A DNA stretch of 62,434 bases from a virus (IMGVR_UViG_3300032087_006201:1-62434), one strand, 5' to 3'; positions 1 to 62,434 are shown, numbered from the stretch's first letter. A program made the numbers and translations. Notes: generated from the letters alone by a model not told the origin.

Positions 1-956
1 ACTGTTGTGATGTACGCAACCGGCGGGTCTGTTACGCCTTCCTTCACTCTAATCTTACTAGCCGTGAGGTAGGTCGGGTTGGAAGAATAATTGAAGTCCT
101 TGTTGCTGGCACGGCAGAAATAAACGGTTGAGTTTAACTCTGTGGTGTTATTGAATGACAAGTCGTACATTCTGTGACGGACTGCATCTGCCATATTCTC
201 GATAGAGGCTCCCGTCAAGAAAGAGTTAAAGTCGTTAGAGGCGCTCATAGCCATACTTCCGGAAGAACCGTTGTCGTCACCGAAGGTCTGGAAGACTGAG
301 CCAGAAAGGACCGCGATTCCAGCTTGATAGAAGATCAAGCCAACCTTTGTATCGGCGGGCATAACTGAGCCTGTTCCGAGGAGAATTCCGTATTCACCGG
401 CAGGCGAATTTACCTTGAAAGAGTTGGCGGCGTCAGTGTCTTGGATTGTGATTAGGCTATTAAACTCTGTTACAGAAGAGCTTCCGAAAGAAGCACTAGC
501 GCCGAGTTGAAGCGTAAAGCTGCCCTTCTTGATTTCATCCTTTGTTAGAAGTCTAGCGAAATTGACAAAGACACACTCTTTTAGCTTTGTGCCCCCGGCA
601 GAAAGATCACCATCTTCATCGAACAATTGAACTGAGCCAGTGTAGTCAAAGCCCATAAGAACTTGGGCTACTTCGTTATAAAGGTTAATCTTCTTGTCTT
701 GTTGGGTTCTGGCAGTAGTGCCAGAGATACTAGAATCACTAGAATAGCCAGTTGTGAGGTCGAAGATGTGGTTCGCAGAAGAGCTTAGATATGGATAATC
801 ATAAACGCTTTGGAACATTCCGTGTGAATAGGTTTTGATGTTTTCGTCGTTGTATGTTCCAGAGACAATAGAGCCTGTGATTGGAATTGCCTCGTGTAGT
901 AGGGATCTGGTTGTTACAACATCATCTCTTCTGAGTGTCTTAAAAGTAGTAGCCAT
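1..956 (-). CDS. Putative virion structural (tail/baseplate-associated) protein, 3'-partial; missing from ORF track
   Basis: Manually translated open frame from ATG at 956 (MATTFKTLRRDDVV...YFCRASNKDFNYSSNPTY...PPVAYITTV) running off the window; AAGGA SD upstream; follows structural genes. Confidence 0.8.
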   Translation of the reverse strand, partial: MATTFKTLRRDDVVTTRSLLHEAIPITGSIVSGTYNDENIKTYSHGMFQSVYDYPYLSSSANHIFDLTTGYSSDSSISGTTARTQQDKKINLYNEVAQVLMGFDYTGSVQLFDEDGDLSAGGTKLKECVFVNFARLLTKDEIKKGSFTLQLGASASFGSSSVTEFNSLITIQDTDAANSFKVNSPAGEYGILLGTGSVMPADTKVGLIFYQAGIAVLSGSVFQTFGDDNGSSGSMAMSASNDFNSFLTGASIENMADAVRHRMYDLSFNNTTELNSTVYFCRASNKDFNYSSNPTYLTASKIRVKEGVTDPPVAYITT

Positions 957-968
957 TTTCTATCCTTC

Positions 969-1910
969 TTATGCTGGTGACTTAACGAATCGGATTGGTA
1001 TATCTAGTCTGTAACCAGTGGTAACACCAGTAATTCTGACGTGTGAATCTAGGAACTTAACATTACTTACTGTGCCGCCGCCTTGCTTTGGCAAGCTTGT
1101 AGTTGAACCAAGTCGTGTAAATAGGAAGTCGCTAGTAGCCAATTCAACCGAAGAAGCCACCTTAAATACAAACCTTGTTCCCCTCGGACCAGCGACAGAG
1201 GACAAAACAGAGGTATCAGAAATGTCCTCAAAGAAAGCTACATCGGTTCCTACGCTGAAAAAGTATGTGGCGATATTATCATCATCGACAAACGAAGGAG
1301 TGGCTCTGCCACCCCTAAGATTCACAATACTTCCGAATCTGTTGTCAATTTCTACTTGATATTGTGTTTCCACAAGATCAGCATCTAGTGGATTTCTGTT
1401 TGAAATCTCGGTTGTGTTCAAGCCTTGATCAACAGTCATAGGGCTTGGGTCATTGTCATATCCACTAGCGCCGTGGAAGACACCAGCGATGTTCATATCA
1501 ATCGCGTTGCTGGTTGAGGGTCCTTGTGTGTTTTCATCGACGGCGACCAAATAAGAGCCAGAATAGAAGTCCTCACGACCTTCTGGTGCTTGCGCTAGGG
1601 CGAGAACAGGAAGATAGAGGATATTTGTTCGAGCAACAGACAAAAGCTTTGACTTCAAGAAAGAGGAATTATTTGTAAAAGCTTCTAGCACGGGGGTTTG
1701 TAGAATCTGGATGTCGTAGTAGGCGCTTCCGCTTGGATGCGCGCCGAGGGAGCTATTTGCGTTTCTGTATAGAGAGTAGTCAATTTCATCGTCGCCAAAA
1801 GCAAACTTAGTGATTCTAAAACTACCGTCACCCCTTGAAAGGCGTTCGCGACCTAGGTCGGTCAAAACTGCGTCGAGAATAATGTCTCCCGAGTTGTCCA
1901 AAAATGCCAT
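969..1910 (-). CDS. Putative tail/baseplate structural protein (tail-collar/fibre N-terminus-like)
   Basis: N-terminal LDAVLTDLGRERLS..FRITKFAFGDDE resembles tail-collar fibre N-termini; GAGG SD; structural gene context. Confidence 0.55.
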   Translation of the reverse strand: MAFLDNSGDIILDAVLTDLGRERLSRGDGSFRITKFAFGDDEIDYSLYRNANSSLGAHPSGSAYYDIQILQTPVLEAFTNNSSFLKSKLLSVARTNILYLPVLALAQAPEGREDFYSGSYLVAVDENTQGPSTSNAIDMNIAGVFHGASGYDNDPSPMTVDQGLNTTEISNRNPLDADLVETQYQVEIDNRFGSIVNLRGGRATPSFVDDDNIATYFFSVGTDVAFFEDISDTSVLSSVAGPRGTRFVFKVASSVELATSDFLFTRLGSTTSLPKQGGGTVSNVKFLDSHVRITGVTTGYRLDIPIRFVKSPA

Positions 1911-1931
1911 ATTATTACCTCTTCGTAAATA

Positions 1932-1977
1932 TAATTAGTGATTTTTCAATCATTTTGCCCATTTTTATTTAAATAGT
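1932..1977 (-). promoter_or_regulatory. Two copies of putative phage late-promoter motif ACTAnTTA
   Basis: ACTAATTA at 1932-1939 and ACTATTTA at 1970-1977 (minus strand) in the intergenic gap; same motif recurs upstream of several other genes. Confidence 0.55.
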
Positions 1978-1996
1978 AATCTCACAAATTTATTCT

Positions 1997-4900
1997 TTAT
2001 GAGCCGCTAGTCGAACCAGGAAGCGGGATTGTGCCTGCCGGGGTAACTGTTGTTGTGGTGGTGCCACCAGAAAATGCGGGAGCAGGTCCAGAAAGCTCTA
2101 CCTCAGCCAAGACTGTTGGGTCATACTCTTTATCAAATTTAACGTTCAAATCTATCTTCTTACCAGTTTTCTTGGAAGTTACTCTAATTTTGAACTTCTT
2201 CCCCCAAATTTTCTCCTCTTCTACGCCAAGAGGCAACTCAGTTCTGTTAGGAGCCCGAGAGAGTGGTCCGTCATTTGCCACCTCCAAAGATCTCTCATTT
2301 AACTGTGTTTGCAATAAAGTAGGTGAGATTTGCAAAAATCGATTAACTTTCTTTGTAGCCACCTTGGTTGCATCGGCTGTTTCAAACTCCACAACCCTGA
2401 CAACTGGATAGATTGCTCCGTCGTTATTCACTAACTCAACCTCATATACTGGACTTGGGTAAGAGGAGTGACCGTGAATATCAAGAGCCCTGAACATATA
2501 ATAATATTTCTTATTAGGCTCAATTAAATCTCGTAGAGCAGCGGAAGAAGCCGGCTTAAAGCCGTTTTGCTCTGATTCTGTTCTTATTGTTGCCCTGAGA
2601 TTATCGCTGAAATCTTCATAGCCAAACGGCTTTGTTTCCATACGATATACTTCAAATTGTGTAGAAGGATCGTCGTTTTCAAACAGAATCTTTGTCTGAT
2701 TTGGATCAACCACCATCTGCTGCAACCTAAGGACATATAATTGTTCTTCCGGGCTGAATATAACTGGTTCTAGCTCATCTGCGCCGGCGCCGGTGTTCAT
2801 AAGTAATAGAATTTGAAAATCAACACCACGATAAGGAACTACTTCAACTTCGGGAGGCATTGGCGGATCATCCAACATAGTGCCACGACCAAAGGATGTG
2901 TCATCTTGGTAGTTTCTTGCAAATGGAAGCTCAATAATCTTAACTGATGGCTTTATCTTCACGTTGAATCTGGCAACGTAAGGTGTCCAAGGATCAGTAT
3001 CTCTAAAAATAACGCCGGATAGAACAGCAGGATCAGAGACATCGCCTACTGGCACCCCTCTTGCGGTGCCTGGGGTAAAGCTCCCCCTCGTAGCAATGCC
3101 CTCGCCGCCAAACTCTTCTGGGAAAAATGCGCCCGCGTCTGCTGAGGTAGGTCCAGTAGGTAATGATGGAGATGTGCCTGCTACCTCCACATCAGGACCA
3201 GAGGGCAGTGAAGGAGATGTGCCTGTGGTTATTACCCCCTCTTCATCACCGGAGTCTGTCTCGCTTGGAGAATAAAGATCGAATGGTCGGAACTCACCCC
3301 TCAGGGTGTCGGTGGGCTCTGGGGTAACGTAATCTCCGCCTTCCCACAACAGAGCCTCGCCAGTTGTATATTCAGTTTCCGACCCAATCACTATGCGACA
3401 GGTTTTTATATCATACTGATATGACTGGTTGTATTTTAATTGAGTGTCAATTAGGTTGATTCTTGTGTGGTTCTTGGGCGTGTTTAACAAGAAGTAGCTC
3501 TTGATCGGTTGATTACTTCTATTTCCAACCTCATTGACAAGATACTTATCTACTCGATAAAATAAATCCTCTGAGTACGCCCTTACACCCGTGAAAAGCT
3601 CACCTTGCTTTCTTAGGTTGTCTTCCACCATCTCCGCCACTACATTGATAATTTGCCCTATGTCAGAACTAAGCCCTGGATCGACGACACCAGGCGGAGA
3701 GGTCTCTGGTCTAGTTGGGTACGGCTGATCATCAATTGAATCTGGCTCAAAATTCTTCAAGAAAACCGAATCAGCCTCCGAAACGATTGTTGGGTCAATA
3801 TCTCCAAAGCTTCTAATCCACTCTTGAAAATCAAATACCCTTCTGGTTGTAGGAGATATGCCGCCCTCGGTGAAAGTGTATCTTCTTCCCGTCTCATCCA
3901 CACGTTGGTGAGTTTCGACAAATTGTCTTTGAAAAATATATTCCGGATTCTTTGTATCAATGCCAGCTTGAACTCTTTCTAGCTGCTGTGAATCGGCAAC
4001 ATAATCTCGCATAATGTTATTGAAAGCATAGTTTTCAAGACCACTGCTGTTCAAAAGATTAGCCGGCTCCATCTGTGGATATTCTAGCTCTGAGAACATT
4101 GGGAACAGCTCTTTATAAGAGTTGAAGCTACTCTGCATCAAGCCTTGTGTTGTTCTGGGTACAATGATGTTCCTAAATCTTGAAGAAAGTTCCGCCAACA
4201 CTTCACCAGAGTTTGGGTTAAAAACCGGAACACCAGCGGCAGCTATTGGGTAGAAATAAGACCACCTATCGTAATATTCGGCTGTGTCTCTTTCGCCGAC
4301 CTTCTCTGAGGAAGGGTCAGTTGTTCTTAGGCTGTTAATAAAGACACCTGGAACTGTTCTATCTAGGGTGATAAAATCACTATACAAGAAGTCCTCATTA
4401 TACCCCGGCTGCAACAAATCTGGCACTAGAAGCGGGTTGATCTCATATTGCTCGTTTAGGAACCTTCCTTCGCCAGGAGCCGGCTCTCTGCCTTTTTCGA
4501 GATAGAAAACATAAATATCTGGATAAAGGGATTCCCTGACATTTTCTATGATGTTCTCATACTGTTTTGTATAGAAGTTGTAATCGTATCTTGTTCTTGC
4601 AACAGCAATGTTCGGAACATTTCCGTTTAGGTAAAATTCTTCAAGAGGCGTGAAAGGTTCGTTATACTCCAAAGCGTGGTCTAGGTAGGTCGTACCAAGT
4701 GGATAGTTGTTTAAACAATATTCAAACCAAGAAGGCAAGTTGGCAAACCGGCTTTCACGCCCAAAGACCATAAACGTTTGTTCATACCTGCCCAGGAAAG
4801 ACTCCCTGTCGGGTCCAATAAATCTAGCTGTGCCGGCAACGGTCCTTACGTTGATTAGAGGGCTCGTGTCTGATAGAGACTCGATGTCATCTCGTGCCCA

Positions 4901-5152
4901 CCTAATAACCGTGTCCCTATCTTGTACGGCATATTTCCATACGGCGCTATAATCACGTCGCAAAGGGTCTGTGTCTGAGTTAATCCCGTCTAAGATATTC
5001 TCCCTATCAACCACTAAGGCATCTTTCGCGGTTGTAGAGTTTATTAGCCCCACGCCGCCGCCGGTTAGGATATCACGATCAAGGGGAAGCGGCTCCCTCT
5101 CTGGATCGGTTAAGATAATATCATCTAATGGATCTGGTGTTCCAGCGCCCAT
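1997..5152 (-). CDS. Hypothetical structural protein with fibronectin-III-like C-terminal region
   Basis: 1051-aa ORF; FEVYR...D..IEPNKKYYYMFRALDIHGHSSYPS is FN3-like; Pro/Gly/Ser/Thr-rich linker with a short GTSPSLP repeat. Confidence 0.5.
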   Translation of the reverse strand: MGAGTPDPLDDIILTDPEREPLPLDRDILTGGGVGLINSTTAKDALVVDRENILDGINSDTDPLRRDYSAVWKYAVQDRDTVIRWARDDIESLSDTSPLINVRTVAGTARFIGPDRESFLGRYEQTFMVFGRESRFANLPSWFEYCLNNYPLGTTYLDHALEYNEPFTPLEEFYLNGNVPNIAVARTRYDYNFYTKQYENIIENVRESLYPDIYVFYLEKGREPAPGEGRFLNEQYEINPLLVPDLLQPGYNEDFLYSDFITLDRTVPGVFINSLRTTDPSSEKVGERDTAEYYDRWSYFYPIAAAGVPVFNPNSGEVLAELSSRFRNIIVPRTTQGLMQSSFNSYKELFPMFSELEYPQMEPANLLNSSGLENYAFNNIMRDYVADSQQLERVQAGIDTKNPEYIFQRQFVETHQRVDETGRRYTFTEGGISPTTRRVFDFQEWIRSFGDIDPTIVSEADSVFLKNFEPDSIDDQPYPTRPETSPPGVVDPGLSSDIGQIINVVAEMVEDNLRKQGELFTGVRAYSEDLFYRVDKYLVNEVGNRSNQPIKSYFLLNTPKNHTRINLIDTQLKYNQSYQYDIKTCRIVIGSETEYTTGEALLWEGGDYVTPEPTDTLRGEFRPFDLYSPSETDSGDEEGVITTGTSPSLPSGPDVEVAGTSPSLPTGPTSADAGAFFPEEFGGEGIATRGSFTPGTARGVPVGDVSDPAVLSGVIFRDTDPWTPYVARFNVKIKPSVKIIELPFARNYQDDTSFGRGTMLDDPPMPPEVEVVPYRGVDFQILLLMNTGAGADELEPVIFSPEEQLYVLRLQQMVVDPNQTKILFENDDPSTQFEVYRMETKPFGYEDFSDNLRATIRTESEQNGFKPASSAALRDLIEPNKKYYYMFRALDIHGHSSYPSPVYEVELVNNDGAIYPVVRVVEFETADATKVATKKVNRFLQISPTLLQTQLNERSLEVANDGPLSRAPNRTELPLGVEEEKIWGKKFKIRVTSKKTGKKIDLNVKFDKEYDPTVLAEVELSGPAPAFSGGTTTTTVTPAGTIPLPGSTSGS

Positions 5153-5154
5153 AA

Positions 5155-8100
5155 TTAATAATTACCTCCTCTTGTTGTTCTCGTACGAGTTCGAACTTGT
5201 GTCCTGCGACGGCGTGGCTCTCTTGTAATCTGCGCCTGCGTCACTTGCTGTGTCTGGTCTCTTCTTGCCCTCTTGCCGCCAATTCCACTAACTTCTGTTA
5301 AAGAATTAGTAGGCGCACCAGGAGTTTCGGTCAAGAAATACTCAATATTGTTGCCGGTTTGCAAATCCATTAAGGAATGTCTTGTCACTTCCAGTGCCAG
5401 TTCGGACTCAAAGCCACTATAAATAGATCGTGAATCCAAAGTTAAAAATCCACTTTCTACTTCATAAGTTGAAATAAAGTTTTGCGGCGGTTGCTTCTGA
5501 GGGGCAGCTTGGCGCTGAGTTGTGATAATGAAGTATTCATTATAAACCGGCAACGAGTTTGTAAATTCGAAAGACCCTATATTTGTCTTGGGGTCGTTAT
5601 ATTGTCGTATTCTACAAAGAATTGATGTGCCCAAGTTTTCCAAAACACTATTATCCAACAACTTCCACATAGGTGAGTTTCCATATCCACCCTCGTAACC
5701 AGATAGATATTCCACTTGCCTAATCATTCCAAAATTATATATGAATCCATCAGTGTTTGCGTCATCACCAGAAGAAGCCTTAGCCGCCGCATCATTATAC
5801 ACCCTATCTTTATTAAGTGTTAAAAGTTTAATTTGCTGAGGTAGGTTTTTCAATGTCTCCACGGACTTATCGCCCTGATTTGATTCGATAACTCTTGTAG
5901 AAATAAAGTTATTATTCTTGGTCAAATCATATGATATATCTGCTGGGGCAGGGGCTGAAAGTGTTGTTTGTTTATTTGTGGTAGTTGTGTTGCGGCGCGC
6001 GAGCCTTTCAAGCACAGCAGACCCGCCTAGGTTAATTTCCCGAGCCTCTAATTCGGTTAGATCCGCTTGTCTTGGGCTTGATTCTCTTGAAAACTTATTT
6101 GTTCTACCTAGGAACTCTTCTGAATCCGTGGTCGCGTCCCTTTGCGCACGAATCCTGGCGCGGCGCCTAATCCTGGTGGATGTATCGCCCTTATTTGTGC
6201 CCACAGAAGTTGCCCCAAGATCCTGAAAACTAGCGTTTTTCTCCTGTATGTTATTTAGATCCGCAAGTCTTTGCTGCGTAACGCCGCCGCCAAGATTGTT
6301 AATCAAGCTATTAATCGCTGTTGATACCACTGTAAATGATTTTGATGCGGGATCGTTAATCACGTTTTGTATAATAGAAGTGGCTGTCGTATAGTCTAGT
6401 GAATCCTTGTTTTGCGCTTGGAGAGGAATTCTATTCTCCAAAAGATCCACAGAAGTTGGAGCAACGTAAGAAAATTTTGTATTATCCAGAATCAAGGCTT
6501 CGGCTGCCTCAACAGAGATAAATGGGAACTCTGTTGAGATTTGATCTACATCATACAGATTGCCCTCATATCTTTGATTTTCTTTGTTAATTCTTTCTCT
6601 ATATTTGTCTGTTGTGATCTTTAAAATACCATTAGTTAAGCGAGGCTCTCTGCCCTTTGGCGCTGGCGGCTGATCAAAATAATCAAACCCGGAACCCTTC
6701 AAAATATTCGCATCAAAGACCTCAGAAAAGTCAATCGTGCTTGTCAGTAGGCGAGAAGCGGCGCCTTGCGAAACAGCGCTCTTCGGAGCGCCGCTGGCGT
6801 CGAAGTGTCTTTCCTTGTTGGGAGATAATAGATTGCCCAGCTCAATATCTAGCGCCCTCATTAGTTCTAACGTGGTCTGTATGCCATCGTTTGTCCCAAC
6901 AAAGGGAGAGATTAGACCATATAAGGCTCTTGACAGCCTGGTCTTCTGCTCTGGTTGTATATCTGTTATGATTTCCAAGACTTCAATGTATTTCACAATC
7001 GAAGACACCCAAGGAAGCACTGTATTCGTAGAACTACGTGACCCCATCTTTTCTACAAAGCTCTGAGTATATGTGCCCATTTTGGCATTGTAGTTTTCTG
7101 GCTTGCGTGCGATTGAGAGATAATTTTCAAGCACATTTATTGCTCTTTTTAGCTCATCGTTCTTTTGTGCCAAGAAATTGCCCACAATATCTTGGATTTG
7201 CAATTCAATGGAATATTGATAGTTGCCTTGTGTTATGGAGGCTATGTTGGCGTCCATCACGGCAAAAGTTCTGAAATTGCTGGTGTTTTCAACAAAAATT
7301 TCCTCAATTCTTCCAAAAAGCTGATATCGGTCAGACACCTCTTTATCAGTTGGCACCTCAATATACTTGTTGGAGTCTTCACCAGGAATGTTATATCTTG
7401 TAATTGAGTTTAGCGTCCCGTTTTGTTCGCGAGAAGAAACAATAACTTGTGAGGGCGCCTGAATGTCTTCTAGAACTATGTCACTACTTTGTAGGCGACT
7501 TTCTCCCTTAGAGGGACGCACTTCCCTCCTGACCACCGACATATTCAAGATTTTAGAATTTTGTAATAGATATTCTCGTAGATCCCTGGAAGCTACTTGA
7601 AATAGTCTTCCATACTTGGAATTCTCAACCATATAGTTAAAATGATCAAAACCAAATGTTAGTAGAGAGTTTCCCGCCTGATCCCTGGTTAGGTATAGCT
7701 CTGTCGTGTAGCTGTTGCTCTCTATTTTTGCGCTTGGATCGGGGGCTATGTCAATTTGAAGTTGTGACACCTCTTCCAAGACTCTTAAATCAACAATCTT
7801 GCTATTAGTGACCTGGCTGCGTGTCAAAGCCTCGTGAGGGATATCAACGTGAAAGGCACCTTGCATCCAACCTGTGTTAGGTTGGTAATGAACTGGACCG
7901 GTCCAGACATCCCCACTACTGTCTGTAAAGATAAACGACTGATCGACCAACGAAGCGCTCTCAACCACCCTCTCTATTATGATGGGGCTGTGTGAGTTTA
8001 GGATTGCTCTGGAAACTTGTTCTCCCTGTTGCGTAAAGGCGAAATAAGTTAGATGTTCCGGCTCTCTTGGAATTGAGAATTCCACAACCTTTTGAATGCT

Positions 8101-8619
8101 GACAACTCTGTTTCCATTAGATGCTAATACAGGCTTTGAATTTACCTTAACTTCTTCATCAGCCTCCGGTTCCAAGGAAATAATTTGAACCTGATAGTCA
8201 ATTAAGTGGTTATATTGGTCTGGAACCTTAAAGTCTGGTCTATCAAATGCTCGTGTTTCTACCAAAAAGTCTGTTAATTCTTTGTTTGTGCTCTGAAAAA
8301 CCTTTAATACTAGATCTTTTCTTGAATTTTCACTCTTTACCCACGTTGTTTGATTCGTTTTTGTATCTTCTAGATCATTAATTAATACCTCAACTGTGGA
8401 TTTTAAAGAACGTTCAACTGTAAAAATATCATTTGTCAAGGAGCCGGCGTCATATTTCAAATCGCCATATCTATTTCTTGTTTCCTTGACCGGTCTTGTC
8501 TTGTCTATGGTGTTCTGACTTCTGGAATTAATTGCGCCGGCGGGAGCAATTGTAATCTTCCTTATGTAGGAGTTTGGGTTGGTTGAACTTCTAACACCTA
8601 GTTCATTTATTTTTGTCAT
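5155..8619 (-). CDS. Hypothetical protein (probable virion structural protein)
   Basis: 1154-aa ORF, TAATG-coupled to upstream gene; His-rich WTGPVHY..GWMQGAFH..PH motif; no confident family. Confidence 0.6.
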   Translation of the reverse strand: MTKINELGVRSSTNPNSYIRKITIAPAGAINSRSQNTIDKTRPVKETRNRYGDLKYDAGSLTNDIFTVERSLKSTVEVLINDLEDTKTNQTTWVKSENSRKDLVLKVFQSTNKELTDFLVETRAFDRPDFKVPDQYNHLIDYQVQIISLEPEADEEVKVNSKPVLASNGNRVVSIQKVVEFSIPREPEHLTYFAFTQQGEQVSRAILNSHSPIIIERVVESASLVDQSFIFTDSSGDVWTGPVHYQPNTGWMQGAFHVDIPHEALTRSQVTNSKIVDLRVLEEVSQLQIDIAPDPSAKIESNSYTTELYLTRDQAGNSLLTFGFDHFNYMVENSKYGRLFQVASRDLREYLLQNSKILNMSVVRREVRPSKGESRLQSSDIVLEDIQAPSQVIVSSREQNGTLNSITRYNIPGEDSNKYIEVPTDKEVSDRYQLFGRIEEIFVENTSNFRTFAVMDANIASITQGNYQYSIELQIQDIVGNFLAQKNDELKRAINVLENYLSIARKPENYNAKMGTYTQSFVEKMGSRSSTNTVLPWVSSIVKYIEVLEIITDIQPEQKTRLSRALYGLISPFVGTNDGIQTTLELMRALDIELGNLLSPNKERHFDASGAPKSAVSQGAASRLLTSTIDFSEVFDANILKGSGFDYFDQPPAPKGREPRLTNGILKITTDKYRERINKENQRYEGNLYDVDQISTEFPFISVEAAEALILDNTKFSYVAPTSVDLLENRIPLQAQNKDSLDYTTATSIIQNVINDPASKSFTVVSTAINSLINNLGGGVTQQRLADLNNIQEKNASFQDLGATSVGTNKGDTSTRIRRRARIRAQRDATTDSEEFLGRTNKFSRESSPRQADLTELEAREINLGGSAVLERLARRNTTTTNKQTTLSAPAPADISYDLTKNNNFISTRVIESNQGDKSVETLKNLPQQIKLLTLNKDRVYNDAAAKASSGDDANTDGFIYNFGMIRQVEYLSGYEGGYGNSPMWKLLDNSVLENLGTSILCRIRQYNDPKTNIGSFEFTNSLPVYNEYFIITTQRQAAPQKQPPQNFISTYEVESGFLTLDSRSIYSGFESELALEVTRHSLMDLQTGNNIEYFLTETPGAPTNSLTEVSGIGGKRARRDQTQQVTQAQITREPRRRRTQVRTRTRTTRGGNY

Positions 8620-9632
8620 TATTCACACTCCTCGCCAACCACATCTGTATTATAGATATTTACTCTCGCAACTGGTGACACATCTGGACAATCGTAAGGT
8701 ATGTCATCAACCTCTACTCCTCTTGTCCTCAGATCTTGAATTAAGGGACACATAACTTCTTCCGGAATTTCTAAATCTGTATTGACGTTGAAGAAGTATT
8801 CTGCATATGTCGCGTCTAGTCTGAAACTCTGTCTTCTTTGTCTTCTTCCTTCTGGCTCATCTATTAAGATATCATTAACCACCCTCTGTGTCTCGCGTTG
8901 AAAAGATAAGGGTGTTAGCTGAGATTCAGGACCTGCTGAGCCAGATTCAACAAGAAATACTTCTATTTCATAGTCGGTATCATTTGTGGCATTGTCCTCA
9001 TCAATGCTGAAAATTAGCTCTGGTCTGTCCTCTTTCAGATAAACGAAAGTGCCATTAGCATATTGGCGACTTATAATTCGATTAACAAAATCAGGATTTT
9101 CTAAATCAAACTCTTCAACATTCCCAACTGCTGCACGGTATGTTACCTCAAAATCTAATTGTGGTATCCTTAATACGTTGTTTTCTCTACCGGAAGTAGC
9201 CGAAGAGGTAAGGTAGTTTATAGCGCCGGTCAGCTCTCCTTTTAAAACTTGAACATTCCAAGATGGTGCCTCTTCGCTTCCAAGCTCCATAGTCCCAATA
9301 GGTTCTACAAAAACAAAATTTCTATCCTTAGAATTCTGAATTAATTCCCGAGGGGCGTCCTCTTGCCTGCTAGCAATTATTTCAGGAGCAAGATTAGATT
9401 CTACTCCGCTGAATAGATATTGAGCTTTTAGCTTGGGTGTGTTGGATTGAATTCTTGGTTCGATATCGTTTTGAGCCTCCAATACACCAGCGGAGCCGGA
9501 TGCATCATAAAGCACGTCTTCATCAAAAAAAGCATAATATGTTGGCTTGAACTTACCTTGTGAGAGAAGTGCCTCTCCGTATGGAGTCAGCTCAATATCG
9601 AGGACTTCCTCTTTATTGTCAAAAAATTTCAT
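8619..9632 (-). CDS. Putative baseplate/tail structural protein, N-terminal paralogue of 969..1910
   Basis: MKFFDNKEEVLDIELTPYGEALLSQGKFKPTYYAFFDEDVLYD aligns by eye with the N-terminus of 969..1910. Confidence 0.55.
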   Translation of the reverse strand: MKFFDNKEEVLDIELTPYGEALLSQGKFKPTYYAFFDEDVLYDASGSAGVLEAQNDIEPRIQSNTPKLKAQYLFSGVESNLAPEIIASRQEDAPRELIQNSKDRNFVFVEPIGTMELGSEEAPSWNVQVLKGELTGAINYLTSSATSGRENNVLRIPQLDFEVTYRAAVGNVEEFDLENPDFVNRIISRQYANGTFVYLKEDRPELIFSIDEDNATNDTDYEIEVFLVESGSAGPESQLTPLSFQRETQRVVNDILIDEPEGRRQRRQSFRLDATYAEYFFNVNTDLEIPEEVMCPLIQDLRTRGVEVDDIPYDCPDVSPVARVNIYNTDVVGEECE

Positions 9633-9643
9633 CCTTAAAGACT

Positions 9644-12600
9644 CTATTCACTAGTTTTTTCTATGTCGATTTCCGCTTCTACATTAACTAGTTCTACGAG
9701 AGAAAAGAAATCATATGGCCAGTTGTAGCTATATTTTGGATCGAATACCTTGGAAGAGTCTTCTCTGCCAACTTGCACGCCGAGAGATCGATCAAAATTG
9801 CCAACTTGTTGGTTGGAATCTTTGATGACCTTATCAAAGTAATTCTTTTGTGCCTTTTGCTTAACCTTGAAGACCATCCATTGAAGTTTGTCCTCCAAGT
9901 TACCAGCTAGTAATTCATTGTATAACAAATCATGGTCAATCTCAACTTCCTTGACAGCTTGCGCTGTTGGCGGATAATCACCCCTATCTGTATCAAAAGA
10001 GTACCCTATTTTTGGAGGTAAGTTCTGCCACATATCAGAAAGATCGTCTTGATCAAAGGTATGCTCGAATTCAAAAATATACATGCTAAAAGGAGTAACA
10101 TTTTCCGGATTTGCTAAGAAATCCATCTTTGGCGGCAAGACAAACTTCTGCATAGACCTGACCATACGAATTATTGACTCACCAGGGCAGTGCTCCTCTT
10201 CTGGTCCCATTACATCACCAAAATTTACAATCCTCAAAGCCTTGTCAATCCTCTGCCTTTCAAGGTCAAAGAACTTCTTCTGCCCATCCGCAACAATATA
10301 TGGTATCGCCACTACTGCTTCACAAACTGTCTTTCCAGTAGCAATTCGACCGAGCCTCTTTGGCTCTGTGCCGAAGCCTACTAGCTCAGTCAAAGAGCCA
10401 GTAGATCCGGGGTCTCCGCCCAAAGCTTTTGAGATATAATTTCTAGGAATATCTGCTATTTGCAAGAATATTCCTTGATCAGGCTGTTCTGGCAATACCC
10501 CATATTGGTGCCACATTCCGACACCTACACTAGCGCTACCAAATTGCGGGGCAGCAAACTCTGAACCACTGAAATTCAACATTGGCGTCTCAAACTTTGG
10601 CTGGATAACCCAAACATTTTGCTTAGTATCCGATGCCTCTATTGGCTTGCCGGTCGCAGGATCATATTTGAGATCCTTAATTTGTGCCTGACCGAACATA
10701 TTCAAGCAAGCATCAAGTTGCATAGCGTTATATTCGACGTTGGCAGAGTGGTACATCGTATTCTCTTTCATCACTGCCCACTCATTACCGACTCTACGCA
10801 AAGCAACTGATAGGTTGGCAGGTGAGAAGATCTCTTGCAGCGTTATCGGGTTCTCAGTTGTTGAGCTTCTTGGGGCAGTAAAGATTAGGTCTGCCCAGGA
10901 TTCTCCATTGTAATATGGTGGAGTGAATGGTAGATTTAAACCATCAGTCGATGTTTGAACTAGCTCTGCTTCACCACCACCGCAAGGAGGACCAAAAGCG
11001 GTTGGACGACTATACATCGTGAATGTTTCAAATACTTCTCCCTTTAAGTCTCTTGGAATCATTGGGTTTCTATAGCCCAATGCTCCTGTGCGATACGAGG
11101 GAACGTTCAAACTCTTAAATATCTTAATTCTCGCAGCATATTGCTCACCCTGCTTTACCGTTTCAAACTGACTCTCTGGTCTCGAAACTAGCGACGTGAA
11201 TTGTCTTTCGGGCAAGAAGAAGTCTGGCACCTCGGCAAAGAAGTTGCTAGCCATTAGCTTATACCTTGAATCACCAAGACCGCTCCAAGAAGCTGTTACG
11301 TTTAGTGAGCAGCTGGGGCTTGGCTCCATATCAGCCATATCTTTATCGGCAATGTAGTTTTCTGGCTCGATCATAGCCTCGAACGGAATCCTGTAATGGA
11401 ACCTACCAATTCCGCCAGATCCAGAGATAAGCGGGGTAGCGCCAGTTGAGGCTTTGTAAGTATCATCGTGCAACTCAACACTTGCTGAGAACATAGGATA
11501 ATCGACGGCTAGACCAGACTTTATCGAGTTATACATAATACCAGGTCCAAAGAACGGAGTCATAAAGGTCCTGAAACCAACATTATCTGGTAGGGCGCCA
11601 GAAGTAGAAGTTGAAGAATCACTTCCGGTCAAAACAACATTGGCGCCATATGAAGAGGAGAACTGCAAGCCCATCTGGGTGGTCCTCTCGGATGGGTAGA
11701 AACCGTCATATGGAATGAACTTCAATAGTGCTTTGCATCGTAGAGCAATGCTTGTTGGGTCGCCAACATTTTCGTGGTCTTTTCTTACCACCTCGAAGAA
11801 CTTTAAGAAATCACTGTTCGTGTATGTCTTATAGAACAGCTCCTCGTCACTCTTATCTCGATCGCCGGTGCCGCCGGTGACCTCTAAGAACACATCGTTG
11901 TCAGCTAAGAAGTTTCCACCTAGATCCTTGACATATCTATCTATGTGCTCGCTAATCCTAAATGATGGAACAATTGAATAGTCTTTACCAACTAGGCGCA
12001 TTTGGCTGACATAATCTTCATAGTTATTATACCAAGGAGTCTTACCTGCTTGTTCGCCGGCTTGCCACAGAGAGGCGCCCCCATATATCTGGTCAGTAGC
12101 GCCAATGCTCCTGAATGTGTCATTCAGAGAAGCTAGCGAAGTGCCATCTACATATGATGAGGAGTACCCACCAATTGTCAGAAGTGAATTTGGTCTATCA
12201 AGAGTGTGGATTCTACTATATTGAACAGAAGCTGTGATATTAGCCTTTGTTCCACTGTGGAACTGGTTATAACGAGCCAAGAGGACACCGGGACCAGCGC
12301 TGCCAGTACCAGTATTCGCTGTAATCCTAGCTGTCAAGAAGTCCTCCTCTGCATCGAGTGACCACATACTCTGTGAAGTGATGAGGACATTATCTGGCAA
12401 ATCGAATCCCTTAACCTTGGTAAGGTCAGTCTGAGTCCTATCAGAGCGCAAGTTTCGCCAGAAGTTGTTGGCATAATTTTGTCTTACTCGAACGCTGCTA
12501 GAATAAGCATTTATAACAGCTGGATATACCGACTCTCTGTAAGTTAAGGAAACAAACTCTTCTACCGGGCTGTCTGGATCTGCCGCAGCACCATCCAAGT

Positions 12601-15600
12601 ACAAGTTCTTCAATTGATCATATGGTTGCTCTTTGTTTGGATTGACATTATACAGATTGTTTAGAAGAACATTATTGAAAGCAGCGCGGTTATTGGCATA
12701 ACTGCTGGCGAACAACGTATCTTCTGTTGTAATATTGCCCTTAGAATCAAGCGCCCTTACAGCCAATTCTTGCTCTAATGGCTTATATTTAGAGACCACA
12801 ACAGATTCTGTAAAGTGGCTAATATTTCCGTAAAGAGGGCTCGCTGAACTTGAAACAACGTTTAGTGGGTAGTTATAATTTGTTTTAGGGACATAAGAGA
12901 TTATATTTCTCTCTCTTAGCGCGCGGGCAACAGGATGACGACCGGATCTAGTTTGCTTCCAGCTGTTAAACCCGTAAGGACCACCTCTGTGAAGGATTAG
13001 ACCATTCAACACCAAGTGGGGTGCTATCTCTTCAACGCCAGGATCTGCTATCAGGTTGTTTCTGTATTCATTGTTTGAGGAGCTTAGAATATTGTTTGAT
13101 AAATCAACTGGGTCTATGATCAAGAGGTTTGTGCCAGCGAAATCAACTCTATTACGCGGGTCTCCACTGGGGGTATCTGTCTCAATTGACCAATCACTCG
13201 CTGTGGCAAAACTAATTGCTTGTTGGAATCCATCGACAGAGCTTGACACAACGCTGTCACCCCAGGCGTGCCCAACAATTCTTGACTGAGTGTATGAAGC
13301 TGTGATCCAAGCATATTGCAGGTCACTTCTTGGGATTGCGTTTGTGACGTTTATATTATCGAAAATAGAAGCGCTCACATAGCTGTTGTCTGCATATCCC
13401 GTATCTCCGGAGAACCTTATTACTCTATAAGTGTTTCTATTCTCCTTGTGATAAGAAGGTTGTGTGATGTAAGTATTAGAAGTTACAGAGCCATAAGTCG
13501 CATCGTGCCCAAACTGACCAGCGTGTAGAGCCCTTAGTGTTCTAAGACCACGACGCCTATCGAGCTGATCGACGACCCGAATAGTGCCGTCTTCGCCACT
13601 TCCAGAAGATAGCACTGAAAGATTTCTAAACGGCATTGCATTATAAACTGACTTCTCAGCGGCAATTATATCCAAATAACCCAAGCTGCTCACTTCTGGT
13701 CCGCCGGGGGCTGAGAATCTATTGACTATGATACTCTTGTCTGCCGAACTGGTACGGTCTGCAACAGCAGTTGAAGCCAGCAACTCATAGCGCGCACTTG
13801 GGTCGAGAATAGTTGGATCTGTTGGGTCGGGCTTGACGCCAAAGATATTACCAACGGTGCTTGGGTGCTTCAAGCCAAGTAGTGTAGAGAGAGTGTTAGT
13901 TTGCTTCAAGGTTGTGTTCAAGTTGATAGGGGAGCTTGGCAGAGTAACTCCCTCATTCTCGACAAAATACTTATTGTTAAGAGTCCTGCCAACTGTTTGG
14001 ACAATCTGGTAGTTTTGATCATAGTTGCCCAGGTCGGCAGAAGCAGTTGTGTATTTAATATTTCTAATATTTACTGGTCGCTTGGCTCTCTCTTCACGAT
14101 AATAAATCGCCTTTCTTCTTGCGGTCTCTGGATAAGGACCAGTTGGGAAGGGATACTGCGCCTCTACTAGACCAATGAATGTGTCGTCTGAGCCATATTG
14201 CGTGCCAACCAAGATTCTCCAAGCTTCTGCTCTTGTTGCCTTGTCATCAATCTTGTTTGTGGTGGTGCTAGTTGATACATACCTATTGATACTAGCGTGC
14301 CTAACTTGCCGACCGCCAACGTGACGCTGCGTAAATGGTCCCTGCATTGGGATTTCATTGCTTGGGCTTATTGTATCGGAGTGAAGATTCACCAGCTCTG
14401 TTCCAGAAGCGAAGTTATTGACTATTAGATTGCCATATCCAGTATCTATGGAGCTGCTAACCAAGTTGAATGGTGCAGCCAGGGCGCCCTTCATAATCCC
14501 TGCGTAGCCATCTCTGCCGTCCGTTGGGCTTCCAATTTCTTGATCACGACGCAAGCTAACCTTGAAGCTATAAAACTTCTTATCCTTCTCCTCTGGTAGT
14601 GTTCCAGTTACGTTCTGGAATTGTGTTACATCAACATTGTCGATCAACATCACGTTTAGGGGTGTGCCAGAAGCTGCTTGAGGACCTTGCGGATATGTTG
14701 AGATATAAGTAATATCACGGTCCTTGGAGGGCGGATAGTTCGTGCCCCCGTGAATAGATCTTCTAGGGCTAGCCTTCTCTTGGTCAGTCTTGACTTCTAG
14801 CTTATATGGCTTTTGCCTGTTGTAATCGCTTTGAAGGGCTTTAAGAATATTTTCCTTGGAGTCATCGACGCCAGCGATTCCTGTTGCTAGCGGAGAATCT
14901 TTTCTTGAAGCTCTTTGTAGCCAGTAAGTTTGGTTCTTATTTTGTGTTAAGCCAATTGGTGCAGTTTGTGCGAAAGAGCTTCTAATGATTGTTGGTGCTG
15001 AACCCGTTAGAGTTGGGCTCTTTCTTTCGATTGTTGGGAACTTAGTCCAATATTTGTTTCTTTCGAGAATGTGGCTTTCTACTACATTTATAACACCCTC
15101 AGAAGAAGCTGCGGAGGATGGCAGAAGTTGTCGCAAGAAAGTAGATAGAGAAGCGTCAATCCACTTATAGAAATCAATAAATTTGTCAAGATCAGGAGTG
15201 TTCTCCACCTTCTCAAAGAACAGGTTTCGCGCCTTCTCCATCAACTTGTAGTCTTGTCTATAACGATTGACAGGGTCACCAATGAGGTTGTTGAATTCAA
15301 GAATTGTAGCAAATGTGTTGATCATCTCATCTGAGATGACTTGATACATACTCTTTTCAATTGCCAAGAAGAAATTGACCGGTCTTTGATCTCTGGTGAA
15401 GTTTTCATCATCTGAGTCTAATATTCGAATCATTTCAGAAGACTGGATTACCTCTGGTGCCACTTGGCGGGCAGCATAGATATAATCCCTGTCTATCGCT
15501 TGGTTGTCATTGGTGGCAAAGAAATCGCCCCTACCAGTGTGCTGCGCCTTAACAACATTACCATACCAACCATATCGAGTCTGTTGCTCTGTGGAGCCAG

Positions 15601-18373
15601 ACGAAAGATCATTTACAATAAATTGCCCAGAGCTATCTGATCCAGTTACATCGTAGAAACCCCAGTTGAGCGCAAGCGTCTCAATTTCGGGTATATACGT
15701 CCCTGTTAGGGCTGCCTGTGTCAAGAAGGCATTCCTATGGGGGTTGAGGGTTCCGTTGTTCTCTGTGTCCCTTGCGTGGGCGGCGATGACAGCATTTGGG
15801 ACATAATCAGCCCAATACCTAACGCTTGAAAGCTTTACGTTGCTCTGTTGAAGAACAGACCCTGTGAAATTATCTCTATGGGCGCCGGCAAAGATTCTCT
15901 TGTCGCTCTGCAAGAAGTTTGTTGCGGCAGAAGCAACCTTAACAGAAGAAGTCAAGAAAAATTCGTCTCTAACAACATCAAGTTCAGAGTTGATTCCATA
16001 AAATTCTACTCTGTAATTGTCGCCAGCAACACCGGTGATGGTGTCGCCAAAGGGATACTTTTCGTTTATAATACGAGCAGCGAAATTCCACTTGTTGTTG
16101 TTGAAAACATCCTTATAAGTGTCAGTTGTTATTGGAGATATCTGAGCAATGGAAGAAGTTAGCTTAAAGTAAGCATCGGTAGAGTCAATGTCCGGGCGGA
16201 CCGCAATGATTCTCAAATCTGCTACGTCTGGTGTTGGAATGGTCGTGTCTGTTGGGACTGTACCATCAGCCGCGTGCATACCCATAATAGAGCAGGTTAC
16301 AAAGTCAGAGGAGAAAGAATTCTCAGAACAAGGGTCGATAGGAACTGGGAAGATAACTTCACCCTCAAAAGTAAAGCCAACATAGCTTTCTAATCCACTG
16401 TCACTACCAGAAATGAATGAAACGCTGTTTGAATTACTAGGATCTGCATATTGATAGACTGTCGCATCAAAACTAGCTGTTGTGTTAAAGTTTGCTAGGT
16501 TCTTTGCGACGGCTGTCGATCTGAAATTGTCTCTTAGTTCATAAGTTACATTGTTGCCGTAGGTGTTTAGCCTTATTAATTGCTCATCGATTCCATAACA
16601 GTGGATCAAGTTACGGAAAGCTTTTTCAGTACCCTTTGACTTGTTGATGTAAATTAAGTTGTTATAGATATTTTGGTAGATTCTTCCCTTGACCTCGTCA
16701 ATGTCCAAGTTGAAATCTCTATTCTCATCACGAGATAGAATTAGCTCCATTATGTTGGCATCAATGAAGATATCTGGACTTGTCATTCCGGTGCTATTCA
16801 CCAAGTTGTTGGCGAAAGGCGCTGGCTGATTGCTAGAACTTTGATATTGTAGGTTTTTGAGGCGTGGGACTTCTTTGATTTGACTTTGCAATCTATCAAA
16901 GTAGCTTGCCATAACTTGAACAAGATTCTTTAAGTCCCCACTACTATCAGCTTCTGTGATCCAAGATGGCAAGGATCCATAAATACTAGCGTTGTTCTCT
17001 GTATCGTGAGTGCTGCCAGATTGCCTCAACTCTGATAGGAGAGCGGCAACTTGTGGATGATCTGAGTAAATAATAGGATCTCTAAACTCTGCCAAGGCAG
17101 CACTAGAAGACACCATAGCAGAGCCCGTGTTTCTGGCGTTGGTGTTGTATCCGGTCCAAGCACCGTTAGAGATTCTTCCAGAGTAATCCAGAACAACCGA
17201 ATCATTTGATGAGTTGTCAGTAATTCCTTCGTTAAACTTATAATACACTCCAAGATCAGTGTTGGCATCATCTGTATTGGTGCCCCCTCTGACTTGTGTA
17301 AAGAAGTTTCTACCGATGTCCTCAGCGGTTCTCTCTGTTTTCCAATATCTAAATTCATCCAAAGAGCCAGAGAGCTTACCCCAGCCTTGCGTAGCATACG
17401 TACTACCAGTTGGGGAGGTCCTAAGCGCACCGATATTGGCGACAAGGGCGCCTGTCACTTCATTTATCGTTGAACTTGTTGTCTGAGTATCGTTTAAGTC
17501 ACCATCAATATATAATTTGGCGGTTAGCGCTGTGCTAGAAGATGCGAAAGTAATAGCGTAATGATGCCACTCGTCGTCAGCAACATCTGCCGCTGTTAAA
17601 AGACCAATTCTATGATTTGCGAATCCGGAAGTTCCGGAAGTGTATGTAATTCTAAATGGAGAGACGCTTGCAACTGCGCCACTTAGCTCAACCATCAGGC
17701 GACCATATGCGTCAGAAGTTGTTGCGTTGTTATTCCAAACGTCGAATATGACCTCCTTCTCCGTCAAAGAGGTGACAAATTCAGACTTCTTTAACCAGAA
17801 CTCTACCGTTGAGCCGCTAGCTGGGTTTAGAGCCAGGTTATTGCCTCTATTCTTTGCGAGATCAAGGACATTGTTTTGATTGTTTGATCCAGTAAAGGCT
17901 GCGGAAGCGCGTGAGGCTTCTGAAAGGTTTGTGTTCGGTCCGCCTTTTAGGGAGATATATTCATATGATGAGCTGGCTGGGGCGCCATAAGAGCCGGTAG
18001 AGGCGATTTGAGTTCCCCACCCATTGGCAGCGAGAATAATATAACCGTTTGTGCGAGGGTATCTTTCGTCGAAGACGTATTGATCAAGATATGAAGAGCT
18101 TAGAATGTATTCATTGATCTCTGCCTCAGAGCCATCATAAGGGTATTCTAGATAAACTCTCTTAACGGCATCCTCATAATACTTCTCAGCAGATCCATAT
18201 ACTGCAAAGTTGGAGGCAGAAGAGAAATCTACCGGAGGTAAATATACTTGTGATCTTTTTAGCTTATTTTCAACGTTTGTTGCAGACTCGGCGTTAGAAC
18301 CAAGGGTTTCAGAGCTTTCGGCAGATATTAGCTGAGTTGGAACATTTACTCTGAATAAATCTTTTACGCTCAT
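9644..18373 (-). CDS. Giant baseplate wedge/tail protein with LamG (concanavalin A-like) domains
   Basis: 2909 aa; LamG signature TVEFWLK...WHHYAITF...LYIDG...LSGSLDEFRYW; a second degenerate LamG-like region (KWNFAAR...LSSVRYW); P2 gpI/T4 gp7-like KSKGTEKAFRNLIHCYGI; lies downstream of the gp6-like gene. Confidence 0.7.
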   Translation of the reverse strand: MSVKDLFRVNVPTQLISAESSETLGSNAESATNVENKLKRSQVYLPPVDFSSASNFAVYGSAEKYYEDAVKRVYLEYPYDGSEAEINEYILSSSYLDQYVFDERYPRTNGYIILAANGWGTQIASTGSYGAPASSSYEYISLKGGPNTNLSEASRASAAFTGSNNQNNVLDLAKNRGNNLALNPASGSTVEFWLKKSEFVTSLTEKEVIFDVWNNNATTSDAYGRLMVELSGAVASVSPFRITYTSGTSGFANHRIGLLTAADVADDEWHHYAITFASSSTALTAKLYIDGDLNDTQTTSSTINEVTGALVANIGALRTSPTGSTYATQGWGKLSGSLDEFRYWKTERTAEDIGRNFFTQVRGGTNTDDANTDLGVYYKFNEGITDNSSNDSVVLDYSGRISNGAWTGYNTNARNTGSAMVSSSAALAEFRDPIIYSDHPQVAALLSELRQSGSTHDTENNASIYGSLPSWITEADSSGDLKNLVQVMASYFDRLQSQIKEVPRLKNLQYQSSSNQPAPFANNLVNSTGMTSPDIFIDANIMELILSRDENRDFNLDIDEVKGRIYQNIYNNLIYINKSKGTEKAFRNLIHCYGIDEQLIRLNTYGNNVTYELRDNFRSTAVAKNLANFNTTASFDATVYQYADPSNSNSVSFISGSDSGLESYVGFTFEGEVIFPVPIDPCSENSFSSDFVTCSIMGMHAADGTVPTDTTIPTPDVADLRIIAVRPDIDSTDAYFKLTSSIAQISPITTDTYKDVFNNNKWNFAARIINEKYPFGDTITGVAGDNYRVEFYGINSELDVVRDEFFLTSSVKVASAATNFLQSDKRIFAGAHRDNFTGSVLQQSNVKLSSVRYWADYVPNAVIAAHARDTENNGTLNPHRNAFLTQAALTGTYIPEIETLALNWGFYDVTGSDSSGQFIVNDLSSGSTEQQTRYGWYGNVVKAQHTGRGDFFATNDNQAIDRDYIYAARQVAPEVIQSSEMIRILDSDDENFTRDQRPVNFFLAIEKSMYQVISDEMINTFATILEFNNLIGDPVNRYRQDYKLMEKARNLFFEKVENTPDLDKFIDFYKWIDASLSTFLRQLLPSSAASSEGVINVVESHILERNKYWTKFPTIERKSPTLTGSAPTIIRSSFAQTAPIGLTQNKNQTYWLQRASRKDSPLATGIAGVDDSKENILKALQSDYNRQKPYKLEVKTDQEKASPRRSIHGGTNYPPSKDRDITYISTYPQGPQAASGTPLNVMLIDNVDVTQFQNVTGTLPEEKDKKFYSFKVSLRRDQEIGSPTDGRDGYAGIMKGALAAPFNLVSSSIDTGYGNLIVNNFASGTELVNLHSDTISPSNEIPMQGPFTQRHVGGRQVRHASINRYVSTSTTTNKIDDKATRAEAWRILVGTQYGSDDTFIGLVEAQYPFPTGPYPETARRKAIYYREERAKRPVNIRNIKYTTASADLGNYDQNYQIVQTVGRTLNNKYFVENEGVTLPSSPINLNTTLKQTNTLSTLLGLKHPSTVGNIFGVKPDPTDPTILDPSARYELLASTAVADRTSSADKSIIVNRFSAPGGPEVSSLGYLDIIAAEKSVYNAMPFRNLSVLSSGSGEDGTIRVVDQLDRRRGLRTLRALHAGQFGHDATYGSVTSNTYITQPSYHKENRNTYRVIRFSGDTGYADNSYVSASIFDNINVTNAIPRSDLQYAWITASYTQSRIVGHAWGDSVVSSSVDGFQQAISFATASDWSIETDTPSGDPRNRVDFAGTNLLIIDPVDLSNNILSSSNNEYRNNLIADPGVEEIAPHLVLNGLILHRGGPYGFNSWKQTRSGRHPVARALRERNIISYVPKTNYNYPLNVVSSSASPLYGNISHFTESVVVSKYKPLEQELAVRALDSKGNITTEDTLFASSYANNRAAFNNVLLNNLYNVNPNKEQPYDQLKNLYLDGAAADPDSPVEEFVSLTYRESVYPAVINAYSSSVRVRQNYANNFWRNLRSDRTQTDLTKVKGFDLPDNVLITSQSMWSLDAEEDFLTARITANTGTGSAGPGVLLARYNQFHSGTKANITASVQYSRIHTLDRPNSLLTIGGYSSSYVDGTSLASLNDTFRSIGATDQIYGGASLWQAGEQAGKTPWYNNYEDYVSQMRLVGKDYSIVPSFRISEHIDRYVKDLGGNFLADNDVFLEVTGGTGDRDKSDEELFYKTYTNSDFLKFFEVVRKDHENVGDPTSIALRCKALLKFIPYDGFYPSERTTQMGLQFSSSYGANVVLTGSDSSTSTSGALPDNVGFRTFMTPFFGPGIMYNSIKSGLAVDYPMFSASVELHDDTYKASTGATPLISGSGGIGRFHYRIPFEAMIEPENYIADKDMADMEPSPSCSLNVTASWSGLGDSRYKLMASNFFAEVPDFFLPERQFTSLVSRPESQFETVKQGEQYAARIKIFKSLNVPSYRTGALGYRNPMIPRDLKGEVFETFTMYSRPTAFGPPCGGGEAELVQTSTDGLNLPFTPPYYNGESWADLIFTAPRSSTTENPITLQEIFSPANLSVALRRVGNEWAVMKENTMYHSANVEYNAMQLDACLNMFGQAQIKDLKYDPATGKPIEASDTKQNVWVIQPKFETPMLNFSGSEFAAPQFGSASVGVGMWHQYGVLPEQPDQGIFLQIADIPRNYISKALGGDPGSTGSLTELVGFGTEPKRLGRIATGKTVCEAVVAIPYIVADGQKKFFDLERQRIDKALRIVNFGDVMGPEEEHCPGESIIRMVRSMQKFVLPPKMDFLANPENVTPFSMYIFEFEHTFDQDDLSDMWQNLPPKIGYSFDTDRGDYPPTAQAVKEVEIDHDLLYNELLAGNLEDKLQWMVFKVKQKAQKNYFDKVIKDSNQQVGNFDRSLGVQVGREDSSKVFDPKYSYNWPYDFFSLVELVNVEAEIDIEKTSE

Positions 18374-18375
18374 TT

Positions 18376-19998
18376 TTACTCTTCTACTCTAAATTTGAAT
18401 TCTTGTGGCTGCTCTTGCCAATCTCCTATTGATCCATTATAATAAGCAAATTTTATCTTATATGCGTATCCTGGCTCCAATAGAGACATATCTAGGTCAA
18501 AGTAGCTTCCGGAAACGTCGTAAGACATTAGAGTGTGTAGATCACTTCCTGTCCCAAAAGGAACAGCCTCAACACCATCAATTACTCTCACAACAGAGAA
18601 AGAACCACTCTCCACAATAAACGGCGGAGTGGTGGCTACCGCCTTCGTGTAAATAGTTGGACACCAATCTTTTTGGCGAGTGAAAACCCTAAACCGAGCG
18701 GTCTCGCTTGTTGCATAAACTGACTTCAAGTTTGTAACATTAGTAACAAATTCTGTCGAAGGGTTCTCTGTTGATAAATCCAACCTTGTTGGGTCAAAAG
18801 ATCCAGTCCAATACTCGGTCCCATTATAGGCTGACTTCCAGACGTCGAAGACTCTTGTTAGGGGGGTAGCAGCCGCTGTAAGGGCAAACGATGCTGTATA
18901 GACGCCGGTCTGTGATGAAAGACCGCCTGTAACATACAGGGCGGATGGATCTACTACGTGAGTGCCATCATTTACTAGTTGTAATTCAGAGCCAGCGGGA
19001 GCTGTGTTGTCTGCCGATCCTGAAAAAACACTAACGTAGATGATGTTATCCGTAAGATTTGGAATGTTTCTTAAAACTCCCCTATGATAGTTGTAGAGGA
19101 ACAGGGTGTGTAAATTCTCTTCGCCTGTCAAGAGCGAGCTGCTATAAAAGAAGGTGCCTCTTTCGTCCTTCTTGGTCTCTTCCCATCTAGCTTCAATAAC
19201 AGGTCTTTTGAAGAAAAACTCCGAACTTCTTGCGAAGAATTTCTTTGTATAATAAGATCTTCTGGCTCCGTCTGTGTTGGCGGGAACATTAGTGGTAGCA
19301 TCAGCAACCGCGACAAAAGCCTCTTGGCTTGAAGTTAGATGCACTCCTATGCCATAATCTGTCTTGCTTCCTAACACATTTCCAGCGCTGTTTAGCCACT
19401 GCTCAACCAGAGTGGTAATATCCACTTCTAGGTTTTCCGTCCCATCGTCAAATGTCTGTGTAAAAGAGGATGAAGAATCGGTAAAGTAGGCGCCGCCGGC
19501 AGACACAGAGGATGGGTTACCCCACTTGATGACACCATCGACGCTACTGGAACCCATATTAAGCCAGTTGGCACCCTCTCCATCTCGGGTAACGTCGGTA
19601 TAATTCTCCATATCCTTGCCATTTCCCTCTTGCCAAGCGAAATCATATTGTTTTGGAATATCAGGAGAGTGTGAGCCAGATACAGCAGCAATGTTTAAAG
19701 TAAAGTTCCTAGGAAGTGTGTAGGGCGTCACCGCGTTAAACATACGCAGATAGAAACTGACACTTCCAGAGGCTGGGATTTTTCCGGCTGCTCGATCAGA
19801 GGAGATGGTTGTTGTTGGGAATTTGACTAAAATCCTTGACAACTCAGATGATCCGGAACTCTCTTGTCCGTAGATAGAGAACACCTCTAACGAATCAGCG
19901 CGACCCATATTTGAACCAGTGCCACGAGTAGTCAAGTTTGACTGATAAGCGTTTGTGATTGTAGTATCAGCCGAAGCTGTGTATCTTAGAATACCCAT
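18376..19998 (-). CDS. Putative structural protein, DNRLRE/CBM96-like N-terminal domain
   Basis: ADTTI...NMG..DSLEV...SRILVKF pattern and ENLEVDITTLVEQWL; beta-rich; directly follows the baseplate wedge gene. Confidence 0.55.
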   Translation of the reverse strand: MGILRYTASADTTITNAYQSNLTTRGTGSNMGRADSLEVFSIYGQESSGSSELSRILVKFPTTTISSDRAAGKIPASGSVSFYLRMFNAVTPYTLPRNFTLNIAAVSGSHSPDIPKQYDFAWQEGNGKDMENYTDVTRDGEGANWLNMGSSSVDGVIKWGNPSSVSAGGAYFTDSSSSFTQTFDDGTENLEVDITTLVEQWLNSAGNVLGSKTDYGIGVHLTSSQEAFVAVADATTNVPANTDGARRSYYTKKFFARSSEFFFKRPVIEARWEETKKDERGTFFYSSSLLTGEENLHTLFLYNYHRGVLRNIPNLTDNIIYVSVFSGSADNTAPAGSELQLVNDGTHVVDPSALYVTGGLSSQTGVYTASFALTAAATPLTRVFDVWKSAYNGTEYWTGSFDPTRLDLSTENPSTEFVTNVTNLKSVYATSETARFRVFTRQKDWCPTIYTKAVATTPPFIVESGSFSVVRVIDGVEAVPFGTGSDLHTLMSYDVSGSYFDLDMSLLEPGYAYKIKFAYYNGSIGDWQEQPQEFKFRVEE

Positions 19999-21806
19999 TA
20001 TTTAACAGTCCCTATAATGTCTCTTTCTGAGAATTTAAGTTCTAGGATAACGTTCTTTGGAACAGAGACAAAGCGACCATCAGCCGATGTGTTTTGTCTT
20101 ATATTATAAGAAATGTTTGAATAGTCTCCACCAAATTTATTAATTATTCTTACATTGCGAACGTCAGCAACGCCAGGAATCTTGTTTAGAATCTGATACA
20201 CTTCTGCAATATCAAAAGATTCTCCAATGTCAAATTTTCTTGCATTGTATCTCTCTGCCAAGGCACGGTTGGCAGCCACGACTAAGCCAAGCTGTCTATC
20301 AGGTGAGTTCGATACCAGAGTGTATTTAATTTGAATATTCACCACCTTTGCATCTAAGATATCAATTGTGTCATTGATCATTTTATACTGACTTAGCCAA
20401 GTTTTTAAGTTTGTTTTTACTTGGGCGCTTGTAGTAACAAGATTAGAATTCTTATCCTGAGACATAACATAAAGATTTAGGTTTCTTCTGAATGAATCGG
20501 GATCTCTATAAATGGCACACCTCTTGACAGACCCAAATTGTGATGGCATTGCGTATGTTAGAGCCTTATAGTCTTGTTCTGTGACTGCGCGATTTTGAGA
20601 AGAGAAATTGTCCATTATCTGGCGTTTAAGCTCCTCAATGCTCGGATTTGAAGCATCACCAGAAATTGGATTTAAGTTGGTAACGTCTAATGATCCCAGT
20701 ACAGTATTTCTGAGTGAGGCGTTTAGCAGGGTCGGGTCTTTAAATTCAAGGTTAGAATTTATAACTCTATTAATCGCACCCACGGCAGCATTTGCGTTTA
20801 TTGAATCATTCTTTCTAAAACGAACTGTTAATGTGGTATTCGAAGGGGCAATCCCAAACTTATCCGTGTCTAGCAATTTTGAAGGGTCGAAGGATTCATC
20901 TGTAACATAATCCCGACCATTTCTTTGGAGCACGATGCTGGATGGGTCGGCAACAGAGGGTGAATTTGTCTCTGCGTCAGAGCCGTATCCAAATTGAAGC
21001 ATAGTTGTTCTTCTGGTTCTCTTCACGGTAAATCTTCGTGGAACAACGAACGGTTTAACAATTGCGGGAGGAGCATCAGCAGAGGTTGCACTTCCACTAC
21101 GATTCACTATACTCCTATACACAACATTCTGCGATAGGTAGGGGACTTCGTAATAGATGTGCCCCTCTGAGTCAGATACTGATAAAATCTCGACAACGTC
21201 CTTGGCGGAAAGGGTGAGCTTCTTGAACCTCTCAAATTGACCAACGGAGAATGTTTCAGTTCCGAATTTTCCAGACACAACAGGTCCAAATGCCTGGATA
21301 CCATAGAATGTAGTCAAGCCTGTATCAACATTTTGCTCCATTGCTACAACTTCGTTGGCTGGATCTTCGAAGTTAATATCTTCTAGCAAGATAAAAGATG
21401 AGCCAGCAGTAGATGTTAGGGTTGCGCCACTCTTTAATATTGGAATATAGTTTGAGTCAGGACCCATACCGGTGCTATTTGCTGGCACTTTGATATAGAA
21501 AGCACACACCCCAAAGGCAGACGCTCCGCCTTTGAACTTGTAGCCCATTTGCTCACCGTGATTGATTACATTGTTGTATTCAGTGGCTGAATCTACAAAA
21601 GCTTCATTAACTTCGTAGTCGAGATAAAAGGATAAAATGTCACCGACGTAGGCAACCGTGTCAAGCATCAAAGAACCAAAAGAAGCTTCGCTAAAATCTC
21701 TAAAAGTATCGGGATAGTATCTCTTGGCGTAATCTACCAAATCTTGTTTGATGCTATCAAAATCTCGGCTAGTGTAGCGAATTGGGACTTTTTTGTTTGA
21801 TGACAT
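19998..21806 (-). CDS. Baseplate wedge subunit (T4 gp6 / baseplate J-like)
   Basis: YTSRDFDSIKQDL..Y....YP..F.DFSEAS.G..LD..AYVGDILSFYLD and QNRAVTEQDY motifs; adjacent to gp25-like gene. Confidence 0.88.
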   Translation of the reverse strand: MSSNKKVPIRYTSRDFDSIKQDLVDYAKRYYPDTFRDFSEASFGSLMLDTVAYVGDILSFYLDYEVNEAFVDSATEYNNVINHGEQMGYKFKGGASAFGVCAFYIKVPANSTGMGPDSNYIPILKSGATLTSTAGSSFILLEDINFEDPANEVVAMEQNVDTGLTTFYGIQAFGPVVSGKFGTETFSVGQFERFKKLTLSAKDVVEILSVSDSEGHIYYEVPYLSQNVVYRSIVNRSGSATSADAPPAIVKPFVVPRRFTVKRTRRTTMLQFGYGSDAETNSPSVADPSSIVLQRNGRDYVTDESFDPSKLLDTDKFGIAPSNTTLTVRFRKNDSINANAAVGAINRVINSNLEFKDPTLLNASLRNTVLGSLDVTNLNPISGDASNPSIEELKRQIMDNFSSQNRAVTEQDYKALTYAMPSQFGSVKRCAIYRDPDSFRRNLNLYVMSQDKNSNLVTTSAQVKTNLKTWLSQYKMINDTIDILDAKVVNIQIKYTLVSNSPDRQLGLVVAANRALAERYNARKFDIGESFDIAEVYQILNKIPGVADVRNVRIINKFGGDYSNISYNIRQNTSADGRFVSVPKNVILELKFSERDIIGTVK

Positions 21807-21831
21807 TATAATTTTACCAATTTTATCAATA

Positions 21832-21839
21832 TAAATAGT
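21832..21839 (-). promoter_or_regulatory. Putative late-promoter motif ACTATTTA
   Basis: Recurrent intergenic motif, 25 nt upstream of the gp6-like start. Confidence 0.5.
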
Positions 21840-21846
21840 TATTTAA

Positions 21847-22230
21847 TCAAGTTACGGGCAACAATAGAACATTTGTAGATTTCAAAACTTTATTAAAGTA
21901 TGTAATCTTAATGTTTAAGACATTCTCGGGCATATTAGGATCAGTCAAAGCAGAATTAAATTCTACGCTCTTGATTGTTAAATACGGAAGATATCTAGCC
22001 TGCTGTTCCAAAAGAACACTTTTGAAATTCTGAAACGTCTCCTCGGTTAGCTGCTCAAATAAAAAGTTCCTGGCTCCAACTCCGAAACTGGGGTCCATCA
22101 TCCTCTCGCCCGGGACGGTCAATATAAGCATCTTTAAGTTTTGAGTAACAAGCTCGTTGTAATCTTTTATTAGCCCAATTCCGTCTTCTGTATCTACAAC
22201 TATCGGAAGCCTTGGAGCAATACCAGACAT
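21847..22230 (-). CDS. Baseplate wedge/sheath initiator, GPW/gp25 family
   Basis: NLKMLILTVPGERMMDPSFGVG motif, 127 aa, AAGGAG SD. Confidence 0.9.
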   Translation of the reverse strand: MSGIAPRLPIVVDTEDGIGLIKDYNELVTQNLKMLILTVPGERMMDPSFGVGARNFLFEQLTEETFQNFKSVLLEQQARYLPYLTIKSVEFNSALTDPNMPENVLNIKITYFNKVLKSTNVLLLPVT

Positions 22231-22250
22231 AAACAGATCTCCTTATTTTT

Positions 22251-22258
22251 TAAATAGT
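22251..22258 (-). promoter_or_regulatory. Putative late-promoter motif ACTATTTA
   Basis: Recurrent intergenic motif upstream of the gp25-like gene. Confidence 0.5.
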
Positions 22259-22277
22259 CGAGTTTAAAATTTGACTC

Positions 22278-25200
22278 TTACTCGGAATCAGCTTCGTCCT
22301 CTTCGTCTGGATTGAATACGGCGAAATCACTCCTATCTGGCATTTCTGGCTCTGAGTCTGGCGCCTCTTCCCATACATCAGGGTTTCGCGACCCATATCC
22401 GGCTTCAAGTTCAAGTTGATCTTTTATCTCCGTGGCAGATAAGCCTTCCTCAGCGAGTTCAGCAGCGCGATCAGCCACTGTCCCTTCGTAGCCAGGGATG
22501 GAGCCCCTAGGTGCCTCTGCGAGCGGGGAATCGGCACGTAAGCAGAGAGGATCTTCAAAAATCACTCTGGTCCTAAACGTTGGCGTCAAACCCTCTCTCC
22601 AAGTTGCCAGAGATAGATCTTCACGAGCATTTGTTATCTGCTCTCTTGCCGAAGAGGCACCGGCGGGCTGATATGTGTAATCATTGGAATTGTAAAGACG
22701 GTTAAAGAGTCTCTTCAACCTACGCTTCAATCTTGGGAAGACCTTTCGGTTCCAAGAGAAATAACTACTTGGTGGCGGTAATATTCCAGGCGTTCCAGGT
22801 CTAACAGATGGGGGCGATCCCACATTCCACTCATCGGATGGTCCGACAGAGTCTAAAAATGCCTCGACATTATAAGCCGATACCAGAGATACGATAGTCT
22901 TCAAGGGACTCGCATATTCGAACATAACTCTGAATTCTTCGTTTTGTGTCATTAGTAGTGATAACATTCGCCAATTGAAACCGGTATTTTCTAAGGTGCT
23001 CTGTGGTTCAAGAGCCGTTGCCACAAAATCAGCCACAGTCCCTGTATAAGACAACTCCAAGTCTTGGCTATAAACAACCGGTATAGTATATAAACCCACG
23101 CCGCCGGCGGCAATTCCGCGACCGTGCTTGAACAGCCTATTAACCAAATCTTCAAACATTTGTGATTTCACAACATCACCACCGAATTCATCAGGTCTCG
23201 GCACATATACCAATCTCAAACCATATCTGAAATTGGAGAAGACTTCGTTAATTCTTCTAGAAGAAATTTCATCATAATCAGCAGACGATTCTAAGATCTC
23301 TCTAATTTCTTGCAAACCTAGAACGGCTCCCGTTGGGAATCCGCTTATCGCTGATCTCCCAAGATCACTCAATTCTGCCTTGACATAGGATTCTAATACA
23401 AATTGACTATTGGCTTCGAACTCAGAGGCAAACAATTCCAAGCTTACTCCGGGGAGAATCCTGCCATCCACCCTTGGGGCATCGAAAATGTTAGACCCCT
23501 CGATTGAAAACACGCCACTTCTCAAAAATTCTAGACTCACGTTTTCAACCCAGCCATTGGTTGGGGTTGGGAATATATCTTCGATATCATCAGATATTTT
23601 ATCAAGCTCTTCGGCAATCAATTGTTTTAGAATCACCATAGCAAATTGCTCAGTTTGTTGAATTGCTTGTATCTTTGTTTCTCTTCTCAGCCGCTTCAAT
23701 GTTATGAAAGGGCGCGTTTGGCGGGCAGCCCTAAGACTGCTTCGCTGTGGATAGACATATTGTTCCATTGCAACGCTAATGCTTCGAAGCGCGGCATCAA
23801 TCTCTTGATCTATAAAGGCGGTGCCGGCATTAGATCTCCTGATATACGCCTGAATACACTGCTCTAAGAATTCATACCAATATGCATATGATCTAGTCTC
23901 GTCTTCTTCAATCGTTCCCTCTGGGACTGCGGGACCTCCGGGGTTTGGTGGCTGCGCCTTCAAGCCAGCTTTGATTTTTTCTGCCAAGTATTCAACTAGT
24001 GTGTCATCATACACGCCATTGGTGTTTGTCTTAAAATTACTGAAAGAGGCGTATCCAAGCACGATATGTTCCACAATGTACGCCCTAAGTGTTGTTAGAA
24101 CAACACCCTCGATCGAGGCAAGAGTTAGGCGAGAAAGTGGTCTAGAATATGGAGGCTGGCGGACTTCTCTTGGATTCAACCCAAGTCGAGGATCGTCTTC
24201 GGTGAGCTTATAACCCTCAACTGTGCGAATCTTAATTGATTCTAAGTCAAACAACTCTCTCTTGTCTGGACAGCAATATGCTTCGTTTATCTCTGGTAGC
24301 AGAATATCTTTCAGCTCTAACCAGCCCCCCTTGCGAGGTGGTTGGACGAATATGCTCCCGTCTTCAAGATAAACAACGTTATAACCTTGCTCGACTAAAT
24401 CTGTGCTAACTTCCGGATATAACTGAGAATCGTAGATCCTATCTAAGTTGTATCTTCCATAATCAAAGGCATTTTGATTATTGGCAACCGAATCTGATAC
24501 AGATCTAACGATGTTATTTCTCATTGCCTTTGTTATGTTTAACAATTCTTCTACGAAATCTCTACTCGTGTCAGGCGCAGGCACTAGACCGTTTATTATA
24601 AACTGCCTTAAAATAAGAGCATTACCAATGTTTAGCTGCTCAGTCTCCGTAGCTCTTCGACCGCCGTAATCTCTATGAAGATTAATCAAATTGTATCCCG
24701 TTGGGTTTGGTCCATAAACCGTCCTCTGCAAAGTGGCAAGCACCTCTTCTGAGGATTGACCTATAAATTCTATTGTTTGAGACTCATCGACGGCTGATCC
24801 ATCAGTTGAAGGGTAATATTGTTTCAGAACAAATCTTGCAGTATTAAAGTTGTAACTAATATCAAAAATCTTTCCAATCTGGAATCTGTCTGTTTCAACA
24901 TTAAATGTCATAACGATCTTTTCAGGATTGGTCGAGTCAGTCTCAACGTATTCTCCGGATCTTAGTAACTCTTGCAAATATCTTGAAATCGTTTGTGGCT
25001 TCTTAGTTGGAACTGGTGGGATGGCACTTCGAGATCTGCTCTCACTTCCATCGTCCCCCGTTGTTACCGCATCAATAGATACCTCTTCGTCACCAAAGAA
25101 ACTCTTTGCAATTGCTTCTGCCACTTGGGTAGCATCAGGTCTAGTCGCAAGAGGCAAGAAATCTGCGGCTGGACCACCAAAGAAAGCAATGGCTGCCTGG

Positions 25201-28200
25201 TAATTGGAGAACTGCCTTCTTAGTGGGACGGCGTTTTTATTAGAAAGCACAGCATTCATCAAGCCATTTGTATTATTAGGGGTCGCGCCGTTGGCGATAT
25301 CCGCCGCATATACTGAATAGAATTGATCGAGCATAGCTCCGACAACCTCTTCCACCAAAGACAAGTTTTCAGGGGAATCTTTTGGAATTGACTTTTTAAG
25401 TGTTTGTCGAACAGCTGTTTCAAGAGAGCCGTCAAAGCCGGCTGCCATAGTGGCTGCAAAATCGCTTACAATATCACCAACCTTTTGGTTGAACAAATCT
25501 ACCTGCTCTTGAATCTGCTCTTCTGTGATTTGATCCCCGCACTCTCTTCTGAGAATGTCTGCTAATGGGTTTTCCACCATTTCGTCGCAAGTTGAAGCTA
25601 TATTCTCACGACCAACACCGAAAGCACCCAAGCTAGCTCTAAACTCCCCAAGGAATTCCGGGGCGAAGTTGAGCCCCAAAGTTCTGAAAAAGCTGACAAC
25701 AGATTCTGAGTCGGTCAATATTGAAGAAAATTCTACGCACTCTGTTCGAGCAATTTGTAGGATAACATCAACCGTCCCTTCGCTCGCCGTGCCTTCCAAG
25801 AGATCTAAAAGCTGATCCATTCTGAGGCGACCAGCGAGGGCTTCCACCAACGAGCAAGACTCGGTATCGCTAGAAGTCGCAGCTGCGGCTACCTGCTGGC
25901 GCCCAGATGTGGATGCGAACAGCCTGGCTAGTTCGGCGTCAATCTCTCCCTGCGTAGTGTCAGGTCCGCAATATGCTTCCCTAAACAATTCTCCTAGATT
26001 GCCAACTCTCACATCCGGCTCTATCATAGAACCTTCTATGCCAGCCTCGATTGAGGCAGATATGTTACCACGAACCTTTTCGCAGACCGCGCCTTGGAGG
26101 ACCTGTGTAGCCTTGCTTAATAGTCGAACCAAGCTTTCAACAATAATCTTTACTAGCAGCTCCCTAAGGACTGGTATAAGGGCATTAACAAATGCTGACC
26201 GTAGTGTATTGACATTAAATGTATTCTCTAAGATTACTTCAACATCAGGTAATGTGAGTGCCCTAAAACCTCTTGTTATATCACAAATATCAAACTGAGC
26301 GACTGCTTCTGTTACATTTTCTTGAATGGTGTTAAGATTTACAATTCTATCGCCTGCTCTGGCATTTAGATTTATTACACACTTTCCAGAATCCAAGAAG
26401 CCTTGAATCAGAGTTCCCACAACGGGGACACCTCTTGTCTTCTCAACTATTTCATCAACTGGTGTGACATCCATAATCTGATCGACTAGGATATCAATCG
26501 ATATATCAATAAGATCAGCAAATAAACCACCAGTTAGTTGCCCAAACTGACTTGAATTAACGCCCGGACGGTTCTCCTCTAATCTCCCAAGTTCATCCAG
26601 TAGTTGCTCACGAGGTGGAACTGTTGGGTCTGGGATACGACCAGTGCTAGCTTCGTCTTCCCAACCAACGACAAATCCTCGCCAAAAAACTTCCTTCTGC
26701 TCTTCGGTATATTCTTCTGGCGGGACAGGAGTGGTGCCCCTATAACCGAGCACGTAAGCCGCTCTATAATCATTTAAAACCTGCTGTTGTTCTTCGGGGC
26801 TGAAAACAGTTCCGCCATAAACAAAGTTACCAGCGTATTCATCGTTCTCCAACGACCTCTGTTGTTCTTCGAAATCCCAAGGGAACTCAATCCCGCCATT
26901 GAAGCCGGTCTCATCTGCATACTGTGTTAGTCGATCAATATATCTTTGTTCAATATCACTCTGCTGTTCAGAAGAAAGGGAACTGTATATTCTCTGCAAG
27001 ACATCAGTGTTTAACTTCTTTAACGAAGCTTTTATGGCTATTTGAAGCGCTGTTGTTGGAGATATGCCGCATACGTCATTTTGAGAGATAAACTCTATGG
27101 TCTTTGTCATAACATTGAAAAGACCGCAAGCACTCATTCTATTGAACAAGCTCTCCCAAGCAGCGCGAACAGAACCACCGGGGCTGAATCCTTCTCTTAG
27201 ATTCTCGACTGATCGAGCAAGATTGCTTATAAGTGGGTCATTTATGCCAATTTGTCTGAGATTTTCAGCACTCAACACATCGCTGATTTCTGTAATGGAA
27301 TTCTGTAATAACCTATCTCGCTCTGCTATCTCTTCCTGTGTCAGACACAGACCAGAAGTAAATCTAGAAGCAAACTCATCTCCAATATTTGTCACAGAGT
27401 CTAGGATTGAATTAGTAATTGCAGAAAACTCGCCACCTTGACAGCTTGCTGGCAAATAGCTTTGGTTCTCTACAACTGCTTGGTCGGCGATTCTAACCGT
27501 GGGGATGTGATATGTTTGTGCAAAATCTAAAACAGACGGTGCTTCGGCTGACTCTATGTCGATCATTATATCTTTAATTCTAGATAAATAACCAATCATA
27601 GAGGAGAAACTTAAAGGAGATGTACGTCCAACAGACTGAATGCTAAGTTCCTTATAATCGCCCCCTAGTTCTCTCGCAAACATAGAGGAAATTTTATATT
27701 CTGAATCGTGGTAGATTAAGATATCACTGGCAACTTGTTGAGCGTTTGGAAAATCAACTTCCGTGCCAACTGTTCGTGGCTGCGCCTCTGTTGGTAACGT
27801 ATATTTGTTGTTAGCCAAGACTCTCTCTATGGCAGATTTCAAGACCAGTAGGTTGTTTGCTTCCGCAGCTAAGTCAATCTCCGTCACAGAGCCATCAATC
27901 AGGATCTTAGTTTTTCTCTCTCTCCACAATTCGAGTTGTTGTCGGGAAAGGGCAGAAACAAAATTACTAATTCTGTCCAAACTTTCTTCCAGATTTTTTG
28001 TCTCAAACTCAAATGAACCGCCAGGAGTTTGAACCTCATCGGGGGTAGCTGGGACAATATCCTCCAAGCGTAATGCCTTTATAAGCGAGAACGGGAACTT
28101 ATATAGAAACTTTACATTTACATTTGGAGCCTTGTCAAACTCGTATGACCGAGCCTCGATGATGAACTCTTTTAGCGTAAGCTCGTCGGTGGCATCATAT

Positions 28201-29411
28201 TCTTTACTGAGGAAGTCCATAAGGATCTCGACAGCTTCCGGCAAAAATTCTTCTATCCTTGAAGGCAGCTCTTCGCCACCAGGGCAAGTGTAGTCCGTTT
28301 CGATTGGAACATAATACTCACATACTCTTGGATTTAAGAAAGGCAAGTCCGTAGCAGTCCATTCTGGAATTATTGCGTTTGGATCAAAAGCGCATTCGTC
28401 AGGTATAGTGGGCGCATCCTCTTCGTCTTCGGGACACGGCGGGGGTGCGGGAACTATCTCAGCTGGAACAGATGGCTCTCTTGGTGGGTCCAACTCTTCT
28501 GCTGGGATTGTTCCGGAAGGAGTCCTTGTAGTCCCCTCGCCGAGGTCTTCTAGGTCAAAGTCATATCTACCATCCGTGCCTCTTCCGGCGCCTGAATCTC
28601 TTGAAGCGAGCAGACATAGACCCCTTGGAATCATAGAGCCAGGAAGAAGATCGGCACACGCAAACTCAATTGTGTTTGCACGAGGCAGCGAGGGGTCGCC
28701 ATCTGGATAAATATTCCTGTCTCTCTCGGGGTTGTATCCAAAGAACCTCTTCCACAACTTGGCGTCTTTAATAGCCTTTTTCAGATTATAGGTATCGAAA
28801 GCGCCAGCTGTTCGGACTCGTTCTGAAAAGCCTCTCCAAGATCCTTCTGCCCGGAGAGGTGCGCCTTCTTCACCGCGTGGCACATAAAGGTAAGTCCTGC
28901 CAGTGCCTGAATCATCATACCACAAGCGATAGTCAATTCTTCCTCGTTCTAGCTGACCAATCCAGAATTCAACTACATAATTCATTCTTCGCGTTATTCT
29001 CTGAATAACACCACGAGCCTCTTCCTCACTCATCTCTATGAATTGCTCTCTTGTGAGGAATCCTCTAATCTCCCCGCGCGCCAGTGCGGCGTCACTTGGA
29101 ATCTCAGGATCACGATCTAAGAATGGATCAAGATAGTTGGTGTAATATGGTCCGCCGTTTGGGTCGGCAGGGCGAGGCGGGATAATTAAGCCCACATCAG
29201 CTGTGTTGCTGCGCCACACTTCTGCATAATCATAGCCAGCTTCTGCCCTGGCGATGACTGTTCCTTCATATTCTGGGATTCCTAGGAAATCATCCGCACT
29301 GTAATACAGCATAGGATAAACATACTGCTTCCACCACATCAGGCGAATGCTATCGACCGATTCGTCCTCGATCGAAGTATAGATTCCAGATCTTCCTAAT
29401 TCAACAGCCAT
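22278..29411 (-). CDS. Very large hypothetical protein (acidic, mostly helical)
   Basis: 2377-aa uninterrupted ORF between spike and gp25-like genes; no recognisable family. Confidence 0.65.
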   Translation of the reverse strand: MAVELGRSGIYTSIEDESVDSIRLMWWKQYVYPMLYYSADDFLGIPEYEGTVIARAEAGYDYAEVWRSNTADVGLIIPPRPADPNGGPYYTNYLDPFLDRDPEIPSDAALARGEIRGFLTREQFIEMSEEEARGVIQRITRRMNYVVEFWIGQLERGRIDYRLWYDDSGTGRTYLYVPRGEEGAPLRAEGSWRGFSERVRTAGAFDTYNLKKAIKDAKLWKRFFGYNPERDRNIYPDGDPSLPRANTIEFACADLLPGSMIPRGLCLLASRDSGAGRGTDGRYDFDLEDLGEGTTRTPSGTIPAEELDPPREPSVPAEIVPAPPPCPEDEEDAPTIPDECAFDPNAIIPEWTATDLPFLNPRVCEYYVPIETDYTCPGGEELPSRIEEFLPEAVEILMDFLSKEYDATDELTLKEFIIEARSYEFDKAPNVNVKFLYKFPFSLIKALRLEDIVPATPDEVQTPGGSFEFETKNLEESLDRISNFVSALSRQQLELWRERKTKILIDGSVTEIDLAAEANNLLVLKSAIERVLANNKYTLPTEAQPRTVGTEVDFPNAQQVASDILIYHDSEYKISSMFARELGGDYKELSIQSVGRTSPLSFSSMIGYLSRIKDIMIDIESAEAPSVLDFAQTYHIPTVRIADQAVVENQSYLPASCQGGEFSAITNSILDSVTNIGDEFASRFTSGLCLTQEEIAERDRLLQNSITEISDVLSAENLRQIGINDPLISNLARSVENLREGFSPGGSVRAAWESLFNRMSACGLFNVMTKTIEFISQNDVCGISPTTALQIAIKASLKKLNTDVLQRIYSSLSSEQQSDIEQRYIDRLTQYADETGFNGGIEFPWDFEEQQRSLENDEYAGNFVYGGTVFSPEEQQQVLNDYRAAYVLGYRGTTPVPPEEYTEEQKEVFWRGFVVGWEDEASTGRIPDPTVPPREQLLDELGRLEENRPGVNSSQFGQLTGGLFADLIDISIDILVDQIMDVTPVDEIVEKTRGVPVVGTLIQGFLDSGKCVINLNARAGDRIVNLNTIQENVTEAVAQFDICDITRGFRALTLPDVEVILENTFNVNTLRSAFVNALIPVLRELLVKIIVESLVRLLSKATQVLQGAVCEKVRGNISASIEAGIEGSMIEPDVRVGNLGELFREAYCGPDTTQGEIDAELARLFASTSGRQQVAAAATSSDTESCSLVEALAGRLRMDQLLDLLEGTASEGTVDVILQIARTECVEFSSILTDSESVVSFFRTLGLNFAPEFLGEFRASLGAFGVGRENIASTCDEMVENPLADILRRECGDQITEEQIQEQVDLFNQKVGDIVSDFAATMAAGFDGSLETAVRQTLKKSIPKDSPENLSLVEEVVGAMLDQFYSVYAADIANGATPNNTNGLMNAVLSNKNAVPLRRQFSNYQAAIAFFGGPAADFLPLATRPDATQVAEAIAKSFFGDEEVSIDAVTTGDDGSESRSRSAIPPVPTKKPQTISRYLQELLRSGEYVETDSTNPEKIVMTFNVETDRFQIGKIFDISYNFNTARFVLKQYYPSTDGSAVDESQTIEFIGQSSEEVLATLQRTVYGPNPTGYNLINLHRDYGGRRATETEQLNIGNALILRQFIINGLVPAPDTSRDFVEELLNITKAMRNNIVRSVSDSVANNQNAFDYGRYNLDRIYDSQLYPEVSTDLVEQGYNVVYLEDGSIFVQPPRKGGWLELKDILLPEINEAYCCPDKRELFDLESIKIRTVEGYKLTEDDPRLGLNPREVRQPPYSRPLSRLTLASIEGVVLTTLRAYIVEHIVLGYASFSNFKTNTNGVYDDTLVEYLAEKIKAGLKAQPPNPGGPAVPEGTIEEDETRSYAYWYEFLEQCIQAYIRRSNAGTAFIDQEIDAALRSISVAMEQYVYPQRSSLRAARQTRPFITLKRLRRETKIQAIQQTEQFAMVILKQLIAEELDKISDDIEDIFPTPTNGWVENVSLEFLRSGVFSIEGSNIFDAPRVDGRILPGVSLELFASEFEANSQFVLESYVKAELSDLGRSAISGFPTGAVLGLQEIREILESSADYDEISSRRINEVFSNFRYGLRLVYVPRPDEFGGDVVKSQMFEDLVNRLFKHGRGIAAGGVGLYTIPVVYSQDLELSYTGTVADFVATALEPQSTLENTGFNWRMLSLLMTQNEEFRVMFEYASPLKTIVSLVSAYNVEAFLDSVGPSDEWNVGSPPSVRPGTPGILPPPSSYFSWNRKVFPRLKRRLKRLFNRLYNSNDYTYQPAGASSAREQITNAREDLSLATWREGLTPTFRTRVIFEDPLCLRADSPLAEAPRGSIPGYEGTVADRAAELAEEGLSATEIKDQLELEAGYGSRNPDVWEEAPDSEPEMPDRSDFAVFNPDEEDEADSE

Positions 29412-29420
29412 AACAATACC

Positions 29421-30383
29421 TTAATTTGTTTTATTCCAGCGACTACCAAACCACTTTTTGCCGAGAGGGCTGAGTCTGTTTTCAGAGAACCCAACTCCAA
29501 GATTAATCTTCTGCTTATATAGATTATTATGAACAAAAGACATTCTATATGCTTCCTTTTCAGCTATATCGATCGCAGCGTCAATTGGAGGGGTGGTTTG
29601 CGTGGCGGCGGGACCAAGCGGGACTGTGTGCGTGTGCCTACACAGGGCAAGGTTTATTTGTGTTTGAGTCTGGGCGATCTCCGTTACAATATCTGTTAGG
29701 TCTTGAATTCTCTTGACCATAACGTCCAAAGTGTCAGCTAGCGCATATGCTTTCACTAGTGGCTCTAATTCATCAGCGCGCACATCATTACCAGCTATAA
29801 GTTCTATGCCAGCAACAGTCTCAACGGTCCCACCTTGTGAGTTTCTCTCGCCTTGCGCGCCGGCACCACTTATACCCTTGGCTTTACCTGTTACTAGTTT
29901 GATGCCTTCACGACCAATCATTCTAACAGCATCTGCCTTTACAGCGACTGCTGATCTCTCTTCTATTTGTGTATCACCAACTAGTCCAAAGTTTCTATCA
30001 ACATCTGTTTTTTGGCTAACGTAAATTCTTGCAGCATCAGTAAAGAAGTTTGGCGCCACTGTTAGGTCTGTTTCAGGACCGTCCTTGGTTCCAGCCATTC
30101 TGCCAACTACAATATCAATTGAAGCAGCCTGCGTGTTGCCCCTGCCACCATAACCAGATGAAATTGAATCTGGTCTATCTCGCCCGAGGACGATCCACGA
30201 ATTATTCTCATTCTTGATAACAACCTCGCAGGGAGCTGAATCAAACTTAGGGACTGCTTCAATGAGCTTGCCGCCATTGATGCCAGAATATGCAACAGCG
30301 CTATTCTCATCTAGATTGGCTTTCTGTAAAGTTTCATTTTGAGAGGCGTTTGTGCCCTTAAAGTCTCTTGCTCCTCTAGTCAT
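29421..30383 (-). CDS. Putative baseplate central spike C-terminal subunit (gp5/gpV-like)
   Basis: Short beta-strand repeats (AVAVKADAVRMIGREGIKLVTG) and a C-terminal RHTHT HxH motif as in P2 gpV/phi92 gp138 spike tips. Confidence 0.55.
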   Translation of the reverse strand: MTRGARDFKGTNASQNETLQKANLDENSAVAYSGINGGKLIEAVPKFDSAPCEVVIKNENNSWIVLGRDRPDSISSGYGGRGNTQAASIDIVVGRMAGTKDGPETDLTVAPNFFTDAARIYVSQKTDVDRNFGLVGDTQIEERSAVAVKADAVRMIGREGIKLVTGKAKGISGAGAQGERNSQGGTVETVAGIELIAGNDVRADELEPLVKAYALADTLDVMVKRIQDLTDIVTEIAQTQTQINLALCRHTHTVPLGPAATQTTPPIDAAIDIAEKEAYRMSFVHNNLYKQKINLGVGFSENRLSPLGKKWFGSRWNKTN

Positions 30384-30385
30384 AA

Positions 30386-31576
30386 CTATTCGTCTCTCCC
30401 TCGCACAGCAAGAGTGCCAGCATCCGAAAGGGTGCGCTGATTATCTAAAAATGTGTCGTTTCTTAAATAAAACCTGGGATTTACTCTTTGTCCAGAAGGG
30501 AGTGTGACGTCTAGATGCAAGTGCGGTCCCGAACTCCTTCCAGAGTTGCCGGTAGTCCCTATTTGCTGACCACCGCTAATTGCCTGACCCTCGGTTACGA
30601 TTATAGTATCTAAATGTAGATATCTAACCCTAAAACCATTTCCATCATTCAGTTCAACAAACCTGCCTGCGGCGCCGTTGGAGCGATCATCTGGGTTACT
30701 GGAATTCAACAATCTTTGTATTTCTTGATCTGTTCTATTCACCGCGCGAGTTCTTGGCGCAGGAGAATCCATCACGGCAAAAACTGGGGTTCCAGTTGGA
30801 ACTGAGAAATCCATACCGGTATGGGCACCTCGCGTTCTTTGGATTCCAAATTCGTCTGTGACCCTTTTTGGCTCCTCAAATGGAAGAGAAGAGAATGCCC
30901 TATCTGGCGGCGGTGGATTAACTCTTCTTGCTTCAAGAGTTTGGCGAGCGTATTCTTCCGGAGACAGATTATTTTGTCCTTCGTCGCCAAAGTTGGGAAG
31001 GGGTGCGCCGCCCTGGGAGAACGCAAGACGGGTAGAGGGATCAGTCGGCTTGGTAGGATCGTTGTTTTCAAAGGCTGCTGGTCCTTCATATAGTTCAAGA
31101 TATACACCGTCATATTGCCCAGCTTCTGGTCCTTGACCAAAAGAAACTTTTACGATAGACCCTTCGGCTGGTTCTGGCGTCTTAGGACCAACTGTTGCTA
31201 TAAAAAGTGGATGTTGTTGAATTATGCCTCTTGCGCCGGGCTTTGTTTTATCAATTGGGATTGTTTTTGGCTTTAAAATATGTGCGTGCAGCTCAGGTAT
31301 TCTAACTCTAATAGCCACGTATTCCTTATTAGCCGCGCTTGTCTGGCTCTGGTTCGTCCTACGTCGGACAATAGGGGAGTCCTTCTCTACGTGGAGGACA
31401 ATGCCTTGAAATACCTTTGTCCCTTTTAGGTTATTCTTTCTAAACTTCTCAGCCGCGCCTTCGCGAATAATGGTATAGTCGTAAGTCCTCCGATTTGAGC
31501 CGGCTGGATCTATTCTGTCTGCAAATGGGTTTTCTCTGAACTCGTTGATTTGTTCATCAATATCTCTTGTGCCCAT
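30386..31576 (-). CDS. Gp5-like OB-fold protein fused to M23 peptidoglycan endopeptidase
   Basis: M23 motifs HTGMD, RYLHL, GNSGRSSGPHLHLDV; N-terminal IRVRIPELH...PAEGSIVKVSF resembles the gp5/gpV OB-fold. Confidence 0.8.
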   Translation of the reverse strand: MGTRDIDEQINEFRENPFADRIDPAGSNRRTYDYTIIREGAAEKFRKNNLKGTKVFQGIVLHVEKDSPIVRRRTNQSQTSAANKEYVAIRVRIPELHAHILKPKTIPIDKTKPGARGIIQQHPLFIATVGPKTPEPAEGSIVKVSFGQGPEAGQYDGVYLELYEGPAAFENNDPTKPTDPSTRLAFSQGGAPLPNFGDEGQNNLSPEEYARQTLEARRVNPPPPDRAFSSLPFEEPKRVTDEFGIQRTRGAHTGMDFSVPTGTPVFAVMDSPAPRTRAVNRTDQEIQRLLNSSNPDDRSNGAAGRFVELNDGNGFRVRYLHLDTIIVTEGQAISGGQQIGTTGNSGRSSGPHLHLDVTLPSGQRVNPRFYLRNDTFLDNQRTLSDAGTLAVRGRDE

Positions 31577-31577
31577 A

Positions 31578-31871
31578 TTACTCTTCTTCGCCCTTGATCA
31601 TATCAAACAAATCGTCTTTATCTTTGTCTGAAAGACCAAAGTTGCCGGCGGCACTCTCCCGCTTATGGATAATTGTGCTTACCTTTACAAGTTGTTCATT
31701 GGACCTTTGTAGTGTCTCTACATACTTGGCAGCTGTTTGTCCAACTTCTTTATGAGAGTGCTGATCCTTGGACATATATTGAATAATGTCGTCCAAGAGT
31801 TCTTTTGTTACTTCCCGATCTTGGCGAATGTTGTCAATTGCTTCGGTCAGGTAAGCGTTTAGGTCTTTCAT
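31578..31871 (-). CDS. Hypothetical helical protein
   Basis: 97-aa ORF, TAATG-coupled to the sigma factor gene. Confidence 0.65.
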   Translation of the reverse strand: MKDLNAYLTEAIDNIRQDREVTKELLDDIIQYMSKDQHSHKEVGQTAAKYVETLQRSNEQLVKVSTIIHKRESAAGNFGLSDKDKDDLFDMIKGEEE

Positions 31872-32572
31872 TAAATGTCACCACGATTCCATTTACCCTT
31901 GAAAACACGATACTTGACGCGCATCTTGTTTAGATTATTCACAACTTGCTTTGTGTTTAGTCCCGTGATCTCGCGAATATACAGATAAATAGCCTTTTTA
32001 TTGAAAATTTCAATATCCTCGGGACTTGACAATATTATCTTAATAGCTTCTAAAACCTTCTTTTCATTCTCCTTTAAGCTTCCAGTATCCCAGGTCTCTA
32101 TCTCTTCCCACAAGAAGTTCCAAAACTCAGCTTCTTCCCTCTTATGATGGTAGGGATTATAGGAAGAGAGGTATTTCTGCTCAACTTCTCCTGTGATGTC
32201 GTCGAAATCAGCCTCTCTCTTGTTTCGAAGATTAGTCTTCTTAACTTTGTGGATAAACCAGTTTTTAGTGATTACTGAAAAATAAGAGAATGCCTTGGAG
32301 CCCTTGTTCGGATCATACTTATCTAAGATCGTAGTCAGCCATACCTTGCACTCTTCTCGCAGGGCATCGACATTTGGGAGTGTTGTGAATTTGTAAGTAA
32401 AGACAACTTTATCGACCATTTCGCTAAAAGCTGGCTCGATATATTGAACATAAAGCTCTGTTCTTACCCTTACGTCTCTGGTGTTAGCATAATCGATAAT
32501 TGCTTGCTCATGAACCTTTGTAAAATAATGATTCTTGCTTCTTGATCGTTTTCTACCCTTACGCGCCGGCAT
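31871..32572 (-). CDS. Phage RNA polymerase sigma factor (sigma70 region-2 / gp55-like)
   Basis: LDKYDPNKGSKAFSYFSVITKNWF matches sigma region 2.3-2.4; likely start is the ATG at 32572 (MPARKG) after AGAGGA rather than 32635. Confidence 0.75.
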   Translation of the reverse strand: MPARKGRKRSRSKNHYFTKVHEQAIIDYANTRDVRVRTELYVQYIEPAFSEMVDKVVFTYKFTTLPNVDALREECKVWLTTILDKYDPNKGSKAFSYFSVITKNWFIHKVKKTNLRNKREADFDDITGEVEQKYLSSYNPYHHKREEAEFWNFLWEEIETWDTGSLKENEKKVLEAIKIILSSPEDIEIFNKKAIYLYIREITGLNTKQVVNNLNKMRVKYRVFKGKWNRGDI

Positions 32573-32864
32573 CTTCCTCTTCTTCCTCTTGTTCTTCAAG
32601 CGTGAAACTATCATTAAAATTATTGATCTTTTCAATCAAATCTCTTGAATGTTCCATCAAAGAGCCAAGCGTATCATCTCCATAGAACATCTCCAATTCG
32701 TGTATTCCCTTAATATGACCATCAAAGCTTTCAAGGTAAGCCTGAATCTTGTCGATGTTTTCTGAGAAGAAGACGAATTGTCTTGTCATCTTTCTAGCAT
32801 ACCAGATTAGCAGTAAGTTTAGAAGGAAAGAAAAGAACAATAATGTGTATAACATAGCGCTCAT
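32559..32864 (-). CDS. Small membrane-anchored coiled-coil protein
   Basis: N-terminal hydrophobic helix LYTLLFFSFLLNLLLIWY; ATGA overlap with upstream gene. Confidence 0.65.
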   Translation of the reverse strand: MSAMLYTLLFFSFLLNLLLIWYARKMTRQFVFFSENIDKIQAYLESFDGHIKGIHELEMFYGDDTLGSLMEHSRDLIEKINNFNDSFTLEEQEEEEEDAGA

Positions 32865-33124
32865 GGCTCGTATTCCTCAGTTTTTAGTCTTCGCTTTTCT
32901 TGCTTGACTTCTTCTCTTACATCTTTTATATACTGTTTGACAATTCCGCCTGGCTTTTGTTTAAGAAAATTGTTGTTTTTCTTGATATTAATACTCTTTG
33001 AAACAATTTTCTTAACCGTGCCGGTATGCCCACATTCTCTACACGTATCCAAAACTTCACTCATAGAGTGAAACACTTCAAACTCCGAATCGCACTTCGA
33101 GCACTTGTAGGCATACGTCGGCAT
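32861..33124 (-). CDS. FmdB-family zinc-ribbon protein
   Basis: MPTYAYKCSKC..EFE.......CREC..G pattern. Confidence 0.85.
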   Translation of the reverse strand: MPTYAYKCSKCDSEFEVFHSMSEVLDTCRECGHTGTVKKIVSKSINIKKNNNFLKQKPGGIVKQYIKDVREEVKQEKRRLKTEEYEP

Positions 33125-33345
33125 TACTCAGTCTCTTCTTCCGTAGAATCGCTCACAATTAGTCCGTCTGCGCCCACCTTAACAAGAGGGGGGTTGCGGA
33201 CAACAAGACCGTCATCAGTCGGAACAAAGTCCATATTTTTGAGAACTGGAACAATATCAGATTGTTCTAGGAGGGACTTTTGAAGCGCCATCATGACTGC
33301 CCCTAGTGCTTGATTAGATAGATTGAAACTCTTTAATTCAGACAT
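33124..33345 (-). CDS. Hypothetical protein
   Basis: 73-aa ORF with AAGGAG SD, TAATG-coupled to downstream gene. Confidence 0.65.
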   Translation of the reverse strand: MSELKSFNLSNQALGAVMMALQKSLLEQSDIVPVLKNMDFVPTDDGLVVRNPPLVKVGADGLIVSDSTEEETE

Positions 33346-33355
33346 ATTTAACTCC

Positions 33356-34333
33356 TTATCTAAAATTTTCTTGTCTTACTTTTAACAAATCAGCCTTAAA
33401 CATCATTCTAGCTAGACCCTCAAAATCCACTTTTGGAGTCCATCCCAGCTGCTGTGTTGCTTTGGCTGGATCTCCCAAGAGGAGCGGCACTTCGTGTGGT
33501 CGGAAAAGCCTTGAATCGATCTCAACGTGCTTTTCTACGTCTAGTTCGGCGATATGGAAAACTAAATTCAAAAACTCTCTAACTGTATGTGTTTCGCCAG
33601 TAGCCACAACATAGTCATCTGCATCTTGTTGTTGTGTCATTAGCCACATAGCTTCAACGTAATCGCCAGCAAAGCCCCAATCCCTCTTGGCATCAAGATT
33701 TCCTAGAAGCAGCTTGTTCTGCAATCCTAGCTTGATTTTTGCGGCTGCTAGCGTGATCTTTCGTGTTACAAATGTCTCTCCGCGTCTTGGAGATTCGTGA
33801 TTAAATAAGATCCCAGATGAAGCGTGCATGCCATATGATTCTCGATAATTTCTAACTAAGTTATGGGCAAACACTTTTGCACAAGCGTAAGGCGAAGCCG
33901 GCATTAACTTGGTGTTTTCATCTTGTGGGTGTGCTGGGTTGTCTCCGAACATCTCAGAAGATGATGCCTGGTAGAAGCGTACGTTTGGCACTACGTGTCG
34001 CGCAGCCTCCAACAACCTAAGCGTGCCCATTGCGATACTATCAACTGTTGATTCGGGATTTTCAAAAGAAACTCTAACGTGAGATTGCGCAGCAAGATTA
34101 TAAATCTCGTCTGGCTCGTATTCCCTCAAAAGACTCCACATGCATCCAGTATCATTTAGTTCAAAATACCTTAGACTAAAATTTGGATGATTATAGATGT
34201 GATCAATCCTATCTGTACAAATTAAGGATGTCCTTCTTTTAAGACCAACTACGCGGTATCCTTTGTTCAACAGAAGCTCCGCTAGATAAGAGCCGTCTTG
34301 TCCCGTTACACCTGTTATTAGCGCTGTTTTCAT
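33356..34333 (-). CDS. gmd: GDP-mannose 4,6-dehydratase
   Basis: [64 protein letters not shown]; ATG at 34333 overlaps upstream TGA. Confidence 0.96.
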
Positions 34334-35319
34334 TTGCTCTCCACGTACCAATTATACGTTTTTTTGATGCCATCTTTAAATTTTGTAAAAGAATAAGGTC
34401 CAATTAAATCCAACAATCTCTTATTGCTTCCGTCTTTTCTATACTGACCGTCAAGCATTCCGTTAAAAGTGAATTGAACGTCTTTCTCAACTGCATCCTT
34501 TGCTATCTCAGCCATCTGACTAATTGACAAATTCTCGTCATTCGCGACTATTAAAGGTACATCTGAGTTGTGATGTTCTAGTAAATGACAAATAATATCA
34601 CTTGCGTCCTCCACGTATAGCTGCTGTCTTAGTGGCGTACCGGTGCCCCACAGCTCTATCGTTCCCCCATCAGAAACCTCTGACAGCTTTCTAACCAAGG
34701 AGGCGGCAAAGTGGGACTTGTCTGGATGGAAATTATCTTCCGGACCATATAAGTTAGACGGACAAAAAGTGGAGTAATTCAAGCCATATTGCTTTCGATA
34801 CGCCACAACCTGTGATTGTAGTGCCCTTTTGGTGATACCATATGAAAAGTTGGTTTCTGCCGGGGGACCCATAAACATACAATCCTCAGAGAATGGATAA
34901 GCCTCAACTACATTAGGAAATGCACAAGTGCTCAGACTCGCAAGCATTCTCGGAACCCCAGTCGTAGCGCAAGCATGCACCACATTGGTATTCATTGTTA
35001 TGTTTTGAAAGAAATATTCTGCCTGATTCAGACTATTATCTTTTATACCTCCAACTCTTGCAGCCAGATGTAATACCGCATCTGGCTTGTGATCACCCAC
35101 AAACTCCATAGTCTGATTTAAATCTGTGAGGTCACAGTCTGTTGAAGACAGGTACGTCCAGTCTGGTCTCCGCTTTTGCAAACTCTTTCCTAAAAAGCCA
35201 GATCCACCAGTTACAAGCACTTTTTGCTGCTTTGCTTTCTTCACAAACTCTCCCGCGATCTCATTAAGATTATCATAAGAATAGTCTCTCTGGGACATCA
35301 TCATTCCTGGCTTGCGCAT
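34330..35319 (-). CDS. fcl: GDP-L-fucose synthase family (GDP-4-keto-6-deoxymannose epimerase/reductase)
   Basis: [47 protein letters not shown]; adjacent to gmd. Confidence 0.88.
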
Positions 35320-37037
35320 TACTGGTTGATTACCGGCAATGTGCGCTTGTAGGAAATATCGCCCTCGTCTTTGTCCCCCTCATACGTGTTTGACTCTAAG
35401 CGCTCACGATATTCTCTGAGCGTGACAATATCCCTCTTTACTTGTTCTTGATAATCCTGAATGAATTGTTTCTTACTCTTGGCGTCCTTAAACTGCTCGT
35501 TGCTCATAATATGGTTCATCACGTACTTTTCAACAGCTTGGTTGATCTTTGGCATCATTTGCTTGGGGTCTGATAGGAAAAACGTTTTGATAAGCTCTGG
35601 GAACAGGTTAAACGTCCTCATTGCTTCGAGAAATACGTTGTTCATACCAACCAAGCCATGTTGTTGAGAATACTTCAACATCTGAGGGACCATCTTTCTT
35701 TGTTCTAAGAATCCTTCGGGAGTGAAGAACTTACTCATAGACACCCCAGTTCTAATCTCCTCTTTCCAGTCAGATAGTTGCTGGTATGTGTAGTCTCCTC
35801 CGTTTTCGATGGTATAATACGGTACGCCCTTATCAGTTAGCCAATAATCATCATCTATCTTGCCAGTCGCCTTAGCCATCGTATACATTTCTGTGCCAGG
35901 GTAGATCATGGCGACACCCATGTCCTCGTAATAAAGATATTCAATGTTTTGCAGCTCTTGAACAAAATCAATCGTTTCGCGAATGGTCTCCTTAGTCTCA
36001 CCGGGAAGACCAGAGATCAAAAAGGCTGTCGCCTTAATATTCGTCTTTGCGATCAACGAAAGGGCGTATCTAGCGTGATCTTTGGTTATACCCTTTCGCA
36101 TACCCTTCAACACTTCATCGGCGCCGCTCTCCAGCCCAAAGAGTACATGCACGAACCCAGCCTGCTCCATCTTTCTAACAACCTCTTCGGAGATTGGTCT
36201 AAATCTAGCGCTAGCAACAAACTTGGTCTTTATCCCTCTGTCAATGATTGCGTCACAGAACTCTATGGTGCGCTTCTTGTTGATCATAAATGCATCATCA
36301 TGAATCCAGATCGTATCAACCGAAGGGCACGTTTTGAGAAGATGTTCTACCTCATCTGCGATATTCTCACCGGAGCGGAATCTAACCTTTCTGCGAGACA
36401 TCGCGTCAAGGACGCAGAAATTACACTTATAGGGGCATCCTCGACTGGTTAGTAGGTTAGCCATCGTCTTTCCTTCGTATAAAAAGATATCGTGGCGTGG
36501 GAATGGCAGAATGTCTAGATCCTGAATAAGAGGGCGACCACCCGTGAAACGCACCTTTTCATTAGCTTCATCCCAATAAGCTAGCCCCAAAACATCTTCA
36601 TATGATTCGTTTCTCTCAAATTTCTCCAAAAGTTCATTGAAAGTAATTTCTCCCTCTCCTTGAACGACAAATGTATAAGGATACTTCTCTACAAACTGTT
36701 TCCACATGACAGTTACATGCATGCCGCCGGTTACAATCTTAATATCCGGGTATGTTTCATGAATATATTCAATAATCCTGTATGCACTCACACGGGAGTG
36801 TGTCATCAGAGAAACACCAACAACTTCTGGTTGAAACCTTTCTAGGCTTTCTTTAATTGATGCGAAGCATTCATCATAAGGAACATTGTTTAGATACAAG
36901 TTCTCAAATTCATAATGTGGATTTTGCTGCTCCACGTATGCCTGCAAATAAGCCAACCCAAGTGGGTAGTGACTATCGTGGTTATCTTGGCTACGATGGG
37001 CGTCCTCGATTGTTGTGCAACAGAGTAAAACTTTCAC
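35319..37037 (-). CDS. Cobalamin-binding radical SAM protein (class B methyltransferase-like)
   Basis: YPLGLAYL, PEVVGVS, IVTGGMHVT (B12 domain); TSRGCPYKCNFC (CxxxCxxC); FGLESG; GLPGET. Confidence 0.92.
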   Translation of the reverse strand: MKVLLCCTTIEDAHRSQDNHDSHYPLGLAYLQAYVEQQNPHYEFENLYLNNVPYDECFASIKESLERFQPEVVGVSLMTHSRVSAYRIIEYIHETYPDIKIVTGGMHVTVMWKQFVEKYPYTFVVQGEGEITFNELLEKFERNESYEDVLGLAYWDEANEKVRFTGGRPLIQDLDILPFPRHDIFLYEGKTMANLLTSRGCPYKCNFCVLDAMSRRKVRFRSGENIADEVEHLLKTCPSVDTIWIHDDAFMINKKRTIEFCDAIIDRGIKTKFVASARFRPISEEVVRKMEQAGFVHVLFGLESGADEVLKGMRKGITKDHARYALSLIAKTNIKATAFLISGLPGETKETIRETIDFVQELQNIEYLYYEDMGVAMIYPGTEMYTMAKATGKIDDDYWLTDKGVPYYTIENGGDYTYQQLSDWKEEIRTGVSMSKFFTPEGFLEQRKMVPQMLKYSQQHGLVGMNNVFLEAMRTFNLFPELIKTFFLSDPKQMMPKINQAVEKYVMNHIMSNEQFKDAKSKKQFIQDYQEQVKRDIVTLREYRERLESNTYEGDKDEGDISYKRTLPVINQ

Positions 37038-37062
37038 TTTCTCAACCCTTTCTTATGGTTCC

Positions 37063-38013
37063 TTACCATATAAAATTCTTCTTATAATACTCTACAATTG
37101 TAGGGATCTCGTCATCAAAAACTCTCTTTGGACTCCATCCGATATTGCGAAGCTTGCTGTCGTCAAGAGCATATCTCACATCCTGCCCAACGCGAGAATA
37201 TGAAAAATCCAAATATCTCTCAACTCTATCAATATCTCCGTAGTAGTTTCTAATAACCTTCTTCACTGTTTCGATATTTTGCTGTTCAAAACCGCCGGCA
37301 ACATTATAGATCTCATTTATAGTCCCTGACTGGATAATTGCCATAACTGCTTCCGCAGTATCATCAGCGTGAAGCCAGTTTCTATATGGGGTTCCATTAT
37401 TATGGAGCCTAATCTTCTTACCTCTCATAAGATTCTTAACAGAGAGAGGAATCAATTTTTCTGGATATTGTCCGATTCCATAGTTGTTTGTGGGTCGAAG
37501 AATATTGTAATTAAGCCCATAAGTTCTCGCCCAAGCAAGGATCAGCATATCGCCTGCGGCTTTTGAGGCAGAGTATGGATTACTTGGTTTGAGTAGATCC
37601 TCTTCCGTGTGAGCGCCATCCGTAATATCGCCATACACTTCGTCGGTGCTAATATGTAACATAATTGGACGACTATTGCAATTCTCTTGCTTACCTCTGA
37701 TTAACTCTAAGAGATTCTTTACCCCAAGGATGTTTGTGTTGATAAATTCATCACTGCTTACGATACTATTACCGACGTGCGACTCTGCGGCATAATTGAT
37801 CACATAATCACAATCATAAAGATGTTTCAGATCCTTTATATCAACAGCTTCAAACTTAAAGTTTTCATATTTCTCAAACTGTTTCAAAAGACCTGGATTC
37901 GCAGCATAGGTAAGCTTATCAATGCCATATACCATCCAGCCCCGATCTAGGCACTTCTTGGTAGCGTATGCTCCCATAAAACCCAGACATCCAGTAATAT
38001 AAACTATCTTCAC
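37063..38013 (-). CDS. rfbB: dTDP-glucose 4,6-dehydratase-like SDR
   Basis: ITGCLGFMG, IDKLTYAAN, AAESHV, HISTDEVYG, NPYSASKA, NNYGIGQYPEKLIP. Confidence 0.88.
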   Translation of the reverse strand: MKIVYITGCLGFMGAYATKKCLDRGWMVYGIDKLTYAANPGLLKQFEKYENFKFEAVDIKDLKHLYDCDYVINYAAESHVGNSIVSSDEFINTNILGVKNLLELIRGKQENCNSRPIMLHISTDEVYGDITDGAHTEEDLLKPSNPYSASKAAGDMLILAWARTYGLNYNILRPTNNYGIGQYPEKLIPLSVKNLMRGKKIRLHNNGTPYRNWLHADDTAEAVMAIIQSGTINEIYNVAGGFEQQNIETVKKVIRNYYGDIDRVERYLDFSYSRVGQDVRYALDDSKLRNIGWSPKRVFDDEIPTIVEYYKKNFIW

Positions 38014-39341
38014 TTTAAGTCCTCAAAAAATTTATCAACAGTTTGCTGAATATAGTCAAGCTTCTCGTCAGTTAGACCAATAAAGGTCCCGAGGAAGAAT
38101 GAGTTTGTTGTTACCAGCTGGGCAACCGGAAAGGTTTCGTTCATATCTCCGTACTCCGCTGCCATATGATGATACCCGGGGTGTGCAAGGATATTTCCAG
38201 AGAAGTATGATCGTGTCTGGATTTTATGTTGTTCTAGCCAGGAAACCATATCTTGTCGCCCAAACGGTGCGCCTTCCTTGACAGTCATCAAAAATGCAAA
38301 CCAGCAGGGATCAGCCTTCTCAGTTGCCTTTGGAAGATGAAGGTATTCGGCATAAGGCTCAAAGATCTCCATTAGGCGATCAAAGTTCTTTCGTCGAGCA
38401 GCATCAAACTCAGGTAGTTTATCCAGCTGTTGAAGACCCATTGCTGCCTGCATATCTAGTGGTTTAAGATTATAGCCAATCTCCTCAAAGACGTAGCGAT
38501 GGTCATAGACGGCTTCTCGCAGCCCTGGGAGCCAATCACGGAACCTGTTACCACAAGCGGTCCCTTCAAGCACAGAACCCGGCTTAGAGGTGTTACAATA
38601 GCAAGCACGACCCCAATCACGAATACTGGCGACCACTGTTCTAATCTTATTGTCATTCGTCGCCACAAAGCCGCCCTCGCCCATCGTCATATGATGGGCT
38701 GGAAAGAAGGAACAAGTTGAGATATGCCCAAACGAACCAAGCTTCTTTCCGTCGTATGTTGAGCCCAGGGCGTCGCAAGAGTCCTCAACAAAGATAAGAT
38801 CATACTTCTCGACAAGACCCATTAGACGATCCATATCAGGCGGGTTTCCTAGAACGTGTGCAAACACAATGCCCTTGATCTCAGGATCATCCTCCAACAC
38901 TCTCTCTACTTGATCTAGGTCTAAGTTGAGGTCGGGAAGAGTTACATCAACGAAGACTGGCTGAAAACCGTTTTGAATAATGGGGTTGATAGTAGTCGGG
39001 AAGCAGACGACTGGGGTAATGATCTTTGAACCCTGTTCAAGGTTAAAGAGTCGCTTTGATTTTAGAGCAGAAATTGCAAGCAGGTTGGCTGAGCTACCTG
39101 AATTAGTCAGCGAACCGTACTTCATTCCCAGGTGCTCTGGGAACCTCTTTTCGAATTGTCGAGCATTCTTTCCGAAGATAAGCCACCCGGAAAGCAGCTG
39201 TCTCATGGCTGCAATATATTCGTCTTCATCAAAAACTGGTCCAGAATAGGCGACCCAATCTTCACCTGGTGTCCATTCCTTCTTTGTCTCTGCTAAGTGC
39301 TTTCTGATTAACTCTTCAATCTGTCCCAAAGTTTCAGACAT
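38010..39341 (-). CDS. rfbH: NDP-4-keto-6-deoxyglucose 3-dehydratase (E1, RfbH/DdhC type)
   Basis: NSGSSANL, EDSCDALGS, SFFPAHHMTMGEGG (His in place of the PLP Lys), Cys cluster DWGRACYC...TACGNRF, YDHRY. Confidence 0.9.
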   Translation of the reverse strand: MSETLGQIEELIRKHLAETKKEWTPGEDWVAYSGPVFDEDEYIAAMRQLLSGWLIFGKNARQFEKRFPEHLGMKYGSLTNSGSSANLLAISALKSKRLFNLEQGSKIITPVVCFPTTINPIIQNGFQPVFVDVTLPDLNLDLDQVERVLEDDPEIKGIVFAHVLGNPPDMDRLMGLVEKYDLIFVEDSCDALGSTYDGKKLGSFGHISTCSFFPAHHMTMGEGGFVATNDNKIRTVVASIRDWGRACYCNTSKPGSVLEGTACGNRFRDWLPGLREAVYDHRYVFEEIGYNLKPLDMQAAMGLQQLDKLPEFDAARRKNFDRLMEIFEPYAEYLHLPKATEKADPCWFAFLMTVKEGAPFGRQDMVSWLEQHKIQTRSYFSGNILAHPGYHHMAAEYGDMNETFPVAQLVTTNSFFLGTFIGLTDEKLDYIQQTVDKFFEDLK

Positions 39342-40159
39342 CTATGAATTCCTTCCTCGATTCCTAAAAGATTTAAATGTAGATTCTCAAGCCTTGTGGC
39401 ATCACCCGTATAGGGACTTCCCATGCTTGGATTATCTATCATAACATTATTTTTACTTTTTGTGAAATCTTTAACCATCATAGCAACGTCATAAAGTGTT
39501 GTTTTTTGACTATAACAAAGATTAATGTCTCTAGGTAGCCCTTCGCTGGAATCTAGATACAAACCCAAAACACGACAGAGGTCGCCAACAAAGATGTAGT
39601 CCATCTCTTTATTTTGGTGGATATGGGCATCGTGCCCTGTTGTCAATTTGGTATGGCAACTTTTTATGAGCCTTTGGGGTTCTTCGAGGGCTCCAAAGCA
39701 CCCAAATAACCGAAAATTAACTATATTTTCGTAATTATCAAAAATATTTCTAGCAATTAGGTTCTTCACTAAGCCATAATAGTCTTGTGGAAGTCTGTTG
39801 AATATCTGCTCCTCTGAAATGCAATCTACTGTATCGGCACGATCAAATTCAGCACCAGAGCCAAAGTTGATCATAAGCTCGAACTCATCAGAATGAGCTG
39901 CCAAGTTTTGAAACATCGCGGCATTCTGAAAAAATGCCGACACATCGTCTTTATCTAATCGCTTTCCACCGTTGATCGCAGTATGGATTACACAATCCAC
40001 ACTATTCTCCGAAAAAAAATTATCTACCTGTTGGCGATCTGATACATCTAATGTACTTCTATTTGTAGAGATAATCTCAAATTTATCACTCTTTTGAAAT
40101 TCAGAATAGATTTCTCTGGCAATAAATCCGTTACCGCCGGTGAGCAACACCTTTTTCAC
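39308..40159 (-). CDS. NAD-dependent epimerase/dehydratase/reductase (extended SDR)
   Basis: LLTGGNGFIA, NFGSGAEFD, YGLVK (YxxxK). Confidence 0.85.
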   Translation of the reverse strand: MKKVLLTGGNGFIAREIYSEFQKSDKFEIISTNRSTLDVSDRQQVDNFFSENSVDCVIHTAINGGKRLDKDDVSAFFQNAAMFQNLAAHSDEFELMINFGSGAEFDRADTVDCISEEQIFNRLPQDYYGLVKNLIARNIFDNYENIVNFRLFGCFGALEEPQRLIKSCHTKLTTGHDAHIHQNKEMDYIFVGDLCRVLGLYLDSSEGLPRDINLCYSQKTTLYDVAMMVKDFTKSKNNVMIDNPSMGSPYTGDATRLENLHLNLLGIEEGIHRCLKLWDRLKS

Positions 40160-40635
40160 TATCGCACCAGATTCAAATATGATGGTCTATTGTTTTCCAC
40201 AAGAGTGTCCAATATTGCCCTAAGTTCTTCCTCTTGTTCTGGGTGATATACATCGATGTTGTCGAAGCAGCTCATAACTCTTTTATCATCCTCAGCCCAG
40301 TGTGTAAATCCAAGCTTTCCGTAGTCCTTGCCTCTGCCGCCACCGATTAGTTTAACTGGAACCTGTTCGTGGTCCAGGTAATTTCTGATGAACTCAAAGG
40401 GTCGATACAAAAGAAAGGGCGTTATAGAATAAACGAATGGAATCTTTCCCTCCATAGCCATGCCGCTAGCGGCTCCGAGCATTAATTGTTCAGAAGACCC
40501 AACATTATAAAAGCGCCTTGGAAAATCTAGGCGAACCTTATCCCAGAGACCATACCCTAGGTCGCCAGTCAAAACAACAACCCTAGGATCGACACTCATC
40601 TTCTCGTGCAATAATTGGCTAAATGCTCTCCTCAT
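40159..40635 (-). CDS. Transketolase-like subunit, pyrimidine-binding domain only
   Basis: LTGDLG, FYNVGSSEQLMLGAASGMA, PFVYSITPFL..RPFEFIR, GFTH; lacks the C-terminal domain. Confidence 0.88.
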   Translation of the reverse strand: MRRAFSQLLHEKMSVDPRVVVLTGDLGYGLWDKVRLDFPRRFYNVGSSEQLMLGAASGMAMEGKIPFVYSITPFLLYRPFEFIRNYLDHEQVPVKLIGGGRGKDYGKLGFTHWAEDDKRVMSCFDNIDVYHPEQEEELRAILDTLVENNRPSYLNLVR

Positions 40636-41270
40636 TTTGCAGCCTCCAACATGGATACAGCCTGTTCATAATCATGCTCTCTCATAATATGATAATGGGC
40701 GTTTAGCCCCCTTAGGAACGGAAAGTGATTAACATCACTATAAAGAATATTAATTTCCGGCAAGAAAGCGCGGAGGCGCCTTTCCAAATATTGCTCATCG
40801 ACAGCGTCGTATGCCGCATATCCATTCAGATTGGCGTAGATTTTAATGTTTTCCACTCGGTTTTCGTGGATGAATTTCAAGGATTCCCACACAACCCCCT
40901 CTGCGCACTCTCCATCACTGACGAGGCAATGAACAGTTATATCAGGTCGAGCCAGTGCTCGACCAACAGCAACTGAAATACCCATGCCCAAGCTGCCGGT
41001 AGAACAGTATATTTTATCGTTGTCATCTTTGTGGGGATGTCCGCCGTGCTTGTTGAATAAGTATTCTGCATCAATACCATGATATTTTTCTAGAACAGCG
41101 TAAAGAGCCAGAGCAGCATGACCGCAAGATAGAATGAAGATATCATCTTGCCCCATATTCGAGAAAATATTATCGACAATATCCAAGCAAGAAAAATAAC
41201 TCCCCAAGTGTGATAAGTTATTCTTGTAGGCGATATCCAAGACTCTTCGTTTCAGTTTTAAATCTTCCAC
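40632..41270 (-). CDS. Transketolase-like subunit, N-terminal ThDP-binding domain
   Basis: SHLGS, FILSCGHAA, GGHP, STGSLGMG, SDGECAEG..WE...NLNG; probable GTG start at 41270 after GGGGAG (track start 41282). Confidence 0.88.
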   Translation of the reverse strand: MEDLKLKRRVLDIAYKNNLSHLGSYFSCLDIVDNIFSNMGQDDIFILSCGHAALALYAVLEKYHGIDAEYLFNKHGGHPHKDDNDKIYCSTGSLGMGISVAVGRALARPDITVHCLVSDGECAEGVVWESLKFIHENRVENIKIYANLNGYAAYDAVDEQYLERRLRAFLPEINILYSDVNHFPFLRGLNAHYHIMREHDYEQAVSMLEAAK

Positions 41271-41992
41271 TTTTCTCCCCAATGCTCCTGAATTAGGATA
41301 TCATAATTTGTCTGCTCTTTTTGAACCTTCCAAGTTGCTTGGTCTTCATGCCAGCGATAGTAAAAGCCAAGCCAAGCTGGTGCTGGATAGATGAAGATAC
41401 CATTATCTGCTAGCCGACAATAGAGGTCATAATCAGCGGCGCCCCCATACTTTTCGGGCTTCGTCTTCAACAAGCCATCTCGATAAAGAGAAGTGTTGTA
41501 CATGACAGTCGGGGTATTTACTGGGCACCTCTCTAAGCATTGGTTTTTAAATTCTTTGAGACTCTTATACGAATGTCCGACATTATTAACAGTCCTACCT
41601 GTATTGGAATGTATGCCGGCGATTGGGCTTTGTAGCGCTAATATGTCATCTGGCTTCGCCATAAAGATTCTCATGTTATTTGCAATAAAATCTTTATGTA
41701 GAAAATCGTCAGAACCCATTACTAGAACATAATCTCCCGTCATTAATTCAAACCCACGAGAGCGAGGCTCATCCCAACAATGTGGATAGATATTTTTTGC
41801 AGATGACATAATGAGGTTTGGAAATTCTTCCCTTACCTTTTCTGCTATTGCCACACTGCCATCTGTGCTCTCATTATCAACAAAGATAACTTCGACATCA
41901 CTATACGTCTGAGATAGGGCTGTGACAAGTGCTTGTTCGATCCACTTCTCACTATTATAACAAGGGATTATGATTGAAACCTTAGGGTTCAT
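41258..41992 (-). CDS. Glycosyltransferase family 2 (GT-A)
   Basis: VSIIIPCYN, FVDNESTDGS, GSDD, ADYDLY. Confidence 0.92.
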   Translation of the reverse strand: MNPKVSIIIPCYNSEKWIEQALVTALSQTYSDVEVIFVDNESTDGSVAIAEKVREEFPNLIMSSAKNIYPHCWDEPRSRGFELMTGDYVLVMGSDDFLHKDFIANNMRIFMAKPDDILALQSPIAGIHSNTGRTVNNVGHSYKSLKEFKNQCLERCPVNTPTVMYNTSLYRDGLLKTKPEKYGGAADYDLYCRLADNGIFIYPAPAWLGFYYRWHEDQATWKVQKEQTNYDILIQEHWGEKWKI

Positions 41993-42896
41993 TATTTAAA
42001 CTCAACAACTTCTTCGCTCTTTGGATATATGTGTGATTGGAGAGTATATTATTGCGATTTTTCATCTTCTCTTGTAAGAGGAGATCATCTGGCATATCGC
42101 AAACTTGCCTTACCATATCAACCATCTCTTTCGGACTTCGTGCCATCTGAATATCTGGAAATAGATTTGGCAAGCAATCAACTTTATCTGATACGATTAT
42201 ACCACAGAGACCAAGGGATTTAAACGTTCGCTCATTTGTGTCGAGACCCAGGGCATGCTGATAGGCGTCGTGTATGTTTATCGCCACTCTGCTATTGGAT
42301 ATCAGTTTGTTCTCTTGTTCGTGGGAGATCCCCCTATTAACGGCAAACCCACATCGTAAGCCCGACTCTTTAAAAGCTGATAGGTGATCTAATATGATCT
42401 TTTGCTTTTCATTAAAGCCGTTATTAGCCCATCCTCCAACATAACACACATCAAAAGAATATTTATCTGAACTTAAATCTTGATAGTTGATTGAATCAAA
42501 AGCCAATGGAACATAATTTACTTGATTCCAGCCGGAATAGAATTGACTTCCCTCTGTTTCAGCAAATGACCATTTGAATATACCTATCGATTGATTGAGT
42601 GGTGTCAATAAATTTGCCGAGACTTGGGAAACAAAATTAGGGTGGGCGCCCCAGGGAGATGGAAACCTATTTGGTTGAACATACAGGTATGCTCGCTTCG
42701 CTCTTCTTAGAGCCTCCACATGTTCTTCGCTTCTTACATCATAGTCAATAGCCATGAGATCATAATCTGTGTCTTGAATTTCTAACAAATCCTTATATAG
42801 TTTGACCTCAAAACCAAGATGCCGCCAAGCTGATTCGTATCCTTTATAGATCCACTTGCCAGCCCCAAAGGGGTGCTCTTTAATGTAAATTCTCAT
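41982..42896 (-). CDS. CgeB/Glyco_trans_1_2-like glycosyltransferase
   Basis: DVCYVGG, SRVAINIH, NERTFKSLGLCG, HTYIQRA. Confidence 0.78.
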   Translation of the reverse strand: MRIYIKEHPFGAGKWIYKGYESAWRHLGFEVKLYKDLLEIQDTDYDLMAIDYDVRSEEHVEALRRAKRAYLYVQPNRFPSPWGAHPNFVSQVSANLLTPLNQSIGIFKWSFAETEGSQFYSGWNQVNYVPLAFDSINYQDLSSDKYSFDVCYVGGWANNGFNEKQKIILDHLSAFKESGLRCGFAVNRGISHEQENKLISNSRVAINIHDAYQHALGLDTNERTFKSLGLCGIIVSDKVDCLPNLFPDIQMARSPKEMVDMVRQVCDMPDDLLLQEKMKNRNNILSNHTYIQRAKKLLSLNNEP

Positions 42897-43816
42897 TTAA
42901 AAATCTTCTCTAATGTTTTTGCCAATCTCACCTCAGATGTGTGCTCTTTGATGTATCGTTCGTGCCCTCTTTCGGCAATCTTCTCGGCAATTGTGACATT
43001 TTTTAATAAAAACTTTATCTTTTCGTTCATTTCTGCGCCGGTTTTAAAGCAGATAATCTCCTTGTCCAAAGTAAAATATTCTTCAATTCCAGGGGTGTAT
43101 TCTGTCACCAGTAGAGAACGTGCCGCCGGAACCTCAAACATTCTACCTTTCATTTGTGGCTGCCCATTTGCCGCATTTTTACTGAAATTGATCCCTATTA
43201 ATGATGAAGCATAGGTGTATGCCAAATCTTCAAAACTTACATTTTTAGGATGAATTATTGGCACGTCAGCGGACCTAAGGGCAGCCAAGAATGCTGCCCG
43301 ATCACCCGCTGGATTTCCCACAAATGCAACCCTTGGGTGCTTAGGGGCGGGTATGGCGCTATAAAAGTCTTCGCATGCATGCCACGTTGCTTCAACAATA
43401 TTAGAATACCCTATCTCTTCATACTTGTTTAGAAACCTTTTTTCCGGTGTTGAACAGACATGAAATAGTTTGCAAACTTTGCTTGAAAAGGATTCAAAGC
43501 GCCACGAATCATCACAAAACCAATTGAAGGTTCTTAGTCTCCCCTTCTCAGTTTCTCTTGCTATTGTTTCCCACGGCTCGCGAGGGCAGTACCCAGCATC
43601 CCCAGTCATCATACAGAATAGCAGATCTGGCTTCTTGGCTTCTACTAGATTGGCTAGTTCTTTATCGCCAGCTATTGAAGTATCGACAAAAGTCACCTCA
43701 TGACCAAGGGCTTTTAATGGAAAATAAAAATTCCAAAATGAATAATCAAATCTAAAATCTTTATCAGTGCCCATGTGTTTTGAAATGCTCTTTGGGGCAA
43801 CTAAGAAAATCTTCAC
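42893..43816 (-). CDS. CgeB/Glyco_trans_1_2-like glycosyltransferase
   Basis: WFCDD, VAFVG, SLIGINFS, MKGRMFEVPA, GHERYIKEHT..R. Confidence 0.85.
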   Translation of the reverse strand: MKIFLVAPKSISKHMGTDKDFRFDYSFWNFYFPLKALGHEVTFVDTSIAGDKELANLVEAKKPDLLFCMMTGDAGYCPREPWETIARETEKGRLRTFNWFCDDSWRFESFSSKVCKLFHVCSTPEKRFLNKYEEIGYSNIVEATWHACEDFYSAIPAPKHPRVAFVGNPAGDRAAFLAALRSADVPIIHPKNVSFEDLAYTYASSLIGINFSKNAANGQPQMKGRMFEVPAARSLLVTEYTPGIEEYFTLDKEIICFKTGAEMNEKIKFLLKNVTIAEKIAERGHERYIKEHTSEVRLAKTLEKIFK

Positions 43817-44658
43817 TATATTCCCAACTCTTTCTTGATAATCAAGGGTATCTCTTCTCGTTTTTCTTGCATGACTGCAATCAGGTCATCACCTCGAAGG
43901 CTAAACCAGGTCTCTTTTGAAGCCCCAACCAAACCATTGGTAACCACCTTCATATCCATCATTCGCGCCTCGACCACTATCCTAGAAAGCGTTTCAGGGG
44001 TTTTTGGCAGAAATATTAAAGATTGGTTTGACCCTAGACGCCTTAAAAATTCTTCATATGGCAGACTTGGAATCAGTTCATACGGGATTCTCTTAATACT
44101 GCAATACCTGATGGCATCTAACGTATTCTTATGTGGAATACTTGATTCCATTATTGAATACTTATCTGCTTTTTCCACCTTACTCATTTCGGATAATAGA
44201 GAAAGCTGCTGCTTTGACCACAGATTTCCACCAAGGCTCACAATATTATCAATACCTAAGTTCTTATGAACTATATCCTTATGAAAAATTGACTGACACA
44301 ATACTGCTGTGGCATTTTGATAAAATTTCTCATTTACCAACTCTTCGGGAGGAGCCACAAAATTAGGGTAAGTTGCTGGATTTCTAGATTTTAGGTACTT
44401 ATGATCGTGCTCGTAAATAATATATTTTCTTGATTGAAGTGTGCTCTTCACTTCCTCAGAGAGATTTATGAAGTTTGCTACAATAAATACACTATCCCTA
44501 GATGCCTCGATTACGCTCCTTGTCACTAAGTGACTTTGCAACTTATGAACAGTATAGCCTTGCGACAAAAGAATTTGTATAAGCTCTTCATTGTTGATTT
44601 CTCCGCCTCCAAGTATTTGCTCTACGAAGAAATCAGCTATGAATACTATGTCACTCAT
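43816..44658 (-). CDS. Putative GT-B glycosyltransferase-like protein
   Basis: GGGE near N-terminus, YEHDH, P..PETLSRIVVEARMM resembles the GT4 E-x7-E motif; likely ATG at 44658. Confidence 0.6.
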   Translation of the reverse strand: MSDIVFIADFFVEQILGGGEINNEELIQILLSQGYTVHKLQSHLVTRSVIEASRDSVFIVANFINLSEEVKSTLQSRKYIIYEHDHKYLKSRNPATYPNFVAPPEELVNEKFYQNATAVLCQSIFHKDIVHKNLGIDNIVSLGGNLWSKQQLSLLSEMSKVEKADKYSIMESSIPHKNTLDAIRYCSIKRIPYELIPSLPYEEFLRRLGSNQSLIFLPKTPETLSRIVVEARMMDMKVVTNGLVGASKETWFSLRGDDLIAVMQEKREEIPLIIKKELGI

Positions 44659-45922
44659 GACTCTCAATGTCTAGGTTAGACAGCCAATTATCAACGTCGA
44701 ACTCTTCTTCTTCATAGACAGCATTGCAGAAATCAGCATACTTCTGTTCAGGGGTAAAGTTCTCCTCCAAGTGGGCTCTCAGGGTATTGGCAAGACCTCT
44801 AAACCGATTAACGTCTTTATAGACTTCTCTGAGTCTATTTTTATAACTGCTCTCTTTTGCATAGCACCACTCAGAGTCAGCCTGGATGACACCTTCCCAC
44901 ACACATTCTTGCGCGACTTGATTCAACTCAAAATCCACCGTTGCAAAGCACGGCTGGATCTTTGTTTCTGCCTTTTTGTTCTTCTTTTTGACCTTCCTGG
45001 GTGCTTGAAGGAAATCTACGTGCCCGCTCCAATTAGGGGCAATGATTGGCAAACCATTGTACGCTGCCTCGAAGAGTGGAAGCCCAAAGCCTTCGCCGTG
45101 TGTTAAAGAAACCAGACATTTAACTCTTGAATCTGTATATAGACCTGTCATCTCCTCGGCACTCATATACCCATGAAGCAAATAAACTTTGCACTTTCGA
45201 TCTGGATATTCTTGTAAGAGATTTTTTAATTTAGAATTTGTAACCTCTCTATCAACCAAGGAATTCTTGAAAAGATTAGTCTTGACAATTAAGCCGACTT
45301 CATCATCCTTAAACTCCTCTACCCACCAACGAATCGTGTTTTCTAGATTCTTTCTAGGACCCCACTGCGAGATTGTCAAAAAATTGAAATCATAATCTAG
45401 ATTCAAATCTAGGTTAGCTGCCTTGTAGGTCCTTACAGGATAATGTACAACTTCGATTGGAGTTGTGCTTTGAAGCCTTACGGTCTTATCTTGTCCTGGG
45501 ATCTGAACATCGTAGATGGTATCGGCAAATGTATCGCGAGAGTGATTTGAAATAGTAATAATCTTATCTACAATATTGCTTTGCTGGATCCATTGTGGGG
45601 CAATCTTTGTTGTCTCAATCCCGGCAGTGTAGCCAATATTAACAGGAGCGATCTTCTGCCATTCATTAGGGATGGTAACTTGCAATGAAATGTCATACGT
45701 ACCCTTATGGTGTTCGTGAAAAGCCGTCTTTCTCACAAGGGCGTCAATCCACCCACGCTCTGAATCGGTGGGCATTAACCAACTACTGTTTCCCCAGTTG
45801 GTGGGCTTAACATAGACATCAAATCGCTCGGGATGAGACATCAAGCTTCTTAGAGCAAACCTGCATTGCTCTCCATATCCAGTTTGTGATAAGGCTGGTC
45901 CTACTACTAAAATCTTCTTCAC
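44651..45922 (-). CDS. Glycosyltransferase family 4 (GT-B)
   Basis: TGYG, PRKN, HGEGFGLPLFEAA..GLPIIAPNWSG. Confidence 0.9.
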   Translation of the reverse strand: MKKILVVGPALSQTGYGEQCRFALRSLMSHPERFDVYVKPTNWGNSSWLMPTDSERGWIDALVRKTAFHEHHKGTYDISLQVTIPNEWQKIAPVNIGYTAGIETTKIAPQWIQQSNIVDKIITISNHSRDTFADTIYDVQIPGQDKTVRLQSTTPIEVVHYPVRTYKAANLDLNLDYDFNFLTISQWGPRKNLENTIRWWVEEFKDDEVGLIVKTNLFKNSLVDREVTNSKLKNLLQEYPDRKCKVYLLHGYMSAEEMTGLYTDSRVKCLVSLTHGEGFGLPLFEAAYNGLPIIAPNWSGHVDFLQAPRKVKKKNKKAETKIQPCFATVDFELNQVAQECVWEGVIQADSEWCYAKESSYKNRLREVYKDVNRFRGLANTLRAHLEENFTPEQKYADFCNAVYEEEEFDVDNWLSNLDIESHE

Positions 45923-47193
45923 GCTACCTCCTCAAAGCTCCAACTTTGATAACCTTTTCTATTTTTCCAAGATCCAAATTCCTCAATAACCTCAGTAAGC
46001 AATTGATCCCATCTTTCTGCAAACTGCTCTGCGCTGTAATTGCTCAGAACGTGATCTCGACCTTGGGATCCCATTTGTTCCCTTTCCTCGCGAGTTAAGT
46101 TATGAAACTCAACAAGAGCATTAATGAAATCTTCCTTGCCCACTCGATCCTCATAGATGTACGGAACGTCCTGAGAACCTATGACTCCCTTAGAAGTTGG
46201 TTCAATTCCGATGCCGAACCAGTTCTCTCCATCAGTTACTTGTTCTTGCAGACCACCAGTCATATTCACTATGATTGGCGTTTCGCACGCTAAGGATTCA
46301 AAGGTCGCAAGACCAAAGCCCTCGGCATCAGAAATGTTGATAGTGCAGTCTGCTGCTGAATATAGCATCGCCAGATGACCGGGAGCCATCTTTTGTGTTG
46401 AGAGCATAACCTGACCATCAGTCAAGCCAAGCCTTTCAAGAATGTGAATCAAGTCTTGACCGTGAGCATCCTTGGGGTCTGTGTGCATAACGAGTCGAGC
46501 ATTGTCGTGCCCAACCTTATCAAGGAATTCCTTAAACCACCAAATAATAGTTCCCGGCATCTTTCGGCGCGCGTTCCTATTGTTCCAAAAGAAAAGTGTA
46601 AAGTCATCGTTTTTGTCTTCCGGAATCTTAAAAGATTCTTGTCGAAAGGAAGAGTTTGCTGCATCTGTCTGCTTCTTGAAGATATCTGTATTCACCATAT
46701 GTGGGATATACATCTCCTTTACGCTCGGCGCAACTGTTTGGACAATATCACTCGTTACTTTTGAGATTGTGGCAACGTAGTCCGTTGATTCGTACCATCT
46801 TCTATTGAATTGTGGGTATGGGTAGTTGTCCCAAACGTGATAATAGACCATAGGAACAGCGTCTCTTACCTCATTTTCGATTTCCCAGAGCCAACCATAA
46901 AAACGAGGATCAGTCATAAACCACAACACATCTGGCTTGTGGCTGACTAGCAAATTACGAATTAGGTCTTGACTTCCGTAGCCATCAATTGGGAAAATAA
47001 CCCAGTCATCCCCATAGGGATCGACCTTGATTGGTTGATAATTTTGGTGCTTTATTGCCCCACCCATACAAATAAAGCGATACTTGCCGGTTGCAAGCAT
47101 CGCTTCGATGAAGTATTTTGTTTGTGTTCCAACCCCGGATGGTGATAAGGGGTGATCTGATAAAATTAAAATCGTCTTTTTGTCTTGTGACAT
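45919..47193 (-). CDS. Glycosyltransferase family 4 (GT-B)
   Basis: SDHP..PSGVG, NRNARRK, AEGFGLATFESLACETPII. Confidence 0.9.
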   Translation of the reverse strand: MSQDKKTILILSDHPLSPSGVGTQTKYFIEAMLATGKYRFICMGGAIKHQNYQPIKVDPYGDDWVIFPIDGYGSQDLIRNLLVSHKPDVLWFMTDPRFYGWLWEIENEVRDAVPMVYYHVWDNYPYPQFNRRWYESTDYVATISKVTSDIVQTVAPSVKEMYIPHMVNTDIFKKQTDAANSSFRQESFKIPEDKNDDFTLFFWNNRNARRKMPGTIIWWFKEFLDKVGHDNARLVMHTDPKDAHGQDLIHILERLGLTDGQVMLSTQKMAPGHLAMLYSAADCTINISDAEGFGLATFESLACETPIIVNMTGGLQEQVTDGENWFGIGIEPTSKGVIGSQDVPYIYEDRVGKEDFINALVEFHNLTREEREQMGSQGRDHVLSNYSAEQFAERWDQLLTEVIEEFGSWKNRKGYQSWSFEEVA

Positions 47194-47195
47194 CT

Positions 47196-47966
47196 TTACC
47201 TACAATATTCAGTGTTATGGAATTCACATCCGCGACAAGATAGTCGGTTCTTGATATGATTCTTTTTCTGTATATTATAGACGGCTTTGTTCAATAGTTT
47301 AAGAGCATTTTGAGTCTTTCTTGGTCCGCTGGTGACCCTGAAAATCTCTACGTGGTTCTTTTTTGCGGTTCTCTTGATCAAAGCAAAATGTGTTTCAATC
47401 ATTTTAGGGTCGATATCGTGCTTTCTGGCAAAATAGTTCTTGTATAGCGTAAGCTGATATGTAACCATTGGATCCGCGCGGCGGCGAGCATCCCAACCCC
47501 ACGAAGTGGTCTTCCAATCCAGAATGTGATATTTGCCGTCCGTGGTCTTGACGACCAGGTCGATAAAGCCCTTAAATAGATATTCAAAGCCCTCCATAGG
47601 CTCATAGAGGCGCTCCTCTGCCGAAACCACCTCATAGTCCCCGAAATACTCCGAGAGGGCAGGAACAGGCATCCCAGCCAGTTCTTTGCCTTGTGTCTCC
47701 ATTTCAGTTACGAGCTTCTGTTCTAGCTCAACCCCATCAGCAAGAAGTGTCTCGATCTCTTTTTCGAAAGTCTCAGCAAAAAGTTGAGCCTCTTCGCCTT
47801 CTGGAAGACTTCCTAGGACTCGCTGCTCACACACCTCGTGAATTGCAGTTCCAAAAGCAGTGTGTTCGCTGCCAATGAAGCCTTTGAGTTTGTCGATATT
47901 TACTAGCTTATGATAATAGGCGCACTTCGCCCAGTTTTTGAGTTCAGAAAATGAAATATGTGGCAT
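47196..47966 (-). CDS. PD-(D/E)XK exonuclease, Cas4/RecB-like
   Basis: ISFSEL...C, FGTAIH, FKGFIDL, ILDWKT, QLTLY, C-terminal CRGCEF....C. Confidence 0.85.
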   Translation of the reverse strand: MPHISFSELKNWAKCAYYHKLVNIDKLKGFIGSEHTAFGTAIHEVCEQRVLGSLPEGEEAQLFAETFEKEIETLLADGVELEQKLVTEMETQGKELAGMPVPALSEYFGDYEVVSAEERLYEPMEGFEYLFKGFIDLVVKTTDGKYHILDWKTTSWGWDARRRADPMVTYQLTLYKNYFARKHDIDPKMIETHFALIKRTAKKNHVEIFRVTSGPRKTQNALKLLNKAVYNIQKKNHIKNRLSCRGCEFHNTEYCR

Positions 47967-47969
47967 TTG

Positions 47970-48299
47970 TTACTTTTTAGTGTCAGGTTGTTTTGAGGTC
48001 CGAGATTTTGTAGCACGCTTTCTGCGTGGCTTCTTTTCAACAATTGGAGATCTCTCTTGTGTTACATTCTTTCTAAATCTCCAAATGCCGTGACAGGGGG
48101 TATCAACATCTTTATTGTTGATTAGCGACCCTTTTTCAAGAATTAGGTCTTTGTGACCCTCTCTCTCCAAGATTCGCCTTACGTCATCATCTCGCAGCAC
48201 TACCTTTGTTGGGAAGTAAAAGTTTCTTCTAGGAACCGTCACTTCACAATATATTTTATCATTTTCTTCACGAATGTCAATAACTATTTGATCCATCAT
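47970..48299 (-). CDS. Hypothetical protein with basic C-terminal tail
   Basis: About 110-aa ORF within the operon; start uncertain (48296-48305). Confidence 0.55.
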   Translation of the reverse strand: MMDQIVIDIREENDKIYCEVTVPRRNFYFPTKVVLRDDDVRRILEREGHKDLILEKGSLINNKDVDTPCHGIWRFRKNVTQERSPIVEKKPRRKRATKSRTSKQPDTKK

Positions 48300-48999
48300 C
48301 TTCAAAATCCACTACTTTTTCAATTTTTCGGTAACAGTTTGGGCTTACTTCCTTAACTTCCTGCTGATTTTGTAGGAAATACGTCTCAAAGCTCTCCGCG
48401 AAGTATTCAGCCATTGATGTCACCCCGTAAGGGGTTAAAAAGAGCCCTTGCGTCAATAAAGAGAGCTTTTCGTAGCCAACGCTCTCGAATAGGAACATAT
48501 CAAAATCTTTGTCATATTCGATTTTCATAAAATCTGCTGGCTCAACTGTGTATCCCTCGCCTTTCAGAAGATAAAACAGCCTTTGCCTTTTTCCTAAAAA
48601 TTCAAGAGCAATCCTATCATCATCGTAGATCTGATTTCCATATGTTTGCTCTACTAGGTGGGCAATTTCATGCACAACATCATCAACAAAATCATCATCA
48701 TTATCTTGTTCATTTGTTATATAAATCGCCCCATCTCGATAAAAGGCGTTAATCTGCCGCTCCTCAAACTCGGGGAACTGACCTACGAACATTGAATCTA
48801 AGCCATAAACTAAATGATATGGAATACAGCTCTCTATCTTTTTGAGACAAAATTCTAAACTAACATTGGAAGGAAGTTTATCTTTAACTAACACGAGAAC
48901 ATTTCCAAACATAGACCATTCTCTATTGTGGTTTATGGCTTTCTTGGAACTCTCAGTTATATAGATGCTGAGATTACGGCGTGTTATGTTGATTTTCAT
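48277..48999 (-). CDS. Putative zincin-like metallopeptidase (HExxH...EYFAE)
   Basis: VVHEIAHLVE and TSMAEYFAESF motifs; probable ATG at 48999. Confidence 0.6.
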   Translation of the reverse strand: MKINITRRNLSIYITESSKKAINHNREWSMFGNVLVLVKDKLPSNVSLEFCLKKIESCIPYHLVYGLDSMFVGQFPEFEERQINAFYRDGAIYITNEQDNDDDFVDDVVHEIAHLVEQTYGNQIYDDDRIALEFLGKRQRLFYLLKGEGYTVEPADFMKIEYDKDFDMFLFESVGYEKLSLLTQGLFLTPYGVTSMAEYFAESFETYFLQNQQEVKEVSPNCYRKIEKVVDFEDDGSNSY

Positions 49000-49261
49000 A
49001 TTGCTGTTTTGTCTCAACGTCACATAGCGCTTGATGGTAGCCTCTTAAAAAGTTTTCCCCAGCAACAGCTAATACAAACTCAGGAAATTCATCCGCAAGA
49101 GTATCAACAATCATCTGGACTGTTACATTGCCGTCTGAGGGGTTGTGCTTATTACCAACATATTCTACGAGCCAAGATTTTAACTCGTTATCGCTATCGA
49201 CTGCTTCCTTTAAATCGGGATTATCCCATACATCATAATTAGAGACTTCTTCTTTTTGCAT
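48974..49261 (-). CDS. Hypothetical acidic protein
   Basis: 95-aa ORF, TAATG-coupled to phoH. Confidence 0.65.
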   Translation of the reverse strand: MQKEEVSNYDVWDNPDLKEAVDSDNELKSWLVEYVGNKHNPSDGNVTVQMIVDTLADEFPEFVLAVAGENFLRGYHQALCDVETKQQYENQHNTP

Positions 49262-50574
49262 TATAATATCTTAGCCGCTAGTGTCGCGACTTTTGACCTT
49301 TCTCCGCGACGTAAGGTAACGTGTCCAGATAAATCGTACGATTTAAATTTCTCAACAGCATATGTTAGACCGTTTGAAGCTTTGTCAATATAAGCGTTAT
49401 CAATTTGGTCTATATCGCCAGTTAAGACTATCTTTGTTCCTTCGCCTACACGAGTGATTATAGTCTTTAATTCGTGGCTTGTTAAGTTTTGTGCCTCATC
49501 GATAATGATAAACGCCTTTGAGATTGATCGACCTCTAATGTATGTTAGAGCCTCGATTTCTATCAATCCCCTCTCCATATACATCTCTAACGTGTCTTTG
49601 TCACCACCCATCAAGAATTCTAAATTGTCCTTGATTGGCGCTAGCCAAGGCAACATCTTCTCCTCCATAGTTCCAGGCAAGAAACCAATATCTTTACCCA
49701 TAGGCTGAACAGGGCGAGAAACTATTAATTTATTATATCCACCCCTCTCTTGTCCCAAAGATTGCTCCATACCCGCTGCTATTGCGCACAAAGTCTTGCC
49801 GCAACCAGCTCTACCAACAAGAGAGATTATTGGTATGTCTGGGTTCATAAGAATATCTAGGGCAAACGATTGCTCCTTATTTCTTGCAGTAACTCCCCAA
49901 ACTCCGTCTTTAAAGTCTCTGACCCTAGTTAAAGGTTGGTTTGGGTTGATATATCTAGATAAAGCGCTTTTCTTCTCATTTGCGTTTGAGACGAGCATAA
50001 TAAATTCATTCGGATAAGCTTCAAGTTCTTCTAAAAATACTTGCTCCCCAGCATAGAATTGATCGATAGTTTGATCATCAACTAAGACACTGGTGAATCC
50101 AGAATATAATTCCGAATCTTTGTCGAGGACCTTTTCAGCTTTAAAATCTTCCGTTAGAACGCCCACAGAGTCACATATAACGCGCATATTGACGTCTTTT
50201 GATACGACTATCACCTTGCGCTTAGGATTCTCCCTAGCTTCCGTTAGAGCCGCTCCAATGATTATGTTATCTGCCAAGTTAGGGTTTAAGTCTGATGGGA
50301 GTTCGGTCAGTGGGTGATAACCCTTCACCCTCAATATACCCTTTCCCTTTTCAATACGCACGCCTTTTTGCAAGTTTCCCTTTGCGCGCAAGTCATCAAG
50401 GGTTCGGATAATCTTTCTTGCTTGGGCTCCGACTGTATCTTGTCTTTTCTTGTGCTTGTCAATCTCTTCTAGCACCTTTAAGGGGATAACAATGTCGTTA
50501 TTTCCATATTCGTATATACAATCGGCATCTGTTAAATAAACACTTGTATCAATCACATAATTTTTTTTAGCCAT
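49261..50574 (-). CDS. phoH: PhoH-family ATPase with N-terminal PIN domain (PhoH2/YlaK type)
   Basis: VIDTSV, VLEEID, ADNII, SKDVNMR (PIN); GRAGCGKT, DIGFLPG, YIRGRS, IIDEAQN, LTGDIDQID (PhoH). Confidence 0.95.
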   Translation of the reverse strand: MAKKNYVIDTSVYLTDADCIYEYGNNDIVIPLKVLEEIDKHKKRQDTVGAQARKIIRTLDDLRAKGNLQKGVRIEKGKGILRVKGYHPLTELPSDLNPNLADNIIIGAALTEARENPKRKVIVVSKDVNMRVICDSVGVLTEDFKAEKVLDKDSELYSGFTSVLVDDQTIDQFYAGEQVFLEELEAYPNEFIMLVSNANEKKSALSRYINPNQPLTRVRDFKDGVWGVTARNKEQSFALDILMNPDIPIISLVGRAGCGKTLCAIAAGMEQSLGQERGGYNKLIVSRPVQPMGKDIGFLPGTMEEKMLPWLAPIKDNLEFLMGGDKDTLEMYMERGLIEIEALTYIRGRSISKAFIIIDEAQNLTSHELKTIITRVGEGTKIVLTGDIDQIDNAYIDKASNGLTYAVEKFKSYDLSGHVTLRRGERSKVATLAAKIL

Positions 50575-50593
50575 TAGTTCCTCTTATATTTTA

Positions 50594-51082
50594 TTAGGAT
50601 CCAGATCCAGAGTTCCAGAAATCAGCATCCACTTCTGTTACTGTACTTCCGCTAACATTTAATTTAACTATCTCCAATGCTCCGTCCTTTATCTTCAATT
50701 TATAAAGGTTGTCATCTTCATCTTTTATTTGTGTTAAGTTTAGGATATCTATTTTTGCTTGTGCTACATATTCTGTGTAATCTTGTGGCATTCGAAATTG
50801 AATTAAATCATTATTATGCTCATCAGTTATGACGACCAAACCATCATACTGGTCATCGTTAGTATCGACTACCTTTGTGCCAGACCCTGATTGAATAATT
50901 GTCACATCTGGGCAATTTCCAGAACCTGAATTTATTACTGTCACATCTGGACAATTTACATTGATGCTCGGGGCGCCAACAGTTGGGGATAAGCCAACGG
51001 CTCCATTTTCCTTTTTTGCAGCTGCTGGGGTGTATTCCGGAGGAGGATTAGCGGGAACAAAAGTGTCGTACTTAGATCTCAT
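50594..51082 (-). CDS. Hypothetical protein with CPDVT..SGSG tandem repeat
   Basis: 162-aa ORF, AGAGGA SD; internal 13-aa duplication. Confidence 0.65.
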   Translation of the reverse strand: MRSKYDTFVPANPPPEYTPAAAKKENGAVGLSPTVGAPSINVNCPDVTVINSGSGNCPDVTIIQSGSGTKVVDTNDDQYDGLVVITDEHNNDLIQFRMPQDYTEYVAQAKIDILNLTQIKDEDDNLYKLKIKDGALEIVKLNVSGSTVTEVDADFWNSGSGS

Positions 51083-51084
51083 AA

Positions 51085-51495
51085 TTAATCCTCTTTTTCA
51101 ACAGCCTTTTTTCTAGTATTTCTTTTTTTTCTAGCTTGTTTTTCTTTTGTTGCCTTTTGAAGCTTCTCGTTCATCTCTTCTAGCGGCACTGGCTTACCAA
51201 CTGGGAAGACCGCCTTCACTCTGTGGTCGTCTTCGATCAAGTGAGCTTCAATGAGTTCTGAAACTAATTTAATGTTTTCGTGATATTCTTCAACATATTT
51301 TAGATACTCTTCCACGCCGGCTTTTGCAGTGTTGTTGTTACCCTCTAAAACATTCTTGCTTATTTCTACAATATAATCTTTACCAGCTCTTTCGAAATTA
51401 GCCAAAGATAGAGCAAGAAAGCTTTGAATTATCTTTCTTCTGTCCTCTGCGCGCACTACAAGTGAAATTTTTCGATATTCAAATAGATCTTCCAC
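51085..51495 (-). CDS. Hypothetical protein
   Basis: 136-aa ORF, GTG start with GAGG SD, preceded by ACTAGTTA motif at 51526-51533. Confidence 0.65.
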   Translation of the reverse strand: MEDLFEYRKISLVVRAEDRRKIIQSFLALSLANFERAGKDYIVEISKNVLEGNNNTAKAGVEEYLKYVEEYHENIKLVSELIEAHLIEDDHRVKAVFPVGKPVPLEEMNEKLQKATKEKQARKKRNTRKKAVEKED

Positions 51496-51555
51496 GTTAA
51501 ACCTCGATCAAGCAAATCTATAACATAACTAGTCTCGCTGCTTCCTTTTAAATCT

Positions 51556-51589
51556 AAAAAAGAAAAGGGGGGTGCCGAAGCACCCCCCC
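51556..51589 (-). terminator. Rho-independent terminator
   Basis: Minus strand GGGGGGTGC-TTCG-GCACCCCCC followed by TTTTCTTTTTT, just after the fibre gene stop. Confidence 0.92.
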
Positions 51590-51624
51590 CGTCAATCCCC
51601 TAAGGGATTAACATTCTTTTACCA

Positions 51625-53553
51625 CTAAGGCTTGATCTCGAAGAGGACTTCGACGTTACCGTCGGAGTTCTTCTCCATCTTCATCATTGGCATACCGGCA
51701 CCGAAGTGCATTTGGGCAGCCTTGTTGGTGTAATCGGCGACGACGTATAGACCGGAGTCTAGACGGGCGTCATAAGCGCCGATACGGGTGTCGATGGAAG
51801 CATCGGCAGCCTTGTAAGCAACGTCGAGAGCGGAGTCGTCAGCAGCGCGCTTGGCTTCCTCAGCAGCGAGACGTGTTTCGAGAGAGCTGTCAGCAGCGGC
51901 GCGAGCAGACTCTTCGGCACCAACGCGGGTGTCGAGGGAGCTGACGTCGGCGTTTGTATCAGCGATCTCAGCAGCAACGCGGGAGTCAATGGAAGCAACT
52001 AGGGCTGTCACTGTACCAGCGTAATCAGCGTCGTCACCGATGGCGGCAGCTAGCTCGTTGAGTGTGTCGAGAGCGCCTGGGGCACCGTCGATTAGGTCGG
52101 AGATAGCAGCGTCGGTGTAAGCCTTGAGGGCAACGTCGAGGGAGCTATCAGCAGCCATACGAGCAGACTCTTCATCGGAGATTGCGGTGTCAAGGGAGCT
52201 GATATCGTTATTGACAGAAGTGGCGAAAGCAGCAAGTTGAGCTTCGTCAGCAGCAACGCGGACATCAAGGGAAGAAACCTTGGCAGCGCGACCAGACTCT
52301 TCGGCAGCTAGACGTGTCTCTAGGGAAGAATCAGCAGCGGCACGAGCGGACTCTTCGGCACCAACACGAGTGTCGATGGAAGCGTCAGCAGCCTTGTAGG
52401 CAGCGTCTAGGGCAGAGTCGCCAGCAGCACGGGCGGATTCCTCAGCAGCAACGCGAACGTCGAGAGAAGAAACGTCTGTGTTTGTAGCAGCGATCTCAGC
52501 GGCTAGGGCTGTATCGATGGAAGAGACGTCAGCGGCACGGGCGACTTCTTCGGCAGCGACGCGGACGTCGAGGGAAGAAACCTTGGAACCACGGAGGGAC
52601 TCTTCGGCGGCAACGCGGACGTCGATAGAAGAAACATCAGCGTTTGTGGCGGCGATTTCAGCGGCAAGAGCAGCTTCGTCGGCGGCAACACGAACATCAA
52701 GGGAAGAAACGTCAGCAGCGCGACCGGATTCTTCGGCAGCGAGACGGGTTTCGAGAGAAGCGTCGGCGTTAGCACGAGCAGACTCTTCGGCACCGACGCG
52801 AGTGTCGATGGAAGCGTCAGCAGCTTCGAATAGACCCTTAAGGGTGTTGTAGGCATCGGCGTCGTTTTGGATAGCGGCAGCGAGTTCCTTCAAGGTATCA
52901 AGATCGGCAGGAGCGGAATCGATGAGAGCAGCGATATCAGCGTCGATCTTGGTTTCGAGGGAGGTATCAGCAGCAGCACGAGCTTGCTCTTCGGCAAGAA
53001 CGCGAGCGTCGATGGAGGCACGCTTGGTGCTGGAAAGGGATTCCTCAGCGGCAAGACGTGTTTCAAGGGAGCTGTCAGCAGCAGCGCGGGCAGCCTCTTC
53101 GACACCCATACGAGTATCGACGGAAGCAACGTCGGCGTTTGTGGCAGCAATTTCAGCAGCAAGAGCTGTGTCGATAGAGGCGACATCAGCGTTGGTGGCA
53201 GCGACTTCGGCAGCGAGAGCAGCTTCGTCAGCAGCCATACGTACGTCTAGGGAAGAGACGTCAGAGTTTGTGGCAGCGATTTCAGCAGCGAGAGCGGCTT
53301 CGTCGGCAGCAACACGAGAATCTAGGGAAGCGAACTTACCAAGATTAGCGGTCTCCTCTTCTTCCATACGAGTTTCGAGAGAACCCTCAGCAGTACCACC
53401 AGCGGCAACGAGACCAGCTAGGGCAGCATCGAGATCACCCTCGGCAATGCTGAAGCTACCAGAGGCAGAAACAGCAGAGACTGTTAGTTCGCCGGATAGA
53501 TCACCGGCTTCAAGATTGTGTCCCATAAGGACATTCTTAAGAGAAATAGCCAT
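51625..53553 (-). CDS. Ala-rich coiled-coil fibre protein (tail/head fibre-like)
   Basis: Two copies of the phage fibre motif (LIDSAPADLDTLKELAAAI, LIDGAPGALDTLNELAAAIGDD); many 18- and 11-residue repeats; likely ATG at 53553 after AAGGA. Confidence 0.7.
   Translation of the reverse strand: MAISLKNVLMGHNLEAGDLSGELTVSAVSASGSFSIAEGDLDAALAGLVAAGGTAEGSLETRMEEEETANLGKFASLDSRVAADEAALAAEIAATNSDVSSLDVRMAADEAALAAEVAATNADVASIDTALAAEIAATNADVASVDTRMGVEEAARAAADSSLETRLAAEESLSSTKRASIDARVLAEEQARAAADTSLETKIDADIAALIDSAPADLDTLKELAAAIQNDADAYNTLKGLFEAADASIDTRVGAEESARANADASLETRLAAEESGRAADVSSLDVRVAADEAALAAEIAATNADVSSIDVRVAAEESLRGSKVSSLDVRVAAEEVARAADVSSIDTALAAEIAATNTDVSSLDVRVAAEESARAAGDSALDAAYKAADASIDTRVGAEESARAAADSSLETRLAAEESGRAAKVSSLDVRVAADEAQLAAFATSVNNDISSLDTAISDEESARMAADSSLDVALKAYTDAAISDLIDGAPGALDTLNELAAAIGDDADYAGTVTALVASIDSRVAAEIADTNADVSSLDTRVGAEESARAAADSSLETRLAAEEAKRAADDSALDVAYKAADASIDTRIGAYDARLDSGLYVVADYTNKAAQMHFGAGMPMMKMEKNSDGNVEVLFEIKP
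51760..53340 (-). repeat. Degenerate coding tandem repeats (about 54 bp and 33 bp units)
   Basis: Recurring units such as AAEESARAAADSSLETRL, AAEIAATNADVSSLDVRV and YKAADASIDTR. Confidence 0.8.
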
Positions 53554-53587
53554 TATTAATTTTTTCCTTTCAAGAAAAAAGACAAAA

Positions 53588-53640
53588 ACAGCGATTCGTG
53601 CCCCCACAAGGGAAGACACTCGTCGCTGTCGTTACATAGT
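53588..53640 (-). promoter_or_regulatory. Late-promoter-like motif (ACTATGTA) followed by a structured 5' leader hairpin
   Basis: ACAGCGA...TCGCTGT outer stem with GTGTCTTC/GGGGGCAC inner stem at 53588-53629; motif variant at 53633-53640. Confidence 0.5.
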
Positions 53641-53699
53641 TTTTCTATAATGTTTTAGTAGGAAAAATCCCTTAACTTTTTGTAAAAAAAATGTTAGAA

Positions 53700-54221
53700 T
53701 TAAAAATTTGATTTCTCATATTGATTTGTGGCTTCATAAAGTATAATGTTAGCAGCCTGAGCGGTATTCAAACAGAACCCCAAGCCTGGCATAGGTATAT
53801 AAACCACATCGCTATTAACTAGCAACTCTACTGGAACACCTGTTGTTTCGTGACCTGCGATAACGCACACTTTTGAAGTAAAATCAAATTTATATTCTTG
53901 CACTGGAACAGCATCGGTGTCCAGCTCGGCTGATACTAGCTTTAAGCCGCAATTGCGTGAGTATTCTAGAAACTCTTTTGGGGTGGAAAACTGCCTAAGA
54001 TTGACATAATCTGCCGTGCTCCCACTGAGTTGGTTCAAAACCCTACGAGAGGGGATCGATCCAATTACATTAATGGTGGTAATACCAAAACAAGCAGCTG
54101 CCCTGATTAGATAGGCTAGATTCACTTCGTGCTGAAAATTAACTGTTGCTAGCTCGATTGGGTATTTTTTAGCAGTTGAGAGCTTACTGTCGTATCGATC
54201 TCGCCTGGTTTCTCCTCGCAA
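53700..54221 (-). CDS. SpoU/TrmH-family (SPOUT) RNA 2'-O-methyltransferase
   Basis: NLAYLIRAAACFG, IAGHETTGVP, VYIPMPG...LNTAQAANIILYE. Confidence 0.88.
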   Translation of the reverse strand: MRGETRRDRYDSKLSTAKKYPIELATVNFQHEVNLAYLIRAAACFGITTINVIGSIPSRRVLNQLSGSTADYVNLRQFSTPKEFLEYSRNCGLKLVSAELDTDAVPVQEYKFDFTSKVCVIAGHETTGVPVELLVNSDVVYIPMPGLGFCLNTAQAANIILYEATNQYEKSNF

Positions 54222-54222
54222 C

Positions 54223-54555
54223 TTAATACTCTCTTCTCTCAGCGTGTCCTTGTTCTACCAAAAGATCGTTGATATTAGTATCTTCAACCCACAGAACTCC
54301 GATATATCGCCCATACTTGCCCTTCTTGTCTTTAAAGGTTTGGATGACGATATCCTTATTAAGAACTTTGTCTTTTAGGAATTCACGAGCTGCGATTCCT
54401 TTGACTTTTTCTTCGATAGAGCCGCGCAGCTCTGGTGTGTCGATTCCTTTTAGACGAACTTTGATCTTGGAGGAGATTCCAAACCCCAAATCAACCAGGG
54501 CTGTTACTGTATCTCCGTCATACACACTGATAATTTTGGCTCTGTAAGTATACAT
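54223..54555 (-). CDS. Thermonuclease (staphylococcal nuclease-like)
   Basis: VYDGDT, VRLKGIDTPE, GKYGRYIG, INDLLVEQGHA. Confidence 0.9.
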   Translation of the reverse strand: MYTYRAKIISVYDGDTVTALVDLGFGISSKIKVRLKGIDTPELRGSIEEKVKGIAAREFLKDKVLNKDIVIQTFKDKKGKYGRYIGVLWVEDTNINDLLVEQGHAERREY

Positions 54556-54858
54556 TTAACTGAAATGTTGTGTAAAGTTAATATCATATCCAGCATCATT
54601 AAGCGCTTTTTGGTGGTCTAGACCGCCCTTGTATGATCCTGGTAGTTCGAGAAAGCTTTTAATTTTTCCTGACTCATCTGAACCAAAGATAAAAGTTTCT
54701 CCAATTTGCTCTTCATAGTTGTTCGAAGCATCCCTGGCTGCTGAGACTACGACGTATTCATAGCCAACTAGGGGCTCTGATAGCTTATACAGACAAGCTA
54801 CCCCTTTTGCTTCCTTGATACTTTTTACTGCAACTGCACTCTTTCTCATATCAATCAA
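54556..54858 (-). CDS. Hypothetical protein
   Basis: 100-aa ORF, AGGAG SD just downstream of tRNA-Thr. Confidence 0.65.
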   Translation of the reverse strand: MIDMRKSAVAVKSIKEAKGVACLYKLSEPLVGYEYVVVSAARDASNNYEEQIGETFIFGSDESGKIKSFLELPGSYKGGLDHQKALNDAGYDINFTQHFS

Positions 54859-54871
54859 AATTATTCTCCTA

Positions 54872-54947
54872 TGGAGCCTCCGGACGGAGTCGAACCGACG
54901 ACCTACTGATTACAAATCAGTTGCTCTACCAACTGAGCTACGGAGGC
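54872..54947 (-). tRNA. tRNA-Thr(UGU), CCA encoded
   Basis: GCCTCCG acceptor; ACTGA-TT-TGT-AA-TCAGT anticodon arm; GTTCGAC T-loop. Confidence 0.95.
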
Positions 54948-54953
54948 GTTCCA

Positions 54954-55427
54954 TTACTTAATTTCTAGCGTACCCAGATCTGTGGTGACCAATGCTTTCC
55001 AGCCGGTGAGCATCCACTCCTCTGCCCTCACAACATCGTTATAGGGCACCATCACCTCTGCAATACAGGTGGCATATCCACGCTTATGATCATACTCCTC
55101 GGTTGAGAAGCTCAGCCAGTCACACTCATTCCAAAACTCGCTGATAATACTCTTGACTAGATCGGTATTGATCTCTTCCTCTTCATACCCCTCAAAATAC
55201 CCGTCTTCCCTCATCGTCTGGATGATTGGCGTTTTACTCCAACGGGTATGACTACTTGGAATATTGGTAGCTAGGTTAGCTAGGCTTGAAGCGACCGTAG
55301 TATCTTCAATCACATCATCATAATAATTGCCTGTGTAATGCATTACATCTAGACCATCTTCATAGATGAGAGTGACTTCTTCGGTCTCAGACAAACCAAT
55401 CTTTCTAAGCTTTTCCAGTAGTGACAT
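54954..55427 (-). CDS. Hypothetical acidic protein
   Basis: 157-aa ORF with AAGGA SD between tRNAs. Confidence 0.7.
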   Translation of the reverse strand: MSLLEKLRKIGLSETEEVTLIYEDGLDVMHYTGNYYDDVIEDTTVASSLANLATNIPSSHTRWSKTPIIQTMREDGYFEGYEEEEINTDLVKSIISEFWNECDWLSFSTEEYDHKRGYATCIAEVMVPYNDVVRAEEWMLTGWKALVTTDLGTLEIK

Positions 55428-55451
55428 TTTTCTTCCTTTTAATATGTTTAG

Positions 55452-55523
55452 TACCCTCTAGGGGAATCGAACCCCTGCTACCGCGGTGAAAACGCAGCGT
55501 TCTAACCGTTAAACTAAGAGGGC
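55452..55523 (-). tRNA. tRNA-Glu(UUC), no encoded CCA
   Basis: GCCCTCT/AGAGGGT acceptor; CTGCG-TT-TTC-AC-CGCGG; GTTCGAT T-loop. Confidence 0.9.
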
Positions 55524-55527
55524 TTAA

Positions 55528-55600
55528 CTCCGACAGCAGGACTCGAACCTGCGACCCAGTGGTTAACAGCCACTTGCTCTACCAACTGAGCTATATCGGA
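55528..55600 (-). tRNA. tRNA-Asn(GUU), no encoded CCA
   Basis: TCCGATA acceptor; AGTGG-CT-GTT-AA-CCACT; G discriminator. Confidence 0.93.
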
Positions 55601-55605
55601 TCATT

Positions 55606-55690
55606 TGGTACCGATGGCGAGAATCGAACTCGCACGCCATAAGGCAACGGATTTTGAGTCCGTCGTGTCTACCTATTCCACCACATCGGC
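55606..55690 (-). tRNA. tRNA-Leu(CAA), CCA encoded
   Basis: ACGGA-CT-CAA-AA-TCCGT; long variable arm; A discriminator. Confidence 0.95.
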
Positions 55691-55701
55691 TCACAAGTAT
55701 T

Positions 55702-55730
55702 ATAATAGCTCATATCGGACCCCCTGTCAA
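55702..55730 (-). promoter_or_regulatory. Sigma70-type promoter for the Leu-Asn-Glu tRNA block
   Basis: TTGACA (55725-55730), 17-bp spacer, TATTAT (55702-55707), A/T tract upstream. Confidence 0.8.
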
Positions 55731-55760
55731 ATAAAAAAATAAAGAGACATCAGTGACGCC
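55731..55760 (-). terminator. Possible intrinsic terminator downstream of clpP
   Basis: Minus strand GGCGTC-ACT-GATGTC (with G-U pairs) followed by TCTTTATTTTTTT; weak stem. Confidence 0.35.
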
Positions 55761-55886
55761 ATGCCTCCCTGTGCGAGAAGTAAAAGCCTTGCCAAGGTAG
55801 GGGGTGGGGGGTTGGACAGAGACTTTAAAACTTCTAAGCCGGTTGGGATACCAGCTTTTAGAGTGTATTATATTTTTTGGAAATTG

Positions 55887-56492
55887 TTAAATGATTTCGT
55901 CTACTAATCCGTAATCTAGGCACGTTTTCGCATCCCACCAAATATCCCTTTTAAGGATGTCTTTAAGCTCGTTTCGTGGAATCCTGGTGTGCTCTTCGTA
56001 TATGCCAATGATTGTGTCCATAAGTAGTTCGCTATTCTTCATATCGTCCTTCATTTCCTCAAACTTTCCCCACATTGATGAAGAGATTTGATGAATAAGC
56101 ATAAAGGCGTGCTTATGCATAACACGATGGTGTCCAACGACACTCATAATAGTGGCAGCAGACGCCGCACAGCCATCAATAACAGTTGTAACTGGCACCT
56201 TGCTGTTAAGGATATAATCTACGGATGACATACCAGCAAATACACTTCCACCAAAAGAATTGATGTGGAGAAAGATTCTGCCAGGCTCTACTTGTAGAGA
56301 TTGACCTCTATTGTAGAGAGTGTTTCCTAGGGTTACAAGATTTTTATTTAGTTCTAGGTTTTTGGGGCGACTGACTTCGGAATAAAAATAAATTCTGTTT
56401 CTGCCAACTTGAACCTTATTGTTCTCAGAACTTCCAGCAGCATCCTCTGAGCCTGCTCTACTCTCCCATAGGAGACCTTCGTTTTGCATCAT
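55887..56492 (-). CDS. clpP: ClpP-like serine protease (S14)
   Basis: LHINSFGGSV, GCAASAAT (Ser), MLIHQ (His), RDIWW..A...YGLVDEI; ATG at 56492 after AGAGGA (track start overlaps a tRNA). Confidence 0.85.
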   Translation of the reverse strand: MMQNEGLLWESRAGSEDAAGSSENNKVQVGRNRIYFYSEVSRPKNLELNKNLVTLGNTLYNRGQSLQVEPGRIFLHINSFGGSVFAGMSSVDYILNSKVPVTTVIDGCAASAATIMSVVGHHRVMHKHAFMLIHQISSSMWGKFEEMKDDMKNSELLMDTIIGIYEEHTRIPRNELKDILKRDIWWDAKTCLDYGLVDEII

Positions 56493-56517
56493 TTTTAAAA
56501 ATCCTCTTGTTGCTAAA

Positions 56518-56594
56518 TGGCACACCCTACTGGGCTCGAACCAGTGACCTACGGTTTAGAAGACCGTTGCTCTATCCAACTGAGCTAAGGGTGC
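56518..56594 (-). tRNA. tRNA-Arg(UCU), CCA encoded
   Basis: GCACCCT acceptor; ACGGT-CT-TCT-AA-ACCGT. Confidence 0.95.
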
Positions 56595-56597
56595 CTG

Positions 56598-56673
56598 TGG
56601 TTGGGCAGACGGGATTTGAACCCGCGACCGGTGCTTTATAAGAACACTACTCTTACCCCTGAGTTACTGCCCA
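56598..56673 (-). tRNA. tRNA-Ile(UAU), CCA encoded
   Basis: TGGGCAG/CTGCCCA acceptor; GTGTT-CT-TAT-AA-AGCAC; GTTCAAAT T-loop; A discriminator. Confidence 0.88.
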
Positions 56674-56678
56674 TTAAG

Positions 56679-56753
56679 TCGGGGCGGTAGGATTCGAACC
56701 TACGACCCCCTGCTCCCAAAGCAGGTGCGCTAACCAGACTGCGCTACGCCCCG
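56679..56753 (-). tRNA. tRNA-Pro(UGG), no encoded CCA
   Basis: CGGGGCG acceptor; CCTGC-TT-TGG-GA-GCAGG. Confidence 0.95.
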
Positions 56754-56767
56754 AAAATTATATTAAT

Positions 56768-56796
56768 ATATTACTGTACCGCTCCGTGGATGTCAA
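56768..56796 (-). promoter_or_regulatory. Sigma70-type promoter for the Pro-Ile-Arg tRNA block, embedded in the HNH gene 3' end
   Basis: TTGACA (56791-56796), 17-bp spacer, TAATAT (56768-56773). Confidence 0.7.
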
Positions 56797-57289
56797 GGTA
56801 ATTTTTCCACTTTTTATTAATATTGCCAGATCTCTTTTTCAGAACTTTTAGATTTGATAGGGGTCTTGGCTTTTTCAAGAGCTTCATGCCAGCTTCTTCT
56901 GGCGTCCTATTGCCCTTCTTTTGATTGCAACCCTTGCAAGAACAAACTATGTTTTCCCAACTCTTCTCGCCTCCACGAGACCTTGGGATAACGTGATCCA
57001 TATTTAATTCTTCAACTGGAAATTTTTTATAGCAGTATTGGCAGGTGAAGTCATCACGGAAGATGATGTTTTTTCTAGTGCAGCTCGGTCTTAAAAAGCT
57101 GAAATCTACAAATCTTCTTAAAGCTATGACCGAGGGGAGTTGAAATATTTCCCTGGCAGAATGCACGTACGTTTCATAAAGCTCGACAGCATATGCTTTT
57201 TCGGTTATGACCAATGTAAGTGCATCCCGCCAGGATACAATACCTACGGGCTTATAAGATGAATCTAATTTTAGAGTCATTAACTCCAT
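56771..57289 (-). CDS. HNH endonuclease (McrA-like)
   Basis: RDDFTCQYC, DHVIPRSRGG, WENIVCSCKGCNQKKG. Confidence 0.93.
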   Translation of the reverse strand: MELMTLKLDSSYKPVGIVSWRDALTLVITEKAYAVELYETYVHSAREIFQLPSVIALRRFVDFSFLRPSCTRKNIIFRDDFTCQYCYKKFPVEELNMDHVIPRSRGGEKSWENIVCSCKGCNQKKGNRTPEEAGMKLLKKPRPLSNLKVLKKRSGNINKKWKNYLDIHGAVQ

Positions 57290-57309
57290 ACGTTATTAAC
57301 TAGTATGTT

Positions 57310-57441
57310 TTATAGCGCGCCGGTAACCAAAAGCGCTAGAACTAGCTCAGCGGCTAGAACAGACCACCAAGCAGCTCGGTGATCACCAGAGACTAGCTCG
57401 CCGGTTACGTGGCGAACTTCATTTTTTAGTTTTGTTAGCAT
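57310..57441 (-). CDS. Small (43-aa) predicted membrane peptide, not in ORF track
   Basis: MLTKLKNEVRHVTGELVSGDHRAAWWSVLAAELVLALLVTGAL; AGGAAGG SD; fills the tRNA-Ala/HNH gap. Confidence 0.6.
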   Translation of the reverse strand: MLTKLKNEVRHVTGELVSGDHRAAWWSVLAAELVLALLVTGAL

Positions 57442-57469
57442 AACATTTTTCCTTCCTGAAAGGACCGAG

Positions 57470-57542
57470 TGGAGACGAGGAGGGTCGAACTCCTGACCTA
57501 CGCACTGCCAGTGCGTTGCTCTACCAACTGAGCTACGTCCCC
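57470..57542 (-). tRNA. tRNA-Ala(GGC), no encoded CCA
   Basis: GGGGACG/CGTCTCC acceptor with G3-U70; ACGCA-CT-GGC-AG-TGCGT. Confidence 0.95.
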
Positions 57543-58631
57543 TTAAAATAGAGATTCTATTAACTCGGTATATCTTTCAATATTTTTTGGATTGTACGGA
57601 CTAAAATCCTCTAGACGCGCACGATCTTTTTGTCTTTTCTCTTTAAAAGTGTCTTTGTGGGTTTCTAGTGCTAATTCCAAAGCCTTAGAGCCCGCATCGA
57701 CATCAAAATAGTCATAATAGTATCCATGATCCTTGAACCACGGGCTGTTATGAACAATTGGCACCCCACAGTATAACATCTCTAATTGGAGATAGTTAAG
57801 CTGATTTTCAAACTGGTGCGAAACACAAGTGCCGACTAAGTTCTTAGACAGCACGAATGGTGTATGGTATCTCTCTTCAAAAGTTAGCTTTCCATCGTGA
57901 TAGATGTCAAAAGATTTTGCAATAGAGCTGAATCTCTTGTTCTCTACTATCTTCTTGGCACTAAACAGATAAGTATGTCTTATCAACTCTGGTTTTTTTC
58001 TATAAAGATTCTCAGCAATCACCATAGGAATCAAGGATGTCTTTACAATATTCAAGTTTGGCTCAAATACTCCAATGTTCCCTACGGTGGTCTTTTCGTT
58101 AAAGTAAGGACTTAGTTTAAGTTCCTTGGCGCGGGCTTCGAATATCTCAGGTCCCCAAATATACGGACAAACTTTCACATCTGTTCTGGAAAGAGTTCTG
58201 AGATAGTCTATTTGGAACTCATAGTGTGGGCTAATCCACATTTGATGACCGGCGCCGGGGGTGTCTGTCGAGGCGCAATCTTTTGGTGCATCTGCAAATA
58301 AAATTGTTTCAATATCAACCAATAGTTTATTTCCGTACCGAATTGATACAAGCTTACCGCCTTGTTGCACATAGTGAGCTGCCATCAACTCATCGATCAT
58401 ATTAACGACTTGAATGATGACGTCATACTTTGTGCAATTAGAAATATTGAGATGCTTTAAGGGAATCCCACCGATGTTGTCAGTCTTGTTATTTTTTAGA
58501 AGACAAACCAAAGAAGGCTCATATCCAGCCTTTTCTAGCAGCTTGTAAAGAAAGTAAGCATTCTGATTGATGCCGTTTGACCAGACAAAGCTATTATCCC
58601 TAGTGGTAATAGCAATCGTTCTTTTTTTCAT
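57543..58631 (-). CDS. DUF2827-like protein (probable GT-B fold)
   Basis: WSNGINQNAYFL, IGVFEPNLNIVKT..IP, VSHQFENQLNYL, PIVHNS....GYYY motifs; ACTAATTA motif at 58651-58658 upstream. Confidence 0.7.
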   Translation of the reverse strand: MKKRTIAITTRDNSFVWSNGINQNAYFLYKLLEKAGYEPSLVCLLKNNKTDNIGGIPLKHLNISNCTKYDVIIQVVNMIDELMAAHYVQQGGKLVSIRYGNKLLVDIETILFADAPKDCASTDTPGAGHQMWISPHYEFQIDYLRTLSRTDVKVCPYIWGPEIFEARAKELKLSPYFNEKTTVGNIGVFEPNLNIVKTSLIPMVIAENLYRKKPELIRHTYLFSAKKIVENKRFSSIAKSFDIYHDGKLTFEERYHTPFVLSKNLVGTCVSHQFENQLNYLQLEMLYCGVPIVHNSPWFKDHGYYYDYFDVDAGSKALELALETHKDTFKEKRQKDRARLEDFSPYNPKNIERYTELIESLF

Positions 58632-58673
58632 TTTTACCTCGGGGACGTATTAATTAGTGTGTTTTTTCGAAAA

Positions 58674-58758
58674 CGGAGAAGGAGGGATTCGAACCCTCGG
58701 TAGGTTACCCTACACATGATTTCCAATCATGCACCTTCGGCCTCTCGGTCACCTCTCC
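58674..58758 (-). tRNA. tRNA-Ser(GGA), no encoded CCA
   Basis: GGAGAGG acceptor; CATGA-TT-GGA-AA-TCATG; long variable arm; G discriminator. Confidence 0.94.
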
Positions 58759-59120
58759 TTATTTTCTTCCTCTGAGAAGTAGTTGTCTATCTCATATCTG
58801 TTCCAAAGATCATAAAAATATGAATTAGGAAGTCCTAAAAAGTTCATGCATTCAAGCTTGGTCCTAGTAGCTGAGACAGCATACTTAAAAACGGCTTCAT
58901 GCACTATAAAGGGCATTCCCGACCAAAGCGCAAGACCATACAACCTATTGTCTATGGCTTTTGCTGCCAATTCAAGCTTTAAGCCTATGATCTCTTCGAG
59001 GCTGAGAGCACTTAGCATACTCTCGAATTCTTCTGTTGTCTTCTTATCTCTTCTGAGCTTACGTATTAGGCTATAATGAGATTGTTTCCCGTGAAGTTTC
59101 CTCTTCTTCTGCCACTTCAT
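58749..59120 (-). CDS. Hypothetical protein (possible C-terminal helix-turn-helix)
   Basis: 123-aa ORF; TKLECMNFLGL...FYDLW is loosely Fis-like; stop lies inside tRNA-Ser. Confidence 0.6.
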   Translation of the reverse strand: MKWQKKRKLHGKQSHYSLIRKLRRDKKTTEEFESMLSALSLEEIIGLKLELAAKAIDNRLYGLALWSGMPFIVHEAVFKYAVSATRTKLECMNFLGLPNSYFYDLWNRYEIDNYFSEEENKER

Positions 59121-59379
59121 TAGCCACCCCTAAAATTCCATAACCGGCAATATCTTGCCACGGGCTCTCACCAAACGCCTCCTTGCGATTAGCAATCCTG
59201 AAAAGCTTATCGATTACTCTTGTCATTGCCAGCATATCGCAATACTGATCGGGCTGAACACCATCAGGATAAAGAATTTTTAAAATTTCCTGAGAGCGTT
59301 GGAATGAGCTACCGTATGCTTGGTCCTTTTCCTCTACTAGGCGACCAATGCTTGTTCCTAGGTCCTTGTACGTCTTCAT
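59071..59379 (-). CDS. Nucleotide-modification-associated domain 1 / DUF1599-like protein
   Basis: EKDQAYGSSF...RVIDKLFRI...ESPWQDIAGYGIL pattern. Confidence 0.6.
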   Translation of the reverse strand: MKTYKDLGTSIGRLVEEKDQAYGSSFQRSQEILKILYPDGVQPDQYCDMLAMTRVIDKLFRIANRKEAFGESPWQDIAGYGILGVANEVAEEEETSRETISL

Positions 59380-59437
59380 AGACCCATTATAACTGAAAAA
59401 CTTTTTCTTTTATATATTTTCTTTTTTATATGTTATA

Positions 59438-60262
59438 TTAACCTTCAATTCCTTCTAATAGAGCATCTAAATCAACATATTCTTCTAAGCCAACAGTTCT
59501 CTCTACTTCCTTCTGTTGCTCTTGCTCTTCATATTCTGGTGTTGTAGGCTCTGAGGGTGTTGGGTCTAGTTCTTCTTCAAATTTATCAAAATAAAGCTTG
59601 ACATTTGTGATCAAATAATCATAAAATGTCTCACGGTCTTCATCATCGGGAGAAACAACAGCAAAAGAATCTAAGATATTTTGTTGAATCTTTTTGAAAC
59701 TTTTCAAAGCCATATTTCTTCCTACTAAGTTATACTCTTCGTCTTCCAAACCTTTCGCAAACTCTTCTTCTTCTGTGGAAGGCTCTTCTTCCTCAATCTC
59801 ATCATCATAAATATCGATAAACTCTTCTGGCTTTTCATCACCAACAGCGACACTAATTTCGTTAATTTTCACAAGCAACTCTTCTAGTGCATCTAGCTGT
59901 GGAACTTCTTCAACCTCAGCATTTATTTCCGCTGGTGCCAGAAGGTTTTCAATAGCATTGACGATGTGTGCGCGAAAAGATCTTCTTTGTTCAGGATCTG
60001 TGGTTAGAGACTTGTAATCTTCTTCCAGAACTGGTATGATCTTTCTGAGAAGCTCTTCGAGAACATTAATTGCAGTTGATTGGCTTGGAGATTCAGCGGC
60101 TTCTTCTTTAATAAGCTTTCTTACGATATCACGAAGCGCCTGCTCTTCTAAAAGAGCTTGATTCTTTTCTTCTTCTTTTCTCTTTAAAACAATTTTAATT
60201 GCGTTACGAATGTTTTCGCGTAACAACAACTCCTCAGCCATCTCTTGTCGATCAATAGTCAT
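59438..60262 (-). CDS. Acidic hypothetical protein (possible internal head protein)
   Basis: 274 aa, Glu-rich with repeated L/I-x-E; GGGAG SD; ACTATTTA motif at 60284-60291. Confidence 0.65.
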   Translation of the reverse strand: MTIDRQEMAEELLLRENIRNAIKIVLKRKEEEKNQALLEEQALRDIVRKLIKEEAAESPSQSTAINVLEELLRKIIPVLEEDYKSLTTDPEQRRSFRAHIVNAIENLLAPAEINAEVEEVPQLDALEELLVKINEISVAVGDEKPEEFIDIYDDEIEEEEPSTEEEEFAKGLEDEEYNLVGRNMALKSFKKIQQNILDSFAVVSPDDEDRETFYDYLITNVKLYFDKFEEELDPTPSEPTTPEYEEQEQQKEVERTVGLEEYVDLDALLEGIEG

Positions 60263-60290
60263 TTTGCAACTCCCACATTAATATAAATAG

Positions 60291-62432
60291 TTAGTCAGGA
60301 ATGTATATGCGTCTTCCCTTGCGTTTCTTTTTGTTTGTTTTACGCGGCTTAGCGCCCAATGGTAGGGAATATCCTGCAACAGATCCACCAGCCATAGAAG
60401 AGATTTCTTCAACCTTTTCTTCCTCTTCGTCAATCACCTCTTCGACCATATCAAAAAGATTTTCTAGTGTAATAGGAGCCTTCTTCTTTTCAGCTGTTTT
60501 AGCCGGCTCCTTCTTTTTCTCTTCTATAACTTCCTCAATCATCTTAAAAATGTTCTCCATTGTAAGTTTTCCTGATTTTCTCATCAGGATGTCTTCGATA
60601 TCGTCAATGCGGTCGTGTGCTTCCGGAGGAATGAAGGGCAGTAGCGATCTTCCGCCTTGTTCGATGGCACGACGCATATTCGTAGCACTGAGTGCTTCAC
60701 CGGTCTCTGAATCTACATATGATCCCCCAGCTGGGTCTATGGCGCAATTTGAGCGAATTAAGACACCCTCACGAGCATATTTTTGAACATTCTTGCAGAA
60801 TCTCTCTTCATCGCCACCTTTGGTGCTAACACCCATAATCACTTCATCGCCGGGTTGAGCCCAAAGAGGATTATCATCAGGATTTTCCACAAATTGATAG
60901 GCAGCTAGGACCGGTGAATTAACCGGTGACTTCATAACTTTAATATTATCATATGGCAACTCTTCAAGATATAGATTCCACAGAGCCAGTGATTGGTCTG
61001 CTGTGATACCGCCGCGCTCAACGGGGCTTACAAGAACAATAACCTCGTCAGCCTCGCCGGCGTATTCTGCCACCATTGCAACGTGACCACGATGTGGAGG
61101 TTTAAACGCGCCAGGGACGACTGCTAAGACCCGCGAGGGCACCATGCCGGCTTGCTCATTAATCTCATCCTCCCCGGGCTCTCTAATAGGCGGCACGGAG
61201 CCTCTACCGTATTTAAACAAGCCTAGGAGATGGTTAACTGGCGCAAAGTTTCCTGTAAATTTATAAAGGTTGCCATTGTGTTGGAACACAAATCCCTCAA
61301 CGGCGGTGTCAATCTTATCATGGTGCTTCAGCTTCAAGAGTTGGCGATAAAGCATCTCGTGTGCTTTTTCTGAGCCCTCGCCGGTATACTGCTTGATGTT
61401 GGCAATCGCCGTTTCAACTTCTTTTCGCAATCTTTCGACCTCTGCCTTGTTATCAAGAATGTAAGCACTCTGAAGACCGCTAAGCAACTCTACTGCTAGA
61501 TCGTGGATTGCATCCTCAATAGGAGCAATAACTTTTCGGATTGGGATTATACTGTCCTCTTTTATAAACTTTGATACTTCATTTGCAATATCTTTTGGCA
61601 ACCCTTTTTTGATAGCGACAAGACTTGGGTGCCCTTCTAATTTTAGCACCCGAGCCACGATGCCTTGGCGCTTTTCTTCCGAGAGAACAGAAAACCTTTC
61701 ATTAACAACTTGCGAAACTCTATCGGTTAAAAGATCATTGATGGTCATATCGCCAGTTAGACCAGACTTTTGAATACGAGACAAGGCAATGTTAAGATCA
61801 TGATCATTATCAAGTTTATTAAGCTGCGCAACAGCAGTCCTCGCTAGCTGAAAATCCTCGCCGGCTAGTGCTTCTGTGAATCTATCGACCGCAGCATCTA
61901 AAACTTTTGCGTTTTGCGATACGTCAACAACCTCTAGCGAGTTAGTCTCAGGATTGTATCGCTTATGACCAGCTGGGTGAATGGTGATCATGCTCGGGTC
62001 ATATTTGATTACATTGGCAGGGCGCGGCTCACCCTCTGGCTCTTCAGGCTGAAGCATCCCGAGAATTTCTGTATTATAAAATATTTCCCCGTCCGGACCA
62101 AATAACTTCGCGCGCTCCTCTTCGCTCAAAGACAACATTGCCTTTTCGAAAGCGCGAAAAGAGTCAACATAAACTTGACGGACTTGTGGTCCGCCTTTAT
62201 AATTGCGCGCAGCGACAGCAGCAGCATTCATGCCACCCCTACGCATATCTCCTTTATTACGAGCAGCACGAGCCTCGCCATCCTTAAATCCAAGATAGAT
62301 GTTAAACCCATCCGTTTTTTCAGTGCCGACCAGCTCGCCTTGCGAGGCTTTTGATAAAATATCTGCTATATCATTGTAAGATAAATCTCTATTATCATAC
62401 AGGTGCATTAAGTGTCCAGCAACACCGCCCAT
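60291..62432 (-). CDS. Fusion of ligase-like nucleotidyltransferase domain (DUF6267-like) and HIGH cytidylyltransferase-like domain
   Basis: TEKTDG (KxDG), YNTEI, EGFVF...YKFTG motifs; VPGAFKPPHRGH (HxGH) and SATNMRRAI; start lies at the window edge. Confidence 0.7.
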   Translation of the reverse strand: MGGVAGHLMHLYDNRDLSYNDIADILSKASQGELVGTEKTDGFNIYLGFKDGEARAARNKGDMRRGGMNAAAVAARNYKGGPQVRQVYVDSFRAFEKAMLSLSEEERAKLFGPDGEIFYNTEILGMLQPEEPEGEPRPANVIKYDPSMITIHPAGHKRYNPETNSLEVVDVSQNAKVLDAAVDRFTEALAGEDFQLARTAVAQLNKLDNDHDLNIALSRIQKSGLTGDMTINDLLTDRVSQVVNERFSVLSEEKRQGIVARVLKLEGHPSLVAIKKGLPKDIANEVSKFIKEDSIIPIRKVIAPIEDAIHDLAVELLSGLQSAYILDNKAEVERLRKEVETAIANIKQYTGEGSEKAHEMLYRQLLKLKHHDKIDTAVEGFVFQHNGNLYKFTGNFAPVNHLLGLFKYGRGSVPPIREPGEDEINEQAGMVPSRVLAVVPGAFKPPHRGHVAMVAEYAGEADEVIVLVSPVERGGITADQSLALWNLYLEELPYDNIKVMKSPVNSPVLAAYQFVENPDDNPLWAQPGDEVIMGVSTKGGDEERFCKNVQKYAREGVLIRSNCAIDPAGGSYVDSETGEALSATNMRRAIEQGGRSLLPFIPPEAHDRIDDIEDILMRKSGKLTMENIFKMIEEVIEEKKKEPAKTAEKKKAPITLENLFDMVEEVIDEEEEKVEEISSMAGGSVAGYSLPLGAKPRKTNKKKRKGRRIYIPD

Positions 62433-62434
62433 TT

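Follow-up and report, generated by a model that had tools for sequence, protein, structure and literature searches.

The DNA analysed here, called the window below, is the whole of a 62,434-nucleotide stretch (IMGVR_UViG_3300032087_006201:1-62434) and comes from a marine myophage of Immutovirus-like type whose genome measures some 160-190 kb. The original prediction spoke of a jumbo phage, a label that does not fit, as the relatives estimated to be at least 90% complete measure 159-203 kb. With the Immutovirus-like phages the window has in common the order of a PD-(D/E)XK nuclease, a pair of GT4 glycosyltransferases (GTs), sugar genes, a gp25-like protein, a gp6-like protein and a post-wedge protein. 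Compared with Flavobacterium phage vB_FspM_immuto, the gp6-like protein and the GT4 both show 31.5% identity, over 99% and 97% of the length, respectively; at such divergence, the match supports kinship at the level of the group and not membership of the genus.

All the features located below are encoded on the minus strand. The gp6-like (602 aa) and gp25-like (127 aa) wedge genes at 19998..22230, assigned by phrog_219/phrog_6 and phrog_261/phrog_43, identify the module as that of a baseplate. Directly downstream of the gp6-like gene is the gene of a 540-aa protein (18376..19998), followed by those of a giant distal tail/fibre protein of 2909 aa (9644..18373), with a Laminin_G_3 domain (PF13385) at residues 182-353, and of a 337-aa protein (8619..9632), while an ORF of 318 codons is open at the start of the window (3..956). 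Upstream of the wedge genes lies the gene of a 2377-aa protein (22278..29411) that has no Pfam family. An Ala-rich gene of fibre-like, coiled-coil type stands two genes upstream of that for a small protein of 162 aa (50594..51082); neither this small protein nor the 337-aa protein nor the ORF at 3..956 has a family in Pfam or PHROG. Among the other products of the window are a ClpP-like protease and an ATLF/M90-like metallopeptidase.

The AF2 model of the 540-aa protein (pLDDT 71.7, pTM 0.70) matches the chondroitin-sulfate CBM 8wab_B over residues 1-273 (Z 9.9) and Ig/MG-like structures over residues 412-540 (Z 7-8.7). As modelled, its N-terminal part resembles a carbohydrate-binding jelly roll and its C-terminal part an Ig/FN3 sandwich.

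The sugar operon and its two parts

Upstream of the baseplate module, 14 co-oriented ORFs occupy 33356..47193, and for 13 of them Pfam indicates a sugar or GT function, the sole member without a Pfam match being an ORF of 283 aa. The 14-gene operon of the original prediction is thus real and adjoins the baseplate module as described, but it consists of two parts, a core GT4 pair and a variable cassette of 12 genes.

The GT4 pair (424 and 423 aa, 44651..47193, both Glycos_transf_1 by Pfam) stands at the head of the operon. It occurs in 30 of 32 related records, including all eight that lack the cassette, and is core to the whole phage group, with or without the motif described below. The two proteins are conserved in motif-poor genomes as well, at 54-58% and 42-51% identity and with conserved catalytic blocks that we take to be of the E-x7-E type, and homologues are present in immuto, Mel-JY01 and RM378.

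The 283-aa protein (43816..44667), encoded by the first gene of the variable cassette, belongs to a virus-restricted family whose atlas clusters are 88-100% viral. In three records the family is fused within frames of 536-538 aa, and structural neighbours with lengths of 542-546 aa carry PF00535; it looks, from these comparisons, like a GT-like family often fused to a GT2 domain. The other eleven genes of the cassette (33356..43816) were assigned by Pfam. From the low-coordinate end they encode a GDP-mannose 4,6-dehydratase, epimerase/reductases, a B12-radical SAM enzyme and an RfbH/ColD-type 3-dehydrase, then a split transketolase, a GT2 and two Glyco_trans_1_2 proteins. Profile matches exceed the cut-offs for TIGR01472 gmd (446 bits; cut-off 415) and NF011936 RfbH (474 bits; cut-off 423). 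The stretch 41258..47193 holds the GT4 pair, the GT2, the two Glyco_trans_1_2 proteins and the 283-aa GT-like protein.

The cassette is hypervariable: its content changes from genome to genome, with sugar chemistry every time. That of G012 has NeuB, a cytidylyltransferase and methyltransferases, and that of G004 has GT2, GT10-like, sulfotransferase-like, DegT, FdtA-like and epimerase genes.

A tripeptide enriched in distal tail proteins

The tripeptide [S/T]-[G/A/S]-S was counted in all 46 ORFs of the window and compared with 500 within-protein shuffles. It is over-represented 3-12-fold in five proteins, namely those of 540 aa (16 observed, 3.5 expected, z 6.9), 2909 aa (45, 11.2, z 10.3), 337 aa (3, 0.4, z 4.2) and 162 aa (5, 0.4, z 7.7) and the ORF open at the window start (10, 2.3, z 5.1); pooled, they hold 79 motifs against 18.3 expected (z 15.1). 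By the same shuffles the other 41 ORFs are at chance, every z being 2.2 or less. The gp6-like protein has one motif, the gp25-like protein none, the 2377-aa protein three (5.1 expected), proteins of 1154 and 1051 aa one each, and each of the 14 sugar/GT ORFs none or one. Apart from one small protein, the motif is limited to proteins that lie downstream of the gp6-like wedge. The counts made by eye in the original prediction for four of the enriched proteins (about 15 in the 540-aa protein, about 10 in the ORF at the window start, dozens in the giant protein and 4 in the 162-aa protein) were correct to within one, and the near absence that it described for the gp6-like, 2377-aa and 1154-aa proteins and the enzymes is borne out.

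Close variants behave differently in the five motif-rich proteins. [ST][GAS]T is near expectation (19 vs 14.5), indicating that serine is needed at position 3, and [ST][non-GAS]S is depleted (37 vs 55.7), indicating that a small residue is needed at position 2; [GA][GAS]S (14 vs 14.6) and [ST][GAS]N (9 vs 11.7) are flat. The N-glycosylation sequon N-x-[ST] is not enriched in these proteins (43 vs 46.9), and D-[ST]-[AILVMT], the general O-glycosylation sequon of Bacteroidota, is depleted (9 vs 17.7). When tripeptides were scanned in the same proteins, SGS ranked first (z 10.1), TGS second (7.2), SSS third (5.3) and TAS sixth (3.8), a result in which only the size of the excess is informative, as the proteins had been picked by the motif.

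The sites are isolated and dispersed along the distal tail proteins within non-repetitive sequence. A hydrophobic residue stands at -1 in 53% and at -2 in 48% of them (background 31%), and A, V, Y or F is preferred at +3. Every synonymous codon of Ser (six in all), Thr, Gly and Ala is used at the sites, so that the enrichment acts at the protein level, as had been proposed from the varied codons. The motif is confirmed as real, specific and selected at the level of the protein.

Further support came from an alignment of 70 sequences, the 540-aa query and 69 homologues with 49-80% identity, in which sites are conserved column by column and the middle residue shifts between G, A and S. All 70 sequences keep the motif at query residues 286 and 483, and it is found in 64 at residue 326, in 62 at residue 464 (middle residue A in 35 and G in 34), in 60 at residue 27 and in 56 each at residues 77 and 398, and the remaining sites are held by just 11-43 sequences. 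The total per protein stays steady at 8-18, which suggests that the number of sites is maintained as well as their position. The 540-aa protein has 933 detectable relatives in the phage group; z exceeds 3 in 132 of 150 family representatives, which together contain 1899 motifs against 554.5 expected (control [ST][GAS]T, 527 vs 477).

In homologues poor in the motif these columns are occupied by D, E or K, as in SDE, EDD, ADT or TDS at that of residue 326 and KAY, DAY or KMY at that of residue 464. The fold therefore does not need the motif, and such replacements argue for sites exposed at the surface.

Motif load and sugar cassette among related phages

In eight related records no cassette is present at this locus, and the GT4 pair abuts the tail module, 11.4-15.4 kb from the homologue of the 540-aa protein; in the window and 22 other records this interval spans 17-38 kb. 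The eight homologues from cassette-less records hold 0, 4, 0, 1, 1, 2, 7 and 5 motifs, whereas those of the six cassette-bearing genomes that were counted hold 12-16, so that motif load tracks the cassette. Many of the counts in relatives were made by eye, and 17 of the 18 other cassette-bearing or truncated (G010) relatives are classed as motif-rich from alignment columns alone; G017 was left unscored, its locus L048 being treated as a duplicate of L045 (G016). Epimerase genes occur in 0/8 cassette-less versus 13/15 cassette-bearing records, and the 283-aa family in 0/6 motif-poor versus 7/12 motif-rich records. G012, a complete motif-rich genome, has neither epimerase nor GT2 but a NeuB-type cassette.

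The trait belongs to the genome and not to a single protein, since at the cassette-less locus L081 both the 540-aa homologue (no site) and a 3331-aa fibre homologue (two, by eye) are motif-poor, compared with 16 and 45 sites in the window. Intermediate loads are found in the cassette-less G028, with 7 sites in 490 aa and 23 in a fibre protein of 3332 aa, and G031, with 5 sites in 491 aa; with a completeness of only 27-33%, both records may have a cassette in another part of the genome. As the motif-poor lineages resemble one another in shared sequence features, the association, which is expressed in raw record counts that ignore kinship, may rest on one or two evolutionary events.

Co-variation of the motif with the GT4 clade, which had also been proposed, is contradicted by the conservation of the GT4 pair in motif-poor genomes. 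Because the pair is intact in genomes that are motif-poor and have no cassette, at least these GTs do some job that is independent of the motif.

Both the GT cluster and the motif are present in two cultured phages, Flavobacterium phage immuto (by eye, 7 motifs in 369 aa, 10 in 1265 aa and 4 in 568 aa) and Microcystis phage Mel-JY01 (by eye, 6 in 386 aa and 18 in 1336 aa). The major capsid proteins of relatives are not enriched (4 motifs in 635 aa and 3 in 584 aa), which speaks against a glycosylation of virion proteins in general.

A candidate sequon and its counterparts in known systems

What the data establish is a specific and conserved motif that only certain proteins carry and that is associated with the cassette; from this we infer the attachment of a sugar, the residue that is modified and the enzyme that initiates the process. 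[S/T]-[G/A/S]-S would then be a candidate sequon for a cytoplasmic, phage-encoded O-glycosylation of the phage's own distal tail proteins, a proposal whose truth we judge to be evenly balanced. The sequon reading of the original prediction is strengthened by the specificity of the motif, the operon and the cassette association, and weakened by the GT4 and capsid results and by the moderate load kept in G028 and G031.

The acceptor would be the motif, usually placed after one or two hydrophobic residues, at the edge of a β-strand or in a loop. Late in infection, enzymes of the variable cassette would take up a nucleotide sugar of the host and make an unusual activated sugar from it; in the window the route probably leads from GDP-mannose to a GDP-3,6-dideoxyhexose that may be branched or methylated. 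GTs of the cluster would attach and extend the glycan on Ser/Thr of exposed sequons before or during tail assembly, the targets being a handful of proteins that include the post-gp6 protein and the giant LamG fibre protein. The favoured initiator is a cassette enzyme such as one of the 283-aa/GT2 family, since the presence of the motif does not follow that of the core GT4 pair. Exchange of cassettes between lineages would give lineage-specific glycans; once a cassette was lost, selection on the sequons would lapse and the sites would decay, in many cases giving way to charged residues, with which the surface stays soluble.

An alternative that we consider unlikely gives the motif a part in the structure or folding of this set of β-rich tail proteins, where small polar residues might be favoured at the ends of strands or where subunits meet; the association with the cassette would then stem from shared ancestry, and the cassette would remodel the host surface during infection or modify another target. 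Marine-phage sugar cassettes are usually ascribed to remodelling of the host surface, and DNA glycosylation by phage GTs is also known (PMC12619734). Sites do fall mainly at β-strand boundaries, a placement that counts in favour of the sequon as well: in the AF2 model of the 540-aa protein, mapped by hand, 14 of 16 site starts are at strand ends, strand starts or in coil and two inside strands. Such an origin would also suit the two invariant alignment columns, the site at residue 27, near the N terminus, that survives in several motif-poor homologues, the possibility that the motif-poor lineages are one or two clades, the load of G028 and the persistence of the GT4 pair without the motif. It accounts poorly for a tripeptide enriched across proteins of no detected common family and in some tail proteins only, for a fold that tolerates D, E or K at the sites, for the joint depletion of the 540-aa and giant proteins, and for the turnover of many sites while the count stays high; moreover, a strict preference for Ser over Thr at position 3 is hard to obtain from backbone geometry.

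Less probable still, and rather doubtful in our view, is that the GT4 pair itself starts the glycan at the motif with a common host nucleotide sugar, the cassette merely elaborating it and the motif-poor lineages having few or different sites. The pair is universal and adjoins the tail module in all lineages, G028 and G031 keep their sites with the pair alone, and among proteins of solved structure the best sequence match to GT4 number 1 is B736L, a glycosyltransferase of chloroviruses (E 1.2e-7); the architecture also parallels that of serine-rich-repeat (SRR) adhesin loci, where a conserved priming pair is accompanied by variable extending GTs (PMC6973325). Yet five cassette-less records with intact GT4 pairs show only 0-2 sites, and features expected of such a priming pair are missing: both GT4s have catalytic-type blocks, so that neither is an inactive partner like GtfB, neither has a Pfam match to DUF1975, and the GtfA chains 5e9t and 4pqg match the GT4 with E values of only 0.05 and 0.14.

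That the motif is read by something other than a phage GT, be it a host enzyme, another modification (phosphorylation, acylation) or a host defence sensor, in which last case its retention would have nothing to do with sugars, is very improbable, because the motif occurs in cultured phages on hosts of two phyla, Bacteroidota and Cyanobacteria, which argues against a single host-specific enzyme, the Bacteroidota sequon is depleted, a Pfam scan of 45 window ORFs revealed neither a kinase nor an acyltransferase family, and the cassette association would be left unexplained.

In its broader form the sequon proposal holds that an abundant group of marine and freshwater myophages has its own sequon-directed cytoplasmic O-glycosylation, in which a swappable cassette at a fixed locus sets the chemistry of the glycan and the sequons erode after its loss; this we hold slightly more doubtful than true. 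It would amount to phage "serotypes" displayed on the host-recognition apparatus. To our knowledge, it is mainly mycobacteriophages for which phage particles that glycosylate themselves have so far been documented, and we know of no acceptor motif there. A working sequon would allow glycosylated phage proteins to be predicted from sequence alone, would explain the widespread "auxiliary" sugar cassettes of marine phages, and would add to the host-recognition machinery a new layer of variation with bearing on host range, recognition by defences and sticking to marine gels. Glyco-engineering could likewise make use of O-glycosylation sequons that are short and portable and have cytoplasmic enzymes to match, and the two cultured relatives that have both motif and gene cluster, and whose hosts are non-pathogenic, make the idea directly testable.

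The closest precedent is the phage-encoded virion glycosylation of mycobacteriophages (Freeman et al. 2023, Cell Host Microbe, cited in PMC12619734 and PMC12582341), whose glycans are located by PMC12619734 on the C-terminal ends of capsid and tail-tube subunits. In both systems GT genes are phage-encoded and stand beside structural genes, and in mycobacteriophages they modify the phage's own structural proteins in the cytoplasm. Here, by contrast, the putative sequon, known from sequence alone, is spread along distal tail proteins with no enrichment in the major capsid protein, and a whole nucleotide-sugar pathway is present that varies between lineages.

In bacteria, GtfA/GtfB carry out cytoplasmic O-glycosylation of Ser/Thr in SRR adhesins, whose acceptors are built on alternating serines, and in the SRR loci a conserved adjacent GT pair precedes further GTs, variable in number, by which the glycan is diversified (PMC6973325). 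The conserved pair (30/32 records) and variable downstream GT/sugar content of the phage group recall this arrangement. The putative acceptors differ, being lone tripeptides in folded, non-repetitive proteins and not long repeats; unlike GtfA/GtfB, both phage GT4s look catalytic, and the pair persists where the motif is gone.

Among giant viruses, the capsid glycans of chloroviruses, which are N-linked at atypical sites, and the fibril glycans of Megavirinae are made by virus-encoded, clade-specific sugar clusters. We know of no shared short O-sequon in these viruses, which, unlike the window phage, infect eukaryotes; the likeness lies in virally encoded nucleotide-sugar pathways and GTs, in clade-variable clusters and in external virion fibres as (here putative) targets. 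Finally, the TibC/AAH autotransporter heptosyltransferases use ADP-heptose to modify serines at short loops between β-strands. Their enzyme family and sugar are other than those of the window, where Pfam and profile searches detected no TibC/AAH-type family; the resemblance would be in the acceptor, many serines of a β-rich surface protein at strand-loop-strand sites modified by a GT in the cytoplasm.

A Serine-Ending Tripeptide in the Distal Tail Proteins

The tripeptide [S/T]-[G/A/S]-S, read in the original prediction as an O-glycosylation acceptor confined to some of the virion proteins, was counted in 46 ORFs of the window and compared with 500 within-protein shuffles. The expected enrichment was recovered and is strong in five proteins, with z scores from 4.2 to 10.3. 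These are a 318-aa protein (3..956; 10 motifs vs 2.3 expected), a 337-aa protein (8619..9632; 3 vs 0.4), the giant 2909-aa Laminin_G_3 or fibre protein (9644..18373; 45 vs 11.2), the 540-aa protein that follows the baseplate wedge genes (18376..19998; 16 vs 3.5), and a 162-aa protein (50594..51082; 5 vs 0.4). Pooled, they contain 79 motifs vs 18.3 expected (z 15). The shuffle test found no excess in the remaining 41 of the 46 ORFs (z ≤2.2), among which are the proteins already described as motif-poor, namely, the gp6-like, 2377-aa, and 1154-aa proteins and every enzyme, together with the 1051-aa protein.

Within the five proteins, no excess is seen for Thr at position 3 (19 vs 14.5) or for G or A at position 1 (14 vs 14.6), and middle residues outside G/A/S are depleted (37 vs 55.7). 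Neither N-x-[ST] (43 vs 46.9) nor the Bacteroidota-type D-[ST]-[AILVMT] (9 vs 17.7) is enriched in them. Roughly half of the residues at the two positions before the motif are hydrophobic, vs a background of 31%. The sites are isolated within nonrepetitive sequence and, as was first noted by eye, use varied codons; because these span all synonymous families, the motif is not one of the DNA.

The viral contig collection contains 534 confirmed relatives of the 540-aa protein, and a search of 1.84 billion cluster representatives gives 933 at E ≤0.001; tblastn found no homologue in cultured phages at E 1e-5. Each of 69 distinct homologues (49-80% identity) carries 8-18 motifs, with z from 3.3 to 9.1. 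When motif presence was scored by column over 70 sequences, numbered by query residue, residues 286 and 483 had the motif in all 70, followed by residues 326 (64/70), 464 (62/70, with A in the middle in 35 and G in 34), 27 (60/70), 77 and 398 (56/70 each), and 222 (50/70). Many further columns have it in just 11-43 of the 70 sequences and the totals remain high, which points to turnover of sites while their number is maintained. Judged from this alignment, the motif is conserved as a class and not merely site by site. Furthermore, z exceeds 3 in 132 of 150 listed family representatives, whose totals are 1899 motifs vs 554.5 expected, compared with 527 vs 477 for the Thr-ending control.

An AlphaFold2 model of the 540-aa protein, built with 48 sequences (pLDDT 71.7, pTM 0.70), is nearly all beta. 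Residues 1-273 resemble carbohydrate-binding jelly-roll modules (8wab_B, Z 9.9, rmsd 3.3, 148 residues aligned), and residues 412-540 resemble sandwiches of the Ig, FN3, or macroglobulin type, with Z scores of 7-8.7 such as common folds reach. Foldseek returned just generic Ig, FN3, and MG sandwiches from the PDB (TM 0.12-0.18) and uncharacterized phage proteins from BFVD. By hand mapping on the model, 14 of the 16 sites start at a strand end, at a strand start, or in coil, and two start within strands.

A minority of the family lacks most or all of the motifs; representatives are P0136 (0 sites in 486 aa), P0089 (1 site), P0122 (3), P0119 (4), and P0130 (3 in 608 aa). In such homologues the conserved columns hold charged or polar residues: SDE, EDD, ADT, or TDS at residue 326, KAY, DAY, or KMY at 464, KSN or VSN at 286, and SEE or TET at 398. 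These replacements bear on the main rival explanation, in which the tripeptide is a structural motif and the sugar genes serve the surface of the infected cell, since they indicate that the fold does not depend on the motif and that the positions tolerate charge; such tolerance would be expected of surface positions. The block around site 27 (R-G-T-G-S-N-M-G, residues 24-32), which falls in a low-confidence stretch of the model, persists in several motif-poor homologues, and this site may serve a separate role.

A Core Glycosyltransferase Pair and a Variable Sugar Cassette

All substantial ORFs of the window lie on the minus strand. The block at the high-coordinate end includes eight tRNA genes, a DUF2827 protein, an HNH endonuclease, a ClpP-like protease, and a SpoU methylase; in the direction of transcription there follow an Ala-rich coiled-coil protein, a PhoH/PIN protein, an ATLF/M90-like metallopeptidase, a PD-(D/E)XK nuclease, fourteen sugar and glycosyltransferase genes (47193..33356), an M23 peptidase, the 2377-aa protein, the gp25-like and gp6-like baseplate wedge proteins, the 540-aa protein, the giant protein, and five more ORFs with no detected family. 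Among cultured phages, the window is closest to Flavobacterium phage vB_FspM_immuto (Immutovirus, 160 kb) and to Microcystis phage Mel-JY01 (190 kb), with about 30% identity to each in both the gp6-like protein and the first GT4. Metagenomic relatives rated at least 90% complete by CheckV span 159-203 kb, so that the virus is better called a large myophage than the jumbo phage first supposed.

Several other features of this region are worth recording. The tRNA genes (54875..57542, minus strand) are interleaved with a 157-aa ORF, the ClpP-like protease (55887..56525), and the HNH endonuclease (56771..57289). The 664-aa protein at 51625..53619 (minus strand) is 24.8% alanine, has degenerate repeats with 54- and 75-nt periods, and sits in a local GC peak (52.6% vs about 43% elsewhere); it resembles a long fibre or whisker protein of coiled-coil type, and the motif-rich 162-aa gene lies two genes downstream. 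The 248-aa protein at 48277..49023 (minus strand) has weak Pfam matches to zinc-metallopeptidases (ATLF domain, E 4.4e-8; Peptidase_M90), and its position beside PhoH is conserved in relatives.

The sugar operon consists of two parts, a core pair of Glycos_transf_1 (GT4) genes and a variable cassette. The pair (44651..47193, minus strand), with products of about 390-470 aa each, occurs in 30 of the 32 related records and was missed in G010, a record beginning a short way upstream, and in G032, where the upstream sequence amounts to only 11 kb. The second GT4 lies, in four records, in a frame of 656-686 aa, and both of the two tested for GT2 match it. The pair is also found in immuto, in Mel-JY01, and, more distantly, in Rhodothermus phage RM378.

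Everything between the pair and the 254-aa/M23/320-aa/2300-aa/wedge module is variable. Measured from the pair to where the 540-aa homologue starts, the interval, derived by hand from coordinates, spans 17-38 kb in 22 records (the window has 24.6 kb) and 11.4-15.4 kb in eight (G001, G002, G006-G009, G028, and G031); ORF maps of three of these short-interval records have the pair directly abutting the tail module.

The cassette genes differ from genome to genome, yet they always concern sugar chemistry. In the window, they encode a GDP-mannose 4,6-dehydratase (TIGR01472, 446 bits), an RfbH/ColD-type 3-dehydrase (NF011936, 474 bits), reductases or epimerases, a split transketolase, a B12-radical SAM enzyme, a GT2, and two Glyco_trans_1_2 proteins. 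At 38010..41282 (minus strand), the 3-dehydrase lies beside the transketolase, itself split into two small ORFs, and the GDP-mannose dehydratase and the B12-radical SAM enzyme are downstream in the same operon. From this gene set we infer that the product would be a 3,6-dideoxyhexose; the set suggests that it may be branched or C-methylated, which would be unusual for a phage. Two complete relatives have quite different chemistry at the same locus. G004 (L159, G004:40500-58500) encodes GT2, GT10-like, sulfotransferase-like, DegT, FdtA-like, and epimerase proteins, and G012 (L158, G012:134000-153999) encodes NeuB, a cytidylyltransferase, sugar methyltransferases, a glutamine-synthetase-like protein, and a SAM lyase. 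The sugar locus is a hotspot for cassette exchange.

Motif Load and Cassette among Relatives

Across relatives, the motif load tracks the cassette, with exceptions. The eight records that lack a cassette have few motifs in the 540-aa homologue: 0 in G001 (L081, counted by script) and, by eye and with a possible error of one or two, 4 in G002 (L082), 0 in G006 (L116), 1 in G007 (L122), 1 in G008 (L115), 2 in G009 (L105), 7 in G028 (L224), and 5 in G031 (L162). Six cassette-bearing genomes counted by script have 16 (the window) or 12-13 (L004, L019, L079, L045, and L044). Of 18 other relatives, cassette-bearing or, for G010, truncated, 17 were classed as motif-rich from key alignment columns only, six of them with the motif at 6-7 of the 8 columns; G017 (L048) was left unscored, having been dropped as a duplicate of L045 (G016).

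The loss extends beyond one protein. L081 encodes P0136 exactly, and its giant LamG homologue has 2 motifs in 3331 aa (eye count) vs 45 in 2909 aa in the window, which indicates a genome-wide loss. Major capsid proteins are alike in one motif-rich and one motif-poor genome (4 motifs in 635 aa and 3 in 584 aa), and the motif marks the distal tail and not the virion in general. For the other representatives, the records offer less context: L161, a relative of P0089, is motif-poor with 1 site and ends 3.4 kb upstream, the records of the close relatives of P0130 end 6-8.5 kb upstream, P0122 has no relatives in the viral collection, and P0119 has none closer than 44%. The tail proteins of the motif-poor lineage of L081 and L157 (G001) are markedly acidic, and the G001 protein in the position of the M23 gene has 1182 aa vs 396 aa; this shift in composition may reflect a different habitat or host.

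The exceptions are G028, which has 23 sites in 3332 aa of its fibre protein in addition to the 7 in its homologue, and G031, with its 5. The G028 and G031 records cover 27-33% of a genome, and both a cassette elsewhere and a recent loss fit. Motif-poor lineages share sequence features with one another, so the association may rest on very few evolutionary events.

Individual enzymes were also compared. The original prediction proposed to test whether motifs co-vary with GT4 clade; the pair does not co-vary with the motif, as it is kept in all eight cassette-less records. Their first GT4 is 54-58% and their second 42-51% identical to those of the window, and both retain the glutamate-containing blocks typical of GT4 enzymes. 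The PF01370 epimerase/dehydratase occurs in none of the eight cassette-less and in 13 of 15 tested cassette-bearing records, and GT2 (PF00535) in 1/8 (about 64 kb from the tail module) and 11/15, respectively. A 283-aa family, found in 0/6 motif-poor and 7/12 motif-rich records, is virus-restricted; its nearest structural neighbours are GT2 fusions, and in three records it is fused in a frame of 536-538 aa that also matches GT2. Two other candidates were rejected: the 300-aa Glyco_trans_1_2 proteins, which have similar short frames in 3 of 18 records and a 581-aa frame in a fourth, and the DUF2827 protein, present in 3 of 31 related records, all motif-poor. The latter (57543..58631, minus strand; full-length match, 262 bits) has its three carrier records in one motif-poor lineage, and its sporadic occurrence suggests horizontal movement inside the phage group.

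In the two cultured outgroups, the post-wedge proteins were assigned by synteny and shared N- and C-terminal features only. Immuto keeps the gene order of the window, with a PD-(D/E)XK nuclease, two GTs, a GT2, aminotransferases, a methyltransferase, a mannosyltransferase, an epimerase, and a further GT; three of its tail proteins have 7 sites in 369 aa, 10 in 1265 aa, and 4 in 568 aa (raw counts by eye), mostly preceded by a hydrophobic residue. In Mel-JY01, the nuclease is followed by a GuaB gene, a glycosyltransferase annotated in two pieces, a 455-aa hypothetical protein, taken from its position only to be the second GT4, two GT-A-type proteins, and a methyltransferase; its tail proteins have 6 sites in 386 aa and 18 in 1336 aa (raw counts). 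The hosts of these two phages belong to different phyla, which argues for a recognizer borne by the phage and not by the host.

Proposed Glycosylation and Known Systems

The motif observation has stood and extends to a large phage group; the sequon reading is plausible, but unproven. We give about an even chance to what remains the best fit, that the motif would be a sequon at which phage-encoded enzymes O-glycosylate exposed proteins of the distal tail. The cassette would then supply a lineage-specific sugar, and sequons would decay once the cassette is lost. The GT4 pair is disfavoured as initiator because it does not co-vary with the motif, and the 283-aa/GT2 family is the best candidate, though detected in only 7 of the 12 motif-rich records.

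A full-text search of a limited literature collection found no report of an acceptor motif for O-glycosylation of phage tails or virions. The gene architecture of the window, a conserved GT pair with variable further genes, recalls the serine-rich-repeat adhesin loci, in which a conserved priming GT pair is joined by extending GTs in variable number (PMC6973325). However, the defining DUF1975, an inactive partner, and a repeat acceptor are all absent here, and a GtfA/GtfB-like pair with one inactive member is not supported. Self-glycosylation is established in mycobacteriophages, where the capsid and tail-tube subunits are modified at their C termini (PMC12619734). The system proposed here would differ in its target proteins, in its dispersed short motif, and in its full variable sugar pathway.
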